Positions 1-64,000 of a DNA stretch of 64,000 nucleotides are shown in pieces. Positions within the stretch are counted from its first letter, which is position 1. The number at the start of each line of letters is the position of its first letter. The DNA comes from a virus, in the IMG/VR virus record IMGVR_UViG_3300032007_000018, positions 8,445 through 72,444 of that record. One strand, given 5' to 3'. A model generated the notes under the pieces. That model was given only the letters and a program-made list of their open reading frames with translations, was not told the DNA's origin and ran no database searches. Both the position numbers and the translations under genes were made by a program.

Positions 1-1424
1 AAGAAGAATATAAGAATCCTCGTAATTTTGCAGCGGGTAGTATTCGTCTATTAGACGCAAGCGAGTGCGCCAAAAGAAAATTAACCTTCGTAGTTTGGGA
101 AGTAATTGAAGGATTTGAAGAAATTGATTCTCTACAAGAGCGTTTGGCTAAAATAGAGAAACTAGGTTTCTTTACAGTCCCATGCTTAAAAACTGCGATG
201 ATTACTGATGATGTAGTCGAAACTATTAAAACTTTAAGCCAAAATATTCCAATAGATGGAGTTGTTTTTAAGTTTGATAGTGTCTCTTTTGGCAAAACTC
301 TTGGAGAAACTGCCCACCATCTTAAAAACGCTATTGCCTATAAATTCTATGATGAAGTTTATTCAACTACTTTACGCAGTATCGCATGGACAATGGGTAG
401 AACTGGAGTTCTTACTCCAGTAGCATTATTTGATCCTGTAGATATTGATGGTACAGAAGTTGAACGAGCTAGTCTTCATAATTTAAGTATTCTTGAAGAA
501 ACTCTAGGTAAAACTCCATGGAACGGTCAACTTATTGGCGTTTTTAAAGCAAATATGATTATTCCACAAATTGGATGGGCAGATTTAGATACTGTTCCAG
601 AAGAAAATAAGATAATTCCTATTTTAACGCATTGCCCAATTTGCGGCAGTCCGTTAAGAAAAAAACAAAATAATGATTCGGTCTTTTTAGAGTGTAGTAA
701 TGATGATTGCGATGGTAAGCTTATTAATCGCCTAGATCATTTCTGCGGAAAAAAGGGATTAGATATTAAAGGATTATCTAAGGCTACATTAGAAAAATTA
801 GTCGATTGGGGCTGGGTAAATAGCCCAGTGGATATTTTTTACCTGGGAGAGCATCAAAAAGATTGGTCTGGAAAACCAGGCTTTGGAGAGAAATCTGTTC
901 AAAATATTCTTGATGCTATTGAGGCAAGTAAAGAATGTAGTTTTGAATCGTTTATCTCCTCTCTTGGCATTCCTCTTATCGGAAGGAATGTAGCTAAAGA
1001 TTTAGCAGGACATTTTGGCTGTTATGACTGCTTATATGAAGCAATTAAAGAAAATTACGATTTTTCTCAACTTCCAGGCTTTGGAGAAAGTAAATCTCAA
1101 GCTTTATTAAATTTTGATTATACGGAAGCAGATCAATTATATGGAATTCTTGACGTGCAAATGTCCGAAATAACAACAAATGATGCAAAATTACCTTTAA
1201 AAGATATGAAATTTGTAATTACAGGAACTGTAAAGCATTTCAAGAACAGAGCTGAATTGCAAGAATGCATCGAGAAAAATGGCGGCAAAGTTGTATCTAC
1301 TATTTCTAAAAATGTTAATTATTTAATTAATAATGATGTAAATTCAACTTCATCTAAGAATGTCGCAGCAAAAAAGATGGGAATTCCAATCCTATCAGAA
1401 GACGAGTTTTTGGAGAAAATTTGA
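1..1424 (+). CDS. ligA: NAD-dependent DNA ligase (LigA), 5'-partial. The frame is open from the window start, the stop is TGA, and there are no in-frame TAGs. OB-fold (DGVVFKFD, AIAYKF), Zn-finger (CPICGS..C..C), HhH and C-terminal BRCT-like region are present.
   Basis: Frame-3 translation is open from nt 3. Motifs NPRNFAAGSIRLLD, DGVVFKFD and AYKF are typical of LigA; the Cys4 Zn finger is present. Confidence 0.85.
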   Translation, partial: EEYKNPRNFAAGSIRLLDASECAKRKLTFVVWEVIEGFEEIDSLQERLAKIEKLGFFTVPCLKTAMITDDVVETIKTLSQNIPIDGVVFKFDSVSFGKTLGETAHHLKNAIAYKFYDEVYSTTLRSIAWTMGRTGVLTPVALFDPVDIDGTEVERASLHNLSILEETLGKTPWNGQLIGVFKANMIIPQIGWADLDTVPEENKIIPILTHCPICGSPLRKKQNNDSVFLECSNDDCDGKLINRLDHFCGKKGLDIKGLSKATLEKLVDWGWVNSPVDIFYLGEHQKDWSGKPGFGEKSVQNILDAIEASKECSFESFISSLGIPLIGRNVAKDLAGHFGCYDCLYEAIKENYDFSQLPGFGESKSQALLNFDYTEADQLYGILDVQMSEITTNDAKLPLKDMKFVITGTVKHFKNRAELQECIEKNGGKVVSTISKNVNYLINNDVNSTSSKNVAAKKMGIPILSEDEFLEKI

Positions 1425-1678
1425 TTGATTTTTCTAAAAATTTTTCGTACAATAAAATTGTAAAAATTAAGGATGAAAATTTTGTAATGAAACTAAAAGA
1501 ACTCAAAAAGCTGGCTAAAGAAATCGTCACTTTAGAGCAAATTATCGATACGAATGAAGATGAAAAAGCCGTGAATAAGGCAAAGAACCGAATTATTGAA
1601 ATTTCCGGCCATTTAGATCCGGAAGATATGATGCGTATCGACGAATTAGTTCAAGAACAAATGCAGAACCAATCTTGA
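1421..1678 (+). CDS. Hypothetical small protein (85 aa from TTG 1421; the alternative ATG at 1487 has an AAGGA RBS).
   Basis: ORF track frame 2. Its start overlaps the ligA stop. Confidence 0.45.
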   Translation: MIDFSKNFSYNKIVKIKDENFVMKLKELKKLAKEIVTLEQIIDTNEDEKAVNKAKNRIIEISGHLDPEDMMRIDELVQEQMQNQS

Positions 1679-1694
1679 TTTTAAAAAAATTTTT

Positions 1695-1703
1695 TGATAT
1701 AAT
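1695..1703 (+). promoter_or_regulatory. Extended -10 promoter element TGATATAAT upstream of CDS 1769.
   Basis: The same TGnTATAAT motif recurs at 4143, 7613, 15496 and 18697, each 30-70 nt upstream of a gene start. Confidence 0.4.
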
Positions 1704-1768
1704 TTTTACATAAGGTAAAGAAATTACCGAGAAATAAAAAAATATTTTTTAACAAGGAGAAATTTATT

Positions 1769-2035
1769 ATGGCTATGAAGGAAAATTCTAAGAAGGTTCT
1801 TGAGTATTTGAAGACTATTAACGGTCAGGACGTTACCGCTGCTGATGTTGCCGACGCTCTCGGTCTTGAAAAGCGCTCTGTTGATGGTATTTTTACCTCT
1901 GCTATCCAGCGCAAGGGTCTCGGTATCCGTACCCCTGCTGAGATTGAGCTTGACGATGGCACCCACAAGGCTGTTAAGTTCCTTTCTCTTACCGATGCAG
2001 GTATGGCATTCGATCCCGATGCCGATGCTGAGTAA
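1769..2035 (+). CDS. Small acidic winged-helix-like DNA-binding protein (88 aa). Strong RBS AAGGAGA; codon usage is GC3-rich like highly expressed genes.
   Basis: ORF track. The wHTH-like segment VTAADVADALGLEKRSVDGIFTSAIQRKGL is flanked by a strong promoter and terminator. Confidence 0.65.
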   Translation: MAMKENSKKVLEYLKTINGQDVTAADVADALGLEKRSVDGIFTSAIQRKGLGIRTPAEIELDDGTHKAVKFLSLTDAGMAFDPDADAE

Positions 2036-2050
2036 TTAAAGCATAAATTA

Positions 2051-2087
2051 TGCGGGGTGGGTTAATCGCCCACTCCGCATTTTTTAT
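2051..2087 (+). terminator. Rho-independent terminator (stem tgcggggtggg/cccactccgca followed by a T-run).
   Basis: Inverted repeat plus TTTTTTAT immediately after the TAA of CDS 1769..2035. Confidence 0.7.
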
Positions 2088-2088
2088 A

Positions 2089-3078
2089 ATGATTATCCTA
2101 TATGTACTTATCGGCCTACTTGTAGGAAGTCTTGGGATCTATTTACTACTTAGGCCGAAATTAAAAATTACTGCTCAAAAAAATATTGCTATAGAATAGG
2201 CAAATCAATAGCTTGAAATTCAAAATAGTAATTTGCTTGATGTTCAACAACATCGCAAAGAATTATTAGATAAAACAACTCAAGAATATCATGAAATGGG
2301 AGCCAAAAGAGAAGAAATCAAAAAGGCTCTTGAAGATTTGCGCGAAACATAGCAAAAAGCCGCTGAAGACTTATATAGTTAGGCTTTAAATATTGCCGAA
2401 AATTCATATGAAAAAGAAATTGACCGAATTAGTGATGACTTATTTCAACATCGCGAAGAAGCGAAAAATCTTTACCTTCAAGTCACTGAAGAGGCCGTCC
2501 AAGAGTTTGAAGAAGCTATTGAAGAAAAAGAAAAAGAATTTTCATATTGGAATGGACGAATTATTGCCTTACAAAAAGATGTATAGGTCGCTCTTGAAGC
2601 GGCTTAGCGCAAACTCGCCATGGAAACATAGCAAGACTATTATCGTGTATGTCTATCCGATGAAGATGTTACAGAGATAAAACGCTTGCGCGAAGTGCTT
2701 CCATATTTGCGCGACAAAACTCCATTGAATAAAGTTATTTATAAAGTTTATTATGAACGACCATTAACAGACATGATTGGCAGAGTGGTCGGAACTGGTG
2801 TTCATACTGGTATTTATAAAATTACTAACATTAATAACGGAATGTGTTATGTAGGCCAAGCCGCAAACATTGCAGATCGCTGGAAACAGCATTGTAAACG
2901 CGGTGTTGGCGCAGAAGACTGGACCCAGAATAAACTTTACCCAGCTATGTATTCTCTTGGAGTTGAAAATTTTACTTTTGAGATTGTTGAAGAATGCAGT
3001 AGAGATGCTCTCAATGAGAGAGAAGATTATTGGCAAGATTATTTTCACGCAAAAGATTTTGGATATAGTATAAAATGA
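2089..3078 (+). CDS. Membrane-anchored protein: N-terminal TM helix, coiled-coil region (DUF4041-like) and a C-terminal GIY-YIG/T5orf172-like nuclease domain. It contains 8 in-frame TAGs, translated here as Gln.
   Basis: Frame 1 is continuous from ATG 2089 to TGA 3078 if TAG is sense. N-terminus IILYVLIGLLVGSLGIYLLL; C-terminus GIYKITNINNGMCYVGQAANIADRWKQH...NEREDYW. Track ORF 2686..3078 is only the C-terminal fragment. Confidence 0.6.
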
Positions 3079-4145
3079 ATGAAACTTATTATTATCAAAG
3101 AAGTGGCGAATTATATACTAAATATACCAAACGAGAAATTTGGGATATGATTGATCCAAGAGATACTACTACTTTTTTTCCATTTCTACAAGATATGAAT
3201 TACCCATATATTGAAGAAGAGTGGAAAAAATTTCTTGACAAGTATGATCCAAAAGATGGTAGAATTATCGGACGGTATATTGCTCTTATGCGCCTTAAAG
3301 GATATCAACCATATACTTGGTCTGATTCTGCTTTTTTGAACGAATTGAGATAGCAAAAGAATATGAACGAATTTTTATATATGGAAGAAGTTTTATGCTA
3401 CGGTGATACTTTGCCGATAGCATATCATAGCGCACTTGAAGTGTTACAGCAAGCCCCTATTGTTCCTTGTCCGGATTGGAATACAAATCAAAAGGAAATA
3501 TCTGTCACTATGGTCGTTGGAAATCCATTAAAAGAACCAATGATTAGCAAACTATCTTTCTGTGATCCAGATAGCTTGGAACAATATCGTCAAGAAATGC
3601 TTGATGGTATTCTTGATTTTGAAATTGATAAAGGTAATTGGGTATATACTTATCACGATAGAATGGTAAAATATTGCGTTGGCGAAGAATGTGTAAATCA
3701 AATTCAATTTATTATTGATGAATTGAAGCGCAATCCATACTCTCGTCGTGCCGTAATTGACATTCGTAATAACGGTGAGGATATGTATAGTGACGATCCT
3801 GCCTGTTGGCAGCACGCCCAATTTTTCATTAGAGATAATAAACTTTATATGAAAGTTCTATTTCGCTCTAATGATGCTTGTAAAGCCGCTTTTATGAATG
3901 CTTTTGCGTTAATTATGCTCCAGAAGAGAATTGCTGATGAACTCGGTGTTGAAATGGGAACATATACACATAGGGCTAATAGCTTTCATTGTTATGAACG
4001 AGATTTCGATATGCTCGATGGTTATGTTAATAGAATCGCTCATGGTAGTGATGTGACATATTCATACGAGGACGATTGGAAGGAGCTAATGGAAGAGGCA
4101 AGACCTGAGATAGCTAAAAAAGTTGAATTTCTAAAAAATAAATGA
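3075..4145 (+). CDS. Thymidylate-synthase-family enzyme (ThyA or dUMP hydroxymethylase-like) with a ~96-aa N-terminal extension and one in-frame TAG at 3351. The core domain is 3363..4145.
   Basis: Track ORFs 3075..3353 and 3363..4145 are in the same frame, separated only by TAG. Conserved motifs: PYSRRAV, DPACWQHAQF (catalytic Cys), FRSND..FMNAFAL (an Asn at the dUMP-specificity position). There is an ATGA overlap with the upstream gene. Confidence 0.6.
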
Positions 4146-4151
4146 TATAAT
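4143..4151 (+). promoter_or_regulatory. Extended -10 promoter TGATATAAT upstream of CDS 4189.
   Basis: Motif recurrence (see 1695). Confidence 0.4.
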
Positions 4152-4188
4152 ATATATATAAAGAAATGAAAAAGAGGTTATATAAGTT

Positions 4189-4533
4189 ATGTCATTGAAA
4201 CAAGATTTTATTAGTTATGTTGAAAGCAATTTTAGCAAGAACCCTATGCCCGAAAATTTAACTGAATATTGGGAAAAATTTAAGGGCGGCTCCAGCGGCG
4301 GAGATAAGCCGCAGTTTACCGAGAACGGTAAAAAAATTCTAACTTTCCTCCAGATGAATGCAGCTACTCGCACATGGAAGTCAAAAGATATCGCGGATGA
4401 AATGTTTATTTCTTCTCGCACAGTATCTGGCGCCATCCGCAAGCTGGTAACTGACGGATATGTGGAGAAAGTTGGTCAAGACCCTACAATATATTGCATT
4501 ACCGAAAAAGGAATTAATGCACAAATTGAGTAA
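4189..4533 (+). CDS. Winged-helix (MarR-like) DNA-binding protein, 114 aa.
   Basis: ORF track. wHTH segment DIADEMFISSRTVSGAIRKLVTDGYVEKV; RBS AAGAGG. Confidence 0.65.
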   Translation: MSLKQDFISYVESNFSKNPMPENLTEYWEKFKGGSSGGDKPQFTENGKKILTFLQMNAATRTWKSKDIADEMFISSRTVSGAIRKLVTDGYVEKVGQDPTIYCITEKGINAQIE

Positions 4534-4594
4534 AAAATTGGTCAAAATCCTTTCATACTATAAAAATAATTTTTATATTTAATAGAATGGAGGA

Positions 4595-5521
4595 TTGATA
4601 AATATGATCAATGTTACAGAGGTTTCTATACAAGACTATTTTAATAAAAATGAAGAAGATAAGCAAAAATTTTATGATTTGATTTTAATAAATAATAATA
4701 AAGTTTCATCTAATACTCATTATAAAACGGTTATTTCGCCTGCGCCGCAAGCAAAAATCCCAGAAAAATTTTTTCATCAATTACAAGGCAAATTAAAATA
4801 TATTGCTCCACTACGAAAAAAGCATAAACAAAATGGTGGACTATCATTTTTAACCCTATGCGATTGTGGATAGTGGCATATTTTAGATGCGATAGATTTC
4901 AGAAAAGAAAAATAGACAATGTGTCCAACATGTAAATATAATAATATGACAACTATGAAGAATATTTCTGGATAGATTTTTGGATAGCTTTAGGCAATAC
5001 GCCCATCATCAAAACGTGGTTCTGATGGTTCTGTATATTGGATTTGTCAGTGTATAGATTGCGGTAATCAGTAGGAAGTAATTAAATATAATTTAACTAA
5101 AAAAGGTCATTTATGTGCTGTTTGCGGAGAAAAATCTAAAGGAGAATATAAAGTTGCTCAAATGCTTTAGGAAAATAATTTATGTTTTATAAGAGAAAAA
5201 ACATTTGAAGATTGTTTATTCCCAGATTCTTTCGCTCATGCAAAATTTGATTTTTTTGTAGATAATAAATATATTATTGAGATTGATGGATAGCATCATT
5301 TTTTTCCAGTGAAATATGGAAAAAATATAAGCGATCAAGATGCAAAATTATTATATAATAAAGTCCTTAATCACGATAGATACAAAAACCAATATTGTTT
5401 TTTGCATCAAATTCCTATTATTAGAATACCTTATTTAGCTATAGAAACTTTAAAGATAGAAGATTTAATGGTTGAAACAAGTAAATTTTTATTATATAAT
5501 ATAAGTATAAAAAATAATTAA
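4595..5521 (+). CDS. Putative freestanding homing endonuclease: repeated Zn-ribbon DNA-binding modules (YWICQCIDCGN) plus a C-terminal DUF559/Vsr-like PD-(D/E)xK nuclease domain. About 9 in-frame TAGs.
   Basis: Track ORFs 4595..4873 and 5309..5521 are in the same frame and the intervening frame is open except for TAGs. C-terminal FDFFVDNKYIIEIDGQHHF...IIRIPY. Paralog of CDS 15928..16809. Confidence 0.6.
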
Positions 5522-5535
5522 GGAGAATAATAATT

Positions 5536-6468
5536 ATGAAAACTATGATAAATAGCACACATGTCGAGGGCTTAGTTTACGAATCTACTCTTGAGCTTCG
5601 CGTTTCCGGCGAGAATTCTAAGAATCCCGGCACCGAGTTCATTATGGGTAATTTGAACATTGCAACTGATAATGACTGCACAAATATCGTTCCAGTGCAT
5701 TTTACTTATGTGACCGCAACTACTTCCAAGGGTAATGCAAATGCTACCTTTGGCGTCCTCAAGGACATTATTGATGGTAAGATTGGGACCGTTATGGCTA
5801 ATGGCGCAGAGAATGCGGGCAAGGTTCGCATCGATTCTGCTATCGGTCTTAATGAGTTCTATTCCGATAGAAATGGTAAGGAAGAGCTTGTAAGTGCAAA
5901 GCGTAATGAGGGTGGATTTGTTCATACTGTCGCTACTCTGAACGAAGACGAAAAAGCTCGTAATACTTTTACTGCTGATATGCTGATTACCAGCGTAACT
6001 CATGTTGATGCTGACGATCTTAAGGGAACTAAAGAGAAGGCTCTTGTTCGCGGCTGCGTTTTTGACTTCCGCAAAGCAGTTCTTCCTGTTGAGTTCTCTG
6101 TAACCAATGCTCGTGGTATGGATTATTTTGAGGGACTTGATGCTTCTCCTAAGACTCCTGTATTTACCAAGGTTTGGGGCCGTCAGGTTTCTAAGACCGT
6201 GACCAACGAGAAAATTGAGGAGTCTGGTTGGGGCGAAGCTAACGTTCAGACAAGCACCAGTACTCGTCGTGACTGGGTTATCACTGGTAGTAATACTGAG
6301 CCTTATGAGTGGGATAGCGAAGAGACTATCACAGCTAAGGAACTCACCGAGGCTATGGCAAATCGTGAAGTATATCTCGCTGGCATTAAGCAGCGTTAGG
6401 ATGAGTATAAGGCAAGTAAGGCTGCTGCTCCCGCGGCGGCTCCTGCCACAGGTGGGTTCAACTTCTAA
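5536..6468 (+). CDS. Hypothetical abundant protein (310 aa; possibly an ssDNA-binding partner of the downstream Sak4-like ATPase). It reads through the TAG at 6397 and ends with ...GGFNF at TAA.
   Basis: ORF track 5536..6399 plus an in-frame extension. Codon usage is GC3-rich and highly biased. It lies immediately upstream of the recombination ATPase. Confidence 0.55.
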
Positions 6469-6480
6469 GAAGTTGAACCC
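6444..6480 (+). terminator. Perfect 11-bp hairpin (gggttcaactt/aagttgaaccc) overlapping the stop of CDS 5536.
   Basis: Inverted repeat read directly from the sequence; the downstream T-run is weak. Confidence 0.5.
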
Positions 6481-6564
6481 CGGAAGTCTCTGTTGATATA
6501 ACAACATATAAGAATTTATAAAAAGAGAAGAATTAACAGTATTAAAAAATAAGGAGACATAATT

Positions 6565-7563
6565 ATGGCAGAAATTTCCCTACTTGACCTTAAACCACAT
6601 TAGGTTTCTCGTGACCTGCGCGGTTATTCTGTAATGTTTTATGGAACATATAAAACAGGAAAAACAACTATCGCAAGTCATTTCCCAGGCGCCCTCTTAT
6701 GCGCCTTTGAAAGAGGATATAATACTCTTCCCGGTGTTTATGCTCAGCAGATTCTTTCATGGGGCGATTTTAAAAAGGTTATTAACCAGTTAAAGCAACC
6801 TGCTGTTGCTGAGAAATTCCAGACTATCATCATTGATACTGGCGATATCGCATATGATATGTGTGTCAAATATATCTGTTCTAGAGAATCTACCGCAGAT
6901 AAGGTCTATGAAACTATTGGCGATATTCCCTATGGCAAGGGTTATACTCTTGCCATGCAAGAATTTGATGAACAACTTCGTAAAATTCTCCAGTTAAATT
7001 ATGGTCTTGTCATTATTTCTCATGATAAAGACAAGGTTTTTAAGGATGAAGCTGGCCAAGAATATAATAAAATCATTCCCACTATGGATAGTCGTGCTGC
7101 TCTTGTTTGCGAACGCACTTGTGACATTATTGGTTATGTTCGTGTTGTAAACACTGAAGAAGGTCAGCAGACTCGTCTTTTCATGCGTGGAACTCCTCGC
7201 TATGAAGCAGGTTCTCGATTCCGCTATACTCCAGATTCAATTGAGTTTACATACGATGCTCTTGTAAATGCAATTGCCGATGCTGTTGAAAAAGAGGCTT
7301 CACAGGGCGCAAATCGTGTAACTGATGAAAGTCAGGCTGCAAAAGTTTACGCTGAAGAAGAATCTTACGATTTCAAGGGTATGATGGACGAGTTCCAGAG
7401 TCTCTGTGGCACTCTGCTCCAGAAGAGTCCTAATATGCCGGCTAAGATTACTGCTATTGTTGATAAGCATCTTGGCAAGGGGAAGAAAGTTGGAGATTGC
7501 ACCGAAGCAAATGCTCCACAGCTCGATCTTATTTTGTATGATTTGAGAGAGCTTAATAAGTAA
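6565..7563 (+). CDS. Sak4-like RecA-family recombination ATPase (AAA_24-like), with one in-frame TAG.
   Basis: Walker A GTYKTGKTT. ATG 6565 has RBS AAGGAGA and is in-frame with track ORF 6634..7563. Confidence 0.7.
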
Positions 7564-7569
7564 TATATC

Positions 7570-7602
7570 AGCCCCGCGGTTTTCTGCGGGGCTTGACTTT
7601 TA
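7570..7602 (+). terminator. Rho-independent terminator (gccccgcgg/ctgcggggc + T-run).
   Basis: Hairpin followed by TTGACTTTTAT after the TAA of CDS 6565. Confidence 0.65.
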
Positions 7603-7612
7603 TATAAATATA

Positions 7613-7621
7613 TGGTATAAT
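7613..7621 (+). promoter_or_regulatory. Extended -10 promoter TGGTATAAT.
   Basis: Motif recurrence. Confidence 0.4.
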
Positions 7622-7651
7622 ATTTATATAGAATGATGAAAGGGGGATTTA

Positions 7652-8188
7652 TTGTTGGCCCATTATGTAACTTGCTCCATCTGTAATAAACGTTTTGACC
7701 GCGATAAATTTCCGGCAGTCCTGACCAGCTCAAGACGCTATGCTCATGCGTCCTGTGCTGGATAGCTATCTGAAGAAGACGCATAGAAAGAAAAAGATTA
7801 TTTAGATTTAGAAGCATATATTATTAAGTTATTCAATTTAGAGCATATGGACGGTCGCATAACTCTTCAAATTAAGAAGTATATGCAAGACCATCCGGAG
7901 TATACATATTCAGGTATTAAAAGAACTTTACAATATTTTTATGAAGTAAAAGGCAATTCTATTGAAAAAGCGAATGGTGGAATTGGCATTGTTCCTTGGG
8001 TATACGATGAAGCAAAAAGATATTACTACAATCAATGGTTATTGAGCCAAAAGAATGCGGATAAAGATATTCAAGCATATACCCCAAAAGTAAAAGAAAT
8101 AACTATCAAACCGCCAAAACGAGAACCGAAGAAGAAGAGAATCTTTATGTTCCTAGATGAAGAGGAGGTCAAAGACTGTGGCAAGTAA
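7652..8188 (+). CDS. Hypothetical Zn-finger protein (CSICNKRF...HASC) with 2 in-frame TAGs. The start is a TTG near 7652/7655 after an AGGGGGA RBS.
   Basis: Frame 2 is open from 7652 and joins track ORF 7847..8188. Confidence 0.45.
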
Positions 8189-9722
8189 ATATATTGATAC
8201 AACCGCAATCATGTAGGTAATTGGTAATGTTTTTAATAATCCACAGCTTTTGGACTTTACAGATAAATATACAGTAAATGACGAAGATTTTCCAGACCAA
8301 TTTCATAAAATAGCCTTTGGCGCAATTTATAAGCTTCATGAACTTGGCGTTCAGAAGATAACACTAAATGCGATTGCAGACTTTCTGGCGGCGAGACCTA
8401 AAAGTGAAGCGGTATTCAAACAGCAAAAAGGCGAGGAATGGTTGCTCAAAGTCGCAGAGAATTGCACACCAAATGCTTTTGATTATTACTACGATAGATT
8501 AAAAAAGTTTACTTTATTAAGAGCATATAACGCTTATGGAGTAGATGTTACTGATATATATGATCCAGACGACATTCTTGATACTAAGAAAAGACAAGCT
8601 CAAGAAGATAAATTAGATAATATGAGTCTGGTTCAAATAGCGGATTTAGTTGATAAAAAGATAGAGGATATTCGTCTTCGATTCGTTGATGAAGTAATTG
8701 ACGAAGCGCAACAGGCTGGCGAAGGAATTTTTGAACTAATTCAAGGGTTCAAAGATAACCCAGAAGCAGGAGTATCTTTATATGGTCCGCTTATAAATAC
8801 AGTAACCCGTGGCGCACGATTGAAGAAATTCTATCTGCGCTCGGCCGCTACTGGTGTCGGAAAATCTCGTTCAATGGTGGCGGATGCTTGTTATATCGGA
8901 TGTAATAAGATGTATGATGAAATCTTCGGTTGGATTAAAACGGGACCAGCGCAGCCAACTTTATATATTGCAACCGAGCAAGATTTAACAGAAATTCAAA
9001 CAATGATGCTTGCATTCTTATCCAATGTGAATGAAGAACATATCATTGATGGTAAGTATGAAGGCGATGAAGAAGAGCGCGTGATGGAAGCTGGAAGAAT
9101 TCTTAAAGATTCTCCATTGTACGTAGAACATCTTCCCGATTTTTCGCTTCAAGATGTTGAGAACAAAATCAAGCGTAATATTCGTGATCACGATGTTAAA
9201 TATATTTTCCACGACTATATTCATACTTCAATGAAGATTCTTGAAGAAATTACTCGTCGTAGCGGTGGCGTTAAGTTGCGTGAAGACAACATCTTATTCA
9301 TGCTTTCTAACAAGATTAAAGATATATGTAATGAATATGGCGTATTTATTATGTCAGCGACTCAGCTAAATGCTGATTATCAAACTAGCGAGACTCCAGA
9401 CCAAAACTTACTTCGTGGCGCAAAGAGCATCGCCGATAAGATTGACTTCGGCGCGATTATGCTTCTTGTAAAAGATGATGATAAGAAAGGTTTGGAAAAG
9501 ATACTCGCTACTGGAACGTTTGAAGTTCCAACGATTAAGATTTCAATTTATAAAAACCGCCGAGGAAGATATAAAGGAATCTACCTTTGGTGTAAAGCAG
9601 ATTTAGGCACCTGCCGCATTAAACCAATGTTCGCAACGGGATGGGATTATGAACTTATCCCGATTGATGATACAAGAATACATATAGCAAGCGCATTTCC
9701 AGATGATGAAGATGAAGATTAA
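8178..9722 (+). CDS. dnaB: DnaB-like replicative DNA helicase (GTG start with AGGAGG RBS; TAG at 8211).
   Basis: Walker A GVGKS, a DnaB-like N-terminal domain and an arginine finger RRGR. In-frame with track ORF 8250..9722. Confidence 0.7.
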
Positions 9723-9733
9723 GGAGAAAAATT

Positions 9734-9958
9734 ATGCTTAGAAAAAGTGAAAAGTTTGGAACAAGTATTATGAAGCTCGGCTCTGAAACTGGTAGAGTCG
9801 GGTCCGTAGAGTATCAGATGCCGCAGAAGATGGCTGATATGCTCCTAAAAGAGCGTAAGGGCCAGGACAAGAATATGCGTCCGCAGGACTTTCTTGTGAA
9901 ATATGTTAATGACGAATGTCGTCTACTTTATAAGTGCGTGAAGGTGACCACTATCTAA
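9734..9958 (+). CDS. Hypothetical 74-aa protein.
   Basis: ORF track; RBS AAGGAGA. Confidence 0.5.
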   Translation: MLRKSEKFGTSIMKLGSETGRVGSVEYQMPQKMADMLLKERKGQDKNMRPQDFLVKYVNDECRLLYKCVKVTTI

Positions 9959-12099
9959 TGTTAGTCTTTGATAAACAAGAAATAAGAGACAGTTTATCAA
10001 TCGACGATATTTTTGACCTTCTAGAAGAGTGGGGCGGTGAGCCAGAACATTGTCCAACTGGCCTCATCGCCCGTACTATTTGTCATAACTTGCTAACAGA
10101 TGAAGCATCACGCAAATTATATTATTACGAGAACACTGGGCTATTTAGATGTTATACAGGGTGTGAAGATCCAGTCTTCGACATTTTCCAACTCTGTATA
10201 AAAGTAATGAATCTCCAGCATAATGTCGTATACGATTTAAATGATGCGGTCAGATGGGTGGCAAGAAGATTCGGTTTATCTGGCAGAGAAGAAGATAGCC
10301 CAGAAGAAGAAGGACTTGAGGATTGGAAAATTTTAGCAAACTATTCACGTATTTAGGATATACAAACTGCAGCTCCTCATGTCGTTCTCGAAGAATATGA
10401 TGATACAATTCTAACTCGATTTAATTATAATGTAAAGATAAAACCTTGGCTTGATGAAGGCATTTCTCAATAGGCGATTGAGCATGCCGAGATTGGCTTC
10501 TATCCAGGAGATGCACAAATCACTATTCCACATTTTGATAAGAATGGCAGATTTATCGGTCTGCGCGGACGCACAGTAGTTGCGGAAGATGCAGAAAAAT
10601 ATGGCAAGTATCGTCCCATAAAAGTCAATGGGCAAATGTATAATCATCCCCTTGGATTAAATCTTTATAATTTCAATAATAGTCGTTGTATTATTCCAAA
10701 GATGCGTAAAGCGATTGTTTTTGAGGGTGAACTATTCGCCCTAGTCTACTTTTCCCAGTTGCTACTGGGGGTCTGCGCGAAGGGAAAAATTCCCGTCAAT
10801 TTTTGGAAAGGCGCAGGCTAACGGGGAAGCCTAAAAATTTTATAAATTCATGGTAATCCCGTGGGAAAATCTGTTTAAACATCTAACTTCATTTTTCATA
10901 TATCAGTGAGAAAAGGAGTTGATTGTATGAACGTTATTTATGCTTATAAAAAGAAAAGTATAGATAAGATTGTTTATGTTGGTTAGACAAATAATTTAGA
11001 ATATAGACATAAACAACATATTTATTATGATCCATTTAATATTAATAATCCAGAGTATGAATATCCTCTTAGTAGAGGAATTCGTAAATATGGCGAAGAA
11101 GAATATTAGTTAATTGTTTTAGAAGAAAATATTCCAGATGATAAAATAAATGAACGAGAAATTTATTGGATAAAATATTATAATACATATTTTGATGGTT
11201 ATAATCAATCTACTGGTGGCACTAGCCCAGTAAAACCAATATATACAGATGATGAAGTGAATTAGGTAATTGAAATGTTAAAAGATGAAAGTTATTCATT
11301 TAATGATATTTCAAAGAAAACAGGATTTTCGTTAACTCATATTTATAATATAAATACTGGAAAAAGGCGCCCACAGCCAAATATACAATATCCAATTCGT
11401 TCAAATAAAACAAAAGGGACAAAAGGATTAAAATTTTCTCCGGAAGAGTGTAAAAAAATTCACGAAGAAATATTAAAAAATGATAAAACATTAAAAGAAC
11501 TTGGAGAAATGTTTAACTGTTCTTCTTCAACAATATCTGATATTATTAATGGAAAAACTTAGGCATATAAATTAGAAGGTTATTCTTATCCATTAAGAAA
11601 TAATCGTTCTATAGGGGCTAAATAGATGTGGAAAAACAGATAAACCTGTATCGACTATCCCGATAAAGGGAGTAGGAGTATTATTAGCACATACTCCGAA
11701 ATAGTAGCAGTTTTAAAAACTGGAAGATATAGTCAGTGCCGTTGGAAACAATGGAATAACACGGAAAAAAGTTGTTTGTTGTATCAAACATATTTTGGAT
11801 TTGAAAATGATATTTCTGTCGCTTGTTGCGGCAGTAGCTTATCTTCCTATCAGACGCAACTTCTTATTGATGCCGGGGCGCAAGAAATTATCGTCGCTTT
11901 TGATAGATAGTTTCAAAATGTTGGTGATGATGAATATTGCCATTTAGTAAATAATCTAAAAAAGATTCAAATGAAATATAAGAACTATGTAAATATCTCT
12001 TATATCCTCGATCGCAAGAAGATAACCGGATATAAGTGCAGTCCAATTGATTGCGGACGAGAAAAATTTTTGGTATTATATAAGGAGAGGGTTCAGTGA
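9958..12099 (+). CDS. dnaG: DnaG-like DNA primase split by an intron. Exon 1 is 9958..10728 (CHC2 Zn-finger CPTG..H..C..C and the start of TOPRIM ...AIVFEGE). Exon 2 is ~11764..12099 (KSCLLYQTYFGFENDISVACCGSS...LLIDAGAQEIIVAFDRQ). Both exons are in frame 1 and carry TAG=Gln codons.
   Basis: Zn-finger and TOPRIM motifs were read from the translation. The two exons join in frame across a 1035-nt insert (a multiple of 3). Confidence 0.55.
10729..11763 (+). mobile_element. Group-I-like self-splicing intron inserted in the primase TOPRIM region, carrying a GIY-YIG homing endonuclease ORF.
   Basis: R-like element ...ATCGACTATCC (~11652-11663) and S-like element AAGATATAGTCA (~11717-11728) can pair (GACUA/UAGUC) to form P7. 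The 5' splice site follows a T and the 3' splice site follows a G. Stop codons TAA lie in every frame between the exons. Confidence 0.5.
10927..11565 (+). CDS. GIY-YIG homing endonuclease (I-TevI-like) inside the intron, with 3 in-frame TAGs.
   Basis: NVIYAYKKKSIDKIVYVG(Q)TNNLEYRHKQH...YPLSRGIRKYGEEEY(Q)LIVLEE...EREIYWIKYYNTYFDGYNQS. TAG falls on the conserved Gln of YVGQT. Confidence 0.75.
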
Positions 12100-12383
12100 A
12101 GGGAATCATATGGTATTATACAAGCGAAGATATTGGACTATAGCGATTAGAAAAATTAATTGAAGAGTATCGCTCCATTAGGATAGAAGTAGTTCATCGA
12201 ACAAAAAGAGAAGTTGCTTTTGATAATGGAGATCTTTGGAGAATTGCTCCATGCAACGATCACAGCAGAGGCCAATCTTGTAATGTCGCTTTAATTGAAC
12301 GAGGAACTCCAAAAGAAGTTGAATAGGTTAGGATTATGCCTTGCATTAAGCAACGCCCTTATCGTGCCTATAATTATTACTAA
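12096..12383 (+). CDS. Hypothetical 95-aa protein (GTG start, RBS AAGGAGAGG, 2 TAGs).
   Basis: Frame 3 is open, with an RBS; it overlaps the primase stop. Confidence 0.4.
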
Positions 12384-12447
12384 GGAGATAGTGAATGAAA
12401 AAGAGGCTTTCTGGATAGTGGTAAATGTGAAAGGAGGTTGATTTTCT

Positions 12448-14226
12448 ATGGAATATCAACTTTTGAAGCCAAGCATCCCGGTACAACACGATTTTTCACC
12501 GGTCGAATTGGTCTTCGCGAACAGAGGAATGTTTCCCTCTGACATTTATCATTATCTCCACACAACAAGAGAAGATATTCTCGATCCTAGTTTATTAGAC
12601 AATATTGACTAGGGTGCGAAAATGTTCGTGCGACACCTGGCTGCAGGCGACAAGATTTTCGTATAGGTTGATAGCGATGTAGATGGTTATACATCTGCGG
12701 CAGCCATCATCAACTATGCAAATCGAATTGCTCCAGGCCATGCGCAGTAGAATATCTCCTACCGTATCCACGATGGAAAAGAACATGGAATTATTTTAGA
12801 TACAATTCCAGAAGATGTAAAATTAGTTATAGTTCCGGATGCGGGAAGCAACGACTACGAGCAACATAAAATTTTACACGATAAAGGTGTAGATGTTCTT
12901 GTAATCGATCACCACGAAGCCGACAAGGTTTCAGCCGACGCCTGCATAATTAACAACCAGTTGAGCAGTCAGTACTCAAATAAGACACTCTCTGGAGTTG
13001 GTGTTGTTTACAAATTTTGTCAATATATTGACAAATTCCTTGATAAAAATTATGCAGATGATTTGCTTGACCTTGTTGCTGTTGGCATGGTCTCTGATAT
13101 GATGGATTTGAGAAGTTTTGAGACAAGAGAACTTATTAGTCTTGGCGCTAATTAGTTAAGAAATCCATTTATCATTGATTTTGTCAATGCGTAGAGTTAT
13201 TCCTTAAAAGGAGAGGTTACACCTTTTGGAATTTCTTTCTACATCGCCCCATATATCAATGCCACAATCCGCGTTGGTACATTGGACGAAAAACTGCTCT
13301 TATTTGAATCAATGTTAGACTTTAAATCATATGAGTCTATTCCTTCAACTAAGCGTGGTTGTAAGGGACAATTTGAAACAAGAGTAGAGCAGGCTTGTAG
13401 AAATTGCAAAAATATCAAGAATAGGCAAACAAAAGCAAGAGATACAAGCCTTGAAGTAATTGAAGGAATCATTGAGAGAGATAATCTTTTGTCGCACCCA
13501 ATTTTGATTATTCAACTTGATAATCCAGTAGAAGAGAATCTAACCGGATTGATTGCTAACCAAATCATGGGTAAATATATGCGGCCGGTGCTTCTACTCA
13601 ATCGACACGTTGAGATTGATGAAGAAACAGGCGAAGTAACAAAGTTCGCTTGGCGTGGCTCTGGTCGTAATGCGACTTATTCTAAACTCGCTAATCTGCG
13701 TGAGTTTCTATCTGAAAGTGGTCTTGTAGAATACGCTCAAGGACACGCATCAGCTTTTGGCGTGAGTATTTTAGATGAAAATTTAGAAGCATTTAAGAAT
13801 TATATTGATGAAAAATTAAAAGATTTTGATTTTAATAACTGTTACCGTGTTGATTTTATTTGGATTGCTAATGAAGTAGAAAAATATAAACAAGACATAA
13901 TGGATATTGGTAAGCTTGGGGCGTTTTGGGGTCAAGGATTACCTGAACCACAAGTGGCTATTGAAACCATTCAAGTCAGAAGCGCAAACTTACAACTTAT
14001 GTCGCCGGATAAAAAACCAACATTAAAGATTACTCTCCCTGGTGGTTTGACTTTGATTAAGTTCGGGTCGAGTCAAGAAGAATATGAAAGCTTATATTCT
14101 GAAACAGGTTGTATAACAATTAATGTCGTTGGCACTTGTAACCTCAATGAGTGGAACGGCAATTTCAGTCCTCAAATTATTATTGAAGATTATGAGATTG
14201 TTAATAAATCAGCTTATTATTTTTAA
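12448..14226 (+). CDS. recJ: RecJ-like DHH/DHHA1 phosphoesterase (ssDNA exonuclease), ~592 aa with ~6 in-frame TAGs.
   Basis: Motifs DSDVDG, DAGSND, VLVIDHH (DHH) and a GHASAFG DHHA1-like motif. ATG 12448 has RBS AAGGAGG and is in-frame with track ORFs 12961..13155 and 13282..14226. Confidence 0.65.
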
Positions 14227-14261
14227 TCGACCTAATTAAAAAAATTAGGAGAGGTTTAACT

Positions 14262-15050
14262 ATGAATATTCCATACAAAAAAGAAATAAAGATTTGCTTT
14301 ACTTGTGCATTATTGATTGCCCTTATTTTAGGACTAATTAGTTTGTGTTGTTGTAGAGCAAATGCTGCATCGCCATTTATTGAAACACCAGATTTAAGCA
14401 TTGATGGTTTTATGAGTTCATATACAGATAATTTTATTTTGCAGCAAAAACAAGAATATGCTCATACAATGGCTGAATGTGCACGAAATCTCGGCTATCC
14501 AGAAGATTGTGAAACTATTGTAAATGCAAAAAAAGAATGGTCTAACTGTGAAGAACAAATTAAAAAGAACTTAGAAAAAGAACAAGTCTGGAAAGAAAAA
14601 TTTGAAGAATATCCTTATGCAACTTATATTTGGTTATATTTTACAAAAGGACTTGGTTATAGTGAAGAAGTCACAGCAGGTATCCTTGGAAATATTATGA
14701 CTGAATGCGGCGGGGGAGGAACTTTAAATCTTCATTATTGGGCATATGGTTCTGGTGGTTTTTATTATGGTATGTGTCAATGGGGTAAAACATGGTTTCC
14801 AGAAGTTAGAGGAATGAATTTAATTGAACAGTGTGATTATTTGGCTGGTAATATTGAAACTCAAATAAATGCTTTTGGTAAATCATATGGAAAAGCAGAT
14901 GCTTTTTCAGAATTTTTAGAATTAACCTCTTGTCGAGATGCTGCTCTAATGTTCGCTCAATTATATGAGGCTTGTAGTTCAGCCGGATATGGTTTTCGCC
15001 AAAACTGTGCTGAAAAGGCATATGAGTATTTTACAACGGGGTTGAATTAA
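14262..15050 (+). CDS. Secreted/membrane-anchored peptidoglycan hydrolase, phage-tail-lysozyme-like (probable endolysin).
   Basis: N-terminal signal/TM segment; AGILGNIMTECGGGG...GMCQWGKTW motif. Confidence 0.5.
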   Translation: MNIPYKKEIKICFTCALLIALILGLISLCCCRANAASPFIETPDLSIDGFMSSYTDNFILQQKQEYAHTMAECARNLGYPEDCETIVNAKKEWSNCEEQIKKNLEKEQVWKEKFEEYPYATYIWLYFTKGLGYSEEVTAGILGNIMTECGGGGTLNLHYWAYGSGGFYYGMCQWGKTWFPEVRGMNLIEQCDYLAGNIETQINAFGKSYGKADAFSEFLELTSCRDAALMFAQLYEACSSAGYGFRQNCAEKAYEYFTTGLN

Positions 15051-15067
15051 TCAACCCCGTTTTTTTA
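15037..15067 (+). terminator. Rho-independent terminator (ggggttga..tcaacccc + T7).
   Basis: Read from sequence. Confidence 0.7.
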
Positions 15068-15498
15068 TGGAGAACGATATGACAGATTATGAAGATTTAA
15101 TTATGACAATATCGGCGGTAGCTTCGCGCATTGGTGTATCTGCGCAAGAAGCCGGTGATGCACTTCGCGCATTAAGTGAAGCCCTTATGGATGAATATGA
15201 AAAATATCAAGTTGATGAAGAGACAATAGATAAATTCAATAGAATAGGTTGTACTTCATTTCGCATGAGTCCAGAGGAAATAAACAATTTACATAGAAAT
15301 GCAATATCAATGCTTGAGAATAGTAAAGGTGTTGACCTGCTCGCGCCGGAGACGCCCAGCACATCCGAAATCCAAAACGAAAAAACCGTTTTCGATTTTT
15401 TAGAGCCAAAAGCAGTAAAATTAGGTATTAATATTTTCGACCTAATGGACGACAAGACCGATTGCATCACGCCGCTTGACAACAATGAATTTTTATGA
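15067..15498 (+). CDS. Hypothetical protein (143 aa; the start could be ATG 15079).
   Basis: ORF track. Confidence 0.45.
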   Translation: MENDMTDYEDLIMTISAVASRIGVSAQEAGDALRALSEALMDEYEKYQVDEETIDKFNRIGCTSFRMSPEEINNLHRNAISMLENSKGVDLLAPETPSTSEIQNEKTVFDFLEPKAVKLGINIFDLMDDKTDCITPLDNNEFL

Positions 15499-15504
15499 TA
15501 TAAT
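15496..15504 (+). promoter_or_regulatory. Extended -10 promoter TGATATAAT.
   Basis: Motif recurrence. Confidence 0.4.
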
Positions 15505-15536
15505 ATATATAGAAATAAAAGTATAGGAGAATTGAA

Positions 15537-15875
15537 ATGTCTGCATAGGACTATATTGATCACGAGTGTAAGTATGATGAAGCGCTTAAATATAATGTAG
15601 AATGTTTAGATAAATATGATTTTTGTGAATTTTTAAACGATGGAAGAAGTCTATACGATATATGTAATGCTATTGAAGATAAGTATGATAATGAATTTTT
15701 AGAAAAATTTGGAATCTATGTTTTTGATAGTATAAGCAATGAAGATCTTACTTATTATTTTAAAAGTAGATATAACGTATGGTTTCAAGAATATACAGAT
15801 TGGGTGGTGAGACACGATAATGGAGCTTACGAGAAAACAAGAAGAATAACAAAAAAACAGGACAAAGTAGATTAA
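15537..15875 (+). CDS. Hypothetical 112-aa Cys-rich protein (TAG is codon 4).
   Basis: ATG with RBS TAGGAGA; frame open to TAA. Confidence 0.45.
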
Positions 15876-15927
15876 ATAATTATTTTAATTTTTCATATAT
15901 AATAGAAAAATTAAAGGAGGATTTGCA

Positions 15928-16809
15928 ATGATAGGTTCTGTTTTTGGAAGTTATCTTGTCTTAGAATAGGATAAAGTCTCACATCCATCTGCGGCCGCAC
16001 GCTACTGGAAGATTAAATGTATTTATTGTGGAGAGGAAAAGATTATCCGTTCTGATACATTAAAAAAATGCCCTATTTGTAAATGCCAAAAAGATAAGAT
16101 GATAGGGAATACTTTTGGAGATTTTTTAGTATTAGAAAAATCTAAAGAAAAAGCAAAAGATAATTGTTTAAAATATAAATGCAAATGCATTCATTGTGGC
16201 AATATTGAAGAAGTGGCAAGTAATGTATTAAGATCTCAACGTAAGCACTGTAGCAATTGTCATATTCGTGCATCAACATTAATTGATTTAACCGGTAAAA
16301 CATATGGATTTTTAAAAGTTTTATATAGAGATACTAATCCAATTTATATGGGACACGAAAATGATGCTTATTGGGTGTGCCAATGCTTAAAATGTGGTAG
16401 TATAAAAACAATCAGAGGTTATTCATTACGGAATGGATTAACACAGTCATGTGGCTGTATTAAAAGTTTTGGTGAAGAACAAATCGCCACAATATTAACA
16501 AATAATAATATTCTATTTTAGCGGGAATATATATTTAATGATTGTTATTTAACTAATAAAAAAAATAAATTACGATTTGATTTTGCTATTTTTAATACTG
16601 ATGGCACTCTATCTCATCTTGTTGAATACGATGGTAAACAACATTTTGAAGAAAATATACGAAATAGCGGCTGGAATACAAAAGATAATTATTAGCAAAC
16701 CCATTTACGAGACGAGTATAAAAATAATTATTGCCAATCTCATCATATTAAGTTAATTCGTATAAGATATAATGAAGAAATAACCTTATAGAAAATATTA
16801 GGAGAATGA
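15928..16809 (+). CDS. Putative freestanding homing endonuclease, paralogous to 4595..5521: three Zn-ribbon modules (YWKIKCIYCG, KCKCIHCGN, YWVCQCLKCGS) plus a DUF559/Vsr-like nuclease domain. 3 in-frame TAGs.
   Basis: ATG 15928 (RBS AAAGGAGG) is in-frame with track ORF 16099..16521 and continues past TAG to TGA 16809. C-terminal FDFAIFNTDGTLSHLVEYDGKQHF. Confidence 0.6.
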
Positions 16810-16814
16810 AAAAA

Positions 16815-18024
16815 ATGGAATTAAGTAGAAAACAAGAGGAGGGACTGCAAACTGTGTTAGCCAGATATAAAGCGGGTGAAAAATATACCGTAATATCTGG
16901 CTACGCTTAAAGCAGGAAGCGGAAAATCGACGTTAATAAAATTCATTATCGCTGCGATGAAGCTCTACCCAAACGAAGTAAGATATATCGCTTATACGGG
17001 TAAGGCCGCGAATGTATTAAAAAATAAGGGATGCGAAGGTGCTACTACCGCGCACAAACTCATTTATCACGCAAAGCTAATGCCCAATGGAAAATATATT
17101 TTTACTCCAAAAAAAATAACCGAAATGGAAAGAGAAATTAAGGTTGTAGTTGTAGACGAGGTTTCGATGTTGCCAAAATCTATGTGGGATTTACTATGTC
17201 AGTATAATTTCTACATCATAGCCTGCGGCGACCCGGAACAGCTACCTCCTGTACCAGATGGTAAGGAAGATCCAGACAATCACGTTTTGGATAATCCTCA
17301 CATCTTCCTTGACGAGATTATGCGTCAGGCCCAAGAGAGTGAGATTATTCGTCTCTCAATGCACATAAGAGAAGGTAAGCCTTTATTTACCTTTCCTGTG
17401 TAGAATGAGCAGGTTATGATTTTTGATAAGAAAGACGTAACAGATTCAATGCTACTCTGGGCTGATCAAGTATTGTGCGCGACCAATAGAAATAAGGTTG
17501 CTCTCAATCAGCGTATGCGGCAAGCCTATAACTTCCTACCCGAAACTCAAGTCGGAGACAAAATTATCAATGTTCATAATGAATGGGACATATGCTCAAA
17601 TCTTGAGAACCCATTAACTAATGGGGTAATTGGTAAGATATTACAAATGGAAATGCAAGAATGGGAATATCCTTATTGGTTGCGCAATGAAGTACTGCGT
17701 GTTCCTATCCTTGTCGCTACTATCTCCGGAGACGAAGAGGGTGAAGCATTTCAGATGCTGCCTTTTGACTATAATGAGATAGCAACAGGACAGCCGAGTT
17801 TGAGCGGCAAAGAAGAGTATACAATTATGAAGCGACTGGAAATGGCTGTTCCGCTTCATGCAAATTATGGTTATGCCATTACCGTATGGAAAGCGCAAGG
17901 TAGCGAGTGGGGTAAGGTTTTACTCTTCCAGGAACCTGGCTGGCCGAAGCAGCCAGACGATCGCCGCAGATATATGTATACCGGCATAACAAGAGCAGTA
18001 GATAAATTAGTGGTGGTGTCATAA
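16815..18024 (+). CDS. Dda/RecD-like SF1 DNA helicase. The N-terminal 31 aa are in frame 3 (ATG 16815) and the rest in frame 1 from ~16909 (Walker A AGSGKST), implying a +1 frameshift at GCT-TAA-A, or an assembly error. There is also a TAG at 17401.
   Basis: Motifs VVVDEVSM (II), GDPEQLPPV (III), ITVWKAQGSEWG and TGITRA (V/VI). Track ORFs 16957..17403 and 17416..18024 are in the same frame, separated by TAG. Confidence 0.55.
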
Positions 18025-18680
18025 TGGGACAATATAGTAATAAAGGATTATATAACTCTTACAGAAAAAACAACAAAGAAAGAGCTGAACTTGACTACTA
18101 TGCAACTCCAACGGCAGAAGTTGAGAATATTCTTAATGCTCTTAACTATAATTTTAACGGTCTTAGTATTCTTGAGCCTTGCGTTGGAGGCGGCCATATG
18201 CTTGATGGTATCATTAATTATTGCGATCAACGTGGCCAGACTCCTAAGTCTATTATCGGGACCGAATGGGCAGACAGGGGATATCGCAACGACAGATGTA
18301 ATCTCACTTATGGCCTTGATTTTCTTGATGATAATTACCCTGCTAGCAAAGCAGACGTAATTGTTATGAATCCTCCTTATGCAACTCTTGAGCCTTTCCT
18401 TATTCGCGCTCTTGAGATTGCGCAACGAGACTTAATTGTGCTTTGCCGCACACAGGTTCTCGAAGGAGCAAGCAGATATAAAAATATCTTTTCTACTAAT
18501 CCTCCAGATCAAATCTATCAGTATATTGATAGAATTCAGTGCTGGAAGAATGGTAAGAAACCTACTGGTTCTTCTGCGCAAGCCTATTGCTGGCTAGTGT
18601 GGAAAGGCATGAATATCACTGGGACGTTAATTCGCCCGAATATAAAACCCCAGCTCAACTGGATTCACCGAGCAGATTGA
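18024..18680 (+). CDS. DNA N6-adenine (or N4-cytosine) methyltransferase.
   Basis: Motif I ILEPCVGGGH and motif IV NPPY. Confidence 0.65.
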   Translation: MGQYSNKGLYNSYRKNNKERAELDYYATPTAEVENILNALNYNFNGLSILEPCVGGGHMLDGIINYCDQRGQTPKSIIGTEWADRGYRNDRCNLTYGLDFLDDNYPASKADVIVMNPPYATLEPFLIRALEIAQRDLIVLCRTQVLEGASRYKNIFSTNPPDQIYQYIDRIQCWKNGKKPTGSSAQAYCWLVWKGMNITGTLIRPNIKPQLNWIHRAD

Positions 18681-18696
18681 TTTATATAAAAATTTA

Positions 18697-18705
18697 TGTT
18701 ATAAT
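18697..18705 (+). promoter_or_regulatory. Extended -10 promoter TGTTATAAT upstream of the polymerase gene.
   Basis: Motif recurrence. Confidence 0.4.
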
Positions 18706-18736
18706 ATAAGTACAATAATAAAAGCGGAGGTTTTTT

Positions 18737-21700
18737 ATGAAGTCATACTTCGGAGTTCATAATCATACAGCCGTGGGTTCAAATATTAGACTTATTGACT
18801 CAATCAACAAACCAGCAGACCTCATCGACAAAGCGATCGAGTTAGGACTCTCTGGGATTGCGATAACAGATCATGAATGTCTTTCGGCTCACGTAGAGGC
18901 TGAAAAGCATATGGCAGAAATAAAGGAAGCGCATCCAGATTTTAAACTGGCATTCGGCAATGAGATTTATCTTGTTGATGAAAGAAAACCAGGTCAAAAA
19001 TATTATCACTTTATTTTAATTGCCAAGGATGCACTAGGTCATCGCGCACTTCGAGAACTAAGTTCAAGGGCGTGGATGAATTCGTATGTGGACCGCCGTA
19101 TGGAGCGTGTTCCAACTACGAAAGAGGAGTTAAAAGAGATTGTAAATAAGTTCAAAGGTCATTTGATTGCAACAACCGCTTGTATTGGTGGAGAATTGCC
19201 AACTCTCGCATTGACTTATACAAAAGCAAGAATGGTAAATGATAACAACAATGCAATGTATTATTACAAAGAAATTGACAAGTTTTTGAACTATTGTTTG
19301 GAACTATTTGGAGAGGATTTTTACATTGAGTGCGCGCCGGGAACGGCCCCAGATCAGGTGGCGGCAAATAAAGCCTGTCGGAAAATTTCAGATTTTTATG
19401 GTATTAAAATGGTAGTCGGGACAGATGCGCACTACCTAGATAAAGACGCAAGGGCCGTTCATAAGGCTTACTTAAACTCCAAGGAAGGAGACCGCGAAGT
19501 CGATGCGTTTTATGAGTATACCTACCTTATGGATTACGATGAAGTTACGAATCTATTAGGTTTTACTTTTGATGGAGATATGGATTATGCATATCAAGTA
19601 GCGGATAACACTCTAGCAATACAAGAGAAGATACAAATGTATTCTCTCTTTCACAAACAAGATATCCCATCAGTAGAAGTACAGAATTATCCAAAGTCCG
19701 CGTGGTGGGGAGTAAATAACGACTACGCGAATGAAATGGAAAAGTACCCAACCTTAAAGAAACTATTCACATCTGACGATATTCAAGATAGATATTGGGT
19801 AAATCAATGTTGGGATAAACTCAACGAGATTGGCCATGGTTGGGATAATTATAATGAAACTGGCGATGATCGTTATCTCGTGGAGCTTGAAGAAGAGGCG
19901 CGAGTAAAGAGTGTCATTAGTGAAAAGTTAGAAACAAATATGTTCCGTTATCCAAATACACTTCAACACTATATTGATTTGATTTGGGATTGCGGTTCGA
20001 TGGTAGGTGCCGGACGAGGTTCATCTTGTGCGGCGTTAAACCATTATTTGATGGGTATAACGCAGTTAGACCCGATTGAATGGGAGCTTCCATTCTTCCG
20101 TTATTTGAACGACGAGCGTGTTGAATTAGGCGATATTGATATTGATATCTGTCCTTCCAAGTGCGGTCTCGTCTTACAGAAGATTGCGGCTGAGCGCAGT
20201 CAGATGTTTAATGATGATGTTCCGGAATGGGCGAAGAAGTTGTTTGGTTGTACGAGAATCTCAACTTTTGGAACTGAAGGAACAAAGTCGGCAGTTTTGA
20301 CAGCGTGCCGTGGTTATCGGTCTGAGGATTATCCCGATGGAATTGATGTTGATGAAGCGCAGTATATGGCATCATTGATTCCTCAAGAGCGTGGATTCTT
20401 GTGGCCGATTAAAGATGTTATCGAAGGAAATGAAGAGAAGAATCGTAAGCCAGTAGCAAGTTTCATTCGAGAAATCAATAATTATCCGGGACTTCTGGAT
20501 ATTGTTAAAGGTATTGAAGGCTTGGTAAGTAAGCGTAGTTCTCACGCATCAGGTATCGTTCTTTTCGATGGTGACCCATTCGAGCATAGCGCTTTTATGA
20601 AAACTCCAAAAGGAGAAATCATTACTCAATATAATCTGCACGATGCAGAGTATATGGGATTAACAAAATATGACTTCCTGGTAACAGAAGTTCAAGATAA
20701 AATCGTTCAAACAATCCAGTTCCTCCAGGAGGATGGAGAGATTGAAAAAGATTTAAGTCTGCGCGAAGTCTATAATAAGTATCTGCATCCAAGCGTATTG
20801 CCGATTAAAACAGATACAAAAATGTGGGATGCATTGGGCGATGTATCGGTTATCAATACATTCCAATTCGATAGCGCAGAGGGATCAAAGGCAGCAAAAC
20901 AATTAAAACCACGAACTATCTTAGAGATGGCCGATGCCAATGGTCTGATTCGTCTGATGGGCGAGGAAGGGCAGGAGCGCCCGATTGATAAGTATTATCG
21001 TTATAAAAATGATATTAGTTTGTGGTACGAAGAGATGGATAACTTTGGTTTGACAAAAGCAGAACAGAAAACTTTGGAGCCATATTTTAAACCATCTTAT
21101 GGTGTTCCACCTAGCCAAGAGCAGTTAATGAAGATGCTGATGGATCCAAACATCTGCGGATTCACCTTGGGAGAGGCGAACAACGCACGTAAAATCGTCG
21201 GTAAGAAGCAGATGAAAAAGATTCCAGCACTTCGTGAGCAGGTTCTCAAGCAGGCGAAGAGTCCGCGTCTCGGCCAGTATATTTGGAGATTTGGGGCTGG
21301 GCCGCAGATGGGTTATTCATTCTCTGTTATTCACGCACTCGCATATAGCTTCGTCGGGGCGCAAACATTGTATCTCGGCACTCATTGGAATCCAATCTAT
21401 TGGGATACGGCATGTCTGGTGGTTAATAGTGGTTCTCTTGAGGACGCGGTTGATGAAGACGGTGAAGCGCTCTATGATGAAGAGATAGAGGAAGAAGCTA
21501 CCGATGATAAGAAAAAGAAAGCAACAAGTACTGACTATGGTAAAGTCGCAAAAGCATTGAATGATATTATCAATGCCGGTATTAACGTCAGTCTTGTGAA
21601 TATAAACGGTTCTGACTTTGGTTTTAAGCCAGACGTAAAGAACAATCGAATCCTCTTTGGTATGAAAGCATTACTGAATGTAAATGATGATTTGGTAAAA

Positions 21701-22747
21701 CGAATCATTGATAATCGTCCATATAGAGGAATTAAAGATTTTTATAAAAGAATCAAGCCAACTAAGCAAGCAATGGTCTCTCTTATAAAGGCTGGCGCCT
21801 TTGATGATATGATGGAGAGAAAAATTGCGATGGCATGGTATATCTGGGAAACTTGCGATAAAAAATCAAGATTGACTTTGCAGAATTTCCCAACGTTAGT
21901 AAAACAAGATATGGTTCCGAAGGATACGCCAGAAAGAGAGGCCGCGTATTCAATATATGAATTTAATCGGTATCTTAAAGCCATATGTAAAACTAAAGAG
22001 TATCCTAATGATTATCGCCTTGATCCTCGCGCAATTGAATTTCTTTATAAGATGGGATTTGAAAATCTGATAGTAGATGATAATCTTTTGGATATGAAGA
22101 AATGGGATAAGAAGTACCAAGGATTCATGGACGTATTCAGAGAGTGGCTGCGCGCAGACGGCGATGAGATTCTAAATGAACTTAATACGAGAATTTTCAA
22201 AGCCGACTGGGACAAGTATGCAGGCGACGCAAATTATTCTGCATGGGAAATGGAAGTTCTTTGTTTCTATAAGCATGAACACGAACTCGCGCATGTTGAT
22301 ATGAAGAAATATGGTTTGAGTAATTTCAGCGAGTTGCCAGAAGATCCAGAAGTAGAGAGAACATTCTACAAGGCAAATAAAGCAATCAATATATTCAAAC
22401 TGAGCCGTATTGCAGGAACCTGTATAGCAAAAAATAAAGTAAAGAGCGTAGTTACAATTCTAACAACTGATGGCGTTGTTAATGTCAAGTTCAGAAAAGA
22501 ATATTTCGCATTGTTCGATAAGAGAATTTCTGAGCGTGGCGAAGATGGTGTAAAGCACGTCGTTGAAAAGAGTTGGTTTGATAGGGGAAGTATGATTATG
22601 GTACAGGGTATCCGGTCTGGTGATACATTCATCACAAAGAAGTATGCATCAACAGTTGGGCATCAATTGTATCATATTATTGAAGTAACTCCAAGTGGAG
22701 ATTTGATTCTTCAGAACGAAAGATATAAAGGGGAGGGTGGAGAATGA
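18737..22747 (+). CDS. dnaE: DNA polymerase III alpha subunit (DnaE-type, N-terminal PHP domain), 1336 aa, with no in-frame TAG.
   Basis: N-terminal PHP motifs (HNHT...ITDHE) and length. An uninterrupted 4-kb ORF with RBS AAGCGGAGG. Confidence 0.75.
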   Translation: MKSYFGVHNHTAVGSNIRLIDSINKPADLIDKAIELGLSGIAITDHECLSAHVEAEKHMAEIKEAHPDFKLAFGNEIYLVDERKPGQKYYHFILIAKDALGHRALRELSSRAWMNSYVDRRMERVPTTKEELKEIVNKFKGHLIATTACIGGELPTLALTYTKARMVNDNNNAMYYYKEIDKFLNYCLELFGEDFYIECAPGTAPDQVAANKACRKISDFYGIKMVVGTDAHYLDKDARAVHKAYLNSKEGDREVDAFYEYTYLMDYDEVTNLLGFTFDGDMDYAYQVADNTLAIQEKIQMYSLFHKQDIPSVEVQNYPKSAWWGVNNDYANEMEKYPTLKKLFTSDDIQDRYWVNQCWDKLNEIGHGWDNYNETGDDRYLVELEEEARVKSVISEKLETNMFRYPNTLQHYIDLIWDCGSMVGAGRGSSCAALNHYLMGITQLDPIEWELPFFRYLNDERVELGDIDIDICPSKCGLVLQKIAAERSQMFNDDVPEWAKKLFGCTRISTFGTEGTKSAVLTACRGYRSEDYPDGIDVDEAQYMASLIPQERGFLWPIKDVIEGNEEKNRKPVASFIREINNYPGLLDIVKGIEGLVSKRSSHASGIVLFDGDPFEHSAFMKTPKGEIITQYNLHDAEYMGLTKYDFLVTEVQDKIVQTIQFLQEDGEIEKDLSLREVYNKYLHPSVLPIKTDTKMWDALGDVSVINTFQFDSAEGSKAAKQLKPRTILEMADANGLIRLMGEEGQERPIDKYYRYKNDISLWYEEMDNFGLTKAEQKTLEPYFKPSYGVPPSQEQLMKMLMDPNICGFTLGEANNARKIVGKKQMKKIPALREQVLKQAKSPRLGQYIWRFGAGPQMGYSFSVIHALAYSFVGAQTLYLGTHWNPIYWDTACLVVNSGSLEDAVDEDGEALYDEEIEEEATDDKKKKATSTDYGKVAKALNDIINAGINVSLVNINGSDFGFKPDVKNNRILFGMKALLNVNDDLVKRIIDNRPYRGIKDFYKRIKPTKQAMVSLIKAGAFDDMMERKIAMAWYIWETCDKKSRLTLQNFPTLVKQDMVPKDTPEREAAYSIYEFNRYLKAICKTKEYPNDYRLDPRAIEFLYKMGFENLIVDDNLLDMKKWDKKYQGFMDVFREWLRADGDEILNELNTRIFKADWDKYAGDANYSAWEMEVLCFYKHEHELAHVDMKKYGLSNFSELPEDPEVERTFYKANKAINIFKLSRIAGTCIAKNKVKSVVTILTTDGVVNVKFRKEYFALFDKRISERGEDGVKHVVEKSWFDRGSMIMVQGIRSGDTFITKKYASTVGHQLYHIIEVTPSGDLILQNERYKGEGGE

Positions 22748-23184
22748 CCGTTGAAGAATGCGTAAAGAAATATCATTACAAGCCACTCCCAAGTGAGATT
22801 TCAGCCAAGTAGAGATTACTCTACTTGGTGAATCTCCCCGCGTTTTATGAGGTAGATGGGAATTTAAATTGTAATATCTATGATAATTTATATAACTTAA
22901 TTGCTCATGGATATTCCCGTGTGGTAATTGGTGATTATGGCGCCTATGTAGAAATACCATTAGAGAAAATGATATTAGACGACATTATCATAAAACCAGG
23001 ACAAGAATATCGTTTTCAGCCAGAATATAAAAATGTAAAATATCATTGGTATTGTTTAAAAAATAACCCAGATATTAAAATCTACTACCAAAAACATCCA
23101 GTAGATTATGCGGATTATAAACCGGAAATGTTTTATATCTCTCCATATGAATTACGTATAGTAGGAGGTAAGATCAATGAATGA
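22744..23184 (+). CDS. Hypothetical protein (146 aa, 1 TAG).
   Basis: ATG 22744 (RBS GGGGAGGG) is in-frame with track ORF 22825..23184. Confidence 0.5.
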
Positions 23185-23401
23185 TATGGTTAATCATCCT
23201 GCTCATTATACAGCCGGTGGTATTGAGTGTATTGATGCACTCGCAGCCGCCACTGTAGATTTGACCGGGATTGAAGCGGTATGCACCGCGAACGCAATTA
23301 AATATTTATGGCGCTGGAAACTAAAGAATGGTGCAGAAGATTTAAAAAAGGCTTAGTGGTATATCAATTATCTAATTGAACATCTGGACAAAGATGATTA
23401 A
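23177..23401 (+). CDS. DUF3310-like small phage protein (74 aa, 1 TAG).
   Basis: NHPAHYTAGGIECID...NAIKYLWRWKLK pattern; RBS GGAGG. Confidence 0.5.
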
Positions 23402-23475
23402 AAATTCAATCTGAAACTCTAAATATATTGATAAACCTGTAGGAAAAAATACAAGATTTAGTATGGAGGATTGAA

Positions 23476-25713
23476 ATGATTAAAGTAGTAAAAAGAGATG
23501 GAACAGAAGTTCCATTTGATAAACAAAAAATTATAAACGCAATCAATGCGGCTTTCATTGAGGTTGATGGGCAACTTTATGAAGATGATACTGCAAAAGA
23601 TATTGCAAATGAAATTGCCTAGAAATGTAATGATACAGGAGTAACCGTAGAAGATATTTAGGATGCGGTTGAGCAATATTTAATGCGTTCTGAGCGACCA
23701 GATGTTGCTCGCGCATATATTCGCTATCGTTATAAAAAAGAAGTTGCCAGAGATGTCAAAAGCGATTTCTTTGATGCTATTGGAGAAAAACTCGAAGCGA
23801 GAAATGTTCAAAATCAAAATGCAAATGTTGATGAACGCTCTTTTGGAGGTCGTATTGGCGAAGCATCTTCTTATATGACTAAACAATATGCGTTAGATAA
23901 TCTAATATCAAAAATGGCAAGAGAGAATCATGAAGGTAATATGATTTATATTCATGACCTTGATGCATATGCAGTTGGTTCTCATAATTGTCTAAGCATT
24001 CCTTTTGATGATTTACTTGCAAATGGATTTAATACTCGTCAAACAGACGTGCGGCCGGCCGGTTCAGTGAACACCGCGTTCCAGCTCGTAGCAGTGATTT
24101 TTCAGTTGCAAAGTCTGCAACAGTTTGGTGGAGTAAGTGCTACCCATCTTGATTGGACAATGGTACCATATGTGCGCAAGTCTTTTCATAAACATTTTAG
24201 AGATGGAATTGTTTGGGTTGAACACAGAATTCTTGACTGTACACCACCTGATGGGGTAGAAATTACTGATTTAGCTATTGATGGGGAATTTTATAAAGAT
24301 CTTAAATGCCCGAATGCTTATGATTATGCTATGGTAATGACGGAAAGAGAAGTCCATCAAGCGGTTGAGGGAATGTATCATAACCTTAATACCCTTCAAT
24401 CCAGAAGCGGCAATCAACTTCCATTTACCTCAATCAATTACGGTACTTGCACTCTTCCAGAAGGAAGAATGGTAACTGAAGCATTACTCAATGTTTCTAT
24501 TGAAGGACTTGGAAAATTACATAAAACATCTATATTTCCGTGTGGAATTTTCCAGTTGATGAAAGGAGTTAATCGTAAGCCAGGAGATCCAAACTATGAT
24601 CTCTATCAATTAGCTCTTGAATCAACTGCTAAAAGACTTTATCCAAACTATGCAAATGTGGACTGGTCTGGAAATGCTGGATACGATAAAAACGACCCAC
24701 GGACTTACTTTAGTACCATGGGATGCCGCACTGCGAATGGCTGGGATATTAACGGATTCGGACAACTCAAAGATGGACGTGGAAACATTTGTCCTGTAAC
24801 TATTATCCTACCAACTCTTGCGATGATGGCAAAAAAGGGTGCAGAAAGTGTAAATGATCCATATATAACTGAAAAAGATTTAATTGATTGCTTTATGGAT
24901 ATCCTTGATGATAAAATCCATGAAGCAAAAGATATGTTAATTGAACGCTTTGAATGGATTTGCTCACAAGATCCATCAAGTGCAAAATTTATGTATGAAA
25001 ATCATACAATGCTTGGCTATCATCCAGAAGAAGGAATTAAGAGCGCTCTTAAGCATGGAACTATTGTTATTGGTCAACTGGGCCTCGCAGAATGCCTTCA
25101 AATCCTAATTAAAACTGACCATACTACTCCAGAAGGAATGAAATTAGCCAAGAGGATTGAGCAATTATTTAAAGACCGTTGCGCCGAGTTTAAAGAAGAA
25201 TATAAATTAAACTTTGGTGTATATTATACGCCTGCTGAAAATCTTTGCTATACTGCGTTAAAGAATTTCAGAAAGAAGTATGGTGTTATTCCAAATGTAA
25301 GTGATAAAGAGTTCTTTACAAATAGTATGCACGTTCCCGTCTGGCATCAACTCAGTCCATTTGAAAAGATTGATATTGAGAGCCAGTTAACCGGATATTC
25401 AAGTGCTGGTTGTATTACTTATGTAGAACTTGATGCCTCTGCAGTCCATAATACAGAAGCATTAGAGCAGATTGTAAATTACGCTATGGATCACGATATT
25501 CCATATTTCGCTATCAATGTACCGAGTGATACTTGCCTTGATTGCGGATTCCAGGGTGAGATAAATGATTCCTGTCCTGCTTGCGGCGGACGCAATATTT
25601 AGCAACTTCGTCGTGTCACCGGCTATCTGACCGGAAACTATACTACCGCTTTTAATCTTGGAAAACAAGATGAAGTTCATCATAGAACTAAGCACGTTGG
25701 AGTGATGGAGTAA
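23476..25713 (+). CDS. nrdD: Anaerobic ribonucleoside-triphosphate reductase NrdD, with an N-terminal ATP-cone and C-terminal glycyl-radical motif. 3 in-frame TAGs, including the apparent stop of the track ORF at 25602.
   Basis: ATP-cone MIKVVKRDGTEVPFD. The track ORF 23683..25602 is extended in-frame through TAG to RVTGYLTGNY...(glycyl radical) and TAA 25713. The Cys-rich C-terminus CLDCG..CPACGG is present. Confidence 0.8.
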
Positions 25714-26204
25714 TGCGTTACGCAGGAATTATTAAGAATGATATTGCCGCAGGTAAAGGTATAAATCTCACATTTTTTACACAGGGTTGTCCATTCCACT
25801 GTCACGGATGTCACAACCCTGGCACCTGGGACTTTGATGGTGGTAAAGAATTTACGACTGATACATTAAAAGAACTTGTAGATAGTATGGATAAGAATGG
25901 TATTCCGAGAAATCTGAGTATCATGGGTGGCGAACCACTTTGTCCGGAAAATCTATTTTTAACACAATTAGTAATTACCACTATATTGGAAAAGTTCCCA
26001 AAAACAAAAGTATATGTTTGGACTGGATATACTTATGAAGAACTTGTTGAAAGACATGAACAGAAACTCGATTGGGTTTTAGATAATATTGATTATCTTA
26101 TCGATGGGCCTTTCATCCTCGCAGAACGCGATATAACGCTGGAAATGAGGGGCAGCCGCAATCAGAGAATTTTGAATATGAGGGAATTAAGAAACAATGA
26201 ATGA
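25713..26204 (+). CDS. nrdG: Anaerobic RNR activating protein NrdG (radical SAM).
   Basis: CPFHCHGC cluster; positioned immediately after nrdD. Confidence 0.8.
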   Translation: MRYAGIIKNDIAAGKGINLTFFTQGCPFHCHGCHNPGTWDFDGGKEFTTDTLKELVDSMDKNGIPRNLSIMGGEPLCPENLFLTQLVITTILEKFPKTKVYVWTGYTYEELVERHEQKLDWVLDNIDYLIDGPFILAERDITLEMRGSRNQRILNMRELRNNE

Positions 26205-26712
26205 ATTTAATTTTATTGGAACAGTAAAAACATTAGGAGATCTTGATAGTCAAGTTGCTAATCCTGGTGATTTTATAGTTTGTTTAGAAGATCAAAAAAC
26301 TTATTAGTATAACGGAAAAGATTGGCGCTCTATTGAAATTGATGGCGGACTTAATATGTCACTATATGATATTAACAAGGGTGCTTTTGGTTCTATGAAA
26401 CCATATACAAAAGAAAAGCTTGATCAGTTACAAACTAAAATAAATGATTGGGAAACCGGCAGCGATTATTTTATGTTACTATGCAATGACATTCGATATT
26501 ATACCGTTCTGCGCAATACGCAACATAAGAAAGCTGACTTCTCAACTCTTGGTGAAGCTGTTGTTGAACTTCTTCTGGAAAGAAATTATACAATTCATTT
26601 TGATGATATTGCTTCAGATTATTTTGAAATATGGGTAAAGGATTGTGAGAATGGAGAAGTTTATATGTTCGCGCTATTTCCTTACGATTGGGGGGTAATT
26701 AACTATGGCTAA
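26197..26712 (+). CDS. Hypothetical protein (171 aa, 1 TAG).
   Basis: ATG overlaps the nrdG stop and is in-frame with track ORF 26356..26712. Confidence 0.45.
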
Positions 26713-26986
26713 ATTAGTTATTGGTGTTAGTATGTTTTCTATGAGTCAAAATATTTATAGAGTAGATGGAGATAAAATAGAAACTCTAGCAGCAACAGAT
26801 TTAGAGCAGATCCCTGAAGCTGTAAACGCTTTAATGGGCAAGTTTGAAGATATTGATGAAATTGAACTTGATGGCCCAAATAAATATATTGAAAAATATG
26901 GTTATGATATTTTATTAGAATTAGAAAAAAATTATGCTGAAAGAAATGTGAGGGTAAAATTAAATGGCACGTTATTTAATCAATGA
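26705..26986 (+). CDS. Hypothetical protein (93 aa).
   Basis: ORF track. Confidence 0.45.
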   Translation: MAKLVIGVSMFSMSQNIYRVDGDKIETLAATDLEQIPEAVNALMGKFEDIDEIELDGPNKYIEKYGYDILLELEKNYAERNVRVKLNGTLFNQ

Positions 26987-27212
26987 TGTAACTACATATA
27001 GAGTTGGAACTGTTGAGGAAGTAGAAGAGCTGCATCAAGAACTGCTCAATGATAATACTTTTGAACTTACAGCTTTTAGTTATACAACGAAGTATATCAA
27101 AGTAAAAGGTGAAATCGCAGAAGAGTATCAGGTAGTAAAGGCTAAGAAAGTATTTAATAATGAAAAGGAGCCTGATACTGACGTAGAAGTTAAGTATGAG
27201 GTGAATTTCTGA
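26964..27212 (+). CDS. Hypothetical protein (82 aa).
   Basis: ORF track. Confidence 0.45.
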   Translation: MARYLINDVTTYRVGTVEEVEELHQELLNDNTFELTAFSYTTKYIKVKGEIAEEYQVVKAKKVFNNEKEPDTDVEVKYEVNF

Positions 27213-27802
27213 TGACAATGGATACCACTTTAATATATCCACGATTTGAACTGGTAAGTGATTTTGCTGACTAGCCAGAGTTGCTACCTGTACGAAGCAC
27301 AAAATTTAGTGCTGGTTATGACTTTGTCGTGGCACAAGATACAATTGTTCCTGCGGCCGGAAATCAAATGGATTTGATTAATTCCTATATCCACTCTGAG
27401 AAAATTTCGGGTCGCATGGAATATAATCAACCATCACTTTTTACACTGGACGAAGTAGCCAAGATTACCAAGAGCGCTAAAGCGAAAGTTACTCTCGTTC
27501 CAACTGGAGTTAAGGCTTATATGCCAGAAGGAATGTTCCTACAAATCTCCGTACGCTCTTCTTGCCCACTAAAGCATTGGCTTATTTTAGGCAACGGCGT
27601 CGGAATTATTGATGCCGATTATTATAACAATCCGGATAATGAAGGACATATCTTCTTCCAGATTATCAATCTATTCCCACATGATATTCTTCTCCACAAG
27701 GGAGACAAAATCGGATAGGGTATCTTCCTGCCTTACTTTACAACATATGGAGATAACGTCGAAACCGAGCGCGAAGGCGGTTTTGGCTCAACAAGCAAAT
27801 GA
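27212..27802 (+). CDS. dut: dUTP pyrophosphatase (trimeric dUTPase), 2 in-frame TAGs.
   Basis: Motifs RSS, GVGIIDADY, GDKIG(Q)GIF (TAG at the conserved Gln of the R-I-A-Q motif) and C-terminal GGFGSTSK. In-frame with track ORF 27281..27718. Confidence 0.75.
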
Positions 27803-28284
27803 GAATACTTGCTCTAGATTAGGCCAGTCGCGTCTCAGGCTGGGCGATCTTCGATGAAGATAATCTTGAGCAGTATGGAAAGATTGATGTAAGTAAATAT
27901 TATGAACTTGGCGAGAGACTCCACGTAATACGCCAAGAGGTAGAACATCTAATAGATGATGAGCATATTGATGCAGTTGTGCTTGAAGATATCTATATGG
28001 ATGGTTAGAGAGTAAATAATGTATAGACTTTTAAAGCTCTCGCAGAAGTCTTTGGTGTTCTATATGAATTATGTGTAGATATGGAAAAACCGGTTGAAGC
28101 TGTCCTAGCTGGAACCTGGAAATCTACACTCGGAATTAAAGGCAAAACGAGACCCGATCAAAAAAGAAACGCACAAGAATGGGTAGTTCAAAATTACGGA
28201 GTAAAACCAACCCAGGATGAATGTGATGCCATCTGCATTGGCGCTCATAAAGTGCGCTCAATGGTAAATGATTGGGGAGAATAA
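27799..28284 (+). CDS. RuvC-like Holliday junction resolvase, 3 in-frame TAGs.
   Basis: MRILALD(Q)ASRVSGWAI...DECDAICIGA. ATGA overlap with dut; in-frame with track ORF 28081..28284. Confidence 0.65.
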
Positions 28285-28296
28285 GGAGGCAATAAG

Positions 28297-28770
28297 ATGG
28301 CAATTTTAATTGGTAGCAAAATACTTGCTAGCGATATAGTTAATGGTCTTGGTAAAGTATAGACAGGTTCTTATACTGGAACAGGAGCTAGTGGTTCTAG
28401 TAGAAAAAATTCTATTACTTTTAATTTTACTCCAAAATTCGTATTGTTTTTTGGCGGAGGTCACTATGCCTCAAGTATCTGGGGGGATGTTGGGTATACC
28501 GGTGCTAATACTGGTTTTTCTTTTTGGATAAATACCGATCCAAACGTTATTTTTTTAGGTCCAGAATTAGATTTTAGTGATTAGCAAACCATTTATACTT
28601 CAGATTATACTAAAGCCTCTTTATCTGGAAATACATTATATTTTTGGACAGAGACAGGATCAGCGCAATCACCGGGGGCATATACCTAGAGCGGAAGCTA
28701 TGTACAAAATGCTTCTGGTCTACAATTAAACGTCTATAACCTTAAATATAGATGGGTAGCTTTTGGTTAA
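28297..28770 (+). CDS. Hypothetical beta-rich protein (157 aa, 3 TAGs).
   Basis: ATG with RBS TAAGGAGG; frame open to TAA apart from TAGs. Confidence 0.45.
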
Positions 28771-28783
28771 GGAGATAAAAAAT

Positions 28784-29185
28784 ATGGAACTTAAAGAACT
28801 ATTAACTACAATTACACAAACTGTAATTATTCCTCTTTTAATTGCTTTAGTTGGCTATGCCGTTAAATGGCTTAACGCAAAAGCTAATGAGATTAAGACA
28901 AAAACAAAAGATGAAACTACAAAAAAATACATTTCGATGCTTAATGATACAATTGTATCTGCGGTAATTGCTGTAAATCAGACGTATGTAGATGCACTTA
29001 AAGAAAAAAATGCTTTTGATATTGAAGCATAGAAAGAAGCATTTAATAGGGTATATGAAACTATTATCGCAACAATGACAGAGGAATCTGACAGATATTT
29101 AAGTGAAGCTATTGGCGATTTAGATGAATATATTAAAACAAAAATTGAAGAAGCGGTAAAAGAACATAAACTCGTAAAATAGTAA
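28784..29185 (+). CDS. Small membrane protein (1 TM; holin-like candidate) that reads through TAG 29030 to TAA 29185.
   Basis: RBS AAGGAGAT. TM segment LLTTITQTVIIPLLIALVGYAV. Confidence 0.45.
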
Positions 29186-29193
29186 AAAAAATA

Positions 29194-29231
29194 AGGGCGA
29201 CAGTCTTAATTGACTGTCGCCCTTATTTTTT
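29194..29231. terminator. Bidirectional rho-independent terminator (agggcgacagtc/gactgtcgccct, flanked by an A-run and a T-run).
   Basis: It sits between the convergent genes 28784..29185 (+) and 29232..29696 (-). Confidence 0.7.
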
Positions 29232-29696
29232 TTATAATTGTTTATTAAACTTTTCAACTACACTCGCGTGTAAGGCATCTCCTCTATGGTTGCCACCAAG
29301 TCCTTTATAAGCAGCATAATCTTCCTCAAACTGCGCGTATTCTTGAATGGTGATAACATGGTCTGGCTTTAATAGTTCTTCACACATATCTCTAAACTAT
29401 TTACCTTGGATAGATAAAATCCCAGTATTTAAATTTTCAATAGCAACAAAAATTGAACTTATCTCTTTATTAATCCTATCGTCTTCTTCTCGCAGCATTG
29501 CTACTTCGTCTTCTCGTTCTTGAATCAATCTATCCATAACTTCACTTTTAGCCTTCTCTTCGCGTTCTTTCCATTTCTCTTCAAAAGCGGCTTTTTGTAA
29601 TTTTACATAATGCTTAGCAAATAATGCAATTCCACCAGCTATAAGCATGCAAAGCCAATTAACCCAATACTTTGCAATCCATTCTAAAACTTCCAT
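29232..29696 (-). CDS. Membrane-anchored coiled-coil protein (i-spanin-like candidate), 154 aa, TAG at 29397.
   Basis: Track ORF 29397..29696 continues in-frame through TAG to TAA at 29232. N-terminal TM plus EEKWKEREEKAKSE coiled coil. Confidence 0.45.
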
Positions 29697-29788
29697 TGTA
29701 TCAAACTCCTCCTTTTATTTTGCTGTGGAAATTTATCAACCCTTTCAAAATATTTAAGTATTATGATACTACATTTAGTAAGTTCTGC

Positions 29789-29813
29789 CCGTTGGGAAAA
29801 ATTTCCGGAAATT
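29789..29813. promoter_or_regulatory. 25-bp palindromic motif GGGAAAAATTTCCGGAAATTTTTGG, copy 1 of 2 in the divergent intergenic region.
   Basis: The core AAAAATTTCCGGAAATTTTT is a perfect 20-bp palindrome. Related copies are at 29867..29891 and 10781..10805. Confidence 0.5.
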
Positions 29814-29866
29814 TTTGGGCGAAGAAGGAAAATGAATTAAAACTAAATCTCATATACTATTGCGGA

Positions 29867-29891
29867 AAGGGAAAAATTTCCGTGAATTTTT
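29867..29891. promoter_or_regulatory. Palindromic motif copy 2 (GGGAAAAATTTCCGTGAATTTTTGG), ending 20 nt before the ATG at 29911.
   Basis: See 29789. Confidence 0.5.
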
Positions 29892-29910
29892 GGTAAAAGG
29901 AGGTTTAGCA

Positions 29911-30309
29911 ATGCCATATCAACCACAGAACTATTATTATCAGCCCCCAACAACTCAGCCTCGTTAGCCTTTATTTGGGTTAAAAGGACGTCCAGTGACT
30001 GGGTTAGAAGAGGTAAGGGCTGCCGCAGTTGATTTTGATGGAACAGTTTCATTCTTTCCAGATTTGGCCAATGGAAAGATTTATACAAAGCAATGCAATG
30101 TAGATGGAACTGCATCGCTTAACATGTATGAAATTAAAGAAATCCCTGCGACTCCAGAAGCAAATCCAAATGTTTATGTAACCCGAAAAGAATTTAACTC
30201 CGTAATGGAAAACCTAAAACAGATATTGGCGCATGCTAATCTTGTGGAGGAAAAAAGTCCTGATCAAACTAAATCCGAACAAACTTCTACTCCTGAATTC
30301 AATTTTTAA
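29911..30309 (+). CDS. Hypothetical protein with a Q/P/Y-rich N-terminus (132 aa, 1 TAG).
   Basis: RBS AAAAGGAGG; in-frame with track ORF 29995..30309. Confidence 0.5.
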
Positions 30310-30328
30310 GGAAAGAGAGGTTTCTTAA

Positions 30329-30568
30329 ATGACGAATCCAATTATGCAGTTTATGCAAATGGTTAGAAGCGGCGGAAATCCAGAAGCAATGATGATGAAT
30401 ATGCTCCAATAGAAAGTAGGAAATAGCCCAGTGGGACAAAACCTATTAAAAATGGCGCAAAATAACGATGGAAAGGGGATTGAAAAAGTCGCTCGTAACT
30501 TGTGTGCGCAAAGAGGCCTCGACTTCGACAAAGAATTCGCTGCTTTTAAGCAGCAACTAGGATTATGA
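30329..30568 (+). CDS. Hypothetical M/Q-rich small protein (79 aa, 2 TAGs).
   Basis: ATG 30329 is open to TGA if TAG is sense. Confidence 0.45.
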
Positions 30569-30582
30569 AGGAGGAAAACTCA

Positions 30583-31380
30583 ATGTTTAACACAAGTGAA
30601 GGTTATAGTTTATCTGATATCGCTGCTGCTACAGGTAATCGTGGCGGCCTGTTCGGCGATGGTGCTGGTTTTGGCGGATGGTGGATCATTCTACTCTTCC
30701 TGTTTGCTTTTGGCGGCTGGGGCAATGGCTTCGGCGGAGGCTGGGGCAACAATGGCATAACCGCGGATGTTGGCTACAATTTTGATATGCATGATGTATC
30801 TTCTGGTATTAGAGATCTTGCTTCTAGCACAGCAAATGGTTTTTATAATCTTAATACCGGTTTACTGAATGGCTTCTCCGGTACTCAGGCTCAGATTTGT
30901 AATACCGGCTTTGATACCATTCAGGCTATTAATGGTCAGACCATTAGCGCACTTCAGAGCGCAAATGCACTTCAGGCTCAGCTTGCTGCACACAGCGCCG
31001 ATGAACAACTCTGCTGCTGCCAGACTCAAGGCAAGATTGATTCCAATTTCGCAACTCTTAACTATAATCTTGCCACAGAAGCTTGCGCAGATCGCGCTGC
31101 GGTTACTACTGGCGTCCGTGATGTTATTGATAATCAGAACGCTAATACTCGTCAGATTCTTGACTTCTTAGTTCAGGATCGTATTACTGCTCTTACTACT
31201 GAAAATGCGGCTCTTAAAGGCCAGATTTCTCAAAGCGAGCAGAATGCTTATCTCATTAATGCTTTACGTCCAGCCGCAGAACCCGCATATCTTGTAGCAA
31301 ATCCATACACCGGCACAATCGGCACCTATGGATATAATGCTATGTATGGCGGACCAGTTTGCAACGGATACATGGGTTAA
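30583..31380 (+). CDS. Gly/Trp-rich membrane protein followed by a Q/A/N-rich region and a Cys cluster (CCC). GC3-biased codon usage.
   Basis: GGWWIILLFLFAFGGWGNGFGGGWGNNG; RBS AGGAGG before ATG 30583 (track ORF 30565..31380). Confidence 0.5.
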   Translation: MFNTSEGYSLSDIAAATGNRGGLFGDGAGFGGWWIILLFLFAFGGWGNGFGGGWGNNGITADVGYNFDMHDVSSGIRDLASSTANGFYNLNTGLLNGFSGTQAQICNTGFDTIQAINGQTISALQSANALQAQLAAHSADEQLCCCQTQGKIDSNFATLNYNLATEACADRAAVTTGVRDVIDNQNANTRQILDFLVQDRITALTTENAALKGQISQSEQNAYLINALRPAAEPAYLVANPYTGTIGTYGYNAMYGGPVCNGYMG

Positions 31381-31399
31381 TTAAGGAGGTAAACGAATA

Positions 31400-31821
31400 A
31401 TGGAAATAACTGCTAATGCGGCTCAGATAGTAGCCGTTAATCAGCCTGTTCTTTTTACCGAGACTGCTATTCCCGGTAATTGCTCTATGATTCATAGAGA
31501 GGGCAGTGGGTTAGTTGGCTTGCGCGGACTTCCTAATGGACAGTGTCGCGCAAGATTCCTCGTTGAATTCGGTGCTAATATTGCGGTGCCTACTGATGAA
31601 ACAGTAGGCCCCGTAAGTCTCGCCATCGCAATCAACGGAGAACCAGTCGCTACTTCATAGATGATTTCAACTCCTGCTGCCGTTGAAGAATTTAATAACG
31701 TAGGAGCAAGTCTTTACATTGACGTTCCTATTGGTTGTTGCAGTCAGATCAGTGTTGAAAATACTGGAACTATTCCTGTAAGCGTTCAAAATGCTAATTT
31801 CATTATTGAGAGGGTGGCGTG
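31400..31821 (+). CDS. Hypothetical beta-rich protein (140 aa) that reads through TAG 31658.
   Basis: RBS AAGGAGG. Track ORF 31400..31660 extends in-frame to TGA. Confidence 0.5.
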
Positions 31822-32415
31822 ATGGATCAGCTAAAAACAATTAAAGAACAATTAGTTATGTAGGTCCAAGGCCAAATGGGTGATTTACGCTGCGTAGATA
31901 CCGAAGAACTTGGCGACGTAATTGATATGATTAAAGATCTTGCAGAAGCAATGTATTACTGTTCTGTAGCAGAAGCAATGGAAGATGCTAAAGAAGGTGA
32001 AGAAAAACGCCAAACTTATTATTATATGGAGAAATATTTACCTTATTATCCATATAATGGTAGAGAGGGTGATTATCACGACGGTAGAATGTATTATAAT
32101 GGTGGTTCTTCTTCTGGTTCTGGTGGTAGCAGTCAAGGAGGGTCTCAAATGAGCGGTGGCAGTAGCAACTACTACGAAGAAACTTATCCTATGATGCACG
32201 ATGAGCGTGAAGGTAAAGCTGGATAGAAGCGTAAGATGTATATGGAATCTAAAGCTATGAATCACGATTAGCCAAAAAAGATTCAAGAATTAGATGAATA
32301 TATGAAAGAATTAACCAGCGATATTACAGAAATGATATCTGGAGCTTCCCCAGAAGAGAAAGCACTATTGCAGCGCAAGATGAACACTTTAGTAACTAAG
32401 TTACAAAATGTTTAA
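31822..32415 (+). CDS. Tyr/Gly/Ser-rich low-complexity protein (197 aa, 3 TAGs).
   Basis: YYYMEKYLPYYPYNGREGDYHDGRMYYNGGSSSGSGGSS... In-frame with track ORF 31876..32226. Confidence 0.45.
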
Positions 32416-32719
32416 GATTAATGGGGTTTGGTGGGATGTGAAAAAAGTCTCACCAAACCATCCAAAAGTACGAAGATAGAATGGTTAGTATGCGCTTGCG
32501 GCATGCGATGATGATACTAAAACCATTTATCTAAGTTGGAGTATTCCAAAATGGAAGCTAAAAAAAGTTCTTTGCCATGAGATTACGCATGCGGCAATGT
32601 TTAGTTATAATGTCTATATGACAGTTGATTAGGAAGAGTTAGTAGCCGATTTAATTGCGACTTATGGTGAAGAAATTATTGAAGTAACCAATAGAATTTT
32701 CAGTAAAATAGCAAAATAA
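32408..32719 (+). CDS. Small Zn-metallopeptidase (HExxH; ImmA/IrrE- or SprT-like), 103 aa, 3 TAGs.
   Basis: ...KVLCHEITHAAMFSY... It overlaps the upstream gene by 8 nt. Confidence 0.55.
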
Positions 32720-32721
32720 AA

Positions 32722-32760
32722 AAGGGAGATACCTTTATGGTATCTCCCTTTTTTTTTATT
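32722..32760. terminator. Bidirectional terminator (agggagatacc/ggtatctccct with A-run and T-run) at the convergence point of the + and - modules.
   Basis: Read from sequence. The - strand fibre gene stops at 32759. Confidence 0.7.
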
Positions 32761-34063
32761 ATCTAATTCTAATCCAAACTCGATCTTTTACTTCAACATT
32801 TCCAGTACCCCACGTCTCATAATCGGGAACTGCACTAATTGTGCCAATAATACGACTTGGATAATCTTTTTCTTCCTCTGGCGTCATAATTGAAACTGTA
32901 CCATTTGGGCCAGAACATACAGGTTCTCCAATATGCTTGCGGAATTCTTCTCTGTCTTCATACGGGTAAGCTAAAACACGCCCAGAAGAAGCAATAGGTG
33001 TTTTACAATTATCTGTTTCACCGATTGCGAAACCAAAAGTATCTGAAACTATTTCACAACCAGGTTGAAGTCTATTATCAGTTAATACGAGAGTATCATC
33101 ACCAACTTCGCGTACACAACGACCTGGTTCTAAAACTTCTGATTGACGATATTCTGCATAGTCATTCCATACTGCGCCGTAAACTTTTGAAGCATATACA
33201 TTTGTTAAAGCAGTGCCACCATTACAAAAACGGTAAGCTGAAATCGTAGCACTAGATGTACCATCTGCCCACTTATATCCTACATGAATAGTATTACTAC
33301 TAGAAAATTTATTATTAAATCTTATTTCATTTGTTGAAACTAAATTTAAATAATTTGCATAAGTAGCAGTCGTTGCGGTTGCTGCGTTACCAGATAAATT
33401 TGCTACTTTTAATGTTTGAGTCGAAGTCTAATAAGCAAAATTATCATCGTAAGCTGGACGGCCGGTTACATTATCATTATAAGCAAACCAGACTCTTCTC
33501 CATGTTGCACTAGATGATGCTGCATCTCCAGCAGCTAGATTTGTTAATTTACTTGCTGTTGCGGCATTACCAGAAATGCTAATCCCCCAAGTGCCACTGG
33601 CATTACTACCATCGGTAGCAGCTAATGTTTTAGAAGCACTTGGCAAAGTATAGGTAGCTCCACTTGTACCAGATATTTTCATGTACCATTTTGGATTATC
33701 ATCTGTTGCACCGCTACAACTAGTTCCTCCAAAAGTGACAATCGGCTGGCTATGACAACAATCTAATAATCCTCTAGTGTCATTGCATCCCCACACGAGA
33801 GATGCACTATATGTCGCACTATTCCAAGCAGCTGGACTATTATTGTAAGCTATCGCAATAGAGGGTGAATAACCTCTACCATTAAGAGTTGCCCATCCTC
33901 CAGAAGATAATGAACCAGTATAGGCTTTAATATTAGCTTGTAAATAATATGAAGTTGCAGTAGGAACACCATTATTTATATAAACAGGTTGCGTTCCACT
34001 ACCATATGTATTAACTAGTTTTTTTGCCTCATGGGATGTAAATAAATTTGACCCAGTAGCCAT
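32759..34063 (-). CDS. Tail fibre protein (434 aa). It reads through the TAG at 33428 into a 222-aa C-terminal extension.
   Basis: Track ORF 33428..34063 plus in-frame continuation to TAA 32759. RBS AAGGAGG. Gly/Ser/Thr-rich fibre-like sequence. Confidence 0.55.
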
Positions 34064-34080
34064 ATTAATTCACCTCCTTA

Positions 34081-35874
34081 TTACGATACATCCGCAGATG
34101 TAGCATCGGAAATCTCAGAACCGCGAATAACAAGAATATATCCACTTACATTGCCACCTACTGCAACGGTGGTATTTAATGTAATCGTACCTGCAGTACT
34201 GCCAGTTCCAGCAGAAGTCCAAGTGATACCTGCGCCCAGATTAGATTCTCCGCTAGTAATAATAATTTGAATTACATAAGAATTTACAGTAAAGGAAGCG
34301 TGAGTTAATATAACACCTTTCTTTCCACTATTAATTGTGAAAGGAACTTTCTAAACAATGGAAACTGCTGTTGGAACACCATCATTCCAGTAAACTGGAG
34401 TATAAGCATCGCCATAACTATCTGCCGTACCTATATATAATTTTTGCCATTTATACGTTGTATTACCAAGTGTTTGAAAATTGTTTGCCATTGGTAATAA
34501 ACTACCCGCGAGTCTTTCATTACCATTCCAATCAAGGGTTCTGGCATTGGACTTACTAGAACTATCAACACCATTACCAACAATTTCAACATAAGATCCT
34601 CGACTTGCTGAATCATTGCCATGTCCAGTATCAGGTTTATTATACTATCCAAAAACATGCTAAACAGCAGCCTCAGCAGTAGTATAATATCCTTCTGCAT
34701 GAGAATAATTACCACTAGCAGTTGTATGATATCCTTCTGAATGAGAGCCAGTACCACTAGCAGTCGTATTATCACCTATTGCACTTGAGCAATCGCCACT
34801 AGCAGTCGTATAATACCCCTCTGCATGAGCGTAAGTGCTCGCTGTCGTATGATCGCCCTCAGCATGCCCACACCAGCCATTAGCCGTAGTAGATAGTCCT
34901 TCGGCATGGGTAAAGCGACTACCAGCAGTGGTTGCATATCCTTCTGCGTGAGCATAATCATTTGTTGCATTGGTGCTTTCTCCTTCTGCATGTGAAGCAT
35001 ACCCCGAAGCTGTCGTATAAGAACCTTCTGCATGAGCACAATAGTTGCTGGCTACAGTAGTACATCCTTCTGCATGAGTATAATTACCACTAGCGGTTGT
35101 ATCATATCCCTCAGCGGTTACATATGATCCTAATGTAGTTCCAGATTTTTGCCCGCCGTTTATCCAACCACCGATATGTTTTGAGTCAGGAATAATAACA
35201 ATTCCACTATCGGCAAAAGTGCCATGAGTATCATTGTAATAGGCGATTGCATTCTATGTTGTTGTTAAGTCAGCAGCTGTAGCCGTTGCGGAATTACCAC
35301 CATAGCTTGTAATAGCTGTTGGGACGCCTGCATTCCAATATATTGGCTCTGTAGATGAACCATAGCTATCTGATGGCAAATTCCAGTTAGCCATAATCCA
35401 TCCAGGATTTGAACCACCAGTTCCCTCGGTATAAAAGAAAATAATAATAGAACCGGCATCCCAAGATTCCACCGAGGTATTACCTGCGGCTTTACCAAAA
35501 CATTTATAAATTGGTACACTATCTTCTTCTCCATTAATGATTAATTCTGGATTTTCTGCGCTATTTTCGTGCGCAAAATAAACAGCGATCATTGAACCAA
35601 CTTGTTGAGTCCAACCTTCTGTAGCGATAGTAATTTCTTTAAATCTTAAAGAGGCCGCAGTATTGCATACCGTGTAAGGTAGCATAAGTCCAGTCGTTGC
35701 AACATCAGAAAATTTACTATTTAACGGTACTCTGGTACCGGTTGTAGTACCATTACCATCCGTATCAATGTAAAATTTATTTGTTGTTGCATCAAAATAA
35801 CAATATCCTTTATTATATGTAGCAGGTAAATTGTTATTTGAATCAATATTGTTAAAAATCTTAAAGAGTGCCAA
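34081..35874 (-). CDS. Tail fibre protein (~597 aa) with ~10 tandem 14-aa YadA-head/Hep_Hag-like repeats (..SHAEGY.TTASG.Y..) and about 5 TAGs.
   Basis: Track ORF 35254..35874 (TTG start, RBS AAGGAG) continues in the same frame to TAA 34081. The track ORFs 34431..35039 in this span are spurious alternative frames of the repeats. Confidence 0.55.
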
Positions 35875-35917
35875 TCTTCAGCAACTCCTTTCTATATAAA
35901 TCTATTCTAATTTATAT

Positions 35918-35998
35918 AAAAAAAAAGCCAAATCTCATAAAGAGATTTGGCCTATATAAAAAAATTTAAAGGGAAAGGATAATTCCTTTCCCTTATGT
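35918..35998 (-). terminator. Two tandem rho-independent terminators on the - strand (ggccaaatctc..gagatttggcc+T9 and aagggaaagga..cctttccctt+T-run).
   Basis: Read from the reverse complement, downstream of CDS 36000..36218. Confidence 0.5.
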
Positions 35999-35999
35999 A

Positions 36000-36218
36000 T
36001 TAATCATTAAAAGCCTGGTATTCAGCAACTTCATCAATGAATTCTTCAATATCAGCTAAAATGGCAGCTCTGTTGTTTGCATAGGTATCACTATCATCAA
36101 TATTGAAGCTAATATTAAAGTTGTTACCAGCACGGCTACCACTAAAATAGCCAATTTGAGCGCCATTAATAATGCAAGCGCCACTATAATTAGTATTCTT
36201 TGAATCGAGTCTAAGCAT
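36000..36218 (-). CDS. Hypothetical 72-aa protein.
   Basis: ORF track; RBS GAGGAGG. A TGCTATAAT extended -10 element lies on the - strand at 36258..36266. Confidence 0.5.
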   Translation of the reverse strand: MLRLDSKNTNYSGACIINGAQIGYFSGSRAGNNFNISFNIDDSDTYANNRAAILADIEEFIDEVAEYQAFND

Positions 36219-36318
36219 GGAAAAACCTCCTCGTTTATTATATATCTATTATAGCAAAAATTTCTTTTATTGTCAATATAAAAACATGGGGAAGAGTTAA
36301 AACCCTTCCCCATAATAA

Positions 36319-36966
36319 TTATACATCTATCCAATAAACATTGCGCTTATTGATTTCATCAATCTTCTGATAGATATTCAATACTTCGCTTGGAGCGATC
36401 TGATAATATTCCTCATTCAGAATTTCTGTGCCAATGCCATAAAGAACCTTACTTGTCGCTGGCAAAGTAGAAAGATTATAAATAAACTTTGTATCGCCAT
36501 CTGGAATATGCTCTTGACCATTATTATCAATATAGCTTTGAGCTACCGAATATTTGTCGATACGATAGAAGCGGAAAGAGAAGGTTACATCGCCTGGATA
36601 AGTAGTAACATTACCACTAATATTCCAAGGAATAATCATCTGATTTTCAAGTGGGCCACCAAAAGTGTCAGTATCAAAATAAGGAACATTATAAATATAA
36701 CTTTCATTATTTGCGTTAATATACTGAACAACGCAGGTGGACTTAGATAAATCATAGTTGTCATAATAACGATCAACTACAAAGTACAATGTTTCAGCCT
36801 TATGGTCATGTGCCACACTTAAAAACTCTGGAGCTTCAATCTTTCTTGTATTTAAATCTATCTTATAAATTCTTTCAGTTGAGGGTAATAAGATCGCATT
36901 TTGTGGAGCGTTTTCATCTTGAACTCTATATAAAAGACGATTATACTCTTCTACTGGAGTAATCAT
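36319..36966 (-). CDS. Virion structural protein (215 aa). Its N-terminal domain is paralogous to that of CDS 37001..39172.
   Basis: ORF track. Shared segments IDLNTRKIEAP../..YFVVDRYYDNYDLS../..VTFSFRFYRI. Confidence 0.55.
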   Translation of the reverse strand: MITPVEEYNRLLYRVQDENAPQNAILLPSTERIYKIDLNTRKIEAPEFLSVAHDHKAETLYFVVDRYYDNYDLSKSTCVVQYINANNESYIYNVPYFDTDTFGGPLENQMIIPWNISGNVTTYPGDVTFSFRFYRIDKYSVAQSYIDNNGQEHIPDGDTKFIYNLSTLPATSKVLYGIGTEILNEEYYQIAPSEVLNIYQKIDEINKRNVYWIDV

Positions 36967-37000
36967 TTGTTATTCGCTCCTCTCTATTATTAGACTTCAA

Positions 37001-39172
37001 TTATGGGTTAACGAAGTTATAGAATGGAGTATAGTCAGAGTTGGTAGCTCCATTAAGATGGTTTGTCATAATGCAATAATAATATCCAGACTCTTCTGGT
37101 CTAAATGTTGCACTAGTCTCACCCTCGAGGAGAGTATCGGTCTCAGGCTCATACTCAGGAACATCTTCCTCGTCGCCCAAAGTAACCTTGTACCATTGAT
37201 AAGTTTCATCATCGGAATGAATAATATCAGTGCTGAGGGTTACGCTCTGACCGACGATCTTCTGGAGTAATTGAATACCACCATAGTTGGCTCCAAGAGG
37301 CTCAAGCAGGATTGGCTTCTCTGGAGCGGCAGTTACACGATAAGGCTTGCTGTACTTCAATGCCTATGCAAGGTTACGATTGTTAATAACCTTAGCATAG
37401 AATACCTTATCATAATTAGCAAAATCATCGGCGGAAACACTGACCTCATAAGAATCGGCAAGAGCATCAGTAATCTTATATTCATCAGCAATCATTCCGC
37501 CAGCGTCTGGAGTTTCAGAATAAATCTGAGTGCCTTCTAAGCCATTATTATCTGCCTTATACCACTGATAAGTTAATTCAACAAGAGGGGTTGGAAGATC
37601 TTCGGCTTCTGCCTCTGCGATTTCTGGAGAAACAGCAGTTACATGAAGTTCAGCAGTGCGGCTATCACGATCTAAGAGAACATGAATAATATTTTCTTCC
37701 TCATTCACAGCATTATATTCAACGCCAGTAGAGCTTTCAACAGTATTCTCAGATTCTTCTGGGAGAATCTCTGGAATGTAAGGCATAGGAATGATAATTT
37801 TATAAGAATCCAAAGAGGAAACTTTGCCAACGCGACGATTTACAGCAACAACGTGATATACACCCGCGCTTGTAGCAATACCAGTAGAATGTCTCTCATA
37901 AAGAGTGATATTAGTACCATTGACTGTGATTTGACTATTCGCGTCAATAACAATACTGGTATCGGTTAAAGGATATGGTTTATATCCTTGGATATGGTCT
38001 GGAACCTCATGCCCCTCATCGTCTTTTACGTAAGCATATTCAGCAACGTAGTAAACTCTAGAAGGATCTCTTGGACCAGGCTCGGCAGGCTCATAAAGAG
38101 CATTATTAACTAAAGATACAGGAATATCTTCGGAGGCAATATTTCTATTTGCGTCGATATCAGAATGTAACCAGTTATAGCTAATAGCTCCATCGCCAAC
38201 AGCATAAGCCTTCATTACATAGCCTTTTGCAGGAACAGCAACACCATTAACCACAGTTTCCTGTAATGTCTGGAGATCCTTAACGAGATACTTCTTAGCT
38301 GCGAAATCTGCTGCTGCACGAGCTGCAGCCTTAGCTGCGATTTCTTCTTCGGTATCATCAGGCATTTCATCAACTGGACCATAAATCTTTTCGAGAGTAG
38401 CAATATCAGCAAGATTGATAATCCACTCTGGAGCACCTGGATTAGGAATAGATGGGTCAGTAAGAACACTATTAACGATACGGCTAAGGATTAAATCATT
38501 GTGATTTACGATATCAAGCTTTGTATTCTTACCATGAAGGTCATAATCAAGAGAACCATTGATTTTAGCTTCGGCGGTAAGAGTATTGAAGTTATAAGTA
38601 AGATATGGCTGAGATACTGCTTGACCATTATCAGCTGTTACAGTTCTCTCACCAATCTTATAGAAACGAACAGAGAACTTTACTATGCCAGGATTGTTGG
38701 TAATTTCACTAGAAAGAGGCCAACCAAAAATTAATTTACCTGGACGAGAAGAAATATCACGAACAAACTCACGAGATACACCAGCAATCTTATTAGAGGT
38801 CTCCCATTGAATAGCAATATTCATGGACTTATCGCTTAAGTCTGTAGCGTCAAAGAAACGATCAATGGTGAAATAAACTACTTCTGCAATTTCATCACCC
38901 TGAACACCAATACCGTTCTTTGCAAAAGAAGCAGGAACGTTAATTTTACGTGTATTGGCATCAATATCAAAAGTCTCTTCATCTACAGGAAGCATAGTGT
39001 AATATGCGCCCTCTGGTGTTTGCGCAAGATCCCTTAAATAAAGAAAATACTCTTCAAGAGTAGTAATTTCAGAGTCGCTAGTAATGACTTCGTTTGCACG
39101 TAAAACAGCTGTTGCCTGCTCGAAACGAGTATTATAAAGACCTCTGTTACTACTATCAACATAAGTAATCAT
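37001..39172 (-). CDS. Virion structural/fibre protein (723 aa) with Ig-like repeats (TYQWYK x2) and a TAG at 37364.
   Basis: Track ORFs 37364..39172 and 37001..37360 are in the same frame, joined across TAG. Confidence 0.55.
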
Positions 39173-39278
39173 ATTACGCTTTCATCCTTTCTTCAAGTTT
39201 ATAAGATTGGGCGAGGGCAGAACCCTCGCCCTTAACTTACCTTTTCAACATATATGAAAAGGATTTAATTTAAGATAA

Positions 39279-39491
39279 TCAGTTTTGGCCTGTAACGTAG
39301 ACCTCTCTCCATTTAGAGGCTTCTTCTTCTGGTACTTTAATAGACTTTACTTTCTGAGTACCATTAGTGAGAACCTTATTTTTATCCGCGATAAGAGTTA
39401 CCAAACGAACAGAATAAATACCTTCTAAATGGACAGGAGATTCAATTACACCATTAGTTCCAAGGTAACGATAGATAACTTGTTGCTTCAT
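39279..39491 (-). CDS. Hypothetical 70-aa protein.
   Basis: ORF track; RBS AAGGAGG. Confidence 0.55.
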   Translation of the reverse strand: MKQQVIYRYLGTNGVIESPVHLEGIYSVRLVTLIADKNKVLTNGTQKVKSIKVPEEEASKWREVYVTGQN

Positions 39492-39509
39492 AATTATTTA
39501 ACCTCCTTA

Positions 39510-42500
39510 TTAAAGTGGTAAAAACTGCTGATTTGGGAAATACTCGAGGTTAATACTGATTAACTCAAGGAAGTTATCCCAGTTTGCAATAGCAGGAGAC
39601 TTCCAAACTATAATAGAACCGCTATGATTATTCAATTCACCATCGAGTCCTGTTGCACCACCAAATAGGTTCTCGCCTATGGTAGAAAAGTCTTGAGTAC
39701 AAGGTTCAGCTTCAGTACCAAAAATAATAGTTGTAAGATTTCTTAAACCACCAAAAGCACCTTCATCATAAGTATAACTATGACCTGGAATTGACAGATA
39801 TTTGATCGATTCACAACCACCAAAAACAACTTGACCGATTGTTGTAACCGGCTCTAAGAAATCGTACATAAATGCGCCTTCGGCAGTATCTGTACTCATA
39901 AAGCTAGTGCATCCAGAGAATGCATTATCTCTAATAGTCGTACAAGTATCAGGCATTTCAAAATATACTAGATCAGTATCGCCAGCGAATGCCTCCTAAT
40001 TAATTGCAACAAGCCCACGGCCTTCACGAGCCCAGAAGATATGAGTTATATTATTTTCTTTTCCTCCGGCCTTAGAGAAGCCAGTTCGCGCAATTGACGT
40101 GATGGTTGTTCCGCCAATAGAAGTAGGAATTGTAATCTTGCCTTCAAGTACATAATTAGTGTTCAGAAGAATAGAAGAACCATTTACTATTTGGAAATAC
40201 TTTTCATCAAGAACATCATCGTAGACACTAACGTCTGTATAGATTGCTATAAATGAGCGATTTCTATCTGGTGAAAGAGTAGTTAAATCTACTCTTGATT
40301 GAGTTCTATCATTTGGATCTGCCCAATGAGAGAATTTATATTTTCTATATAACCCAAGTTCACCATTTTCTGTTAAAGCAGAATCTGCAATATCATATGG
40401 CTTAGTTGGAATTACAGAAGGTGTATTAAGACCAGGAGTTGCTTTCCAGTCGGTAGTGATTACACGCACTGGTTTGCCGTCGTCAAAATCAAAAGAAGTT
40501 TTATAAGCGTGAGGTCTAAAAATAGCGTACAAAGTGATAATAGAATTGGTTTCTGGATTAAATGTCATTTCTTCTGCGTAGTCATCAAAATGATTAGTAA
40601 ATGTACCGCCCTCATTATGTGCATCATCATTTGTGTAGGTAAACGAAGAAACAATCTTTGTACCAGCAGTATCAAGAGACCAGCCAATGAAATCATGATA
40701 CTCTCTTTCTGGAATTAAGGTTACATCAATAGTAGGCTGTTCTGTAATAGTAGGATCCAACTTATTGACCTATAATTCTTCTTCTTTACCACTATCATTT
40801 ATTTGTACAAACTTTGAAATAAACGATTCAATAACATTAGCAGCGTAGATATTTAAGTTCGGCCAATATACTTTGTATTTAGAAGTGAATTTATCTTCAG
40901 CGATTTTATGAGCTGCGTCATTGGAAACATAAAGTTCACCTGTAATAGCAGGAACGGAGCATGCGGCGGAAGGATTTTGGAATTGAGTTTCGACGCCTTG
41001 AACTTTTGCAGTTTCCATAGCATCAATAAAATCATCTAACATATTAAGATTGGTAATAATCTTTTCTTGTACTTCACCATTATTTGGATCGGTATTATAA
41101 TTCTCATTATAAGTGTAAATCTTACCATTTAATAAGTTATAATCCCAATCTTCGGTAGTTGAGTAAGAATAAGGCTCAAAAGTGCTGTGGTCGTTAAGAC
41201 GATAATAAGTAATATTTTCATCGTAACGTTCTCCTTCTTCTGCCTGGATATAAGGAGACCAGTTAACATCCTTTAAGGAGATAACTACCTGCTTATTAGT
41301 CTGACTAATAATACTTACTAAATTGGAAAGAATCTTATAAGAGTCATAACCTAATCCACCACCGCTGATTGTAAGAGAAGTAATGTTGCAATCTACACCG
41401 GCACTACCATCGTAGTCGGTAAGGTTCTCAACGTACAAACCTCTATAGGTAGATGGATCGGCATAAATAACCTTATCTTGAGCATCAAGTGTAGCTACAA
41501 CAGGTTTTGAAGTAAGAATTCTTGTTAAATCCTTATTCTCAACGAACTGTAATGTAGAAATGGACTTAGGTAAATGTACTGTGTGTAATGGCGCACCATT
41601 AGCAAAATATACATTCTGTAAGCCAGTATTTAATGCTCTGAATTCCTCTAACTTCTCAGAACCTTGAGTATCAACGGTTCCGCGCAAGGAAGTAATTCCA
41701 GTGAAGATAATCTTCTTTAAGAGGGATTTCTTTGTGGTACTATTTGGACCATCAGCGATAGTGAACTTGCCACCATCACCGGCCTTAAGCAAGTTGTTCT
41801 TATAACCAGGTACGTCGCTGCCGAGAGTTAAATCAAGGAGACGCTTACCAGCAGTTAAAGTAAACTCGCTGAAATAAGAAGTACTTAAGTCGCCAAGAGA
41901 GGAGAGGTAATCAACACCAGGGAGATATACCAACTGCTCATTAGGAGACTCTGGATCTGTCTTATAAGTCTCAATAGTATCAGCGTTAACAGAAGTCCAA
42001 ACGCCATCTCTCTCGTCTGTAGTTGCATTATACTTTACAGGAGCGCCAGGTACTTCATCGGTAAAGAATGTAACGTACTGCTTCAAAAATGGCTTGAGCT
42101 TGAATCCTGGGCGAGAATCGAAGTAGTCAACAGGATAAGTCTTGGAAAGGAATCCATCATACTTTGTATTACCGTTAGCTACTTGTTCGTCAATAGTTGC
42201 TTGTGGAACATCAAGATAGGTATCAGATGTTTGAGTACCACGGTTACCATTTACACGGCCCCAGAATTGACCTTGTTTTACGGCATTAATCTGATAAGAA
42301 CCACCGAGCCACCAAGAGTCAATATAATTCAAACGGTTGCGAAGGAGTAATTCAGTTGTAAGTTTCTTATCTCCTTGGCAAGCATAAGCGTACTCTGGAG
42401 TATCTTCAACTATTGTCTTACCTTCGGTATCAAAGTAACCAGTTTTAGTGGTTGCGAAATATTTATAATATTCATCAAGTCCAATAGCAATAATAGGACG

Positions 42501-45500
42501 AATACCTTTCATTGCATAGGAACCAAATATTTCTGGATTGCACTCATAAGCACCAGTGATTTTTTCGTAGGTGAGGTTGTTAACAACTCTAGAACCATCA
42601 TTGGCGCCACGAAGAGCACGATATTTATTTTTAATATCTTCTTCAAAAGCTGTAAAGAAGTTGTTCCAAAGAACACTACCAGGAGTAGAGAACAATCCGT
42701 CAAGAGTTACGTCAGCATCATAATCCCAGAGGTAAGCACCAGAGTTATTAAGGCCAAGCTAAGTATCAATATCATAGAAGATAGGATACCATACATAATC
42801 TCCTCCAGCCTCACGAGGACCCCAAGATGCAATCATCATATTCTTACCACGAGAGTCGTAGCAGAGAAGAAGTTCAGTGAGGATAAAGTAGATTAAGCAA
42901 TACTCTTTATCTAAATGCTTTGGAAACTCATTGCGGAATTTCTCAATACGATATCCAGCAGTATCTTTAGAGAAGGTAGTATTATAATAGCTAATAGAGT
43001 AGGTATAATATGTAACACCATCTGCGAAGGCGTCAATATTTACTCTCTGGTAAGACTCTCCTACTTTGATATAATACTCTTCATCGCGGTCGAAAGATAC
43101 ACCCTATGCCACTGCATTGTAACCTACTACCGGTTCAGAACTTTCGCCTGCGGCAGCATATGCAGTAGGAGTTTTCCATGTTACTGGAGTAATCTAACCA
43201 TTTGTAGCAGTAGAAGTATCTGTGGAGTCAATCCAGTCAAACAGAACTTCGAGGTTAGCATACTTAGCTCTGATGTATTCACTCTTTTCGGCATCAGTAG
43301 TACCGATTTCCGCAATAATATCTTCATCGCTTGTAATACCATCGTATTTACCATCTGCGCCAATAGCATCAAGCTAATCGCCATATGGAGAATAACGATA
43401 TTCGAAGTGACGAATAACTTCTAAGCGATTTGGATTATCTGGCCATGTAGTACCAAAACGAGTAGCACGTGCGGCCGCATTAGGATATTTCCAAGAAGTC
43501 CAAGTGCCTTGATTATCAGAAAGCTCCCAGCACTCAGCGATATCTTTAATAGTAGGATGATACTGTTCGGTTGTAGTTTCACCAGTGTTTTCATCGGTTA
43601 CTTCTCTTTCCAAGGTAAGATAAGGCTGAGGTGTTTTTAATTCAAATCCGTAATATTCATTAGAACCCTTATCAAGATTCATATTATAACGGCCAATATA
43701 CTCATAAGTTGCTCCTGGGTTAGATTGGTTATAAGAACCATCTGCGTACTTATGGAATGTTAATACAGGAAAACCATAAACAGAAGTTCTATAATTAGAA
43801 CCATCAATACCGAGGTCATCAAGAGGATGCTTGGTGTAAAGAGGATATTGTGGATTACCTAACAAGTTAGCAAAACCAGTGTTATAAGTTCCAGAAGACT
43901 CCATGTAGTCAATCTTCCAAGTGAATTTATTAGTAGCAAGCTCTTCATTATCCATATGGAATGTCTTGGCAATTTTGTGAGATACGCCATTCTTATCATT
44001 GACATAATGATCCTCGGTTAAGCTCTGTCCAGCGAGAGAACCCTTAGTATATACCCAAGTTTTTGCCTTCTTGAACTTGGTCTTGTAGTTACGGCGTGGA
44101 TAGCCCTGTGAAGAAGTACCCTAAACGTCAATATCTACTCCAGTAGCAGCATAGCTAGGACAATGAGTGTAATACTCAAATTCATCTATATCACCATTCT
44201 CAAGAGCTTCGTCAAGAGATGGATTTACAAATTCAACATCAACTTTGCAAGCATCACCCTTGAAGTAAGGTAACTTCTCATTGCGGCTGGCGTTAGTAAT
44301 AGTCCAAATCGCATAAGGCATGGTAAGTGCGCCCGGGTGATTCTCATTATATTCTTTAAGCAAATCGAAAGATAAGCAAGTTGGTGTTCTTGCCTCGGTA
44401 AGCTGGTTTTGGTCATAAAGTGTAATGTTGTGTAAGTCAGAAAGGTAATTATGAATTACTTCTGGCATAGTTAAACCAGTTCTAAATACACGGAATCTGT
44501 AAAGGTCGATATCGCAATATTTAGAGTTGAATAAGAATGGGCTTGTAATACGGAAAGCACCACCCTGGCTTGGAAGTGAATCTGCGCCAGAAAGGATACC
44601 ATTTAAGTAAATGTAAACAAGACCCTCAGACTTAGAAATAACAACAGAAATGTTGATAACTTCATCTTCTTTATAACGAACACTAACGATACCACGAGGA
44701 GAGCGGAAGTAAGCTTCCTGTGAACCAATAACAAGACCTTCGTTATTATTATTCATCCACTTACAAATAACACCCTCTTCAGTCTTATAGGACTTCTGAA
44801 CATCCTCGGCCATTAATGGACTACCATATTGGTCGATGACTAACTCTTTATGGTTTTCATCAATCCAAGACTTCAAAGCAGGCTCTGACGCTTGAGCACC
44901 AAGAGTGCGAGTGTAATAAGTTACTCCCTCTTCAAATTCTGTGATCTGCACTTTATCATAGATATTAACATCTGGGCGTTTTACATAATAATCAATACTT
45001 GAATCAAATTCTGCATTTTCATCAACTTCATTATAACTATCTTCATAGTAATAATAGAGTGGCAAACTTTGAACAAGTGTAGAATACTCTTGAACATTAC
45101 GAATTCTAAATCTCATTTCGATACTGAAATCATTATCGTAATTAAGATAAATAGAATCAACAGGAATGGAAACAGTGGCTCCATTAGTAAGAGAAAGATA
45201 AGTTCCATTGTCAACGCCATTGATTGTTACACCATCATTGCGCCAACCATTGTTCTGCCAGTTAAATCCAGTTAATGTAGCAGGAGTATCGTGGATAGTA
45301 TCTTTCCAAACACTACGTGTACTTTTAATTTCAGAGTTGGAACGACCGGCCGCACTGAAATTTGTGAGCAAAGTTACAGCCTGGCGCAAACCTAAATCAC
45401 GAGAACCTTCTTTAGTTACTGTGATAGGAATATCAACTCTTGTACCGCGGCAGACGATAGCAAATGTCTGCTGGCCTACTGTGTATGCGCTAGTGATATC

Positions 45501-46793
45501 CCATAACCACCAGTCGTCGGCTTTATAGGATTCTTCACTTTCAAGAAGTTTAATACCATCTTTGTATTTATAAACAGTAGCAGGCAAATTATTTCTATCC
45601 TTGACAGGATCATAAACCATGTACTTAATGTAAGAGTTCTCATAGTTTATAATTAATGGATCATATCCACCAAGCCAAATGATAGGTCTATCTTCTCCTT
45701 CGGTTGCCCAAGCACCTTGGAACTCGATAGGGTCAGTATAAACTGTTTCACCATTTACAACTACACTAGCCTTTAACGCAATATTATGAACGCCGTGAGA
45801 CTGACGAGGAATAGCAATAGTGTCCTTTGTTCCAAAGTAGCTAGCAGGAATTATTTTGCTCTTGGAAATCAATTCCTCATTGTCAACATAAACATGAAGA
45901 GTTTCCTCAATACTTGGATCACCATGAGGAATATAATCAAGAGTTAATTCGCCTGCAAGGTTATCAGGCTTTACCAAGGGTAAGAAAGCACTCTCGTTAT
46001 ATTTTGTTAAATATACTTTAACAACTTTAACATTTGGAATAACACGCTTTGGACGCTGTGCTGGCTTCATTGTAGTGTTAGAAGAAGTTACCTTAACAGT
46101 AATAGTTAAGTTCTTACTTTCTGGAAGAGAAGCAGCATCAATCACAAAAGTCTTACCACTCTTATATGGAGGATAAGTGGTTTCATAAGTTTTATCATGC
46201 TCTAAATCATCAATAGTTACTGTAATAATGACATTGGTATCTTTAGTAGATGTAGCAACAAGGGTTAAGTCTTTTTGCTGACCATAAAGGAATGTGGCTC
46301 CATCGTAAAGCTCATTTCCCATTGTCAAAGTCAGATCTACATTAGAACCACTACCGCCGCCACTTCCACCGACACCAGAAACAGCAATTAAATTTAATTC
46401 AACTAAATTATTTTCTGCATCAGAGCCGGTTACTCGAAAGAAACGACCATCAGAGTTAATCACTAAAAGTCCTTTTTGAGGATATTTAGGATTCTCTTCA
46501 GAAGATCCTTCAATGGCAAAAACAGACATGGTATAACGGACATCGTCATCATCTTCTTCATTTATCTTCCAAAGAGTGGTAAGATCTTCGGCATCTTCCT
46601 CGGCGTCAGCCCAAACAAAACTGGAACCGCTACCAGTTCCATTGCCACCAAAGGTATAAGTCTCACCATCTTTGATAAGATAAATAAAACCAGTATCGTA
46701 AGCGAAATAAATATCACCATCGTGGCCGCTAGTCTGCATAACTTTTAAAAGGTCTGCTTCTTTGCCACGAATAGGTCTAAATATCTTTGCCAT
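39510..46793 (-). CDS. Giant tail-fibre/receptor-binding-like protein, 2427 aa. It has a phage-fibre N-terminal motif (RG..DL...GDIYFAYDTGFIYL), central beta-rich regions and a C-terminal BspA-type leucine-rich-repeat domain. At least 8 in-frame TAGs.
   Basis: Five track ORFs (44121..46793, 43374..43955, 40770..42695, 39996..40760, 39510..39956) are all in the same frame. I translated every gap and found it open apart from TAG. ATG 46793 has RBS AAAGGAG. LRR segment NAFSGCTSF...GAFGGLRNLTTIIF. Confidence 0.55.
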
Positions 46794-46939
46794 ATGTTTT
46801 CTCCTTTCATCTCAAAATATACAAAAAAGGGTATGAAGAAAAAGGAAACTTTTTCTCCATACCCTTTTATTTATAGAGTTATTTCCTCTAATAAATTCAA
46901 AAAATTTAAGAGGTTAATTAAAAACATTTGTCCGGAATA

Positions 46940-48736
46940 TTAGAAAGTACCCCAGTTGAAGTCAATAGTAACCTGACCGATTGCGCCAGCAGTACCAGCG
47001 GTACCAGAAGTAGAAGCACCAAGGGTTAAGTTATTAGAAGTGATTTGCATCTGACTAGAAGGAGAAGATACAGCAGTATCTTTATTACCAAGATAATGAG
47101 TAATAGTAGCTACATTATGATTACTGTCAACTGTAGCAGAGGTAGAGTGAATTGTAATGTAGTTATGAGTATCTTTTACTGTGATTTTCTTAGTATGTAC
47201 AGCTGTAATATGACCATAGGCATCGCGAACAATACCATCATCTGTATCTCCATTGCCAGCTAATACATAGAACTCAAGTGCGTTAGTTGCAGAAGCTGAG
47301 GCGAAAGTAGAACTTTGAACAGCGCCCGTAGTATCTTTGGTATCAACGCCATTACCCTTTGCAATAGATGCGTGAGAAACAGTAACTCTACGAAGCTTAC
47401 CGGTATTAGCATCGGAAAGGGTAATCATATTGCCTTCAATTAGCTCAATACCAGCCTCTACTGTTCCATTTGCGCCACCAGCCAATAAACGAACACCGTG
47501 TGTAATAAGCTCGCCAACATAAACAGGCTCATCACCAGATGGCACAAGTTCCCAAGTTGCATCATTGCCAGTTAACTTTCCAGAAGCATCTTCTGTGCCG
47601 GTAGCAATTAACAAGTCACCAGTTTTGATATTAAGAATATTAACTCCGGTAAATGGACCATTTCTACCCATCTTATAAGTGTCTCCAGCAGAGCAGTTAG
47701 ACAATGCAGGAACACCATCTGCGGTGGAGATAACACCCTTAAATTGCATAGCGTTAAATGCCTGTTTTGCTACATTGATTGCAGTAGCAATTGCGCTATC
47801 TGTTTCTGAAGTTGTATAAACATCGAGATCTGCAGTACCAAGAGCAAATTTAGCTTCTGTGGTATATGTTCCACTGGCACCACTACCATAATGAATTATA
47901 GGATCAATAGTGGCTCTATCATTTGCAAGATTATTATTGACATTAACGCCAACTTTCCAACCGGTGCCACTATCATGTGTCTCACTTGCACCATTTATAA
48001 GTTGACCAGTAATAGTAACTTGTCCGGCAGTAGCAGTATCAACGTCAACGCGATTGCCAATAAGTTTTACTTTTTGAGTGGTAGTACCATCACTTAAAGT
48101 AAGATAATGATTTTGAGCATCATCTTCGCTGCTTACTCCAAGAGTATATGTCGTATCGGCGGAAGTCAGAGTAATAGTTTTAGCACTATTATCATAAGCA
48201 ACTGTCAAATTACTAGAACCCAATAGTTTCCAAGAATCGTTTACAGAATGGCCTGCGCTATCAGTAACAGAAGTTCCGATATTAACCGCATTACTATTGC
48301 CACTAACCGAGGTCAATGTATGTGTTAAAGAAGTATTGGTTGTATTAGTATTTAGCTATACCCAAGTGCAAGTTCTATCGCTATCGCTTGTGCCCTCTAC
48401 CTTCGCGCAAACACAAAGGATGTTTTCATCCTCGGCATAGTAGAAATCGCCAATATTGGCTGTATTAGGAAGATGGTCTACATCTTCAACAGTGGTAACA
48501 CCTTCATTAACAGGAACAGGAACAATCTTAGAGCTGTCAGATGCCAACTTACGACCAACATACAGACGAGAAGTGTCAGATGTTAAATAAAAAGCACCTT
48601 CAACAGCATCTTGACTAGATATTAAAGCATTTAATGCTAATTGAGTTCCCTGTAAGAACTTAATGCCAACATTACCTGCGTTAGCACTAAATAAGCTATA
48701 TTTATTTTTAATGTTTTCTCTATTTTTAATAGCCAT
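46940..48736 (-). CDS. Tail-fibre-like protein (598 aa) with the N-terminal fibre motif (GAFYLTSDTSRLYVG) and a TAG at 48356.
   Basis: Track ORFs 48356..48736 and 46940..48316 are in the same frame; RBS AAAGGAG. Confidence 0.55.
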
Positions 48737-48752
48737 TTATATAACTCCTTTC

Positions 48753-49814
48753 TTATTCTTCATCATCATCGGGAAGATTCTCCCAAATAATACGATCATT
48801 AATCGCATTGATTTGATTATTGATTTTAGTAATTTCATTAACAATAGTTGTATTTTTAGACAAGATGCTATTTAAATCACCAATAGCCGCATAATTAACC
48901 AACTTTGTTTCAATATCACTTACTCTTGTAACGAGTCCCTTTTGGATTACATTGTTAGAAACATCTGTCTAATCAAAAAGAACATTAGAAATTGGTGTTA
49001 TTTGATTGCGGACATATGTTTTAGTAGCATAGGCAGAAAGGTTCGCGCCAGTTCCACCAAAAGAACCAACTTTTTCGAGTTGTCCATCTATAATCAAATA
49101 TTCTTCATAGTGATCATCTTCCGTGTCGGTTCCATCGGTCTTTTTCACCATAAAGATTTTATTAACCGCTTCAAGACTGGAAGTATCAATATCGTCTGTA
49201 CTATCAACTATAGTTCTGGATAAAGCGGTAGGTTGAGGAATCCAGATAAGATTACCATCAGAATCTACACTAGCAATATTGCCAGGGTTAGCCTCTAAAA
49301 TACCCTTAAGTGCCACTTTACCATTAGAAGTCTCTTCTAATGAACCGGAGTGTAAGGTTACTTTAGGAACAGGTGTCCAGACACCATCGCCACGTAAGAA
49401 TTTCCCCTCATCGCCCGCTTCTGGAGCTGGAACCAATCCGCCTTCACCATCGGCATAGGCGGTTGCCCCAACCATAGTACCAATCGCAGTATCAATAATC
49501 GTTGAAAGGTCGGCATTTACCCATTCGCCGTTATTATAAACAAGAATTTGTTTGTTGGCAAGAGGTATTCCATCTTCGCCTTCTAATACTACATCGCCTA
49601 AATCGCCAATAGAAAATTCACTAATAATAGTATTATTTCCATCAATAGAACCACTGATTAGTTTTTCACCAAGATACAATAAACCTTTAGTGGCATCGCT
49701 ATTATTATAGACAAAATATAATGTATCAGAATCTAAATGATGTGCCGCTTTTAAGCGTTGATAAGCTTCAATAGTACCACGGGAAAATCGAACATAATGA
49801 ACTGTCTCAGCCAT
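48753..49814 (-). CDS. Tail fibre protein with an Mtd_N-like N-terminal domain (HYVRFSRGTIEAY...DTLYFV) and a coiled-coil C-terminus (353 aa, TAG at 48969).
   Basis: Track ORF 48969..49814 extends in-frame to TAA 48753; RBS AAAGGAGAG. Confidence 0.55.
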
Positions 49815-49946
49815 ATTGTCTCTCCTTTCTTTAGATTATCCATTATAATATAAAAAGCAATATAAATAAATTACCCCAATCTGGCCTACTAAAAAAAACC
49901 AGATTGGGGTAAAATATTAAAGCAATGATTTACGATATTCTAATTC

Positions 49947-52871
49947 GCTCAACTCGTCTTTTGCAGTTGCTAAAGTATCTCGTGCTAAATTGATTAAGCC
50001 AGTAAAATTATTAGTTAATCTATTAATAGGAGACTAAGCTCCAATCATCTAATAAAGACGTAAAAGAAGCCCATTAATTGAGTTTCTACCATTATTAAAT
50101 CCAGTAATTTCTAATGCTGAATATTCATCCATCTCTATTCCAAGAATAATAGGCCATGGAATAGTATCGGTTGGTGTCTAGAAAGTCCACGGATAACCAA
50201 CACTATGCTAATTTAATAAATCCTGAAATACAACACAAGATCTTTTTACTGCATACTATCCATTTTCGCGCATACTAAAACTTCTATCTATTGTATAGAT
50301 ATCATTTTCATCTAATCTCCAATAGTAACAGTTCATCAAATAAAAATAAGGTACAATAGTAGAAGATATAATAGTATAATAGTCTGTAATGGGAGAAAAA
50401 TCATTTGCAGTCGCAATGCTTAAAGTAGTTTGACTTCTATAAAAATAATATTTATTATCAATAAAAAGGCTGTCCATAATGCTAGTTAATACAACATCCT
50501 AGAAGCGTTGAGCACTATCAAAAAATGATGCTGGCTATTTAGATAGCCATTCTTCAGTTACAAGATAGTAATTATTATCATTCTGATCATAAAAATAATA
50601 ATCCGTTTCTAATGTCCCAGGAGTAAATGAAACTGGAATTTTCTATTTAATATAATAACCAATTACATAAGTGCCTTCACTGGTCAGAACTGGTGTTAAT
50701 GTTTGTTCCAATTCTAAATAATAATATGTCTTAGAAAAATCTGGGATTAAACGAGTTTCTTTCTTTAAATCTAAAGGTGGATTAACAATTCCTTCATCTG
50801 CATAATAATAGTAAATATTAGGCTTATAAATATAACCGGCACCACCAGGACCAGGGAAATCATGAGTTTCACTAATCGTATAATAAGTTTTAGTAAGATC
50901 GGCAGACTCATCCGAAGAAAGAATAATATTTCCATTAGAGTCTAAAACATAATATGTGTCAGGAGTATAAGCATAATCAAAATTCATCGGTTCACTTAAA
51001 GCTAAATCTAAATAATGAGTTTCTTGGTCTGGCGTTATTGCTATTTCAAGTTGATAATCTGTGCCAACTCTTTTCCAATATCTATTAGGTTCATAATTTG
51101 CTAACTAAATAGGAATATATCCCGTTTCGGATAGGTCTTGATACTTTCTATAATAAGTTGCAGTGCTATCAAACTCGTTACTCCTATCATATGCAAGAAA
51201 TACATTTCCATCTATGGTAACATCCGCGTCACGCTAATTATTAACCACTTTATAATATACTAGTGGTCTCCACGTTTCAACATCTAGTGTGATAGGCTCA
51301 TAGTAAATATCAAATGGCGAAGTATAATTTAATATTCCTTTATAAAAATACTTATCTAATAATTCATAATAATATATTTTATCATAATCCCAATAAACTT
51401 CAATTTCCTATGCACTTGGAAGAGAATTATCTTCAGTATTAACAACAATAATTTGACCTAAACGATCATGTAAAGTATTTATTGTACCGGCTAAAGTGGA
51501 TAAATCACGAGTTTTTCCACCAAGACTATAATCTCCATTTTCAATATAATGTTGTTGCAATGGAGAATACCATTTAACATCCAATGCTCGTTTATGTTCT
51601 CCTGACTCCGCACCAGTGCCATATAGCATATCATAAACATCTGAAATAGCATTTCCAATAGCAGGTAAACTAATTGATAATTCTTGCATATCAGCACTAG
51701 CAACTTCATCTTGTATAAACTAAGAATCTTTATAGCGATTTTCAAAATTAGAACTTTTACCTGTTGGTGCAACTTTAATTTCATTAGGAGTAGATTCATC
51801 ATATGTTCTAATTGTTTTGTCAAATCCATCTTTATTATAGTAAATTGCACCATCTACTTCTTCTTCTTCTGTTTCATAATCTCCCAAAGAATAAAAGAAT
51901 GTTTTTTGTTTTATTTTTTCATCCGAGGGTTCTCCTTCTTCAGCACTTTTTATTCTAAAGCCCCAAGGAGATTGCATATGCATTTTATAAAATCCATCTA
52001 AACTATCGGCGCCCTAGAATGGAGCTACAGGCTCATCGGTTGGAGGTTCTGCAACAACTGCAATTCCAGGAGTTACAGGATTTAAATGAGCTATTAATAC
52101 ATAACGCTCATTTCCTTCACCAACAACCTTTTCCCAAACAGTGCTATCGTATCCACGATAAAGAATACCCCACGTATCATCGATGTCTTTATAATGCTTT
52201 AAATCAAATGTATATCTCTTAAAATAATTATCTAATACACTTTCATTATCTTCATCAGCTTGCGAACTATATAAAAATAATGGTCTAAATTTAGCCACAT
52301 CAGGATTAGATTCACTATCTGGACCAATACATATATAGAAATCATCGGTGTAAGCTAATGGTTCTGGATTATTAATATCGCTATTATTTGTTATACCATT
52401 ACATCTGCGATGAACTATTTCGCCTTGAGTAATACCGCTCGTTGAAGCAAGGACATGATCACTAGTCATTTTGTAGTATGATTCATGTTCAACAAAAGAA
52501 CCAACCTTATAATAAAAACCATTTTTTTGAATATAGTATTTATTTATATCTTCTGCCATAGGTTCTGCTACTAATTCATAATTAGTATAAACAAAAGGTT
52601 TAGTACACTACGCATCAGCATAGAGAATTAAATCATCATATGTAGTTGGAGATATGGTTTGATCTTGGCTATCAGAGTAAGCTACACGATAATCGCTACT
52701 AATAACACCAATGCTATTCAAATCTTCGTCATATCCATAACTAACTAAAACAAAACGACCTGGGGCAATTCCGTCTCTCTACATTCCATCTTCCATAGCA
52801 TATCGAGAGGTATAGATTTTATCAAACTAAAAAGTAGTATGAGTAGTATTTGTTCTATTACCATAAAACAT
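49947..52871 (-). CDS. Large virion structural protein (~974 aa), TAG-dense (>=10).
   Basis: Track ORFs 50256..50477, 50643..50987, 51408..51689, 51720..51983 and 52014..52559 are all in the same frame. The gaps I checked are open apart from TAG. ATG 52871 has RBS GGGGGAGGGA; stop is TGA at ~49947. Confidence 0.45.
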
Positions 52872-53224
52872 CAGTTATCTCCCTCCCCCTCATATACCAT
52901 ATCAACTATTATCCAGGCACTAGGATTATTTATAATATAATTCAAAGAAGTTTTATTAAATGATAGCCGTGCTATTCCACTTCCATCTGTAAAATCTAAT
53001 TCAAATAATCCCGTGTAATTTATAATGGCTTCTGTGTCAGAATCGTTAATATTAAAACGAGTTCCAGGAGGCGCTGAAATACCAAGTTTTATAATAGGAG
53101 CATATTTATCGAATAATGTTCCATCGCCCCATGCTGCAATTACATCATTAGCCAAACTAAATCTTGGCTCATTATTCATCGCTGATAAATTATAAAAACG
53201 AAATTGCTTAAATTTTTGCGCCAT
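52871..53224 (-). CDS. Hypothetical 117-aa protein.
   Basis: ORF track; RBS AAAGGAGGAA; TGATG overlap with the downstream gene. Confidence 0.55.
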   Translation of the reverse strand: MAQKFKQFRFYNLSAMNNEPRFSLANDVIAAWGDGTLFDKYAPIIKLGISAPPGTRFNINDSDTEAIINYTGLFELDFTDGSGIARLSFNKTSLNYIINNPSAWIIVDMVYEGEGDN

Positions 53225-53244
53225 AATGATTCCTCCTTTTTCTC

Positions 53245-56200
53245 TTAAATAATGCGCTCGGGCGCTTTTGTTGCGGTAATTGACATTGTACCATTATAAG
53301 TAAGAGGTACAGTAATTTTGTTAATTATATATTCTCCATCAATACCAGTTTTTTCATCTTTTACAAATATACGAGTATTTGGTTGTAAATAATATACTGG
53401 TAATGCAGTAATACTAATATTTTCAATGCAATAAGAATGTTGATATACTAGACTATCAATTTCATCTTTTGCTGATTTTCCTCGATAACTAATTGTAAAT
53501 AATTTTTCCATTGAAGGAGATAAAAATATCCAAGAATATCCTGTCTTCTCTTTAATAGCATCTCTATTAATATTAGAGGTAGAAGTAAAAATAAAATGAG
53601 GAACCTCTTTAAAATAAATACCGCTTACTTTAGAATCATTAAGTACTTTGGTTCTATCCCCAACTTGTGGTACAGAAAAAGCTCCAACGCTACTATCATC
53701 TTCCAAAAAATCAAACCAAAAATTTAAAGTATCGGGAGACTCAAATACCGCTCGATTCCAATATGCAATATTGCTTCCACTTGGAACAAAAATTTTATTT
53801 ACTTTTTCTTCTAATTCATCAGTAAAATCATTTGCATAAGAGTCGGTTATTAACTCGTATTCATCGCCCTACGGACCACCATTGCCTTGCAAATCTTCAT
53901 TCATATCTCCATTGCTGGTTTCTGTACCAGGCAAAAAGAAATCACAATTTACATCAATTAAATGACCAGCGTTCCAAACAACTGATTTATCATAAGTTCC
54001 TGTAATAGGATTTTCATTAGTTTTACTATCAGAATAATAACCATTTGACCAAGTTAATTCTAATTTCGCATCCGGATTATACAGCTAACGCCAAAAACCT
54101 TGCATATCAGTATAATACTGTTCATACCCAGTATAACCAGTAGGATAAAATACTGGATTATACTTAGCGATAGTTGGAAGAAAATCATCTTTTTCATTAT
54201 TAGCAAAATAATCTATTGCCATCTAATAAATTATTTCTCTCCAGTCTACAACATAGTCAGTTTCTTGAGAGAATATAACAGAACCATCTAACTGTTCTGA
54301 TAAAGTATCTAAAACCTAAAATCCTTCAACGGTTCCATATGTTTCACCTTTATAGTTTGTATAAATAATAGGCTTTTTATCAATAGCATAACGCATATGT
54401 ACAGGAATATCAATTCCAGATACGCCCTTGCGCACACCCCATACTGAATAATCATTTTTCATATTAGCAATATTAGGAGTATTCTAAAATGCTGAAATAA
54501 GTTTATTACCAACAAAGCTATATAGCGAAGAAGAAGTTAATGCTGATGGAATTACCATAGTATCGCCTTCTACTTCTTTAATAGCAGACCAAGCAGTGTC
54601 TATATAAGTCTACTTCTTTTGGAATACAAACTATCCATCAAGATTATAAAAATATTCAAAATTACCGAGCATATTTTTAATTTTATCTAAAACGGAAGTG
54701 ACAGTATCGCCAATCGCCGCAATCAATTCTCCTGCATATACCAAATCAGTTGTACGATAACCGGCATCTTCACCGTAGTTTAATAGTCGCACTACATAAA
54801 CAGAAGGCATACGAGTGCCTGCTACATAGGCTCCTTCTCTAATCACCCAGGTTAAATCAGTAATACTTCTTTCTGCAATACCGCCTGTTGCTGTATCAGT
54901 AATAATACCATCTTCAATAGCTTCAGCTATTGTTTTTTTAGGCCAGGAATTTCTAGTAGATACATTAAAATAGTCAAGTATGGCCTTATTCAAACCGGCT
55001 GTTACGCCTAACGCATTATAGTCTTCGGAAGGTAATATATACACCATGCCCTGACTATTGGTAGAAAGCTAGCGATAAATATCATCGTTAATTGGTTTAA
55101 AACAATATAGTGTTTTATCGCCATTATAAACTAATTGCTCTAACCCAAAATCATCTAAGTCATTGATGATTATATTCTAATACGGCTCTCCAGCCCATGC
55201 GTGAACAGCTTCACGAATAATTTTTTTAATTGGAATAGAAGTCTTTGTAACTATTTCTTCTTTATCATAGTATGTTTGAGAAGGCGTATAACTACCCTCT
55301 GCCAAAACATATTTACGAACATAATACTCGGTATTAGTCGCAAAATAAGTAATATTGGCTACGTTATAAACACTACCATTCTTTGTGTAATAGGTCTAGT
55401 AAGTACTAAAATTACCTTTATATTTAGTATATTCATTAGTTGGAACATAATATTTATGACTAGTATATTCTCTAATATCTGTAAAACTATGAGGAGTATA
55501 AATATAATCTATCATTTCTTCTTGGCCAAAATCGATAGATGCTGTTAATTGACCACCAAGATCTCCATTTAACATACACATTTTATCTTTTCCGTTAATT
55601 GTAACAGTCTACCCATTTGCTTGAATAGAAGAGTTAAAGGCGGAAATTATAAAAGTTCCTTGCGGGAACCATAGTATATCCGGATAAGGATTCTTTTCAT
55701 AAAATGGATTATTTGCTTTAATATGATATCGAATGAACTATTGCTAATTGTCATCAAGCGTTATCATATTATTATTTGCATCAACATATCCATCTATTTC
55801 ATAAATACCAGAAGAAGTCATTGTATAGTGACTTACATATTCTACTCCATTAGAAGCGGTATAGTAATATAACGTATTACCATTTGAATCTTTTTCATAC
55901 GTATAGTGATTTTTTAATATATCGCCAACAGTATTTTTCAATCCAATTTCAACCTTGATTTTGGTTTTTATACCCCAATAAAAATCATTAATATCTAAAT
56001 CTTGACTAACCAAGGTTAAATTACAGGTTCTTCTTACTGCTGAATTACCATCAACATTAATGGAACCAGCAGTAAGACGACCTTCGATATATTCAATAGG
56101 ATTTTCATCCATATCTAAGGAAGTAATGCGGGCATAAATTTCTCGATGCTCTTTCTGATCAAGTTGCTCTAAGAATTCTTTATCTTGCAAATAAGAATAA

Positions 56201-58782
56201 AGCATTTATTATACCCCCTCATACTCCTAAGATTCTATTGCCGCGAGCAATTCTTCAAGTCTTTGTAAATAATAAGGATGATTTACATTATTATTGCATT
56301 GCACCAAGAGCTAACGTAATTCATCTTCTTTTTCAATTTCATAATTTACCAATTTCAAAGTATAAGTACAAATTGCGGCAACTCCATTGTAAACAAATAC
56401 TTCGTCATAAGAAGAATCGGAAAAGATAAAATCTTGAGGAGAACCGCTATCTACGCGGAACATTTCTCCATTAACCTTAACGCTATAATTAATTCCAGAT
56501 TCTCCCTAGTCAATTAGGAAAAATTTTGGATTTACAGAAGTTCCATCATAATCTAAATAATAATATCTAATTCTATTCAGATCAGGTCTAGTGATTTTAT
56601 AGATCTTATCTCGCGCAAGTAAATTTACATCGACTGCGCCAGAAAATACGTCATTATCATAATCGGTATAATAAACTGTATTACTGCCAGAACCGGTTTC
56701 ATATAATTCTACAATCTATTTTCTATAAAATTGTATTGAATGGAACTTATAAACTTCTCGCTTACAATTTCCATTAACAGAAGAAATAATCTCTACTGGA
56801 CCAACATACGTTTCAGCTCTATCTTCTAACGATATGTCATCAATAACACTAAATCTATTTACTGCGGAAGTAATATATCTATATGTTAATGAACCAATCA
56901 GCCCAGGCTGTTCTGGGTCATCAGATGGAATATAAATATCTGGTTGATTAGTTGTTCCAGTATCAATAGTTAAGATATTATTATTTGTGATATAAATCTT
57001 TTCTCGCTATTCTACTGGCTATGAATCGCTTCCTCTTAAAACATAGCTTCCTGGCAATGCGCCTTGAATCTGCATCCAACCAGCGATTGTATAATTATTA
57101 ATTTTACCATACTGATAAGCATTATCTTTAAAGAATGGAACCGTTTCATATGCATAATAAGATTTTTCTACATCAGATGTTTTGAAAAATCCAAGAGAGA
57201 GTAAATTATCATATGTAAAATCAGCTACCTAATATGCTGTGGCTGAAAAAGTATGAAGCATGCGGCTGAGCTTATCTTCTGGAGCCAGAGAAATATTAAG
57301 TAATCTTACTAAAAAATTACCCTCGGCTGGAGATTTAAATAATTTCATTTCTCCATTTCCAAGCCATTGTAAGACTGACATTTTAAATTGTCTTTCGGCA
57401 TAAATGTTATAATCAACCAGGTCAGTGGTTGGATTTTTATATTTAGTAATTTTTTCTTTTTGGAAATCTTTTTCTTTAGTTGTAATTCTATGTTCAGTAA
57501 CATAATCAAGTCCTAATTGACCTTTTTCAATAAAAAACTCATTTTCATCACTTAAGTAAGAAAGCAATCCAGAAATAGGAAATTCAAAATATTCAACATT
57601 TCCATTTCTAAAAATAAATGGAAACTTGCTACCAATAGTATCAAGTTTTTGCTCTAAACGATCGATCTTAATTGAACTTACTTTTGGATTATATCTAATC
57701 TTTAATTGCTTCTCACCATCGTAGAGAAACATATCTTCAAAACACGCTTCTACTTTTGGCGAAAGAATACGCGCAGAATATAATCCATTATGATTATACT
57801 GCTGTACGGAATATTGATAAATTTTTCCCTGCTCAATAGTAAAATCTTTATATTCCCACGTAGTAACAGATAAATCTGAACTTAAATAGAATTTATATAA
57901 TTCATCCCAGTATAAAAATCCATTATCTGCGCAAGTACGACTTACCACATAAGTACCATGAGAACTAATTGGAGAAGGGCTTAAAGGCTCAAAACTTAAT
58001 TGAATATATCCATTATCATAATTATTTTTAGCCAATAAATTAACCTTTAAATAAGAACGGATACCTTCAACATCCATAATGGGATATGTTTGACTATATA
58101 CCTCTAATCCATTAATAGTACGCACGCCATATTCTACTTTGTATGTCTCCATAGGTATAAGCGTTTGCGCAAATGAATAACTATCAATACTTTGAGATAA
58201 TGCCAATATTTGATTGGAGCTTGTATCAATAGAAGAATTGTGTAATAACCATCCGCTAGATTGCATTAGGTTATTATGTAAATCATACAAATTAAAAATA
58301 TATGAATGAACCTTTTCAGATGTATCACATTCTTCTCCTACCTACTGATATAAACCTACATAAGTACGTTTAAATGTATTAACACCTGTCTCCATACCCT
58401 GAATAGTTACTGTTGGTTTTGCTGTAAATTTTGCTATTCCAACAGTAGAGTAATAACCAACGCCTGCTGTACTAACAAAAGCTATCTAAATTTTAAAGTA
58501 TTGACCTATCATCATATTTTTGACTGTCTCAACTGGTATAATAAATTTTGCTACCAATTCATCAACAGCTTCTTGCGGATTAATGCTATATAATGTCTGC
58601 GTTAAAGTATTACTCTAAACGGTTTTAATTTTTAATGAAATACCAGATACTTCATTTTTACTAACCGCTCTATTCATAGAAAACGGGACGGCAAGATTAG
58701 CCGTCCCATCCTAATTCTTGTAAAAGGCAGGTATTGTACCCTCTATAGATGGGGGATATAATTTTTCAGTCAATACTGCCAT
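53245..58782 (-). CDS. Giant virion structural protein (1845 aa; tail/baseplate-like, beta-rich), TAG-dense.
   Basis: Track ORFs 53245..53706, 54631..55047, 55396..55581, 55744..56205 and 57229..58290 are all in the same frame. I translated the gaps 53707-54630, 55048-55395 and 58291-58782 and found them open apart from TAG. ATG 58782 has RBS AAGGAGG. Confidence 0.45.
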
Positions 58783-58788
58783 TTTAGA

Positions 58789-58983
58789 TTAAGCCTCCTT
58801 TACTTCTGGAGAACTTGCATTCTTTTGCTCGCTTTCTGCGGTCTTAGCAATTTCAGTTACAACTTGCTCGAGAGCGCGGAGAGAATCGGTCATAAGGAAA
58901 CTACTCTCGCCCTTTGTATGAACCTCAAGAAGAGTGTTATAAATACGAGTAAGTTGAGTAAATTGTTCTTGTGTAATAGTCAT
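58789..58983 (-). CDS. Small 64-aa protein with GC3-biased (high-expression) codon usage.
   Basis: Inside track ORF 58789..59028. ATG 58983 has a strong RBS AAAAGGAG 7 nt upstream. Confidence 0.5.
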   Translation of the reverse strand: MTITQEQFTQLTRIYNTLLEVHTKGESSFLMTDSLRALEQVVTEIAKTAESEQKNASSPEVKEA

Positions 58984-59193
58984 AATCAAAAACTCCTTTT
59001 TTTCCATTTTTATATATAAAATACTCAAGCGAATCGAGCATATATACCATATTGATTCTATGCGGAAACATTAACCGTAAGAATTCCACTATTGTAATCT
59101 ATAACACGCGTTGCATTGTTTGGATTAGAATGTCTATCGCCGACTGGAGCGACAGGTCCTAGTTGAAAGCGTTCACAATATACCATAAACTAA

Positions 59194-62100
59194 TCAAAAT
59201 TTGGTGGCGTAGTTACATTTAATGATTTCATTCCTGATATACGAACATCTTTTTTTATATTGCCTGTGTCTGGACCAGCCTCAATAATAATACTGTTATC
59301 ACTCTAAATTCCAAATAATTGAGTTTTTCTATAGCGTTTTCTACCACTTGCAGTGTAATAAATTTCTCCACCAGAAGCTTGTCCTATCGATCCATTAACT
59401 GCACTATTAGCGCTTTCTATTATAATAGTGTCTGTTGTAATAGTACCATCCGAACTATCTAAAATGGTTAAACTTTTACCATTGGTCGGCTGACTTCTTA
59501 GCAATGGATTATCAATAATCCATCCTCCGATAGTGCCTACGTCGGCATATAACTCACTAGCTTGTACATAAGTACCTTCAATACGAGCACCTTCAATATA
59601 GCTACCGTGAATTTCTCCACCAGTAATATAACCACCATCAATAATTCCGCCAGTTAAGGTACCAGTAACGGTTAAATTACCAAGGGTTCCTGTTTTAGCA
59701 TTAATGTTTCCTGTGAAGTCTCCATTGGCAATATAAACATCTCCGTTCCAATTAACCCTGAATGGTCTACGAGAAGTAGATTTTTCGACGCCAATAGCAA
59801 GTGGATATGTTTTTTCATTCGCGCCTAAAGTAATATGTCTTGTGACATTGCCTGCACTTAAATCAAACACATAGTATTGTGCCAATGGATCAAAATGGTT
59901 ACCGCCAGAATTATTTGACGCAACAGTATTATTACGAGTAATTTCATAACCGAATTCTCTATAATCATCTTCCTAAGAAATATCATTTCCTTTTGTATAT
60001 AAAATACCTTTAATTGAATCTCTATTAGAAGATGTTAAATGTGAAAATGCGCTATGTTGAGAATAAGATTTATTATCACCCTTAACAATAGCGGTAAAAT
60101 TAGTAAAATAGTAAAGTAAATCTGGATTATACGTATCTGTGCTGTGCCCAGTATATGCTTGACTTAATCCTAAATACTTTATTGTTCTTGTAGAGTAATT
60201 ATATTTAGTCTAACCTTCATCTATCACAGGTGTTTCTTCTGTAATGGAATAAACAATAGCTGGAAAATTCTCATTATATGAATTATAAGGATAGCTGACT
60301 ATATCATAATAGATATCTGTTGTAGGGGACCAATTATTCTTTTTTGCAACTTTTTCTTCTGTGATAATATTTGTTTCTACTTTATAAAAGTAATCATAAT
60401 TAGGTAAATATGTCTATGTGTCAAATGTTTTTGTTGATTGCGCGGAGGTTAAATCTGGCATATAAATCACTACGCTATTATTTACATTTGTAAAACTAAA
60501 GCTACTATTCTGAGTAGACATAAGTAAAGATATAAAATCTTTCTTAACCCAAAAACTTTGAGTAGCTTCTTTAGTATTTAAGAACGTAATAAAATTAGTG
60601 GATGTATTAAAAGTTTTAAGCTATTGTGCAACTTTATTAGACATATGAATAAATCCATCATCCAGATCCATCATCATGCCTTCTTTTCGGATTAGCCAGT
60701 TATTAGAATAAATAGTTGAATTATCTCCCCCAAGGAAGATACGACCTTTACCATCTTTTCCAATAAAACCAGTACCATCTTCTTTAAAAGCATAACTCAT
60801 AGCCCCTTTGTGGAAGCCATAAATACCAGTCTTTTTAGTAATTGAAGAACAAGTATCTGTTCTTGACCAATCTCCAATCATAACACCTGTAAAAGTGTTA
60901 TCAGTTTCTTTTTTACCAGCAGCTAAAGCTGATGCTAAAATAGTTCCGGTATCGTTATCTGTTTCAATGTCTGTACCATTCCAGGCATTAATTGTACTTG
61001 ATGGATAATTATCCTAATAAACTAGAATTGGCTATGTCCAAAAAGCTGCATTCTCACCTGTGAATACAATTTGTGATCTATACTAAATTCCATAATTTGG
61101 AGCATTTGGAATATACATATTTAATGGTTCTAAAATATCATTATTTAGTTTTGGTTGAAATGCCAAATCTGCCCCAGAAGAGAATACACTATTACTTGGA
61201 ATTAATAATGTCCAAGTCATTTGATAAGCCTATGGATCTGTAATTAGCTTGCCGTCTTGAATAACGTATGCTTTATATGGATTCTTATAATATTCTGGCA
61301 CTTCTCCAGAGGAAGTGTATCTAATAGAAGTGGCTCCTTCAATAGAATCGTACCATAAACTATAATCAAGAGCTCTCGGCTCTTTTATAAGAGTATAATT
61401 AGTATTTGATACAGTAACAATCTAATTCTATAATAGAACTCTACGAATTGGTATTGGATAAGAAGCTACTAAATCATAATCTCCAAAATTCTTTATTGTA
61501 ACTCTCAAGATATTAAGAGAATTCATTATTTCAGATAATGTAATATAATTATTTATATCTTGATAATACTAAGTATTTATACTAATTCGTTTGCGAGTTA
61601 TATTATCTGCATTAGTACATATTAATGGAGTAGTTAAATGTGTTACTTCCTAAGTATATACTGGATAATAATATGTTTCAACCTCATTCCACTCTTTTGC
61701 GGTATCAAGGATAAACATACCATTTCGTTGAATATATAATTTACCAACCTTATTATATAAAACTTCTGCGGCATTTTCAATAGAGTCTGTATTTGTTAAA
61801 GCTCTAATTGTACCTGAGCCGTTCATCTGTACTCTATTATCAGATAATAGCTGGCCTTCATTATTATACTAATCAATAACAATTTCTTCACCGCTTTTAG
61901 CTGAAAAATCTGGGAAAATTTCGAACTCAATTTTATATTTTCTATTTATATCGTTCTAAGCACGACGATATAATATAACTGAATTTTTCAGCCTATAGGT
62001 TACTACATTATTACTTGTGCTTGTTGTAAAATAGCTAGAAGGCAAACTGCTTAATGTGGTAATCAGATTAAATTTTCCATTATCATAATAATAATAACCA

Positions 62101-64000
62101 CCAGCAGAGAAGTCTTGAGAAGTGGTATTAGATGTATAATATAATACATTACCAATATTTCTTCCATCCTCAAAATAATAGTTAGTATGTGCATCGTTAA
62201 AATAATTATTCGCGCTATGCGGATAAGCTACATTTGACTAATCTAACGTAGAAGACTATCCCGTTTGAATTTTTAATGCACTTTGATCATTGAAAAATAT
62301 CGGATATAACAAATCTTCAGTCTCTACTGTATATTCAGTAGCGGCTTCTTTGTTTGTCTTCATTTCAGCGACAAGCCAATCGAAATCAATAGATACTTTG
62401 CTAGCTTCATTAAGACGATTAAAAGCATCAGTTTCTTTCGCCGTTTTAATTGTCGCTCCAATAGTTGTAGAAGCATTATACTGATTTGGATTCTATAATC
62501 CAGAGGAAGAGTAAAAATCCCAATATGTATCATCTAATACTGCAGAATATTTTTCACGAAGAATTAAACCAAGACTGCGCTTATGTGCAATATTAGTTGG
62601 ATCGTTATCATTTGGAATATTCTTATATGCTTCAATATTAGAATCTACAGATGTTAATAAATCGATTTCTTTTCCATTCTATCCGTATAAATGGACTTGC
62701 GCAATTAATGCATAGTATGAATTTATATCTCCTAAATCCATAGCTCTACCTTCTACGCTTTGATAAAATCTGTTTCTATATCCCTGTAAAGTGCTGGCCT
62801 GTTCGCCATATACTGATAACGCATTTTGATTATTATCAAAAGTAACACTTACAGTATAAGAAGAACCAGACGTACCAGATTGACCAAAAAGAAGATCTTT
62901 TGTTACATGATAAGTAATCTTATCTTTTACAATCTGGCAATGAACTGTATTGTCAACTAGATTAGGCGCATAGGTTTTTCTAATAAAATAATGTGCTGTA
63001 ATTAAATCAAACTGATCTGATAAATCACCACTAACGATATCACCAAAGTGAGTTAATTCAATAAGTTTGGTTGCAGTATTAAATGTCGCTAGTAATTTTC
63101 TATCTTCGGTCTGAGCAATAACCAATCTATTTTCAATAGTGCCAAAAGCACGCTTCAATAGCTCTACTTCGTCAGCTGTAGGATCTCGCAAAGTAGCTTT
63201 TTCTAATTCAATAAAAGTATCTAAATAAAACACTGGACGAAGCATTGTATTTGAACTTGGAAACATCCAAGTAATACAAGTTGCCTCATTCAACAGGTTA
63301 TCTTCTGGATTAGTTTTACTATCTTTCATAGAGCGGAATGTAGCTGTTAAACTAAATCTTTCTTTAGCTCTATGTTCATCAACTAATTCATTTCCTTTTT
63401 TATAAATAAAGAACATTCCTTGCTCTGGCTCTAAATAGAATATATCATTCTCTTGACGATGACCACAAAGAATACCCAGCGCTTCAGAAATATCTGTTGT
63501 AGTAGTACTTGGTATGTCGTAAAGATTTGTGAAAACAAGCTAGTTAGTACGAGCAATTTCAGAATCGTTTTTTATAATTACAACCTAAAATTTTTCCTAT
63601 TCTTTATTTATATCTGGATAAAAACTTAACTAAAAAGGATCATCAACATCTTTCAACATATTCTGCAATGTTGGCAATGTTTCTTTGATGTATCCTTGGT
63701 ATAATTCAACAGTATCAAAATTAACTACTATGTTCTAATATAACTCAATAATTGAATTACAAAAATTATAGTTAGAAGCTAATTCATCAGCGCAATTTTG
63801 ATACCAACCAATTTTCTCCTTATTGTCGATAATATAATTATAAGCTGCATTATAAGCAGTTAAATAAGTGCTATCAACATCGACAGGGTTATTAATAGTA
63901 AAATTAGTAATATTGGTTGAAACATTTATAATAGTAGATAAATTCTATAAGTCTTCTGGCATAGTTAGATGCTGCTAAGTAATATCTTGTCTACTCTAAA
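59194..64000 (-). CDS. Giant virion structural protein, 5'-partial (it continues beyond the window end), >=1565 aa, beta-helix-like (NLTVTGTLTGGIIDGGYITGGEIHGSYIEG), TAG-dense.
   Basis: Track ORFs 59304..59885, 60621..60881 and 62679..63416 are in the same frame. I translated 59886-60240 and 63417-63660 and found them open apart from TAG. The frame is still open at 64000. The 3' end is uncertain: TAG at 59304 or TGA at ~59194. Confidence 0.4.

What the first reader, a model, noticed from the sequence alone, without database searches (positions are those of the whole stretch)
1..64000. TAG appears to be reassigned from stop to glutamine throughout this phage (code 15-like)
At least 40 genes contain in-frame TAG. 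Adjacent six-frame ORFs separated only by TAG are in the same frame (for example 3075..3353 and 3363..4145; 16957..17403 and 17416..18024; five fragments across 39510..46793). The intervening stretches lack TAA/TGA, start codons and ribosome-binding sites. TAG falls on conserved Gln positions: GIY-YIG YVG-Q-T (10980), the dUTPase GDKIG-Q-G motif (27717), and the NrdD C-terminus, where the glycyl-radical motif RVTGY appears only after reading through the TAG at 25602. TAA and TGA remain stops. Standard code-11 gene calling would therefore truncate or fragment most of the late genes.
Basis: partly seen in the sequence, partly recalled or inferred. Interest (0 to 1): 0.85.

Follow-up and report, generated by a model that had tools for sequence, protein, structure and literature searches.

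The report
Phage that reads TAG as glutamine
This 64 kb piece of a large gut phage really does use the stop codon TAG as an ordinary glutamine codon, which is a well-documented phage habit ("genetic code 15"), so the finding is correct but not new in kind.

Summary
Observation confirmed and interpretation supported. If TAG is not a stop, open reading frames tile 97% of the window with 55 ORFs. The standard code gives 86% with 101 ORFs, and releasing TGA or TAA gives no such gain. About 36 of 53 genes carry 148-155 in-frame TAGs, and every gene ends in TAA (36) or TGA (17).

Codon-level alignments to related metagenomic phages pair TAG mainly with CAA and CAG. The substitution profile of TAG columns fits Gln far better than any other residue. 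At conserved motifs of standard-code homologues (dUTPase, NrdD ATP-cone, primase Toprim) TAG aligns to Gln. The sequence is 100% identical in independent assemblies, so the TAGs are not artefacts.

The phage is a new lineage of the SPbeta / Enterococcus EF1 / phAss-1 supergroup (DnaE-type polymerase at most 39% identical). It is probably from ruminant guts.

TAG density is very uneven: none in the polymerase or ligase, and about 20-35 per 1000 codons in homing endonucleases, a large tail-region protein and the tape measure protein. TAG also occurs in replication genes, not only late genes. No suppressor tRNA or release factor is in the window or in most related DNA. One relative carries a Gln-type tRNA(CUA).

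Novelty: new member of a known kind.

The parts
3..1424 (+). NAD-dependent DNA ligase, N-terminus off the window; 0 TAG in 473 codons
   Evidence: Pfam DNA_ligase_aden, OB and BRCT on the full 642-aa product in L019; TAG count
2047..3078 (+). GIY-YIG homing-endonuclease-like gene with 7 in-frame TAG (20 per 1000 codons); has a genuine Gln codon in its 'YVGQA' motif
   Evidence: Pfam GIY-YIG on the 342-aa read-through product
3075..4145 (+). Thymidylate synthase (YonG_N + Thymidylat_synt); in-frame TAG at 3351-3353
   Evidence: Called as one 356-aa product in the public catalogue; TAG position
4583..5521 (+). Homing-endonuclease-like gene with 8 TAG (26 per 1000 codons); paralogue of 15889-16809
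   Evidence: weak match to the VRE9_3 homing endonuclease
5536..6468 (+). YorF-like gene with 1 TAG. The longer minus-strand ORF 5572-6696 is an antisense artefact.
   Evidence: Pfam YorF; translation
8160..9722 (+). DnaB-type replicative helicase with an in-frame TAG near the N-terminus
   Evidence: Pfam DnaB and DnaB_C; 40% identity to the VRE9_3 DnaB across the TAG
9934..12099 (+). Primase split into 9934-10821 and 11644-12099 by an insert carrying GIY-YIG endonuclease 10879-11643 (5 TAG). The Toprim TAG in 'FDR-TAG-FQ' aligns to Gln.
   Evidence: The two halves align to adjacent residues of one VRE9_3 ORF; I-TevI match; Gln alignment
12442..14226 (+). RecJ-like exonuclease (DHH + RecJ_OB) with 5 in-frame TAG
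   Evidence: 592-aa read-through product; a single alignment to the VRE9_3 RecJ spans all 5 TAG
15889..16809 (+). Homing-endonuclease-like gene with 4 TAG
16957..18024 (+). Dda/UvrD-like helicase; TAG at 17401-17403
   Evidence: Pfam AAA_19, AAA_30 and UvrD_C_2 on the 355-aa product
18737..22747 (+). DnaE-type DNA polymerase III alpha (YorL-like); 0 TAG in 1336 codons where 10 are expected (P=4e-5)
   Evidence: Pfam PHP and DNA_pol3_alpha; 38-39% identity to SPbeta YorL and Enterococcus phage polymerases; Poisson test
23476..25713 (+). Anaerobic ribonucleotide reductase NrdD with 3 TAG inside the gene (23620, 23659, 25600). The glycyl-radical motif RVTGY lies after the last TAG.
   Evidence: Full-length alignment to 8p23 (E=5e-126). 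The ATP-cone TAG aligns to Gln in 2 of 2 structures; the others align to Y/A and D. Pfam Gly_radical is present in the 745-aa product.
25713..26204 (+). NrdG activase, 0 TAG
   Evidence: Pfam Radical_SAM and Fer4_12
27212..27802 (+). Trimeric dUTPase. The TAG at 27716-27718 sits on the conserved Gln of the GD-x-I-x-Q motif; a second TAG is at 27272.
   Evidence: Gln in 3 of 3 solved dUTPases and in VRE9_3
27799..28284 (+). RuvC-like resolvase with 3 TAG. The first aligns to Gln in VRE9_3 and to Pro in E. coli RuvC.
32759..63998 (-). Late (tail and virion) gene block with 84 in-frame TAG. TAG-dense genes: 49917-52874 (16), 53245-56205 (13), 56209-58788 (11), 59025-63998 (29; N-terminus beyond the window; 2033 aa in the near-identical strain L039). 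TAG-sparse gene: 39510-46811 (7 TAG in 2427 codons).
   Evidence: Lies next to the tape measure gene in L039 (98% nucleotide identity). PHROG matches are of unknown function only, shared with Enterococcus phage genes.

Best explanation
The window is part of a roughly 127 kb or larger tailed phage genome of the SPbeta / Enterococcus EF1 / phAss-1 supergroup. In this genome TAG is translated as glutamine (translation table 15), and TAA and TGA are the only terminators.

Shown: TAG occurs in frame in about two thirds of the genes. It is evenly spread along them and has no special sequence context. It interchanges with CAA and CAG in relatives, and it falls on conserved Gln residues of enzymes whose catalytic motifs lie downstream of it.

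[quoted passage not shown] One relative of this clade carries such a Gln-type tRNA(CUA). In this phage itself none was found, so the source of the suppressor is open: an unsampled part of the genome, the host, or something undetected.

The very uneven TAG density is compatible with two ideas. One is a staged code switch, in which the earliest genes are translatable before suppression starts. The other is avoidance of a slowly decoded codon in highly expressed genes. Because TAG is present in the helicase, primase, RecJ and NrdD genes, suppression must already work when DNA replication starts, not only in the late phase.
For: ORF tiling: 86% with 101 ORFs under the standard code, 97% with 55 ORFs when TAG is open; no gain from opening TGA or TAA. 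The same signature appears in related IMG/VR loci. It is absent in the standard-code control phage VRE9_3 and extreme in L039 (71% rising to 98%).

Codon-level TAG pairing with CAA and CAG, and likelihood ranking Q (-1002) >> K (-1271) > E. The tape measure gene gives Q (-2198) > K (-2298).

Gln at TAG positions in the dUTPase motif, the NrdD ATP-cone, primase Toprim, and the RuvC and dUTPase of VRE9_3. Single alignments span several TAGs, for example 5 in RecJ and 3 in NrdD.

100% identity to independent assemblies. Public gene catalogues already call these genes full length through TAG.

Uniform TAG position along genes, no +4 context bias, and heterogeneity chi2=141 on 52 df, p=4e-10. Major capsid protein and a neighbouring head protein have 0 TAG, while the tape measure protein has 72-111 TAG in relatives.

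A Gln-type tRNA(CUA) sits in clade relative L212. It has a cloverleaf fold. Its first 25 nt are identical to the phAss-1 suppressor, and it shares the UGGGG...CCCC-N-G73-CCA acceptor with E. coli tRNA-Gln.

Literature: TAG-to-Gln phages are described and validated by proteomics (PMC9523058). phAss-1, in the same supergroup, is recoded and carries suppressor tRNAs (PMC10607447). Only about 40% of TAG-recoded phage genomes have a detectable suppressor tRNA (bioRxiv 10.1101/2021.08.26.457843).
Against: There is no direct protein evidence for Gln at TAG in this phage.

No tRNA of any kind is in the window (ARAGORN; Rfam at E<=1). None of the suppressor type was found in about 4.2 Mb of fetched loci, apart from L212 and the phAss-1 positive control. 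No release factor or aminoacyl-tRNA synthetase domain appears among the Pfam hits of the called genes of window 1-32.7 kb.

Many TAG columns align to E, K, N, T or D in distant homologues. This is expected for surface Gln positions but is not by itself diagnostic.

Host identity rests only on phage-sized contigs binned into MAGs of mixed taxonomy.
Confidence: 0.93

Rival explanations
1. Stage-specific dual coding. TAG is still a stop in the immediate-early genes, which are translated by the unmodified host machinery, and becomes Gln only after a switch. On this view 'throughout this phage' overstates the case. This refines the main explanation rather than replacing it.
For: Polymerase, ligase, NrdG and several small early genes have no TAG. 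The early region of relative L045 (1-10 kb) has essentially no in-frame TAG. In relative L167, the promoter-rich immediate-early region has 3 of 9 small ORFs reaching a TAG 9-12 codons before the next TAA or TGA. Borges et al. propose exactly this model.
Against: Inside the window no gene needs TAG as its stop. DnaB, primase, RecJ, ThyA and NrdD all contain TAG. The TAG-terminated small-ORF pattern is not seen in relative L168 (1 doubtful case in 21). The immediate-early region of the window's own genome was not available.
Confidence: 0.3
2. TAG encodes a different amino acid, for example pyrrolysine or lysine, glutamate, tyrosine, leucine, serine or tryptophan.
For: Lys and Glu are the second and third best fits, and many TAG columns align to K or E in distant homologues. 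ARAGORN labels any CUA anticodon 'tRNA-Pyl'.
Against: Gln wins by 269 log-likelihood units in early genes and by 100 in the tape measure gene. CAA is the most frequent partner codon even though it is two mutations from TAG. Conserved-motif positions are Gln. The clade's tRNA(CUA) has a tRNA-Gln-type acceptor stem. No pyl genes appear among the Pfam hits.
Confidence: 0.03
3. The TAGs are true stops. The genes would then be fragmented pseudogenes of a decaying element, sites of low-level programmed read-through, or sequencing or assembly errors.
For: No suppressor tRNA was found in the window.
Against: The frames stay free of TAA and TGA for up to 2434 codons, whereas off-frames carry 40-110 TAA+TGA per 1000 codons. 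Protein similarity continues across the TAGs. Catalytic motifs lie downstream of TAGs. The sequence is identical in independent assemblies. The same pattern holds across a whole clade, with interchange between TAG and CAA or CAG.
Confidence: 0.01

Closest known systems
Genetic code 15 (TAG to Gln) phages: crAss-like phages, some Lak phages and the Garnet, Amethyst, Sapphire and Agate clades (Ivanova 2014; Yutin 2021; Borges 2021/22, bioRxiv 10.1101/2021.08.26.457843; Peters 2022, PMC9523058)
   Same: TAG is used in frame as Gln, TAA and TGA remain stops, the genome is low in GC, it comes from a gut environment, recoding is dense in structural genes, and the suppressor tRNA is often undetectable. 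The ruminant source and genome size (127-190 kb) resemble the 'Agate' clade (154 +/- 27 kb, cattle and pig).
   Different: TAG is also used in core replication genes, and the major capsid gene of relatives is TAG-free. Recoding therefore does not simply mark the late genes. Membership of a named Borges clade could not be tested because no reference sequences were available.
phAss-1 / proposed 'Phassvirus' (Babkin et al. 2023, PMC10607447; OQ749652; NCBI 'Caudoviricetes code 15 clade')
   Same: Same supergroup: DnaE-type polymerase, NrdD/NrdG, dUTPase, a tape measure protein of about 3000 aa and a genome of about 130 kb. TAG is recoded in about 40 ORFs. Its 75-nt suppressor tRNA is 81% identical to the tRNA(CUA) of clade relative L212.
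   Different: The polymerase is only 35% identical and there is no nucleotide-level match. phAss-1 has 36 tRNAs, including three Sup-CTA per the paper, two of them seen here beside nrdD. This window and most related loci have none.
Bacillus phage SPbeta and Enterococcus phages EF1 / VRE9 (standard code)
   Same: YorL-like polymerase (38-39% identity), YorF, YorH and YonG_N domains, and conserved order of replication genes. RuvC and dUTPase lie next to the structural block.
   Different: These cultured phages show no gain from opening TAG. The window lineage is recoded and only distantly related.

Membership tests
TAG-to-Gln recoded (code 15) phage | Many essential genes contain in-frame TAG with intact reading frames and homology downstream | tested here: met
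   36 of 53 ORFs and 148-155 TAG; coverage rises from 86% to 97%; single alignments span TAGs
TAG-to-Gln recoded (code 15) phage | TAG positions correspond to Gln in homologues | tested here: met
   CAA and CAG are the dominant partner codons; Gln has the best log-likelihood; conserved Gln in dUTPase, the NrdD ATP-cone and Toprim
TAG-to-Gln recoded (code 15) phage | TAA and TGA remain terminators | tested here: met
   All 53 ORFs end in TAA (36) or TGA (17); opening them gives no tiling gain
TAG-to-Gln recoded (code 15) phage | Phage-encoded suppressor tRNA(CUA). This is frequent but not universal: about 40% of such genomes. | tested here: inconclusive
   None in the window or in most related loci (and others). 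Present in clade relative L212. About half of this phage's genome was not available.
TAG-to-Gln recoded (code 15) phage | Accessory code-change genes (RF2, GlnRS). Occasional, not defining. | tested here: not met
   No RF or tRNA-synthetase Pfam hit among the called genes of window 1-32.7 kb. Late ORFs match only PHROGs of unknown function shared with Enterococcus phage genes.
TAG-to-Gln recoded (code 15) phage | Gln observed at TAG positions in peptides | not testable with these tools
   Needs metaproteomics of the source sample
SPbeta / EF1 / phAss-like large siphoviruses | YorL-type DnaE polymerase, SPbeta-specific domains, a very long tape measure protein and a genome of about 125-160 kb | tested here: met
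   Polymerase 38-39% identical; Pfam YorF, YorH and YonG_N; tape measure protein of at least 2895 aa in the 98%-identical strain L039; source-like contigs of 103.9 + 23.4 kb
Phassvirus (phAss-1 genus) | At least about 70% nucleotide identity and synteny with phAss-1 | tested here: not met
   No megablast hit; polymerase 35% amino-acid identity
Agate clade of Borges et al. | Placement in the TerL phylogeny with the Agate reference genomes | not tested

The most novel reading that the evidence does not exclude
This lineage reads UAG as Gln from the replication phase onward without a suppressor tRNA of its own. Decoding would then depend on a host-supplied or otherwise unrecognised factor, such as a host amber-suppressing tRNA-Gln, phage modification of a host tRNA or of RF1, or a non-canonical tRNA that current detectors miss. 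The uneven TAG density would reflect tuning of translation rate rather than a late-gene switch.
Probability: 0.15. Interest if true: 0.6.

Novelty: new member of a known kind. Interest (0 to 1): 0.27.

Why it matters
Practically, standard table-11 gene calling shatters this genome. The nearly identical strain L039 goes from 4 ORFs to 45. Any annotation must therefore use table 15, and current public catalogues already do.

Biologically, it adds a large, apparently abundant ruminant-gut lineage of SPbeta-like phages to the list of TAG-recoded phages. More than 8000 relatives of one of the clade's early-region genes (an RNA ligase found in relatives, not in the window) and 379 of a head gene were found. 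Recoding here reaches into replication genes while sparing the polymerase, ligase and capsid genes. This bears on the debated 'code switch regulates late genes' model. It does not change what is known about the phenomenon itself.

Tried and rejected
1. Megablast of 25 kb of the window against GenBank phages gave no match.
2. Look-ups of window proteins with a wrong or uncertain start found nothing.
4. Scans of IMG/VR with the giant tail-region protein and with the N-terminus of the 2434-aa protein found no relatives.
5. A scan of GTDB genomes with the polymerase found no close relative.
6. I hunted for a suppressor tRNA by walking along related contigs to the left, to the right, through metagenome contigs, through MAG contigs and around the RNA ligase. 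Only L212 had one. ARAGORN does detect the annotated phAss-1 suppressors, which served as the positive control.
7. Rfam at gathering and at E<=1 found no tRNA, group I intron or other family in the window, and nothing at gathering in seven related loci.
8. The 0.8 kb ORF-poor stretch L087:450-1250 gave only chance-level Rfam hits.
9. Sample accessions were not found in the literature.
10. The idea that some window genes end at TAG was rejected as untestable. Five genes have a TAG within 11 codons of the stop, about the number expected from their TAG density.
11. A possible '0.2-1 Mb contig' host lead did not materialise when more places were listed.
Full report

Yes. The window is 64 kb with 36% GC and no ambiguous bases. 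Tiling it greedily with stop-to-stop ORFs of at least 60 codons gives 101 ORFs covering 85.9% under the standard code. With TAG read through it gives 55 ORFs covering 97.3%. Opening TGA (101 ORFs, 88.3%) or TAA (91 ORFs, 93.0%) does not produce the same consolidation.

Counting from the first ATG, 36 of 53 ORFs contain at least one in-frame TAG, 148 in total. Counting stop-to-stop gives 155. All ORFs end in TAA (36) or TGA (17). Gene 39510-46811 has 7 TAGs, not 4.

The frames cannot be open by chance. In the two off-frames of these genes TAA+TGA occur at about 39 and 109 per 1000 codons, yet the coding frames run up to 2434 codons without either.

The sequence is 100% identical over 4-20 kb stretches to contigs assembled independently from other samples: ENA ERZ27256887, Logan SRR9008756 and SRR9008757, and JGI 3300026539. 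The TAGs are therefore not errors.

**2. Which amino acid?**

I collected related DNA from IMG/VR with the DnaE-type polymerase, GyrA and other proteins. I aligned all window ORFs to six-frame translations and read back the codons.

- Window TAGs face TAG (99), CAA (98), AAA (49), AAT (35) and CAG (33).
- Relatives' TAGs face window TAG (99), CAA (94), CAG (69) and GAA (33).
- Treating the residues opposite TAG as a sample from each amino acid's own substitution profile in the same alignments, Gln gives log-likelihood -1002. Lys gives -1271 and Glu -1362.

The tape measure gene of a 98%-identical strain has 86 TAG in 2896 codons (L039). Compared with 13 related tape measure genes it gives the same ranking: Gln -2198, Lys -2298.

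Against organisms that certainly use the standard code:
- The dUTPase motif TAG is Gln in 3 of 3 solved structures.
- The NrdD ATP-cone TAG is Gln in 2 of 2. The other two NrdD TAGs sit at variable columns (Y/A and D).
- Against Enterococcus phage VRE9_3, 30 TAG positions align to E6, K5, Q3, T3, N3, D2 and others. The three Gln are at the conserved Toprim, dUTPase and RuvC motifs.

The GIY-YIG 'YVG-TAG-T' position is Ser in I-TevI but a real Gln codon in the paralogous gene of the same window.

TAGs are uniformly placed along genes (KS p=0.82). Their flanking bases resemble those of CAA and CAG. This is what an ordinary sense codon looks like, not a programmed read-through site.

**3. What is the element?**

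The Pfam hits of the public gene calls are: DNA ligase, thymidylate synthase with YonG_N, YorF, AAA_24, YorH, DnaB, RecJ, a Dda-like helicase, DNA_pol3_alpha, NrdD/NrdG, dUTPase and RuvC. The polymerase is 39% identical to Enterococcus phages VRE9 and EF1, 38% to SPbeta YorL and 35% to phAss-1.

Together these place it in the SPbeta / EF1 / phAss supergroup as a distinct lineage. There is no nucleotide match in GenBank phages.

The plus-strand replication block (1-32.7 kb) converges on a minus-strand virion block (32.8-64 kb). In the near-identical strain L039 that block continues into a 2033-aa protein and a tape measure protein of at least 2895 aa.

Source-like ENA contigs of 103.9 and 23.4 kb abut near window position 12 kb. 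This implies a genome of about 127 kb or more. Relatives reach 127-197 kb.

Phage-sized contigs with the clade's head protein are binned mostly into Bacillota MAGs from rumen, sheep, deer and yak guts. This is weak evidence for host and habitat.

**4. How TAG is used**

Density is highly heterogeneous (chi2=141 on 52 df, p=4e-10).

| Gene or class | TAG usage |
|---|---|
| Polymerase | 0 in 1341 codons (10 expected, P=4e-5) |
| Ligase | 0 in 473 codons |
| NrdG and several small genes | 0 |
| Replication genes (DnaB, primase, RecJ, NrdD, ThyA) | 2-8 per 1000 codons |
| Four homing-endonuclease-like genes | 14-26 per 1000 |
| Large tail-region protein 59025-63998 | 17.5 per 1000 (29 TAG, P=4e-5 for excess) |
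| Tape measure genes of L039 and relatives | 26-35 per 1000 |
| Major capsid gene and neighbouring head gene of relatives | 0 |

TAG makes up 16% of Gln codons in the early/middle block and 26% in the late block.

Recoding is needed for replication proteins too, and some of the most highly expressed late genes avoid it.

The earliest genes of relatives are TAG-free. In one relative, three of nine tiny immediate-early ORFs reach a TAG shortly before the next stop. That hints at the staged 'code switch' of Borges et al., but another relative does not show it.

**5. Mechanism**

No tRNA is in the window (ARAGORN; Rfam tRNA model at E<=1). No release factor or synthetase domain is among the Pfam hits.

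For the 127.7 kb relative IMGVR_UViG_3300037453_001206, everything outside the window-equivalent part was read except 5.7 kb, and no tRNA was found. In about 4.2 Mb of fetched loci, the only CUA-anticodon tRNAs were the phAss-1 positive control and one in metagenome contig L212.

L212 shares the clade's early genes: an RNA ligase closely similar to the clade's, plus phosphoesterases. Its tRNA(CUA) has these properties:
- It folds as a cloverleaf.
- Its first 25 nt are identical to the 75-nt phAss-1 suppressor (81% identity overall). Babkin et al. assigned that suppressor to Gln (PMC10607447).
- It shares the U1, G2-G5/C-run and G73 acceptor features of E. coli tRNA-Gln. That these are GlnRS identity elements is my own knowledge and was not tested here.

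The most likely mechanism is therefore the known one: a Gln-type amber suppressor charged by the host GlnRS. For this particular phage the gene was not found. Borges et al. detect suppressors in only about 40% of TAG-recoded genomes, so the absence is unremarkable but unresolved.

**6. Comparison and novelty**

TAG-to-Gln recoding in phages is established. Metaproteomics has confirmed it in crAss-like phages (PMC9523058). NCBI taxonomy has a 'Caudoviricetes code 15 clade'. The public protein catalogue already translates these very genes through TAG.

The window is not a Phassvirus: the polymerase is 35% identical and there is no nucleotide similarity. Its size and ruminant source resemble the Agate clade, but I could not test that.

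Verdict: a correct call of a known phenomenon in a new lineage. Interest is modest. The only open thread is where the suppressor comes from.

Noticed in passing
window 9934-12099: The primase gene is split in two (9934-10821 and 11644-12099). The halves align to adjacent residues of a single ORF in Enterococcus phage VRE9_3. The roughly 0.85 kb insert carries an I-TevI-like GIY-YIG endonuclease (10879-11643). It looks like a mobile intron, but no Rfam group I or II model matches. The independent ENA assembly breaks just after it, near 12 kb.
   Followed up: partly
L019:1726-4726 (8 kb left of the window): GyrB is interrupted in the same way: GyrB+Toprim at 1726-3282, a GIY-YIG gene at 3459-4172, and GyrB_C at 4526-4726.
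   Followed up: no
window 2047-3078, 4583-5521, 10879-11643, 15889-16809: Four homing-endonuclease-like genes are the most TAG-dense genes of the early block (14-26 per 1000 codons). They have therefore evolved for a long time inside recoded genomes. 4583-5521 and 15889-16809 are paralogues (31% identity).
   Followed up: partly
window 5572-6696 (-): A 375-codon open frame antisense to the YorF-like gene 5536-6468. Its composition looks non-coding, so it is an artefact that naive longest-ORF selection would pick.
   Followed up: yes
L167:10388-14827 (relative IMGVR_UViG_3300037453_001206, 123.3-127.7 kb): An immediate-early-looking region with seven copies of a near-consensus TTGACA-N17-TATAAT promoter, several other repeat families, and ORFs of only 40-100 codons. 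Three of nine ORFs reach a TAG 9-12 codons before the next TAA or TGA, which may mean TAG acts as a stop there.
   Followed up: partly
L075:233-2470, L076:408-2319, L075:9506-18964: In relatives the major capsid gene and the neighbouring head gene contain no TAG at all. The tape measure gene contains 72-111, and the portal gene in L087 has 17.
   Followed up: partly
L212:579-1780: A tRNA cluster (Thr-UGU, Thr-GGU, Gly-UCC and a CUA-anticodon tRNA) sits in one clade relative, upstream of the RNase T and RNA ligase genes. The syntenic regions of L045, L281 and L283 have no tRNA.
   Followed up: yes
L281:904-16377 and L283:3549-17167: The early region of relatives encodes an 815-aa protein with major-vault-protein shoulder domains (PF11978), NADAR, RNase T, an RNA ligase (PF21189), an AAA_33 kinase, several metallophosphatases and a flotillin-like protein. 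This may be an RNA-repair or anti-defence set.
   Followed up: no
window 29145-29234, 32677-32749, 46793-46871: Sub-threshold Rfam hits (E 0.04-0.08) fall at gene-block boundaries. They are most likely terminator hairpins at convergent transcription points, not the named families.
   Followed up: no
L087:450-1250: A 0.8 kb stretch with no convincing ORF lies between the terminase-side genes and the small early genes of a relative. It contains the repeated motif TTAACAGAAATTTAACAAT and a GC-rich segment. Its function is unknown; it could be a packaging or regulatory region.
   Followed up: partly

What the first reader, a model, noticed from the sequence alone, without database searches (positions are those of the whole stretch)
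9958..12099. DnaG-type primase split by a ~1035-nt group-I-like intron carrying a GIY-YIG homing endonuclease
The N-terminal Zn-finger/TOPRIM half (ending ...AIVFEGE) and the C-terminal TOPRIM half (KSCLLYQTYFGFEND...LIDAGAQEIIVAFD) are both in frame 1. They are separated by a region with stops in all frames that contains an I-TevI-like endonuclease. Group I R-like (TCGACTATCC) and S-like (AAGATATAGTCA) elements can pair to form P7. A U-ending 5' exon and a G-ending intron give an in-frame junction, GGT|GAA, reconstituting EGE-KSC.
Basis: partly seen in the sequence, partly recalled or inferred. Interest (0 to 1): 0.7.

Follow-up and report, generated by a model that had tools for sequence, protein, structure and literature searches.

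The report
Mobile group I intron splitting phage primase
The primase gene of an uncultured phage that reads the TAG stop codon as glutamine is interrupted by a 1035-base self-splicing-type (group I) intron carrying its own homing endonuclease gene; this is a real but ordinary kind of selfish element, found here at a gene site our limited literature search did not find reported.

Summary
Exon 1 (9958-10728) plus exon 2 (11764-12099) give a 368-aa primase. It is colinear, without a gap, with more than 100 uninterrupted 366-370-aa homologues, and the junction FEG|EKS is invariant. The 1035 nt between them (10729-11763) form a T4-td-like group I intron. In 8 orthologous introns 98.4% of base-pair cells pair, and 26 of 46 pairs show compensatory changes. 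The 5' exon ends in a U.G wobble pair and the intron ends in G. ORF-less 236- and 240-nt versions sit at the identical site in other phages. A 238-aa GIY-YIG endonuclease (10927-11643) lies in the P6 loop.

Rfam's group I model does not reach threshold, but it also fails on the proven T4 td intron.

Two hairpins lie between P3 and J3/4, and one of them kisses the P7.2 loop. A homologous intron plus endonuclease sits, unannotated, at the same primase site in Enterococcus phages EF1/EF5. Relatives of this phage carry the same intron class in NrdD, DnaB and RecJ.

Verdict: real, and a new member of a known kind. Moderate-low interest.

The parts
9958..10728 (+). Primase exon 1 (257 codons). It contains the invariant Cys/His positions C42, H43, C65, C69 and the first half of the TOPRIM region, and ends ...AIVFEG. 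In-frame TAG (=Gln) at 10354 and 10471.
   Evidence: phrog_47 DNA primase at 5e-30, one matched stretch spanning the junction.
10723..10742 (+). P1. Exon AGGGU (10724-10728) pairs with the internal guide GCCCU (10738-10742). A U.G wobble sits at the 5' splice site (10728/10729). UUC (10735-10737) can pair with the first bases of exon 2 (GAA, 11764-11766) as P10.
   Evidence: helix 1: 97.5% of cells paired. In L214 the exon reads GAGAGU and the guide GCUCU, a compensatory G-C to A-U change. P10 is only 2-4 bp and is inferred.
10729..11763 (+). Group I intron, 1035 nt. First base G10729, last base G11763 (the terminal 'omega' G).
   Evidence: ORF-less orthologues of 236 and 240 nt at the same site (L211, L202).
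10746..10750 (+). P3 5' strand, CUACU. It pairs with AGUAG at 11703-11707.
   Evidence: helix 2: 100% paired, 4 of 5 pairs with compensatory changes; 26 of 26 family members fully paired, 0 of 2000 shuffles as good.
10754..10769 (+). Hairpin after P3 (P3.1-like): CCCAGU-UGCU-ACUGGG. Its loop, UGCUA (10760-10764), pairs with UAGCA in the P7.2 loop (11685-11689), forming a loop-loop kiss.
   Evidence: helices 3 and 4; the kiss covaries (GCUA/UAGC, UACC/GGUA, UAUC/GAUA, GCCA/UGGC, ACUA/UAGU, GUCA/UGAC), 0 of 2000 shuffles as good.
10771..10818 (+). Second hairpin (P3.2-like): GUCUGCGC...GCGCAGGC. It closes immediately before J3/4.
   Evidence: outer 6 bp 99.4% paired in 26 members, with many pair types.
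10819..10863 (+). J3/4 (UAA, 10819-10821) is also the first TAA that stops read-through from exon 1. P4 CGGGG (10822-10826) pairs with UCCCG (10857-10861). An A/U-rich P5 lies between them.
   Evidence: helix 5 (L123: CGGAG/UUCCG, compensatory). Near-identical to td CUAAACGGGGAAC...AAUCCCGUG. P5 was not tested for covariation.
10869..11641 (+). P6. AUCUGUUU (10869-10876) pairs with AAACAGAU (11634-11641) and encloses the endonuclease ORF in its loop. The last base of the 3' strand is the first base of the ORF's TAA stop codon.
   Evidence: the pairing spans 743-1009 nt in ORF-bearing members and covaries (AUCUAUUU/AAAUAGAU, AUUUGUUU/AAACAAAU, AUUAAUGU/ACAUUAAU...).
10927..11643 (+). Homing endonuclease gene: 238 aa plus a TAA stop, with 5 in-frame TAG (=Gln). 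It has an N-terminal GIY-YIG domain and C-terminal helix-turn-helix modules. A Shine-Dalgarno sequence AAAGGAG lies at 10912-10918.
   Evidence: TAG makes up 5 of its 9 Gln codons, the highest share in the window.
11653..11734 (+). 3' catalytic core. P7 is GACUAU (11653-11658) with AUAGUC (11729-11734). P7.1 is CCC/GGG (11659-11670). P7.2 is GGAGUAU/AUACUCC (11675-11697). P3' is at 11703-11707. P8 is AGUUU/AAACU (11709-11721). J8/7 is GGAAGAU.
   Evidence: helices 6-8: P7 invariant, P7.1 2 of 3 and P7.2 7 of 7 pairs compensatory. Sequence nearly identical to T4 td and to the Rfam consensus. P8 was not counted.
11739..11763 (+). P9 hairpin CCGUUG-GAAA-CAAUGG (11739-11754), followed by a 9-nt tail that ends in the terminal G at 11763.
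   Evidence: helix 9: 100% paired, 5 of 6 pairs compensatory.
11764..12099 (+). Primase exon 2 (111 codons plus TGA): EKSCLLYQ...AFDRQ... In-frame TAG at 11908.

Best explanation
The region is one primase gene interrupted by a mobile group I intron.

Splicing (inferred). The gene is transcribed as a single pre-mRNA. The intron (10729-11763) folds into a T4-td-like ribozyme core made of P1, P3-P9, P7.1 and P7.2. Free guanosine attacks after U10728, which sits in the P1 U.G wobble pair. The freed exon then attacks after the terminal G11763. The ligated sequence ...GAGGGU|GAAAAA... restores the invariant TOPRIM motif FEG-EKS and a 368-aa primase.

Mobility (inferred). The P6 loop carries a separately translated GIY-YIG endonuclease with its own Shine-Dalgarno sequence and ATG at 10927. 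This enzyme presumably cuts intron-less primase alleles of co-infecting relatives, so that the intron is copied in by repair (homing).

Recoding. Both genes can be read only where TAG is decoded as Gln. The endonuclease is the most TAG-rich gene of the replication module, so it is probably made only once TAG suppression is active.

Shown here: gene colinearity, exact boundaries, RNA structure supported by covariation, the protein domains, and presence/absence polymorphism of the intron. Inferred: catalysis, homing and timing.
For: Colinearity:
- The spliced product is colinear with more than 100 uninterrupted homologues, and E256, E258, K259 and S260 are invariant.
- An intron-less relative has the same gene order and an uninterrupted 368-aa primase.

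RNA structure:
- In 8 orthologous introns 98.4% of pair cells are standard pairs, against 36-43% when partners are slid by 1-3 columns. 26 of 46 pairs carry compensatory changes, and 0 of 500 shuffles reach the observed values.
- The same holds for 26 family members. P6 pairs across the ORF.
- P1 shows an exon/guide compensatory change in L214.
- The core sequence is nearly identical to the proven T4 td intron.
- The core motif GACTATCCC..GGGAGTAGG occurs in at least 120 viral contigs. Several of the tested contigs that carry the motif get RF00028 hits of 60-92 bits, some of them at the motif position.
- The ORF-less orthologue L211 scores 36.5 bits with RF00028, E = 5e-8.

Mobility:
- ORF-less (236 and 240 nt) and ORF-bearing (964-1072 nt) forms occupy the identical site.
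- Among cultured phages EF1/EF5 have the intron and the related VRE9 phages lack it.
- The same intron class occurs in NrdD, DnaB and RecJ of related phages.
- The endonuclease has a GIY-YIG domain homologous to the I-TevI catalytic domain.
Against: - No RNA or biochemical evidence of splicing or DNA cleavage exists.
- Rfam RF00028 gives no hit on the window, even at E <= 10.
- The ORF-less orthologue and the td control both stay below the gathering score of 50 bits.
- The helix order differs from td: there is no P2 between P1 and P3, and two hairpins lie between P3 and J3/4.
- P10 is only 2-4 bp.
- P7 is invariant, so it carries no covariation evidence.
- The primase itself has 3 TAG codons, so a clean 'early primase, late endonuclease' timing is not evident.
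Confidence: 0.92

Rival explanations
1. The primase is a genuinely split gene. Two polypeptides would be made, separated by a free-standing homing endonuclease, and no RNA splicing would occur.
For: Split phage genes with endonuclease genes between the halves are known from the literature (own knowledge). Exon 1 read through would end at TAA 10819, giving a 287-aa protein.
Against: - The break falls inside the invariant FEG-EKS TOPRIM motif.
- Exon 2 has no start codon or ribosome-binding site at the junction; the first candidate start is TTG at 11776.
- ORF-less 236- and 240-nt inserts at the same site carry no gene.
- The insert shows ribozyme-type covariation.
- All 120 best homologues are single proteins.
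Confidence: 0.03
2. The intron is a decayed, splicing-dead relic, so this phage's primase is a pseudogene.
For: Splicing was not shown. Rfam gives no hit on the window.
Against: - Every core helix is intact in the window copy, with 5/5, 7/7 and similar full pairing.
- The endonuclease ORF is intact under code 15.
- Contig L121, 88% identical in DNA, keeps both the structure and the ORF.
- The P1-forming exon bases UUUGAGGGU are retained, whereas intron-less alleles differ at synonymous sites.
Confidence: 0.04
3. The arrangement is an assembly chimera or other artefact that joined unrelated sequence into the primase gene.
For: The window comes from an uncultured source.
Against: The same primase-intron-endonuclease arrangement occurs in at least 5 independent viral contigs and in two GenBank Enterococcus phage genomes.
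Confidence: 0.01

Closest known systems
T4 td intron with I-TevI (subgroup IA2 group I intron with a GIY-YIG endonuclease in the P6 loop)
   Same: - J3/4-P4, P4', J6/7-P7, P7.1, the AGUAGG box, GAAA, J8/7 and P7' are nearly identical in sequence.
- The ORF lies in the P6 loop.
- The endonuclease N-terminal domain is homologous to I-TevI (32% identity).
- The host gene functions in DNA metabolism, and the insertion is at a conserved catalytic motif.
   Different: - The host gene is primase, not thymidylate synthase.
- There is no P2 between P1 and P3; instead two hairpins lie between P3 and J3/4, and the first kisses the P7.2 loop.
- There is no P9.1/P9.2 extension, only a 9-nt tail.
- The endonuclease C-terminus has helix-turn-helix modules, and no I-TevI-type zinc finger was detected.
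- The ORF is TAG-recoded.
Unannotated intron in the primase of Enterococcus phages EF1/EF5 (GenBank MF001358, MF001361)
   Same: - Same insertion site (KAIVFEG|EKS) and same intron architecture.
- Homologous endonuclease, 44% identical at the protein level.
   Different: - The host primase is only about 35% identical to the window's primase.
- In the part of the endonuclease gene that was read, Gln is written CAA, as at YIGQT, where the window has TAG.
- The GenBank records annotate the pieces as three hypothetical proteins.
Recoded group I intron endonuclease in Agate phages (Borges et al., bioRxiv 10.1101/2021.08.26.457843)
   Same: An alternatively coded gut phage carries a group I intron endonuclease inside an early or replication gene, and that endonuclease is enriched in the reassigned stop codon. 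The authors propose that the in-frame stops delay endonuclease production.
   Different: That case uses TGA->Trp, whereas this one uses TAG->Gln. Here the host gene is also partly recoded, with 3 TAG codons.
Rfam Intron_gpI (RF00028)
   Same: The P4-P6, P7, J8/7 and P9 regions of the ORF-less orthologue align to the model.
   Different: The score is 36.5 bits, below the 50-bit gathering score. P3 is not matched, because its 5' strand lies upstream of two extra hairpins. The window copy gets no hit at all.

Membership tests
Group I intron | P1 helix between the 5' exon end and an internal guide sequence, with a U.G wobble pair at the 5' splice site | tested here: met
   AGGGU (10724-10728) pairs with GCCCU (10738-10742), and U10728 pairs with G10738. 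This is conserved in 8 orthologues, with one compensatory change in L214.
Group I intron | Terminal guanosine at the 3' end of the intron | tested here: met
   G11763. All 8 orthologues end in G immediately before exon 2, which starts GAA or GAG.
Group I intron | Conserved core helices P3-P9 with the P3/P7 pseudoknot, supported by covariation | tested here: met
   98.4% paired, 26 of 46 pairs compensatory, and slid controls at 36-43%. Searches agree. P7 is invariant, and P5 and P8 were not counted.
Group I intron | Reaches the curated score of the Rfam covariance model RF00028 | tested here: not met
   No hit on the window. The ORF-less orthologue scores 36.5 bits against a gathering score of 50. 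In a control, the proven T4 td intron scores only 40.3 bits, so this criterion also rejects a true member.
Group I intron | Guanosine-dependent self-splicing | not testable with these tools
   Needs in-vitro transcription and splicing, or RNA-seq.
Subgroup IA2 (T4 td-like) | P7.1 and P7.2 inserted between P7 and P3' | tested here: met
   P7.1 lies at 11659-11670 and P7.2 at 11675-11697. Both covary (helices 7 and 8).
Subgroup IA2 (T4 td-like) | Peripheral layout as in td, with P2 between P1 and P3 and the P3 5' strand adjacent to J3/4 | tested here: not met
   The P3 5' strand (10746-10750) follows P1 directly. Two hairpins (10754-10818) separate it from J3/4. For td. That this layout defines IA2 is my own reading, not a checked definition.
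GIY-YIG homing endonuclease (I-TevI-like) | GIY-YIG catalytic domain | tested here: met
   Pfam PF01541 at 25.8 bits (cutoff 22.6), residues 3-93. The I-TevI catalytic-domain structures 1mk0/1ln0 match at E = 8e-5, with YVG, R, E(R) and GYN aligned.
GIY-YIG homing endonuclease (I-TevI-like) | I-TevI-type DNA-binding region (zinc finger, minor-groove helix, helix-turn-helix) | tested here: inconclusive
   Only helix-turn-helix-type hits were found (HTH_3 at 180-212, and HTH_26 below cutoff at 116-146). BLASTP against I-TevI aligns the N-terminal domain only.
GIY-YIG homing endonuclease (I-TevI-like) | Site-specific cleavage of the intron-less allele, and homing | not testable with these tools
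   The only support is indirect: presence/absence polymorphism among close relatives.
DnaG-type (TOPRIM) primase | TOPRIM catalytic domain | tested here: inconclusive
   Pfam Toprim and Toprim_2 hit 15-17 of the 17 sequences, but below cutoff (best E = 0.001-0.008). A profile search matches DnaG catalytic cores 5guj and 4e2k at E = 0.002 and 0.012, aligning FEGeks with FEGfad. Foldseek on a medium-quality model (pLDDT 65) matches Twinkle and T7 gp4 primase at E = 1e-6 to 1e-4.
DnaG-type (TOPRIM) primase | N-terminal CHC2 zinc finger | tested here: inconclusive
   C42, H43, C65 and C69 are invariant in 17-23 homologues, but there is no Pfam zf-CHC2 hit.

The most novel reading that the evidence does not exclude
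There are two linked possibilities that the evidence does not exclude.

(a) This intron family may be a structural variant of IA introns that has not been catalogued. Its features are the P3 5' strand directly after P1, two hairpins between P3 and J3/4, and a covarying kissing interaction between the first hairpin loop and the P7.2 loop. Standard Rfam annotation does not detect it, yet it is widespread in large phages of Gram-positive hosts.

(b) Stop-codon recoding may couple splicing to homing. Before TAG suppression begins, ribosomes on the endonuclease ORF would stop at codon 20 and leave the P6 3' strand free, even though that strand overlaps the end of the ORF. Once TAG is read as Gln, the endonuclease is made and ribosomes run into P6.
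Probability: 0.2. Interest if true: 0.55.

Novelty: new member of a known kind. Interest (0 to 1): 0.35.

Why it matters
- Annotation: gene callers will report this primase as two fragments plus broken ORFs unless both the intron and the TAG->Gln code are recognised. The GenBank records of Enterococcus phages EF1/EF5 show that outcome, with the region annotated as three hypothetical proteins.
- Detection: a whole family of td-like introns falls below Rfam's curated threshold. At least 71 viral contigs share its P4 motif.
- Biology: this is a second example, now for TAG recoding, of a homing endonuclease that is unusually rich in the reassigned stop codon inside a replication gene.
- Overall: none of this overturns current understanding. 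Group I introns with GIY-YIG endonucleases in phage DNA-metabolism genes are textbook.

Tried and rejected
- Rfam on the whole window at gathering threshold gave no hit, and so did the intron region at E <= 10. Controls then showed the model is insensitive for this class.
- My first guess for P3 was GCUACUG in the first hairpin pairing with UAGUAGC. I rejected it because it is not conserved in L123 or L125. CUACU/AGUAG covaries instead.
- A 26-sequence MAFFT alignment (A2) was too misaligned in P3 and the hairpins for pair counting. I replaced it with an anchored parse and an 8-sequence orthologue alignment (A4). In five sequences the P3 3' strand had to be re-registered with one fixed rule (GAAA, then 1 nt, then 5 nt).
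I used the 94%-identical homologue P0003 instead. The model was only of medium quality.
- The literature search for a described primase group I intron found none. None of the 20 listed papers has it as its subject, and two intron papers (the 2014 review and the 2025 Bastillevirinae survey) never mention primase. The library is incomplete.
- I considered an intein, a group II intron and translational bypass. I rejected them because the primase frame contains real TAA stops, no such domains were found, and the RNA structure is of group I type.
- A regex scan found no second intron of this class in the window.
Full report
**1. The observation**

- Frame 1 opens at ATG 9958, which overlaps the TAA of a 74-aa upstream ORF. 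It reads through ...KAIVFEG, with GGT ending at 10728.
- The same frame resumes at 11764 with EKSCLLYQTYFGFEND...AFDRQ and stops at TGA 12097-12099.
- TCGACTATCC is at 11651-11660 and AAGATATAGTCA at 11724-11735.

- The primase frame has in-frame TAG at 10354, 10471 and 11908. The endonuclease ORF has five.
- With TAG = Gln, long ORFs appear across the window. One is a 1645-aa ORF with 27 TAG codons.
- None of the 25 tabulated genes ends in TAG.
- Homologues have Gln at the TAG positions.
- An intron-less relative also carries in-frame TAG in its primase.
- Real TAA stops still close the primase frame inside the insert, the first at 10819.

**2. One gene, not two**

- The spliced 368-aa product finds 4466 database proteins. 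The best 120 are 65-94% identical, and almost all are 366-370 aa with 100% coverage. They come from contigs of up to 196 kb.
- In an alignment of 17 sequences there is no gap at the junction, and E256, E258, K259 and S260 are invariant.
- PHROGs matches 'DNA primase' (phrog_47, 5e-30) in a single stretch across the junction.
- A close relative (L224, 91% aa identity) has the same gene order: AAA_24/Sak4-like, YorH-like, DnaB, a 74-aa ORF, primase, RecJ-like. Its primase is uninterrupted.

The primase belongs to the TOPRIM/DnaG superfamily only at a weak level.
- Pfam Toprim and Toprim_2 hits lie below cutoff in all members.
- A profile search matches the DnaG catalytic cores 5guj and 4e2k at E = 0.002 and 0.012. 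It aligns FEGeks with DnaG's FEGfad, the catalytic-glutamate motif.
- Foldseek, run on a medium-quality model, matches Twinkle and T7 gp4 primase.

The intron therefore sits in the TOPRIM active-site motif.

**3. The insert is a group I intron**

Comparative data come from several sources.
- Viral contigs L121/L122 (88-89% nt identity), L123 (73%) and L124/L125 (69%) carry the same primase-intron-endonuclease arrangement. So does L214.
- L202 and L211 carry ORF-less introns of 240 and 236 nt at exactly the same site.
- The cultured Enterococcus phages EF1/EF5 carry a homologous intron and endonuclease at KAIVFEG|EKS. It is annotated there as three hypothetical proteins.

Orthologues whose introns begin AAAAG or AAGAG remove the GAA ambiguity. 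They fix the junction as GGU|GAA, with a U-ending exon and a G-ending intron.

On the 8-orthologue alignment, my proposed structure gave these results:
- 98.4% of cells form standard pairs, against 36-43% when partners are slid by 1-3 columns.
- 26 of 46 pairs have changes on both sides.
- The covariation score is 0.518, against 0.226 for shuffles (0 of 500 reach it) and 0.04-0.08 for slid controls.

An anchored parse of 26 distinct family members agrees for P3, both extra hairpins, P7.1, P7.2 and P9, with 0 of 2000 shuffles as good in each case.

P6 pairs bases that lie 743-1009 nt apart in ORF-bearing members, and it covaries. P1 has a compensatory exon/guide change in L214: GAGAGU with GCUCU, where that primase has Ser instead of Gly.

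The core sequence is nearly identical to the proven T4 td intron fetched as a reference.

**4. The Rfam result**

- RF00028 does not hit the window or nine ORF-less relatives at the gathering threshold.
- On a short stretch of L211 it scores 36.5 bits, E = 5e-8. It aligns P4-P6, P7, J8/7 and P9 but not P3.
- The T4 td intron itself reaches only 40.3 bits.
- Other viral introns carrying the same GACUAUCCC..GGGAGUAGG core score 60-92 bits.

The negative result therefore reflects the model, not the RNA.

**5. Anatomy in window coordinates**

| Element | Sequence | Coordinates |
|---|---|---|
| P1 | AGGGU / GCCCU | 10724-10728 / 10738-10742 |
| P10 (weak) | UUC / GAA | 10735-10737 / 11764-11766 |
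| P3 | CUACU / AGUAG | 10746-10750 / 11703-11707 |
| Hairpin 1 | CCCAGU-UGCU-ACUGGG | 10754-10769 |
| Hairpin 2 | GUCUGCGC...GCGCAGGC | 10771-10818 |
| J3/4 | UAA | 10819-10821 |
| P4 | CGGGG / UCCCG | 10822-10826 / 10857-10861 |
| P6 | AUCUGUUU / AAACAGAU | 10869-10876 / 11634-11641 |
| P7 | GACUAU / AUAGUC | 11653-11658 / 11729-11734 |
| P7.1 | CCC / GGG | 11659-11670 |
| P7.2 | GGAGUAU / AUACUCC | 11675-11697 |
| P8 | AGUUU / AAACU | 11709-11721 |
| P9 | CCGUUG-GAAA-CAAUGG | 11739-11754 |
| Terminal G | G | 11763 |

Two points differ from td.
- The P3 5' strand follows P1 directly, and two hairpins lie between it and J3/4. 'P3.1' is a named optional pairing in the group I literature, so this layout may already be catalogued.
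- The loop of hairpin 1 pairs with the P7.2 loop, with six covarying variants.

**6. The endonuclease**

- The ORF 10927-11643 has a Shine-Dalgarno sequence AAAGGAG at 10912-10918, 8 nt upstream of the ATG.
- Its product has a GIY-YIG domain (Pfam, above cutoff) and helix-turn-helix modules. It matches phrog_7168 'homing endonuclease' at 1.8e-32.
- The N-terminal domain is 32% identical to I-TevI. It matches the I-TevI catalytic-domain structures with the catalytic residues aligned.
- The protein is 44% identical to the EF1 endonuclease.
- Five of its nine Gln codons are TAG, the highest share in the window. For comparison: DnaB 0 of 17, the Pol III-like polymerase 0 of 39, primase 3 of 17.
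- Its TAA stop overlaps the last base of the P6 3' strand.

**7. Mobility**

- The distribution is sporadic. Most family members lack the intron, and among cultured phages EF1/EF5 have it while the related VRE9 phages do not.
- The same intron class interrupts NrdD at aa 234/235, DnaB at about aa 321 and RecJ at about aa 433 in related phages.
- Seven of the eight intron-bearing primase alleles keep UU[U/C]GAGGGU upstream of the splice site. L214 has UUUGAGAGU together with the compensating guide change.
- The intron-less allele reads UUCGAAGGG at the same codons. This fits selection for P1, or co-conversion during homing.

**8. What is known and how novel this is**

- Group I introns with GIY-YIG endonucleases in phage DNA-metabolism genes are classical (T4 td; review PMC3984707).
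- A recoded intron endonuclease inside an early gene has been described for TGA-recoded Agate phages (bioRxiv 10.1101/2021.08.26.457843).
- I found no paper describing a primase insertion site. The library is incomplete, however, and the element already sits unannotated in GenBank.

I rate it a new member of a known kind, of moderate-low interest.

Splicing, cleavage and timing are inferred, not shown.

Noticed in passing
whole window, e.g. 59025-63962 (-), 49917-58782 (-): The phage uses TAG as a sense codon (Gln). Long ORFs appear only when TAG is read through: 27 TAG in a 1645-aa ORF, and 11-16 in three ORFs of 857-986 aa. None of the 25 tabulated genes ends in TAG. DnaB, the Pol III-like polymerase (18737-22747), the ligase and the methyltransferase have none. 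ARAGORN finds no tRNA gene in the window.
   Followed up: partly
2050-3078, 4595-5521, 15928-16809 (+): Three further endonuclease-like ORFs are all TAG-dense. One has a C-terminal GIY-YIG domain (7 TAG). Two are phrog_559 HNH/VSR-like 'homing endonucleases' (8 and 4 TAG). In this window, homing-type nucleases are the most strongly recoded genes of the replication module.
   Followed up: partly
16807-16960 (+): The Dda-like helicase appears frame-shifted. MKKMELSRKQEEGLQTVLARYKAGEKYTVISGYA stops at TAA (about 16909). The Walker A motif (KAGSGKSTL...) continues in the +1 frame across GCT TAA A. This could be a programmed +1 frameshift, a sequencing error or a pseudogene. The called ORF 16957-18024 matches only the C-terminal half of phrog_325.
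   Followed up: no
L143, L144, L172, L179, L205 (NrdD); L150, L173, L187, L201 (DnaB); L178 (RecJ): Related phages with the same replication-gene order carry introns of this same structural class in NrdD (aa 234/235), DnaB (about aa 321; L173 also about aa 206) and RecJ (about aa 433). Some have endonuclease ORFs and some do not.
   Followed up: partly
L223 = GenBank MF001358.1 139406-141527 (Enterococcus phage EF1); also MF001361.1 (EF5): A cultured phage has a homologous intron and GIY-YIG endonuclease at the identical primase site. The record annotates the two exons and the endonuclease as three 'hypothetical proteins'.
   Followed up: yes
10760-10764 with 11685-11689: The loop of the hairpin after P3 pairs with the P7.2 loop, with six covarying variants across the family. 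I could not find whether this tertiary contact has been described.
   Followed up: partly
10717-10728 compared with L224 3760-3771: Intron-bearing primase alleles keep UUUGAGGGU before the splice site. The intron-less allele of a 91%-identical primase reads UUCGAAGGG, with synonymous differences at exactly the P1-forming bases, including the U at the splice site.
   Followed up: partly
144-1424 (+): The NAD-dependent DNA ligase ORF matches only positions 234-652 of the 656-position profile. An in-frame stop lies within the 143 nt upstream. The N-terminal adenylation domain is therefore either beyond the window edge after another interruption, or missing.
   Followed up: no

What the first reader, a model, noticed from the sequence alone, without database searches (positions are those of the whole stretch)
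10781..10805. A 25-bp palindromic motif (core AAAAATTYCCGNNAATTTTT) occurs three times: twice in one divergent intergenic region and once inside the primase intron
Copies at 29789..29813 (a perfect 20-bp palindrome) and 29867..29891 lie between the divergently transcribed genes 29232..29696 (-) and 29911.. (+). The second ends 20 nt before the start codon, so they could be operators for a dimeric regulator. The winged-helix proteins 1769..2035 and 4189..4533 are candidates. The third copy, 10781..10805, is in the intron between the 5' splice site and the homing endonuclease gene. It might be a promoter/operator for that gene or simply an intron P2-like hairpin.
Basis: seen in the sequence. Interest (0 to 1): 0.55.

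Follow-up and report, generated by a model that had tools for sequence, protein, structure and literature searches.

The report
Late-gene control motif, copied into intron
The 25-base A/T-rich inverted repeat is real and conserved. Two copies bracket the promoter and start the mRNA of one phage gene. The third is a copy of that mRNA leader lodged in the tip of a hairpin of a mobile intron, so this is an ordinary kind of regulatory element with an unusual passenger copy.

Summary
The motif GGGAAAAATTYCCGNNAATTTTTGG occurs exactly three times, at 10782-10806, 29794-29818 and 29869-29893, all on the + strand, against 0 expected by chance. The window is a phage that reads TAG as glutamine.

About 20 uncultured relatives keep copies 2 and 3 in the same divergent intergenic region, and only there.
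- **Copy 2** lies between the upstream boxes of two divergent promoters of a phage-specific class (GGNMRAA-N27-YATATA). Its end is always 42-45 nt from the predicted transcript start. Its A/T tracts swap A for T without compensation. I read it as a DNA-level upstream promoter element.
- **Copy 3** is transcribed. It supplies the loop and 3' strand of a stem-loop at the 5' end of the mRNA, then a U-rich stretch and a strong ribosome-binding site. The stem shows compensatory changes and survives 60-70-nt loop insertions.
- **Copy 1** is a copy of that leader (33/39 identical). It is inserted at the tip of a peripheral hairpin of the group I intron in the primase gene, and only in one intron lineage. 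The homing endonuclease has its own promoter 90 nt further on.

The operator/winged-helix idea is possible for copy 2 only, and is untested. No transcript ends were mapped.

The parts
29794..29818 (+). Copy 2 (distal). It contains a perfect 20-bp palindrome at 29797-29816. I read it as a non-transcribed upstream promoter element made of two A(n)T(m) tracts around CCGG.
   Evidence: Searches give the exact match. Searches show it conserved at the same place in about 16 relatives, mostly as CCAAAAATTTCCGGAAATTTTTGG. The A/T tracts swap A for T without compensation in L057, L060, L061, L062 and L072. Its 3' end is 42-45 nt from the first base of the leader stem in every lineage: 13 of 16, and L061, L063, L052, L053 and L079 by hand count on the sequences.
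29817..29823 (+). Upstream box GGGCGAA of the + promoter. Its first two bases are the last GG of copy 2.
   Evidence: the pattern GGNMRAA-N25-27-CATAWA occurs 6 times against 0.47 in shuffles. Four of the six (10863, 15860, 29817, 39290-) point at a gene start. Relatives have GGACAAA, GGTCAAA or GGGCAAA here.
29850..29856 (+). -10-like TCATATA of the promoter of gene 29911. No -35 hexamer is recognisable.
   Evidence: A YAWAWA hexamer ends 4-6 nt before the leader stem in all relatives, including distant ones that lack the motif (L047, L048, L076, L085).
29863..29882 (+). Stem-loop at the predicted 5' end of the mRNA: CGGAAA (29863-68), loop GGGAAAAA, UUUCCG (29877-82). The left half of copy 3 is its loop and 3' strand.
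   Evidence: predict it in every lineage. One search lists the stems: CGGAAA/UUUCCG, CGGGAA/UUCCCG, CGGAAAA/UUUUCCG, UGGAA/UUCCA, (U/C)GGAAAGA(A)/(U)UCUUUCCG. One search shows the closing stem kept around 60-70-nt insertions in L052 and L079. One search is the shuffle control.
29869..29893 (+). Copy 3 (proximal). It is transcribed and forms the first ~30 nt of the 5' leader. Its right half KGAAUUUUUGG stays single-stranded and runs into the ribosome-binding site GGAGG at 29899-29903. The ATG is at 29911.
   Evidence: The right arm is 11 nt after the stem and 16-22 nt before the ATG in all lineages.
29784..29790 (-). Upstream box of the divergent promoter, GGGCAGA on the - strand. It is followed after 27 nt by TAAATA (29751-29756, - strand).
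   Evidence: Relatives have GGGCAAA, GGACAAA or GGCCAAA 4 nt from the palindrome, then an A/T hexamer at the same spacing and a purine-rich leader.
29232..29696 (-). Divergent gene of 154 aa with an N-terminal hydrophobic segment (read by eye as a transmembrane helix) and a charged, repeat-like middle region. Function unknown. It lies next to the holin gene 28763..29185.
   Evidence: phrog_4257 and phrog_4105, both of unknown function; holin phrog_13712 next door.
29911..30309 (+). Gene served by copies 2 and 3: 132 aa, function unknown, containing in-frame TAG.
   Evidence: phrog_21718; more than 300 unnamed homologues. The structure model was too poor to use (pLDDT 54).
10782..10806 (+). Copy 1, a copy of the leader (copy 3 type) inside the primase intron.
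   Evidence: over 39 nt it is 33/39 identical to the leaders of L056, L058 and L050, 31/39 to this genome's own leader and 27/39 to its own distal copy.
10770..10819 (+). Second peripheral hairpin of the intron (P2.1-like). The stem is 10770-10778 paired with 10811-10819, and copy 1 forms the tip.
   Evidence: -23.9 kcal/mol, z = -2.95; the homologous intron in L019 has a plain 6-bp hairpin with a U-rich loop here, and L020/L021 have an unrelated 8-bp A/U stem. The motif is therefore a lineage-specific insertion (window, L017, L018); 10774 and 10815 changed together (U-A to A-U).
10729..11763 (+). Group I intron splitting the primase Toprim region. Exon 1 ends at 10728 (...FEG) and exon 2 starts at 11764 (EKSCLLYQ...).
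   Evidence: the exons match phrog_47 at profile positions 30-241 and 253-333. P1 is AGGGU (10724-28) paired with GCCCU (10738-42), P2 is 10754-10769, the 3' part contains AAGAUAUAGUC, and the terminal G is at 11763. Rfam finds nothing here.
10927..11643 (+). GIY-YIG homing endonuclease gene inside the intron, with 5 in-frame TAG codons.
   Evidence: PF01541 plus helix-turn-helix domains; homologues in L017-L021.
10863..10903 (+). The endonuclease gene's own promoter-like site: box GGGAAAA (10863-69), then N27, then TTTTCATATAT (10893-10903).
   Evidence: the exact 11-mer occurs only at 10893, 15890 and 39250(-), each upstream of a gene. One search shows the box at the same spacing.

Best explanation
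The motif is the cis-regulatory signature of one transcription unit (gene 29911 onward) of a TAG-recoded phage. Its three copies do three different jobs.

**Copy 2 (29794-29818) acts as DNA and is not transcribed.**
- It lies between the upstream boxes (GGNMRAA) of two divergent promoters of a phage-specific class that has no recognisable -35 hexamer.
- It spans roughly -46 to -70 of each promoter.
- I infer that its two phased A(n)T(m) tracts with fixed G/C positions (CC...CCGG...GG) bind a protein or bend the DNA, and so help RNA polymerase at both promoters. The protein could be a phage activator or the alpha-subunit C-terminal domain of RNA polymerase.

**Copy 3 (29869-29893) acts as RNA.**
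- Transcription is predicted to start about 7 nt after TCATATA.
- The first bases (CGGAAA) pair with the UUUCCG inside the motif.
- This gives a stem-loop at the very 5' end of the mRNA, followed by single-stranded GAAUUUUUGGUAAAAGGAGG.
- I infer that this stabilises the message and favours translation.

**Copies 2 and 3 are paralogues.** In some lineages, including this one, they appear to be homogenised by gene conversion.

**Copy 1 (10782-10806) is a copy of the leader.**
- It landed in the tip of a peripheral hairpin of the mobile group I intron.
- There its A/U arms simply extend the hairpin.
- It is most likely a tolerated passenger rather than the operator or promoter of the homing endonuclease, which has its own promoter.

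**Shown:** positions, conservation, spacing, covariation and the origin of copy 1.

**Inferred:** transcript starts, the binding partner, and the effects on stability and translation.
For: **Restricted, conserved location**
- There are exactly three copies.
- All five IMG/VR hits to the motif are the orthologous site upstream of the same gene.
- A looser 17-mer scan finds related 128-172 kb contigs only at this locus.

**Promoter class**
- GGNMRAA-N27-CATATA occurs 6 times against 0.47 in shuffles.
- The exact TTTTCATATAT occurs three times, always upstream of a gene.
- The -10-like hexamer is kept at a fixed offset in all relatives.
- The minus-strand promoter has the same layout.

**Copy 2 as DNA**
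- Its end is 42-45 nt from the leader stem in 19 lineages, although the spacer sequence is unrelated: 13 of 16, the rest by hand count.
- A/T swaps are not compensated.
- In L052, L053 and L079 the left half and the centre are lost, but the right arm keeps its position.

**Copy 3 as RNA**
- A stem is predicted in every lineage.
- Compensatory pairs are seen: A-U to G-C, and C-G to U-A through U-G.
- In four lineages an AA to UC change destroys the palindrome but lengthens the stem.
- The stem persists around 60-70-nt insertions.

**Copy 1**
- It is absent from the homologous introns L019-L021.
- It is 33/39 identical to the leader type.
- The hairpin stem shows a compensatory change.
Against: **No experimental anchor**
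- No transcript 5' end has been mapped. The promoter and the 5'-terminal position of the stem are inferred from conservation only.

**Copies 2 and 3**
- A single protein binding both copies as DNA would explain their 23/25 identity more simply than duplication plus gene conversion.
- The right arm of copy 3 (GAATTTTTGG) is more conserved than a simple A/U-rich spacer needs to be.
- Individual stems are short (5-9 bp) and only modestly better than shuffles (3-283 of 2000 shuffles did as well).

**Copy 2 alone**
- The other three promoters of the class have no such palindrome, so it is not a general requirement.

**Copy 1**
- Its arms are unchanged between two introns whose hairpin has otherwise diverged about 9 times faster than the rest of the intron. 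That could mean the arms are selected.
- An A/T hexamer (TTTATA, 10839-44) lies at the class spacing downstream of copy 1. An intron-internal promoter is therefore not excluded.
Confidence: 0.5

Rival explanations
1. **Operator model.** One dimeric DNA-binding protein, phage winged-helix or other, binds all copies as double-stranded DNA. Copy 2 would control the divergent promoters. Copy 3, at +5 to +30, would block transcription of gene 29911. Copy 1 would block or time transcription through the intron.
For: - Copy 2 is a near-perfect 24-bp inverted repeat in most relatives, with invariant CC, CCGG and GG spaced one helical turn apart.
- Copies 2 and 3 are 23/25 identical here.
- Their spacing is exactly 75 bp in 9 of 16 lineages (8 distinct sequences) despite unrelated spacer sequence.
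- A winged-helix protein is encoded at 4189..4533.
- The arms of copy 1 are conserved while its centre diverged.
Against: - The left arm of copy 3 follows RNA pairing and not the palindrome.
- Loop lengths vary from 4 nt to about 70 nt.
- Spacing between the copies is 66-83 bp across lineages, which is not in helical phase.
- L052, L053 and L079 lost the centre and left half of copy 2.
- The L017 intron copy lost CCG.
- Both winged-helix proteins occur in many phages that lack the motif.
Confidence: 0.2
2. **Attenuator model.** Copy 3, and copy 1 in the intron, are weak intrinsic terminators: a hairpin followed by a U-run. They would stop most transcripts about 35 nt after the start until a late antiterminator acts. 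This resembles the short terminated transcript from lambda PR'.
For: - The consensus scan flags 29860-29885 plus ATTTTT, and 10782-10794 plus GTCAATTTTT, as terminator-like.
- The hairpin followed by GAAUUUUU is conserved in all lineages.
Against: - The stems are weak and A/U-rich (z = -0.3 for the leader).
- The U-run is only 5 nt and is separated from the stem by 3-4 purines.
- A terminator inside the intron would cut off primase exon 2.
- No antiterminator was identified.
- The true terminator nearby (29185-29232) is of a very different quality.
Confidence: 0.08
3. **RNA-level trans model.** The motif is a binding site for an RNA-binding protein, or for another copy of itself. Because it is quasi-palindromic, the intron copy can pair with the leader copy at 17 of 20 positions. 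The primase pre-mRNA or the excised intron would then modulate translation or stability of the gene 29911 mRNA.
For: - Copy 1 derives from the leader and not from the upstream element.
- Both are on the transcribed strand in the same orientation.
- The 17/20 pairing is seen directly in the sequences.
- The leader copy abuts the ribosome-binding site.
Against: - Copy 1 exists in only one intron lineage, while the leader is conserved in about 20.
- In L017 the centre of the intron copy has diverged.
- The A/U-only arms give a weak duplex.
- No RNA-binding protein was identified.
- This model does not explain copy 2.
Confidence: 0.07
4. **Host-factor model.** Copy 2 is a site for a host global regulator of Firmicutes such as CodY, whose box is AATTTTCWGAAAATT. 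This would tie late-gene expression to host nutrition.
For: - The core contains AAATTTCCGGAAATT, 12/15 identical to the CodY box.
- L066 has AATTTTCCGGAAAATT.
- CodY-like proteins accept A/T-rich arms with variable spacers (PMC9318921).
- The polymerase's closest isolates infect Firmicutes.
Against: - Matches with up to 3 mismatches are no more frequent than chance in the window (7 against 12.4 expected).
- The symmetry is 16 bp with a CG centre, where the CodY box has 15 bp with a W centre.
- The full palindrome occurs in none of 185,579 bacterial and archaeal genomes.
Confidence: 0.05

Closest known systems
Late or middle promoters inside phage T4 group I introns that drive the intron-encoded endonucleases I-TevI, I-TevII and I-TevIII (from my own knowledge, not checked in a paper here)
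   Same: A GIY-YIG homing endonuclease gene sits in a group I intron of a phage replication gene. It is preceded, inside the intron, by a promoter-like site identical to those of other phage genes (TTTTCATATAT at 10893, 15890 and 39250-). The intron carries host-phage regulatory sequence.
   Different: The motif under study is not that promoter. It is a copy of another gene's mRNA leader placed 90 nt upstream, in a structural hairpin. Timing of expression is unknown. The promoter consensus differs from T4's TATAAATA.
5'-terminal stem-loops that protect bacterial and phage mRNAs, such as the E. coli ompA leader, the T7 gene 10 leader and Bacillus 5' stabilisers (from my own knowledge)
   Same: The stem is predicted to begin at or within about 1-2 nt of the transcript start. 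It is followed by an A/U-rich single-stranded stretch and a strong ribosome-binding site. The stem is conserved by covariation and not by sequence.
   Different: No half-life or 5' end data exist. The loop and 3' flank are unusually conserved in sequence and are duplicated upstream as DNA.
UP elements and upstream activator sites of promoters without a -35 element, for example the phage phi29 protein p4 sites between divergent promoters (from my own knowledge)
   Same: This is an A/T-tract-rich element at a fixed position, about -46 to -70. It lies upstream of a promoter with no recognisable -35 hexamer and is shared by two divergent promoters.
   Different: It has invariant G/C positions (CC, CCGG, GG) that a plain UP element would not need. 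It has no sequence similarity to p4 sites, and no activator is identified. The other three promoters of the class lack it.
CodY box AATTTTCWGAAAATT (PMC9318921)
   Same: It is an A/T-rich palindrome with AATTTT and AAAATT arms, and it matches the box at 12 of 15 positions.
   Different: The symmetry is 16 bp, against 15 bp in the CodY box. The match is at chance level in this window. The palindrome is absent from bacterial genomes.

Membership tests
Operator for a dimeric DNA-binding regulator | An inverted repeat whose two half-sites are conserved symmetrically at a fixed spacing | tested here: inconclusive
   Met for copy 2 in about 13 lineages, with a 24-bp palindrome and fixed CC/CCGG/GG positions. 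Not met in L052, L053 and L079, where the centre or left half is lost. Not met for copy 3, whose left arm diverges and whose loop is 4-70 nt.
Operator for a dimeric DNA-binding regulator | A cognate protein that binds the site | not testable with these tools
   The winged-helix candidate 4189..4533 has Pfam HTH_27 and MarR_2 hits. Both candidates are far more widespread than the motif.
5'-terminal stabilising stem-loop of an mRNA leader | Base pairing maintained by compensatory changes | tested here: met
   The stems are CGGAAA/UUUCCG, CGGGAA/UUCCCG, UGGAA/UUCCA and GGAAAGA/UCUUUCC. The closing stem is kept around large insertions.
5'-terminal stabilising stem-loop of an mRNA leader | The stem starts within a few nucleotides of the transcript 5' end and prolongs mRNA life | not testable with these tools
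   The -10-like hexamer ends 4-6 nt before the stem in all lineages. This is consistent, but no 5' ends or half-lives are available.
Upstream promoter element (UP-like or activator site) | A fixed position upstream of the core promoter, independent of the spacer sequence | tested here: met
   The distance from the end of copy 2 to the leader stem is 42-45 nt in 19 lineages with diverged spacers (13 of 16, the others by hand count). The upstream boxes of both divergent promoters flank it.
Upstream promoter element (UP-like or activator site) | Stimulates transcription by contacting RNA polymerase or an activator | not testable with these tools
Intrinsic (rho-independent) terminator | A G+C-rich stem immediately followed by a U-tract of about 7-9 nt | tested here: not met
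   Only the permissive scan flags the copies. The stems are mostly A/U, the U-run is 5 nt after 3-4 purines, and the folding z-score is -0.3.
CodY box | A 15-bp palindrome AATTTTCWGAAAATT with few mismatches, enriched above chance | tested here: not met
   The best match has 3 mismatches. The window has 7 such sites against 12.4 expected. The motif's symmetry is 16 bp.
Group I intron peripheral hairpin (context of copy 1) | A group I intron: P1 with a U-G pair at the 5' splice site, a terminal G, conserved core, and exons that rejoin in frame | tested here: met
   P1 pairs AGGGU with GCCCU. The exons match phrog_47 at positions 30-241 and 253-333. The junction FEG|EKS is in frame. The 3' part contains AAGAUAUAGUC. 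The Rfam model did not match, so the subgroup is unassigned and splicing is not demonstrated.
Group I intron peripheral hairpin (context of copy 1) | A hairpin present in homologous introns with variable sequence, to which the motif is an addition | tested here: met
   L019 has a 6-bp stem with a U-rich loop, L020 and L021 have an 8-bp A/U stem, and the window and L017 have a stem plus the motif. A compensatory change is seen at 10774/10815.

The most novel reading that the evidence does not exclude
A mobile group I intron has captured the 5' leader of a phage late gene. Through that copy, the primase pre-mRNA or the excised intron would talk to the late mRNA. It could do this by direct pairing of the two quasi-palindromic copies (17 of 20 positions) or by competing for the same leader-binding factor. 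Either way, this would couple replication-gene splicing or endonuclease expression to late-gene translation.
Probability: 0.05. Interest if true: 0.7.

Novelty: new member of a known kind. Interest (0 to 1): 0.35.

Why it matters
This gives a first sketch of transcription signals in an uncultured family of roughly 130-190 kb phages that read TAG as glutamine:
- a two-part promoter class (GGNMRAA-N27-YATATA);
- one promoter with an extra shared upstream palindrome;
- a structured mRNA leader.

These are testable handles for asking when recoded genes are switched on.

The intron-borne copy shows that mobile introns in these phages pick up regulatory sequence of their host genome. That parallels T4, where intron endonucleases use phage late promoters.

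None of this changes current concepts. The value is annotation and a set of concrete experiments.

Tried and rejected
**Searches that found nothing or were uninformative**
- Megablast of both regions against 50,697 phage records: no match.
- Rfam at gathering and permissive thresholds: no intron and no other RNA family.
- tRNA scan: none.
- Literature search for the motif as a string: only unrelated NF-kappaB probes.
- Exact scans of 185,579 bacterial and archaeal genomes for the palindrome and for the leader: no match, so there is no host or prophage lead.
- Pfam on ten further small proteins of the window: no regulator found.

**Ideas tested and dropped**
- CodY box: chance-level match.
- Winged-helix co-occurrence with the motif: both proteins are conserved in more than 100 contigs, far beyond the motif-bearing clade, so this says nothing either way.
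- Structure of the gene 29911 product, to look for a nucleic-acid-binding fold and possible autoregulation: pLDDT 54, unusable, so no fold search was run.
- DNA looping between copies 2 and 3: spacings of 66-83 bp are not in helical phase across lineages.
- A second + strand promoter upstream of copy 2: rejected, because the A/T-rich -10-like sequences there belong to the minus-strand promoter.
- The endonuclease recognising the motif as an operator, as I-TevI does: the exon junction (its homing site) bears no resemblance to the motif.
- DNA invertase or recombination site: considered from memory of hix and gix sites only. The copies are direct and 75 bp or 19 kb apart, and no recombinase was seen. 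Not pursued.
Full report
**1. The observation**

The 25-mer GGGAAAAATTYCCGNNAATTTTTGG matches exactly at 10782-10806, 29794-29818 and 29869-29893. All three are on the + strand. No further site appears even with 3 mismatches, and shuffles gave none. The 20-bp core of the second copy is a perfect palindrome. The flanks GGG...GG are not symmetric, so the three copies share one orientation.

**2. Context**

The window is a phage that reads TAG as a sense codon.
- With TAG open, long reading frames appear. For example, 59025..63962(-) has 27 in-frame TAG codons.
- The GIY-YIG motif of the intron endonuclease reads YVG-TAG-T, where glutamine is expected.
- There is no near match among deposited phages.
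- The DnaE-like polymerase is 39% identical to those of Enterococcus and Bacillus phages.
- Ribosome-binding sites are of the strong AAGGAGG type, pointing to a Firmicute host.

The primase is split. Exon 1 matches phrog_47 at profile positions 30-241 and exon 2 at 253-333. Between them lies a group I intron.
- P1 pairs AGGGU with GCCCU.
- There is a covarying P2 hairpin.
- The core contains AAGAUAUAGUC.
- The terminal G is at 11763, and the junction FEG|EKS is in frame.
- Rfam does not detect the intron.

**3. Copies 2 and 3 are an old, conserved pair**

- Scanning IMG/VR for the motif returned five loci. All are the orthologous site just upstream of the homologue of gene 29911.
- Protein-based retrieval gave 12 viral and 37 metagenomic loci.
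- About 16 distinct lineages keep both elements. More distant ones keep only the promoter.
- In the large related contigs, a looser 17-mer occurs only at this locus.

So this is a local control region and not a genome-wide signal.

**4. A promoter class**

TTTTCATATAT occurs exactly three times, at 10893, 15890 and 39250(-). Each lies just upstream of a gene that contains TAG, and two of those genes are homing endonucleases. Gene 29911 has the variant TCATATA at 29850.

All four share a box GGNMRAA exactly 27 nt upstream. The combined pattern occurs 6 times against 0.47 in shuffles. Further examples appear in relatives. No -35 hexamer is recognisable.

The divergent gene 29232..29696 has the same layout on the other strand: GGGCAGA, then N27, then TAAATA. 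In relatives the box is GGGCAAA. Some lineages instead have a canonical TTGCAT-N17-TATAAT promoter there.

**5. Copy 2 works as DNA**

- Copy 2 sits between the two upstream boxes. Its terminal GG is the start of the + box, and the - box lies 4 nt from its other end.
- The distance from its 3' end to the first base of the leader stem is 42-45 nt in all 19 lineages, although the intervening sequence is unrelated. One search gives this for 13 of 16. For L061, L063 and L064 the script picked a nearer decoy pairing, so these, with L052, L053 and L079, were counted by hand.
- Within the element the outer CC and GG and the central CCGG are fixed.
- The two 8-bp A(n)T(m) tracts change A for T on one side only in L057, L060, L061, L062 and L072. 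That would break an RNA helix but preserves A-tract DNA.
- L052, L053 and L079 lost the centre and left half but kept the right arm at the same position.
- Given the predicted starts, copy 2 is upstream of both transcripts.

I therefore read it as an upstream promoter element shared by two divergent promoters. Whether it is bound by a phage activator, by the alpha C-terminal domain of polymerase, or acts by curvature cannot be told.

**6. Copy 3 works as RNA**

- The -10-like hexamer ends 4-6 nt before a stem that is predicted in every lineage.
- The stem sequence changes with compensation: CGGAAA/UUUCCG, CGGGAA/UUCCCG, CGGAAAA/UUUUCCG, UGGAA/UUCCA.
- In four lineages a 10-nt insertion and an AA to UC change destroy the left arm of the palindrome but lengthen the stem to GGAAAGA/UCUUUCC.
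- In L052 and L079 the loop carries 60-70 extra nucleotides and the closing stem is kept.
- Each stem alone is only modestly better than shuffles. The argument rests on the compensatory changes and the tolerance of insertions.
- After the stem come 11 invariant nucleotides (KGAAUUUUUGG), then UAAAAGGAGG and the ATG.

This is the layout of a 5'-terminal protective stem-loop plus an A/U-rich, strongly ribosome-binding leader. That function is inferred and not shown.

Copies 2 and 3 are 75 bp apart in most lineages, but 66-83 bp overall. In this genome, L056 and L058, copy 2 carries the GGG flank of copy 3. This suggests gene conversion between paralogues.

**7. Copy 1**

- Homologous introns with the same endonuclease exist in L017 and L018 (96% identical), L019 (78%), and L020 and L021 (68%).
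- All have a hairpin between P2 and the core. Only the window and L017/L018 have the motif at its tip. L019 has a plain 6-bp hairpin.
- Over 39 nt the intron copy is 33/39 identical to the leaders of L056, L058 and L050, 31/39 to its own genome's leader and 27/39 to its own copy 2. So it came from a leader, possibly in another genome, and travels with the intron.
- Between the window and L017, the intron differs at 33 of 1035 positions. Ten of these fall in the 50-nt hairpin.
- The motif centre and the stem changed, one pair with compensation, while both A/U arms stayed.
- In the intron RNA the arms can extend the hairpin.
- The endonuclease has its own box plus TTTTCATATAT promoter at 10863-10903, so copy 1 is not needed as its promoter.
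- A weak candidate promoter (TTTATA at the class spacing, with a poor box) follows copy 1 and cannot be excluded.

**8. Rivals**

- A single dimeric regulator binding all copies as DNA stays possible for copy 2 but fits copy 3 badly.
- The terminator-like call rests on weak A/U stems and a displaced 5-nt U-run.
- The CodY resemblance is at chance level.
- A trans RNA interaction between intron and leader is not excluded, but nothing supports it beyond complementarity.

**9. Verdict**

This is a real, conserved regulatory motif of a known kind: an upstream promoter element plus a structured leader. It occurs in an undescribed phage family, with one copy carried as a passenger in a mobile intron. 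It is useful for annotation and experiment design, but not conceptually new.

Noticed in passing
whole window, e.g. 59025..63962(-), 49917..52871(-), 10927..11643(+): TAG is read as a sense codon, apparently glutamine. Long genes carry 11-27 in-frame TAG codons, while several genes have none, including the 1336-aa DnaE-like polymerase 18737..22747. No suppressor tRNA gene lies in the window.
   Followed up: partly
10863-10903(+), 15860-15900(+), 29817-29856(+), 39290-39250(-): There is a two-part promoter-like class, GGNMRAA-N27-(T-run)CATATA(T). Two of the four sites drive homing endonuclease genes. The same layout is seen in relatives.
   Followed up: partly
15928..16809(+), 4595..5521(+), 2050..3078(+): There are further homing-endonuclease-like genes. 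15928..16809 matches HNH and intron-encoded nuclease PHROGs. 4595..5521 looks similar by eye. 2050..3078 ends in a GIY-YIG-like segment (GIYKITNINNGMCYVGQ). The replication module is heavily colonised by mobile nucleases.
   Followed up: partly
5536..6468(+), 26964..27212(+), 29911..30309(+): Three otherwise unrelated proteins end in a similar C-terminal tail after a low-complexity linker...GGFNF...YEVNF and ...PEFNF. The EFNF end is invariant in homologues of the gene 29911 product. It may be a shared docking peptide.
   Followed up: no
29185-29232: A strong bidirectional terminator (20-bp stem, T-runs on both sides) lies between the holin gene and the convergent gene 29232..29696. It isolates the gene 29911 promoter from upstream transcription.
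   Followed up: no
L139:3427-3464 and L092:78-147: Two unrelated viral contigs carry paired or tandem copies of TTYCCGGRAAWTTTTGG in non-coding DNA. In L139 they lie directly after a terminator and before a promoter-like site. This could be a similar kind of element in other phages, or coincidence.
   Followed up: partly
L052:~1380-1500 and L079:~1395-1500 (leader of the gene 29911 homologue): Two relatives carry 60-70-nt insertions inside the loop of the leader stem-loop, and the closing stem is preserved.
   Followed up: partly
10729-11763: The primase intron is not detected by the Rfam group I intron model, even at E-values up to 10. P1, P2, the terminal G and the AAGAUAUAGUC core element are nevertheless clear. 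The endonuclease gene inside the intron may be what defeats the model.
   Followed up: partly
10770-10819 compared with L017: The intron hairpin that carries copy 1 has diverged about 9 times faster than the rest of the intron between two close relatives (10 of 50 positions against 23 of 985). The changes avoid the A/U arms.
   Followed up: partly

What the first reader, a model, noticed from the sequence alone, without database searches (positions are those of the whole stretch)
16815..16960. The Dda-like helicase needs a +1 frameshift at GCT-TAA-A to join its start codon to the Walker A motif
ATG 16815 with an RBS opens frame 3 (MELSRKQEEGLQTVLARYKAGEKYTVISGYA-stop). The Walker A motif KAGSGKSTLIKF and the remaining ~370 codons are in frame 1, which has no start codon upstream of the motif. 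A +1 shift at the TAA would give ...VISGYAKAGSGKST..., resembling the usual G.AGSGKST context. This could be programmed +1 frameshifting at a stop codon (as in RF2 or antizyme), a regulatory device, or a homopolymer assembly error.
Basis: seen in the sequence. Interest (0 to 1): 0.5.

Follow-up and report, generated by a model that had tools for sequence, protein, structure and literature searches.

The report
Short ribosomal hop in helicase gene
A phage helicase gene is broken by 7 extra bases inside its ATP-binding motif. More than 100 related phages have the same kind of break at the same spot, which points to ribosomes skipping the extra bases, a rare "translational bypass" that appears to travel with a selfish nuclease gene.

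Summary
The frame break is real. ATG 16815 opens a frame that stops at TAA 16908, and the Walker A motif and rest of the helicase continue in another frame with no start codon. It is not an assembly error or a pseudogene. I found 103 unique homologous Dda-like helicase contexts interrupted at this exact codon boundary, with 44 different inserts of 5-11 nt. All share one layout: GCY (Ala), then TAA or TGA, then 0-2 (rarely 4-5) spacer bases, then a GCN-like triplet, then GGN. A clade that shares the break shows dN/dS of 0.02-0.10. Proteins 98% identical differ in gap length and frame. Every interrupted allele, and essentially no uninterrupted one, has a 14-18 bp hairpin ending inside the take-off codon. 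An HNH endonuclease gene abuts 35 of 95 interrupted genes and 0 of 32 uninterrupted ones; the window has a different nuclease in that slot. The best reading is a programmed +7 hop (GCU to GCA) giving the canonical P-loop ...VISGYAGSGKST, rather than the proposed +1 shift. It resembles a short-gap version of the phage T4 gene 60/MobA bypass cassette. Bypass itself is inferred, not demonstrated. The in-frame TAG at 17401 is a sense codon in this phage.

The parts
15519..15875 (+). Open frame holding the 3' part of the conserved upstream gene (...WVVRHDNGAYEKTRRITKKQDKVD*). In uninterrupted relatives its end overlaps the helicase start.
   Evidence: Homologous to the 117-aa ORF that directly abuts the helicase in L001/L005.
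15820..15849 (+). Remnant of the original helicase start (ATG GAG CTT ACG AGA AAA CAA GAA GAA TAA = MELTRKQEE*), left behind at the left edge of the inserted cassette.
   Evidence: Window 15846-16814 is absent from uninterrupted relatives L001/2/3/5/8/46, and the first ~27 nt of the helicase gene occur on both sides of the insertion.
15928..16809 (+). Free-standing homing-endonuclease-like gene (293 aa, 4 in-frame TAG = Gln). It has three Zn-ribbon repeats and a PD-(D/E)xK-like C-terminus (FDFAI...VEYDGKQH).
   Evidence: PHROG 559 'HNH endonuclease' 4e-29, PHROG 9084 'homing endonuclease' 4e-24, PHROG 7140 'intron encoded nuclease' 2e-18. Pfam DUF2726 scores 23.6 bits, just under its cut-off. 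It occupies the slot held by an HNH gene in 35 of 95 other interrupted loci.
16800..16804 (+). Shine-Dalgarno sequence AGGAG, 10 nt before ATG 16815.
16815..16907 (+). Helicase coding segment 1: 31 codons, MELSRKQEEGLQTVLARYKAGEKYTVISGYA, ending with the take-off codon.
   Evidence: Collinear with the N-termini of uninterrupted homologs (MELTKKQE...VISGYA).
16854..16906 (+). 5' stem-loop. The 5' arm is GUGU-U-AGCCAGAUAU (16854-16868), there is an inner stem GCGG/CCGU, and the 3' arm is AUAUCUGGCU-ACGC (16893-16906). MFE is -24 kcal/mol. The 3' arm covers the E-site codon and the first two bases of the take-off codon.
   Evidence: Present in all interrupted alleles (mean MFE -22.2, z -3.9) and not in uninterrupted ones (-9.9, z -0.06; p = 5e-16). 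Covariation.
16905..16907 (+). Take-off codon GCT (Ala), in the P site when the stop codon enters the A site.
   Evidence: GCY in all 11 interrupted alleles of the unbiased set.
16908..16910 (+). [quoted passage not shown]
   Evidence: TAA or TGA in 11 of 11 unbiased interrupted alleles, never TAG, which is a sense codon here.
16908..16914 (+). 7-nt insert (coding gap) TAAAGCA: stop TAA, spacer A (16911) and landing triplet GCA (16912-16914).
   Evidence: Uninterrupted relatives read GCN|GGN with nothing in between. The same insert occurs in an unrelated helicase lineage, L223.
16915..18024 (+). Helicase coding segment 2, from the resume codon GGA: GSGKSTLIKF...VVVS plus stop. It carries Walker A, Walker B (VVVVDE), GDPEQLPP and the UvrD_C_2 motifs.
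   Evidence: Pfam AAA_30 1.9e-23 and UvrD_C_2 5.9e-14. Closest solved relatives are RecD2 (3e1s) and Dda (3upu). 87-88% aa identity to L001 and L239.
17401..17403 (+). In-frame TAG read as a sense codon (probably Gln).
   Evidence: Genome-wide TAG reassignment; homologs also carry in-frame TAGs.

Best explanation
The helicase gene carries a 7-nt non-coding insert (TAAAGCA, 16908-16914) inside its P-loop codons, and ribosomes most likely skip it by a short programmed bypass, or 'stop-hop'. The proposed steps are as follows. Peptidyl-tRNA-Ala sits on GCU (16905-16907) in the P site while UAA occupies the A site. The tRNA unpairs and the mRNA slides forward 7 nt. The tRNA re-pairs with GCA (16912-16914) and decoding resumes at GGA (16915). 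One 400-aa protein results, with the canonical motif ...VISGYAGSGKST. A stable hairpin (16854-16906) has its 3' arm inside the ribosome at take-off. I infer that its refolding at the mRNA exit pulls the mRNA forward, as proposed for the 5' stem-loop of T4 gene 60. The insert, the hairpin-bearing first ~100 nt of the gene and the nuclease gene immediately upstream (15928-16809) behave as one mobile cassette. I infer that the insert breaks the nuclease's target in the highly conserved P-loop DNA, protecting the carrier genome without changing the protein. Shown here: the anatomy, its recurrence, purifying selection, the allele-specific hairpin with covariation, the nuclease linkage and the mosaic 5' flank. 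Inferred: the bypass itself, its efficiency, the hairpin's 'motor' role and the nuclease-immunity role.
For: (1) Recurrence at one codon boundary. 11 of 53 relatives from an unbiased protein search are interrupted between the Ala codon and GGN, each with TAA or TGA directly after GCY. Pattern searches raise this to 103 unique contexts with 44 distinct inserts of 5, 6, 7, 8, 10 or 11 nt. (2) The genes are expressed. Within a clade whose six members all share the 5-nt gap, the downstream frame has dN/dS 0.015-0.098 with dS up to 0.75, and the stop is kept through a TGA/TAA switch. (3) The mechanism is frame-independent. Bodies 98.2% identical carry 8-nt versus 7-nt gaps (L094/L095), and 98.5% identical bodies carry 0 versus 8 nt (L046/L265). 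(4) The triplet before GGN is always GCN (40), ACN (44), GUN (15) or UCN (4). Beyond the +1 position (where GCC take-off alleles show CCU) it is the first such triplet in the gap, except in TAAC... inserts, which have ACG at +5. Uninterrupted homologs have Ala at that position in 33 of 33 cases (p = 1.6e-11). Gaps of 3, 4 or 9 nt were allowed by the search pattern but never found in helicase hits; 3 or 4 nt cannot hold a landing triplet. (5) The hop product aligns without gaps through the P-loop with RecD2, 9kwf_B (GYAGTGKTT) and Dda. (6) The 5' hairpin is specific to interrupted alleles: mean MFE -22.2 (z -3.9) versus -9.9 (z -0.06), p = 5e-16, present in all 11 unbiased interrupted alleles, with 80-87% of cells paired versus 17-52% in slid controls, 0 of 500 shuffles reaching the covariation score, and G.C to A.U and A.U to C.G exchanges at synonymous sites. 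G.U pairs make the structure strand-specific, so it is an RNA feature. (7) Cassette behaviour. An HNH gene abuts 35 of 95 interrupted helicases and 0 of 32 uninterrupted ones. The window has a PD-(D/E)xK-type nuclease there plus a remnant helicase start. Among bodies more than 80% identical, pairs that differ in state share only 69% nt identity in the 5' 72 nt, versus 95% and 89% for same-state pairs. (8) Precedent. The gene 60 bypass forms one mobile element with MobA; the insert blocks self-cleavage, the nuclease is often lost or swapped, and a stop or hungry codon follows take-off (10.1101/2022.08.31.505936). A 5' stem-loop 'motor' and synthetic stop-hops are described in PMC5009743.
Against: There is no protein-level evidence, so the junction peptide is unknown. 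Short stop-hops in E. coli constructs were inefficient (my recollection of Weiss 1987, as cited in PMC5009743). Most of the catalogue came from a pattern that fixed CTGGCTAYGCYTRA, so the stop codon, the take-off codon and 8 nt of the 3' arm are circular for those loci; only the 11 protein-derived loci are unbiased for those features. Many landing triplets are near-cognate (ACY, GUN, UCN) rather than matched. For the 7-nt class alone, a +1 shift is formally possible, and AKAGSGKS still fits [AG]xxxxGK[ST]. About 60% of interrupted loci have no adjacent nuclease, and the window's nuclease family usually sits downstream of uninterrupted helicases, so its link to this site is weaker than that of the HNH. 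The window's exact allele was not found in any other assembly, and its reads could not be checked.
Confidence: 0.72

Rival explanations
1. Conventional frameshifting or readthrough at the stop codon: +1 in the window (product ...GYAKAGSGKST), -1 or +2 in the 5- and 8-nt alleles, and stop readthrough in the 6-nt alleles. The gap would be translated and the P-loop lengthened by 2-4 residues.
For: A stop codon in the A site and a 5' stem-loop are both known stimulators of +1 shifting (PMC5009743). AKAGSGKS still matches [AG]xxxxGK[ST]. The translated triplet would encode small residues (A, T, V or S).
Against: It needs three different mechanisms at one homologous site, even between proteins 98% identical. 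A 5' stem-loop attenuates -1 shifting. tRNA-Ala re-pairs poorly at CUU (+1) or YGC (-1). There is no SD-like element 5' of the site. The P-loop length is invariant, and the position is Ala in 33 of 33 uninterrupted homologs and in solved structures. The simplest +1 design, a 4-nt gap, is never seen.
Confidence: 0.12
2. The gene is inactivated. The selfish cassette damaged a dispensable helicase, and the downstream frame is a decaying pseudogene or is not translated.
For: A stop codon interrupts the gene, and selfish nuclease genes can be mildly deleterious. No expression data exist.
Against: dN/dS is 0.015-0.098 across dS up to 0.75 within a clade that shares the gap. The window's downstream frame is intact over 369 codons, with all helicase motifs and 87-88% identity to relatives. 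An elaborate allele-specific hairpin with covariation would have no reason to be conserved.
Confidence: 0.05
3. An indel error in the sequencing or assembly of this window.
For: The exact allele (TAAAGCA with this flank) was not recovered from another assembly, and reads are unavailable.
Against: The insert is 7 nt, not a homopolymer slip. It has the same architecture (GCY-TAA-spacer-GCN-GGN, plus hairpin and upstream nuclease) as more than 100 independent contigs from many samples. The identical 7-mer occurs in L223.
Confidence: 0.03
4. Correction at the RNA level: the nascent hairpin makes RNA polymerase skip the 5-11 nt, or the RNA is edited or spliced, so the mRNA is uninterrupted.
For: A nascent-RNA hairpin next to the site is known to stimulate transcriptional slippage in other systems (PMC5009743).
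Against: There is no homopolymer or repeat that would let a 9-bp RNA-DNA hybrid realign 5-11 nt forward. No known mechanism excises 5-11 nt. This model does not explain the conserved stop codon immediately after the Ala codon or the tRNA-Ala-like landing triplet.
Confidence: 0.04
5. A split gene: a 31-aa peptide and a separately initiated large fragment assemble into a working helicase.
For: MobA/MobE insertions do create split proteins that reassemble.
Against: There is no ATG, GTG or TTG between the stop and the Walker A, and no RBS in the 5-nt alleles. The split would separate strand beta-1 from the P-loop by zero residues.
Confidence: 0.02

Closest known systems
Phage T4 gene 60 translational bypass with the MobA homing-endonuclease cassette
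   Same: An insert in a highly conserved motif of a replication enzyme. A take-off codon is followed at once by a stop. A landing triplet sits directly 5' of the resume codon. There is a 5' stem-loop positioned to refold as mRNA leaves the ribosome. The insert is physically linked to a free-standing nuclease gene just upstream, the nuclease is often lost or swapped, and there are signs of co-conversion.
   Different: The gap is 5-11 nt rather than 50. The take-off codon is GCY (Ala), not GGA (Gly). The landing triplet is often only near-cognate. No take-off stem-loop or in-gap SD is evident. The host gene is a Dda/RecD-like helicase, not topoisomerase, and it is not split into two ORFs with added tails. 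The nuclease families differ. There is no sequence homology to the gene 60 element. Bypass has not been shown experimentally.
Synthetic 'stop-hops' in E. coli (Weiss et al. 1987, as reviewed in PMC5009743)
   Same: Peptidyl-tRNA moves from a codon 5' of a stop to a similar codon just 3' of it (+5 or +6), so 9 nt can specify one amino acid. The 6-nt alleles (GCU UAA GCA) have exactly this design.
   Different: Those were engineered and, from memory, inefficient. The review states that no natural occurrences of in-frame stop hopping are known. Here the sites are natural, under selection, and equipped with a dedicated hairpin.
Streptomyces phage phiHau3 terminase candidate bypass (PMC10732093)
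   Same: Short inserts in an essential phage gene (10 nt, and 7 nt in a prophage) that disrupt a conserved junction. Bypass is favoured over frameshifting because extra residues would disrupt a conserved motif. Nearby stem-loops are present.
   Different: It is triggered by a rare UUA sense codon, not a stop, and is proposed as a sensor of host state. Only three genes are known, and no nuclease cassette has been described.
RF2 (prfB) and antizyme +1 frameshifting at a stop codon
   Same: A stop codon in the A site slows decoding and allows P-site tRNA realignment.
   Different: Those use an overlapping +1 re-pairing (CUU U to UUU), and RF2 also needs an SD 3 nt upstream. Neither feature is present here, and the frame relation varies among alleles.
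Mitochondrial 'byp' elements of Magnusiomyces capitatus (as cited in PMC5009743 and PMC10732093)
   Same: Many mobile inserts are translationally bypassed, with matched take-off and landing triplets.
   Different: These are 27-55 nt inserts in a mitochondrial translation system with no associated endonuclease gene (from memory and the cited reviews; not tested here).

Membership tests
Programmed translational bypassing (gene 60 type) | A take-off codon and a matching landing codon, with the landing codon directly 5' of the resume codon | tested here: met
   Window: GCU to GCA, both Ala, followed by GGA. Across 103 contexts the triplet is GCN (40) or a one-mismatch variant, ACN, GUN or UCN (63).
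Programmed translational bypassing (gene 60 type) | [quoted passage not shown] | tested here: met
   TAA at 16908-16910. TAA or TGA in 11 of 11 interrupted alleles of the unbiased set.
Programmed translational bypassing (gene 60 type) | An mRNA structure 5' of or at the take-off site that promotes forward movement | tested here: met
   Hairpin at 16854-16906, -24 kcal/mol. It is specific to interrupted alleles and supported by covariation. Its function is inferred, not tested.
Programmed translational bypassing (gene 60 type) | A nascent-peptide signal in the exit tunnel | tested here: inconclusive
   The peptide ...KIAVARY... is conserved in interrupted alleles, but the RNA hairpin encoded by the same codons explains this conservation.
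Programmed translational bypassing (gene 60 type) | A single polypeptide spanning the gap, shown at the protein level | not testable with these tools
   Needs mass spectrometry or tagged expression.
Programmed translational bypassing (gene 60 type) | Homology to the gene 60/MobA element itself | tested here: not met
   Different host gene (helicase), different gap length and codons, and no similar phage DNA found. It is analogous, not a member of that element family.
Homing-endonuclease mobile cassette (intronless homing with co-conversion) | A free-standing nuclease gene inserted next to the target gene, present or absent between close relatives | tested here: met
   Window 15846-16814 is absent from L001/2/3/5/8/46. 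PHROG nuclease hits. HNH abuts 35 of 95 interrupted and 0 of 32 uninterrupted helicases.
Homing-endonuclease mobile cassette (intronless homing with co-conversion) | Flanking sequence co-converted with the element | tested here: met
   The 5' 72 nt are only 69% identical between close relatives that differ in state, versus 95% and 89% for same-state pairs. A duplicated helicase start lies at 15820-15849.
Homing-endonuclease mobile cassette (intronless homing with co-conversion) | The nuclease cleaves the insert-free allele, and the insert confers immunity | not testable with these tools
   Needs cleavage assays on GCN|GGN versus interrupted targets.
RF2/antizyme-type +1 programmed frameshift | P-site tRNA can re-pair in the overlapping +1 frame | tested here: not met
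   GCU to CUU offers at most a wobble pairing (sequence).
RF2/antizyme-type +1 programmed frameshift | The +1 frame relation is conserved among orthologs | tested here: not met
   Gaps of 5, 6, 7, 8, 10 and 11 nt, also within clusters more than 90% identical.
RF2/antizyme-type +1 programmed frameshift | An SD-like stimulator about 3 nt 5' of the shift site (RF2) | tested here: not met
   The upstream sequence is CUGGCUAC, which is part of the hairpin and not SD-like.
SF1B Dda/RecD-like DNA helicase | Walker A, Walker B and the SF1 helicase motifs in order, with significant family matches | tested here: met
   Pfam AAA_30 1.9e-23, AAA_19 4e-18, UvrD_C_2 5.9e-14. PDB RecD2 2.8e-14 and Dda 5.8e-9. 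Phage hits annotated Dda-like or RecD-like, at most 38% identity.
Stop-codon-reassigned (TAG as sense, code 15-like) phage | Many long ORFs are restored only if TAG is read as sense | tested here: met
   ORFs of 300 aa or more rise from 12 to 23, and the longest from 1341 to 2433 aa. Late-strand ORFs hold 11-29 TAGs each. The amino acid inserted (Gln) is assumed from the literature (PMC9523058), and no suppressor tRNA lies in the window.

The most novel reading that the evidence does not exclude
This is a widespread natural family of short-range (5-11 nt) programmed ribosomal 'stop-hops'. A mobile cassette, made of a homing-endonuclease gene, a roughly 100-nt 5' flank encoding a hairpin 'motor', and a tiny stop-containing gap, repeatedly invades the P-loop codons of Dda-like helicase genes in gut and rumen phages. 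The gap protects the carrier genome from the nuclease, and the ribosome restores the exact protein. If so, it would be a second (with phiHau3, possibly third) independent phage system of programmed bypass. It is also the short-distance counterpart of gene 60 that the field has 'long presumed' to exist, and it comes with more than 40 natural sequence variants.
Probability: 0.65. Interest if true: 0.88.

Novelty: new variant of a known kind. Interest (0 to 1): 0.8.

Why it matters
Programmed translational bypass is among the rarest recoding events. In phages it rests on T4 gene 60 and its homologs, plus one candidate in Streptomyces phages. The main review says shorter natural counterparts have long been presumed and that no natural in-frame stop-hops are known (PMC5009743). 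If confirmed, this family would matter in four ways.

- **A minimal natural system.** It offers a hairpin, a stop codon and a near-cognate landing triplet, with dozens of natural variants in gap length, frame, landing codon and hairpin register. That is a ready-made mutational series for studying how ribosomes let go of and re-find mRNA.
- **A general principle.** It would suggest that selfish nucleases targeting invariant protein motifs carry a translationally silent insert as their immunity device.
- **Annotation.** In the more than 100 interrupted loci found here, the standard-code ORF listing gives a 31-34-aa ORF plus a start-less fragment, so these helicases are likely to be annotated as fragments or pseudogenes.
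- **Discovery.** It gives a search recipe (hairpin plus NNY-stop plus cognate triplet) for finding further cases in metagenomes.

Tried and rejected
- Megablast of window 16000-19000 against the phage collection found no match. tblastn found only cultured relatives at 38% identity or less, so no annotated close genome was available.
- ARAGORN found no tRNA or suppressor tRNA in the window.
- Pfam and NCBIfam do not recognise the small HNH protein. Only PHROGs does. For the window's nuclease, Pfam DUF2726 is just below its cut-off.
- I first expected the window's nuclease family to correlate with the interruption. It does not: its homologs mostly lie downstream of uninterrupted helicases. The correlated nuclease is a different, HNH family.
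- My motif regexes for nucleases were too crude and missed L006's HNH. They were replaced by an HNH-motif regex and by tblastn.
- L048, with a 1-nt insert and no stop, has a second frameshift downstream. I set it aside as a poor assembly or pseudogene.
- Third-base covariation between take-off and landing in the 5-nt class (GCT/ACT versus GCC/ACC) could simply reflect origin by a 2-nt duplication, so I did not use it as evidence.
- SD-like sequences in some gaps (for example TAAGGTAGGT) are absent from the 5-nt class and badly placed to pair with the anti-SD at take-off, so I did not pursue them.
- A scan of the window for other sites of the same design gave 74 loose candidates. Only the helicase site combines the strongest hairpin with two real coding segments; the rest look like out-of-frame noise.
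- Six literature searches found no description of a helicase P-loop bypass.
- I did not run structure prediction, because it would not discriminate between the two candidate products.
Full report
**Observation**

An SD (AGGAG, 16800-16804) precedes ATG 16815. That frame reads MELSRKQEEGLQTVLARYKAGEKYTVISGYA and stops at TAA 16908-16910. A second frame, open from 16894, reads ...KAGSGKSTLIKF... and continues to TAA 18022-18024. It has no ATG, GTG or TTG before ATG 16957, which lies beyond the Walker A motif.

This is not a defect, because the genome reassigns TAG. Reading TAG as sense raises the number of ORFs of 300 aa or more from 12 to 23 and their summed length from 6,962 to 16,094 aa. It also yields ORFs of 2,433 aa (7 TAGs) and 1,657 aa (29 TAGs). 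TAA 16908 is therefore the only real interruption.

The joined protein is an SF1B Dda/RecD-like helicase:
- Pfam AAA_30 1.9e-23 and UvrD_C_2 5.9e-14.
- PDB RecD2 2.8e-14 and Dda 5.8e-9.
- Cultured-phage hits at 38% identity or less, annotated Dda-like or RecD-like.

**The break recurs at the same codon boundary**

A protein-based search of viral contigs returned 61 loci. In 42 loci the gene is continuous and reads ...G[YF]A|G[TS]GKST. In 11 loci it is interrupted exactly between the Ala codon and the GGN codon, by 5, 6, 7 or 8 nt. In each of those 11, TAA or TGA follows directly after a GCY Ala codon. One further locus (L048, 1 nt, no stop) has a second frameshift and was set aside.

A DNA pattern built from these loci found about 61 interrupted helicases among 67 viral-contig hits. 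It found 95 more in metagenome and genome collections, where the other 58 hits were chance matches. After removing duplicates there are 103 unique interrupted contexts with 44 distinct inserts:

| Gap length (nt) | Unique contexts |
|---|---|
| 5 | 39 |
| 6 | 12 |
| 7 | 25 |
| 8 | 26 |
| 10 | 1 |
| 11 | seen once (L143), not in the deduplicated set |

One caution applies. The pattern fixed CTGGCTAYGCYTRA, so for pattern-derived loci the stop codon, the take-off codon and 8 nt upstream are circular. For those features I rely on the 11 protein-derived loci. The gap content, the 5' arm of the hairpin, the neighbouring genes and the downstream frames were not constrained by the pattern.

**Not an error and not a pseudogene**

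Six members of one clade all share the 5-nt gap. Their downstream frames have diverged to dS 0.08-0.75 while dN/dS stays at 0.015-0.098. The stop codon is retained even where it changed from TAA to TGA. The window's own downstream frame is intact, holds all helicase motifs, and is 87-88% identical to L001 and L239 with saturated dS. The body of the protein is therefore translated in the interrupted state.

**Which recoding event**

The inserts share one architecture: GCY, then TRA, then a spacer of 0-2 nt (4-5 nt in the two longest gaps; mostly purines), then a triplet, then GGN. Several results bear on the mechanism.

- The triplet before GGN is GCN in 40 contexts, ACN in 44, GUN in 15 and UCN in 4. 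Every one can pair with a tRNA-Ala anticodon in at least two positions. Beyond the +1 position (where GCC take-off alleles show CCU) it is the first such triplet in the gap, apart from TAAC... inserts, which have an earlier ACG at +5.
- In the 5-nt class the triplet (ACY) reuses the last A of the stop codon. That is the shortest gap that can hold such a triplet.
- Gaps of 3, 4 or 9 nt were allowed by the pattern but never occur in helicase hits.
- If the triplet were translated, 63 of 103 alleles would place Thr, Val or Ser where all 33 uninterrupted homologs have Ala (p = 1.6e-11).
- Proteins that are nearly identical differ in gap length and frame: L094 (8 nt) and L095 (7 nt) at 98.2%, L122 (5 nt) and L243 (8 nt) at 99.4%, and L046 (0 nt) and L265 (8 nt) at 98.5%.

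A frameshift or readthrough account needs +1, -1/+2 and readthrough at one homologous site, and would lengthen the P-loop by 2-4 residues. A hop from GCY to the triplet needs one mechanism and always yields G[YF]AGxGKST. For the window that is a +7 hop from GCU (16905) to GCA (16912), resuming at GGA (16915). The product is ...VISGYAGSGKST, which aligns without gaps with RecD2, 9kwf_B (GYAGTGKTT) and Dda.

**A dedicated RNA element**

The 66 nt upstream of the take-off codon fold far more stably in interrupted alleles (mean MFE -22.2 kcal/mol, z -3.9) than in uninterrupted ones (-9.9, z -0.06). The Mann-Whitney p value is 5e-16. The ranges hardly overlap: -28.8 to -15.6 versus -15.2 to -2.6, apart from one high-GC outlier.

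All 11 unbiased interrupted alleles have the hairpin. In the window, GUGU-U-AGCCAGAUAU (16854-16868) pairs with AUAUCUGGCU-ACGC (16893-16906), at -24 kcal/mol. The 3' arm runs through the E-site codon and into the take-off codon.

Covariation supports the structure:
- On 59 distinct sequences, 80-87% of cells are paired, against 17-52% when partners are slid.
- None of 500 shuffles reaches the observed covariation score.
- Pairs exchange G.C with A.U (41 and 8 sequences, plus 7 G.U) and A.U with C.G (30 and 8; 22 and 13), largely at synonymous codon positions.
- The G.U pairs make the structure strand-specific, so it is an RNA feature rather than a DNA one.

This hairpin explains both the conserved ...AVARY... 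peptide and the fixed CUGGCUAY nucleotides.

With GCY in the P site, the 3' arm lies inside the ribosome. Refolding at the exit channel would pull the mRNA forward. This is the role proposed for the 5' stem-loop of gene 60, and a stem-loop just 5' of a shift site is reported to attenuate -1 but stimulate +1 movement (PMC5009743). The motor role is my inference.

**A mobile cassette**

Relative to L001/2/3/5/8/46, the window has an extra segment at 15846-16814. It begins with a remnant helicase start (15820-15849, MELTRKQEE*). It contains a 293-codon gene (15928-16809) matching PHROGs annotated HNH endonuclease (4e-29), homing endonuclease (4e-24) and intron-encoded nuclease (2e-18), and it has a PD-(D/E)xK-like C-terminus.

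In other interrupted loci the same slot holds a different small HNH endonuclease gene (PHROG 2255, 3.6e-25). That gene abuts 35 of 95 interrupted helicases and 0 of 32 uninterrupted ones. It occurs with 5-, 7-, 8-, 10- and 11-nt gaps (none of the 6-nt alleles), and in L239, the window's closest relative.

At matched body identity, the 5' 72 nt (excluding the 12 nt fixed by the pattern) are more alike among interrupted alleles, including at synonymous positions. Among bodies more than 80% identical, pairs that differ in state share only 69% nt identity there, against 95% and 89% for same-state pairs. The window's 5' segment is closest to interrupted alleles whose bodies are only 42-47% identical. 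So the gap arrives together with about 100 nt of 5' flank, which is the signature of co-conversion.

This matches the gene 60/MobA element. There, the bypass insert blocks self-cleavage, the nuclease is often lost while the bypass stays, and MobA is sometimes replaced by VSR or GIY-YIG nucleases (10.1101/2022.08.31.505936). That the gap protects against the nuclease is inferred here and was not tested. The link is weaker for the window's nuclease family, which usually lies downstream of uninterrupted helicases. Four homologs instead carry an intein of roughly 370 aa in the same P-loop, so this motif is a hotspot for selfish elements.

**Comparison with what is known, and novelty**

The system works like the gene 60 bypass and like the synthetic stop-hops of Weiss et al. 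It is not homologous to the gene 60 element: the gene, codons, gap length and nucleases all differ.

The Atkins 2016 review says that shorter natural counterparts were long presumed and that no natural in-frame stop hops are known. The nearest natural case is the phiHau3 terminase, with 7-10 nt gaps after a rare UUA codon. Six full-text searches found no description of this helicase system. A paper on a similar TAG-recoded phage group does not mention it.

I rate it a new variant of a known kind.

**Verdict**

The +1 reading is replaced by a +7 programmed hop within a nuclease-linked cassette, with confidence about 0.7. The remaining uncertainty is the lack of any protein-level evidence.

Noticed in passing
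window 1-64000, especially the minus-strand genes at 49917-63998: TAG is a sense codon in this genome. ORFs at 59025-63998, 49917-52874, 53245-56205 and 56209-58788 hold 29, 16, 13 and 11 in-frame TAGs. Plus-strand replication genes such as the 1336-aa DNA pol III alpha (18737-22747) have none. No tRNA gene lies in the window.
   Followed up: partly
window 17401-17403: An in-frame TAG inside the helicase gene (PLFTFPV-TAG-NEQVMIF). It is explained by the TAG reassignment.
   Followed up: yes
window 15820-15849: A duplicated remnant of the helicase start (MELTRKQEE*) upstream of the inserted nuclease gene. It overlaps the 3' end of the conserved upstream gene and marks the left edge of the insertion.
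   Followed up: yes
L033, L044, L054 and L056, about 1900-2995 in each locus: In four homologs the same P-loop holds an intein-like insert of roughly 370 aa (318-406 aa of open frame including the helicase N-terminus). It starts with Ala (GSGK|AQP...) and ends ...THN|TTLVKFII. L054 also has a 55%-identical homolog of the window's nuclease about 1.2 kb upstream.
   Followed up: partly
L026-L032, L035, L043, L049, L051 (downstream of the helicase); L071, L089: Homologs of the window's PD-(D/E)xK-type nuclease sit immediately downstream of many uninterrupted helicase genes. This nuclease family seems to home to more than one site around the gene. GIY-YIG genes also occur nearby (L065, L073, L121; upstream in L027).
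   Followed up: partly
L160 and L143: Longer gaps of 10 nt (TAAAAAGGCT) and 11 nt (TAACGAAAGCT) have the same architecture. My pattern capped the gap at 11 nt, so longer ones may exist.
   Followed up: no
L048 3001-4090: This homolog has a single extra C between GCT and GGA (next codon CGG, no stop) and a second frameshift further downstream. It is probably a poor assembly or a pseudogene, though a 'hungry codon' variant was not excluded.
   Followed up: partly
window 18024-18680: The 218-aa ORF just after the helicase contains ...VIVMNPPYATLEPF..., an NPPY motif typical of N6-adenine DNA methyltransferases. Pfam gave no hit.
   Followed up: no
window 39510-46811 (minus strand): A 2433-aa ORF with 7 in-frame TAGs. 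It may be a tape-measure or other giant virion protein, like the ~3150-aa tape-measure protein reported for the TAG-recoded phAss-1 group (PMC10607447).
   Followed up: no
L255, L258, L260, L265, L270, L271, L276 (genome contigs): Interrupted helicase loci occur in MAG bins labelled Clostridia, Clostridium, Bacilli, Mollicutes/Anaeroplasmatales and Endomicrobiaceae from rumen and gut. This hints at Firmicutes-type hosts, although phage contigs are often mis-binned.
   Followed up: no
L052: A high-GC, distant uninterrupted homolog whose upstream region folds at -29 kcal/mol simply because of its composition. It is the one outlier in the hairpin-energy comparison.
   Followed up: partly
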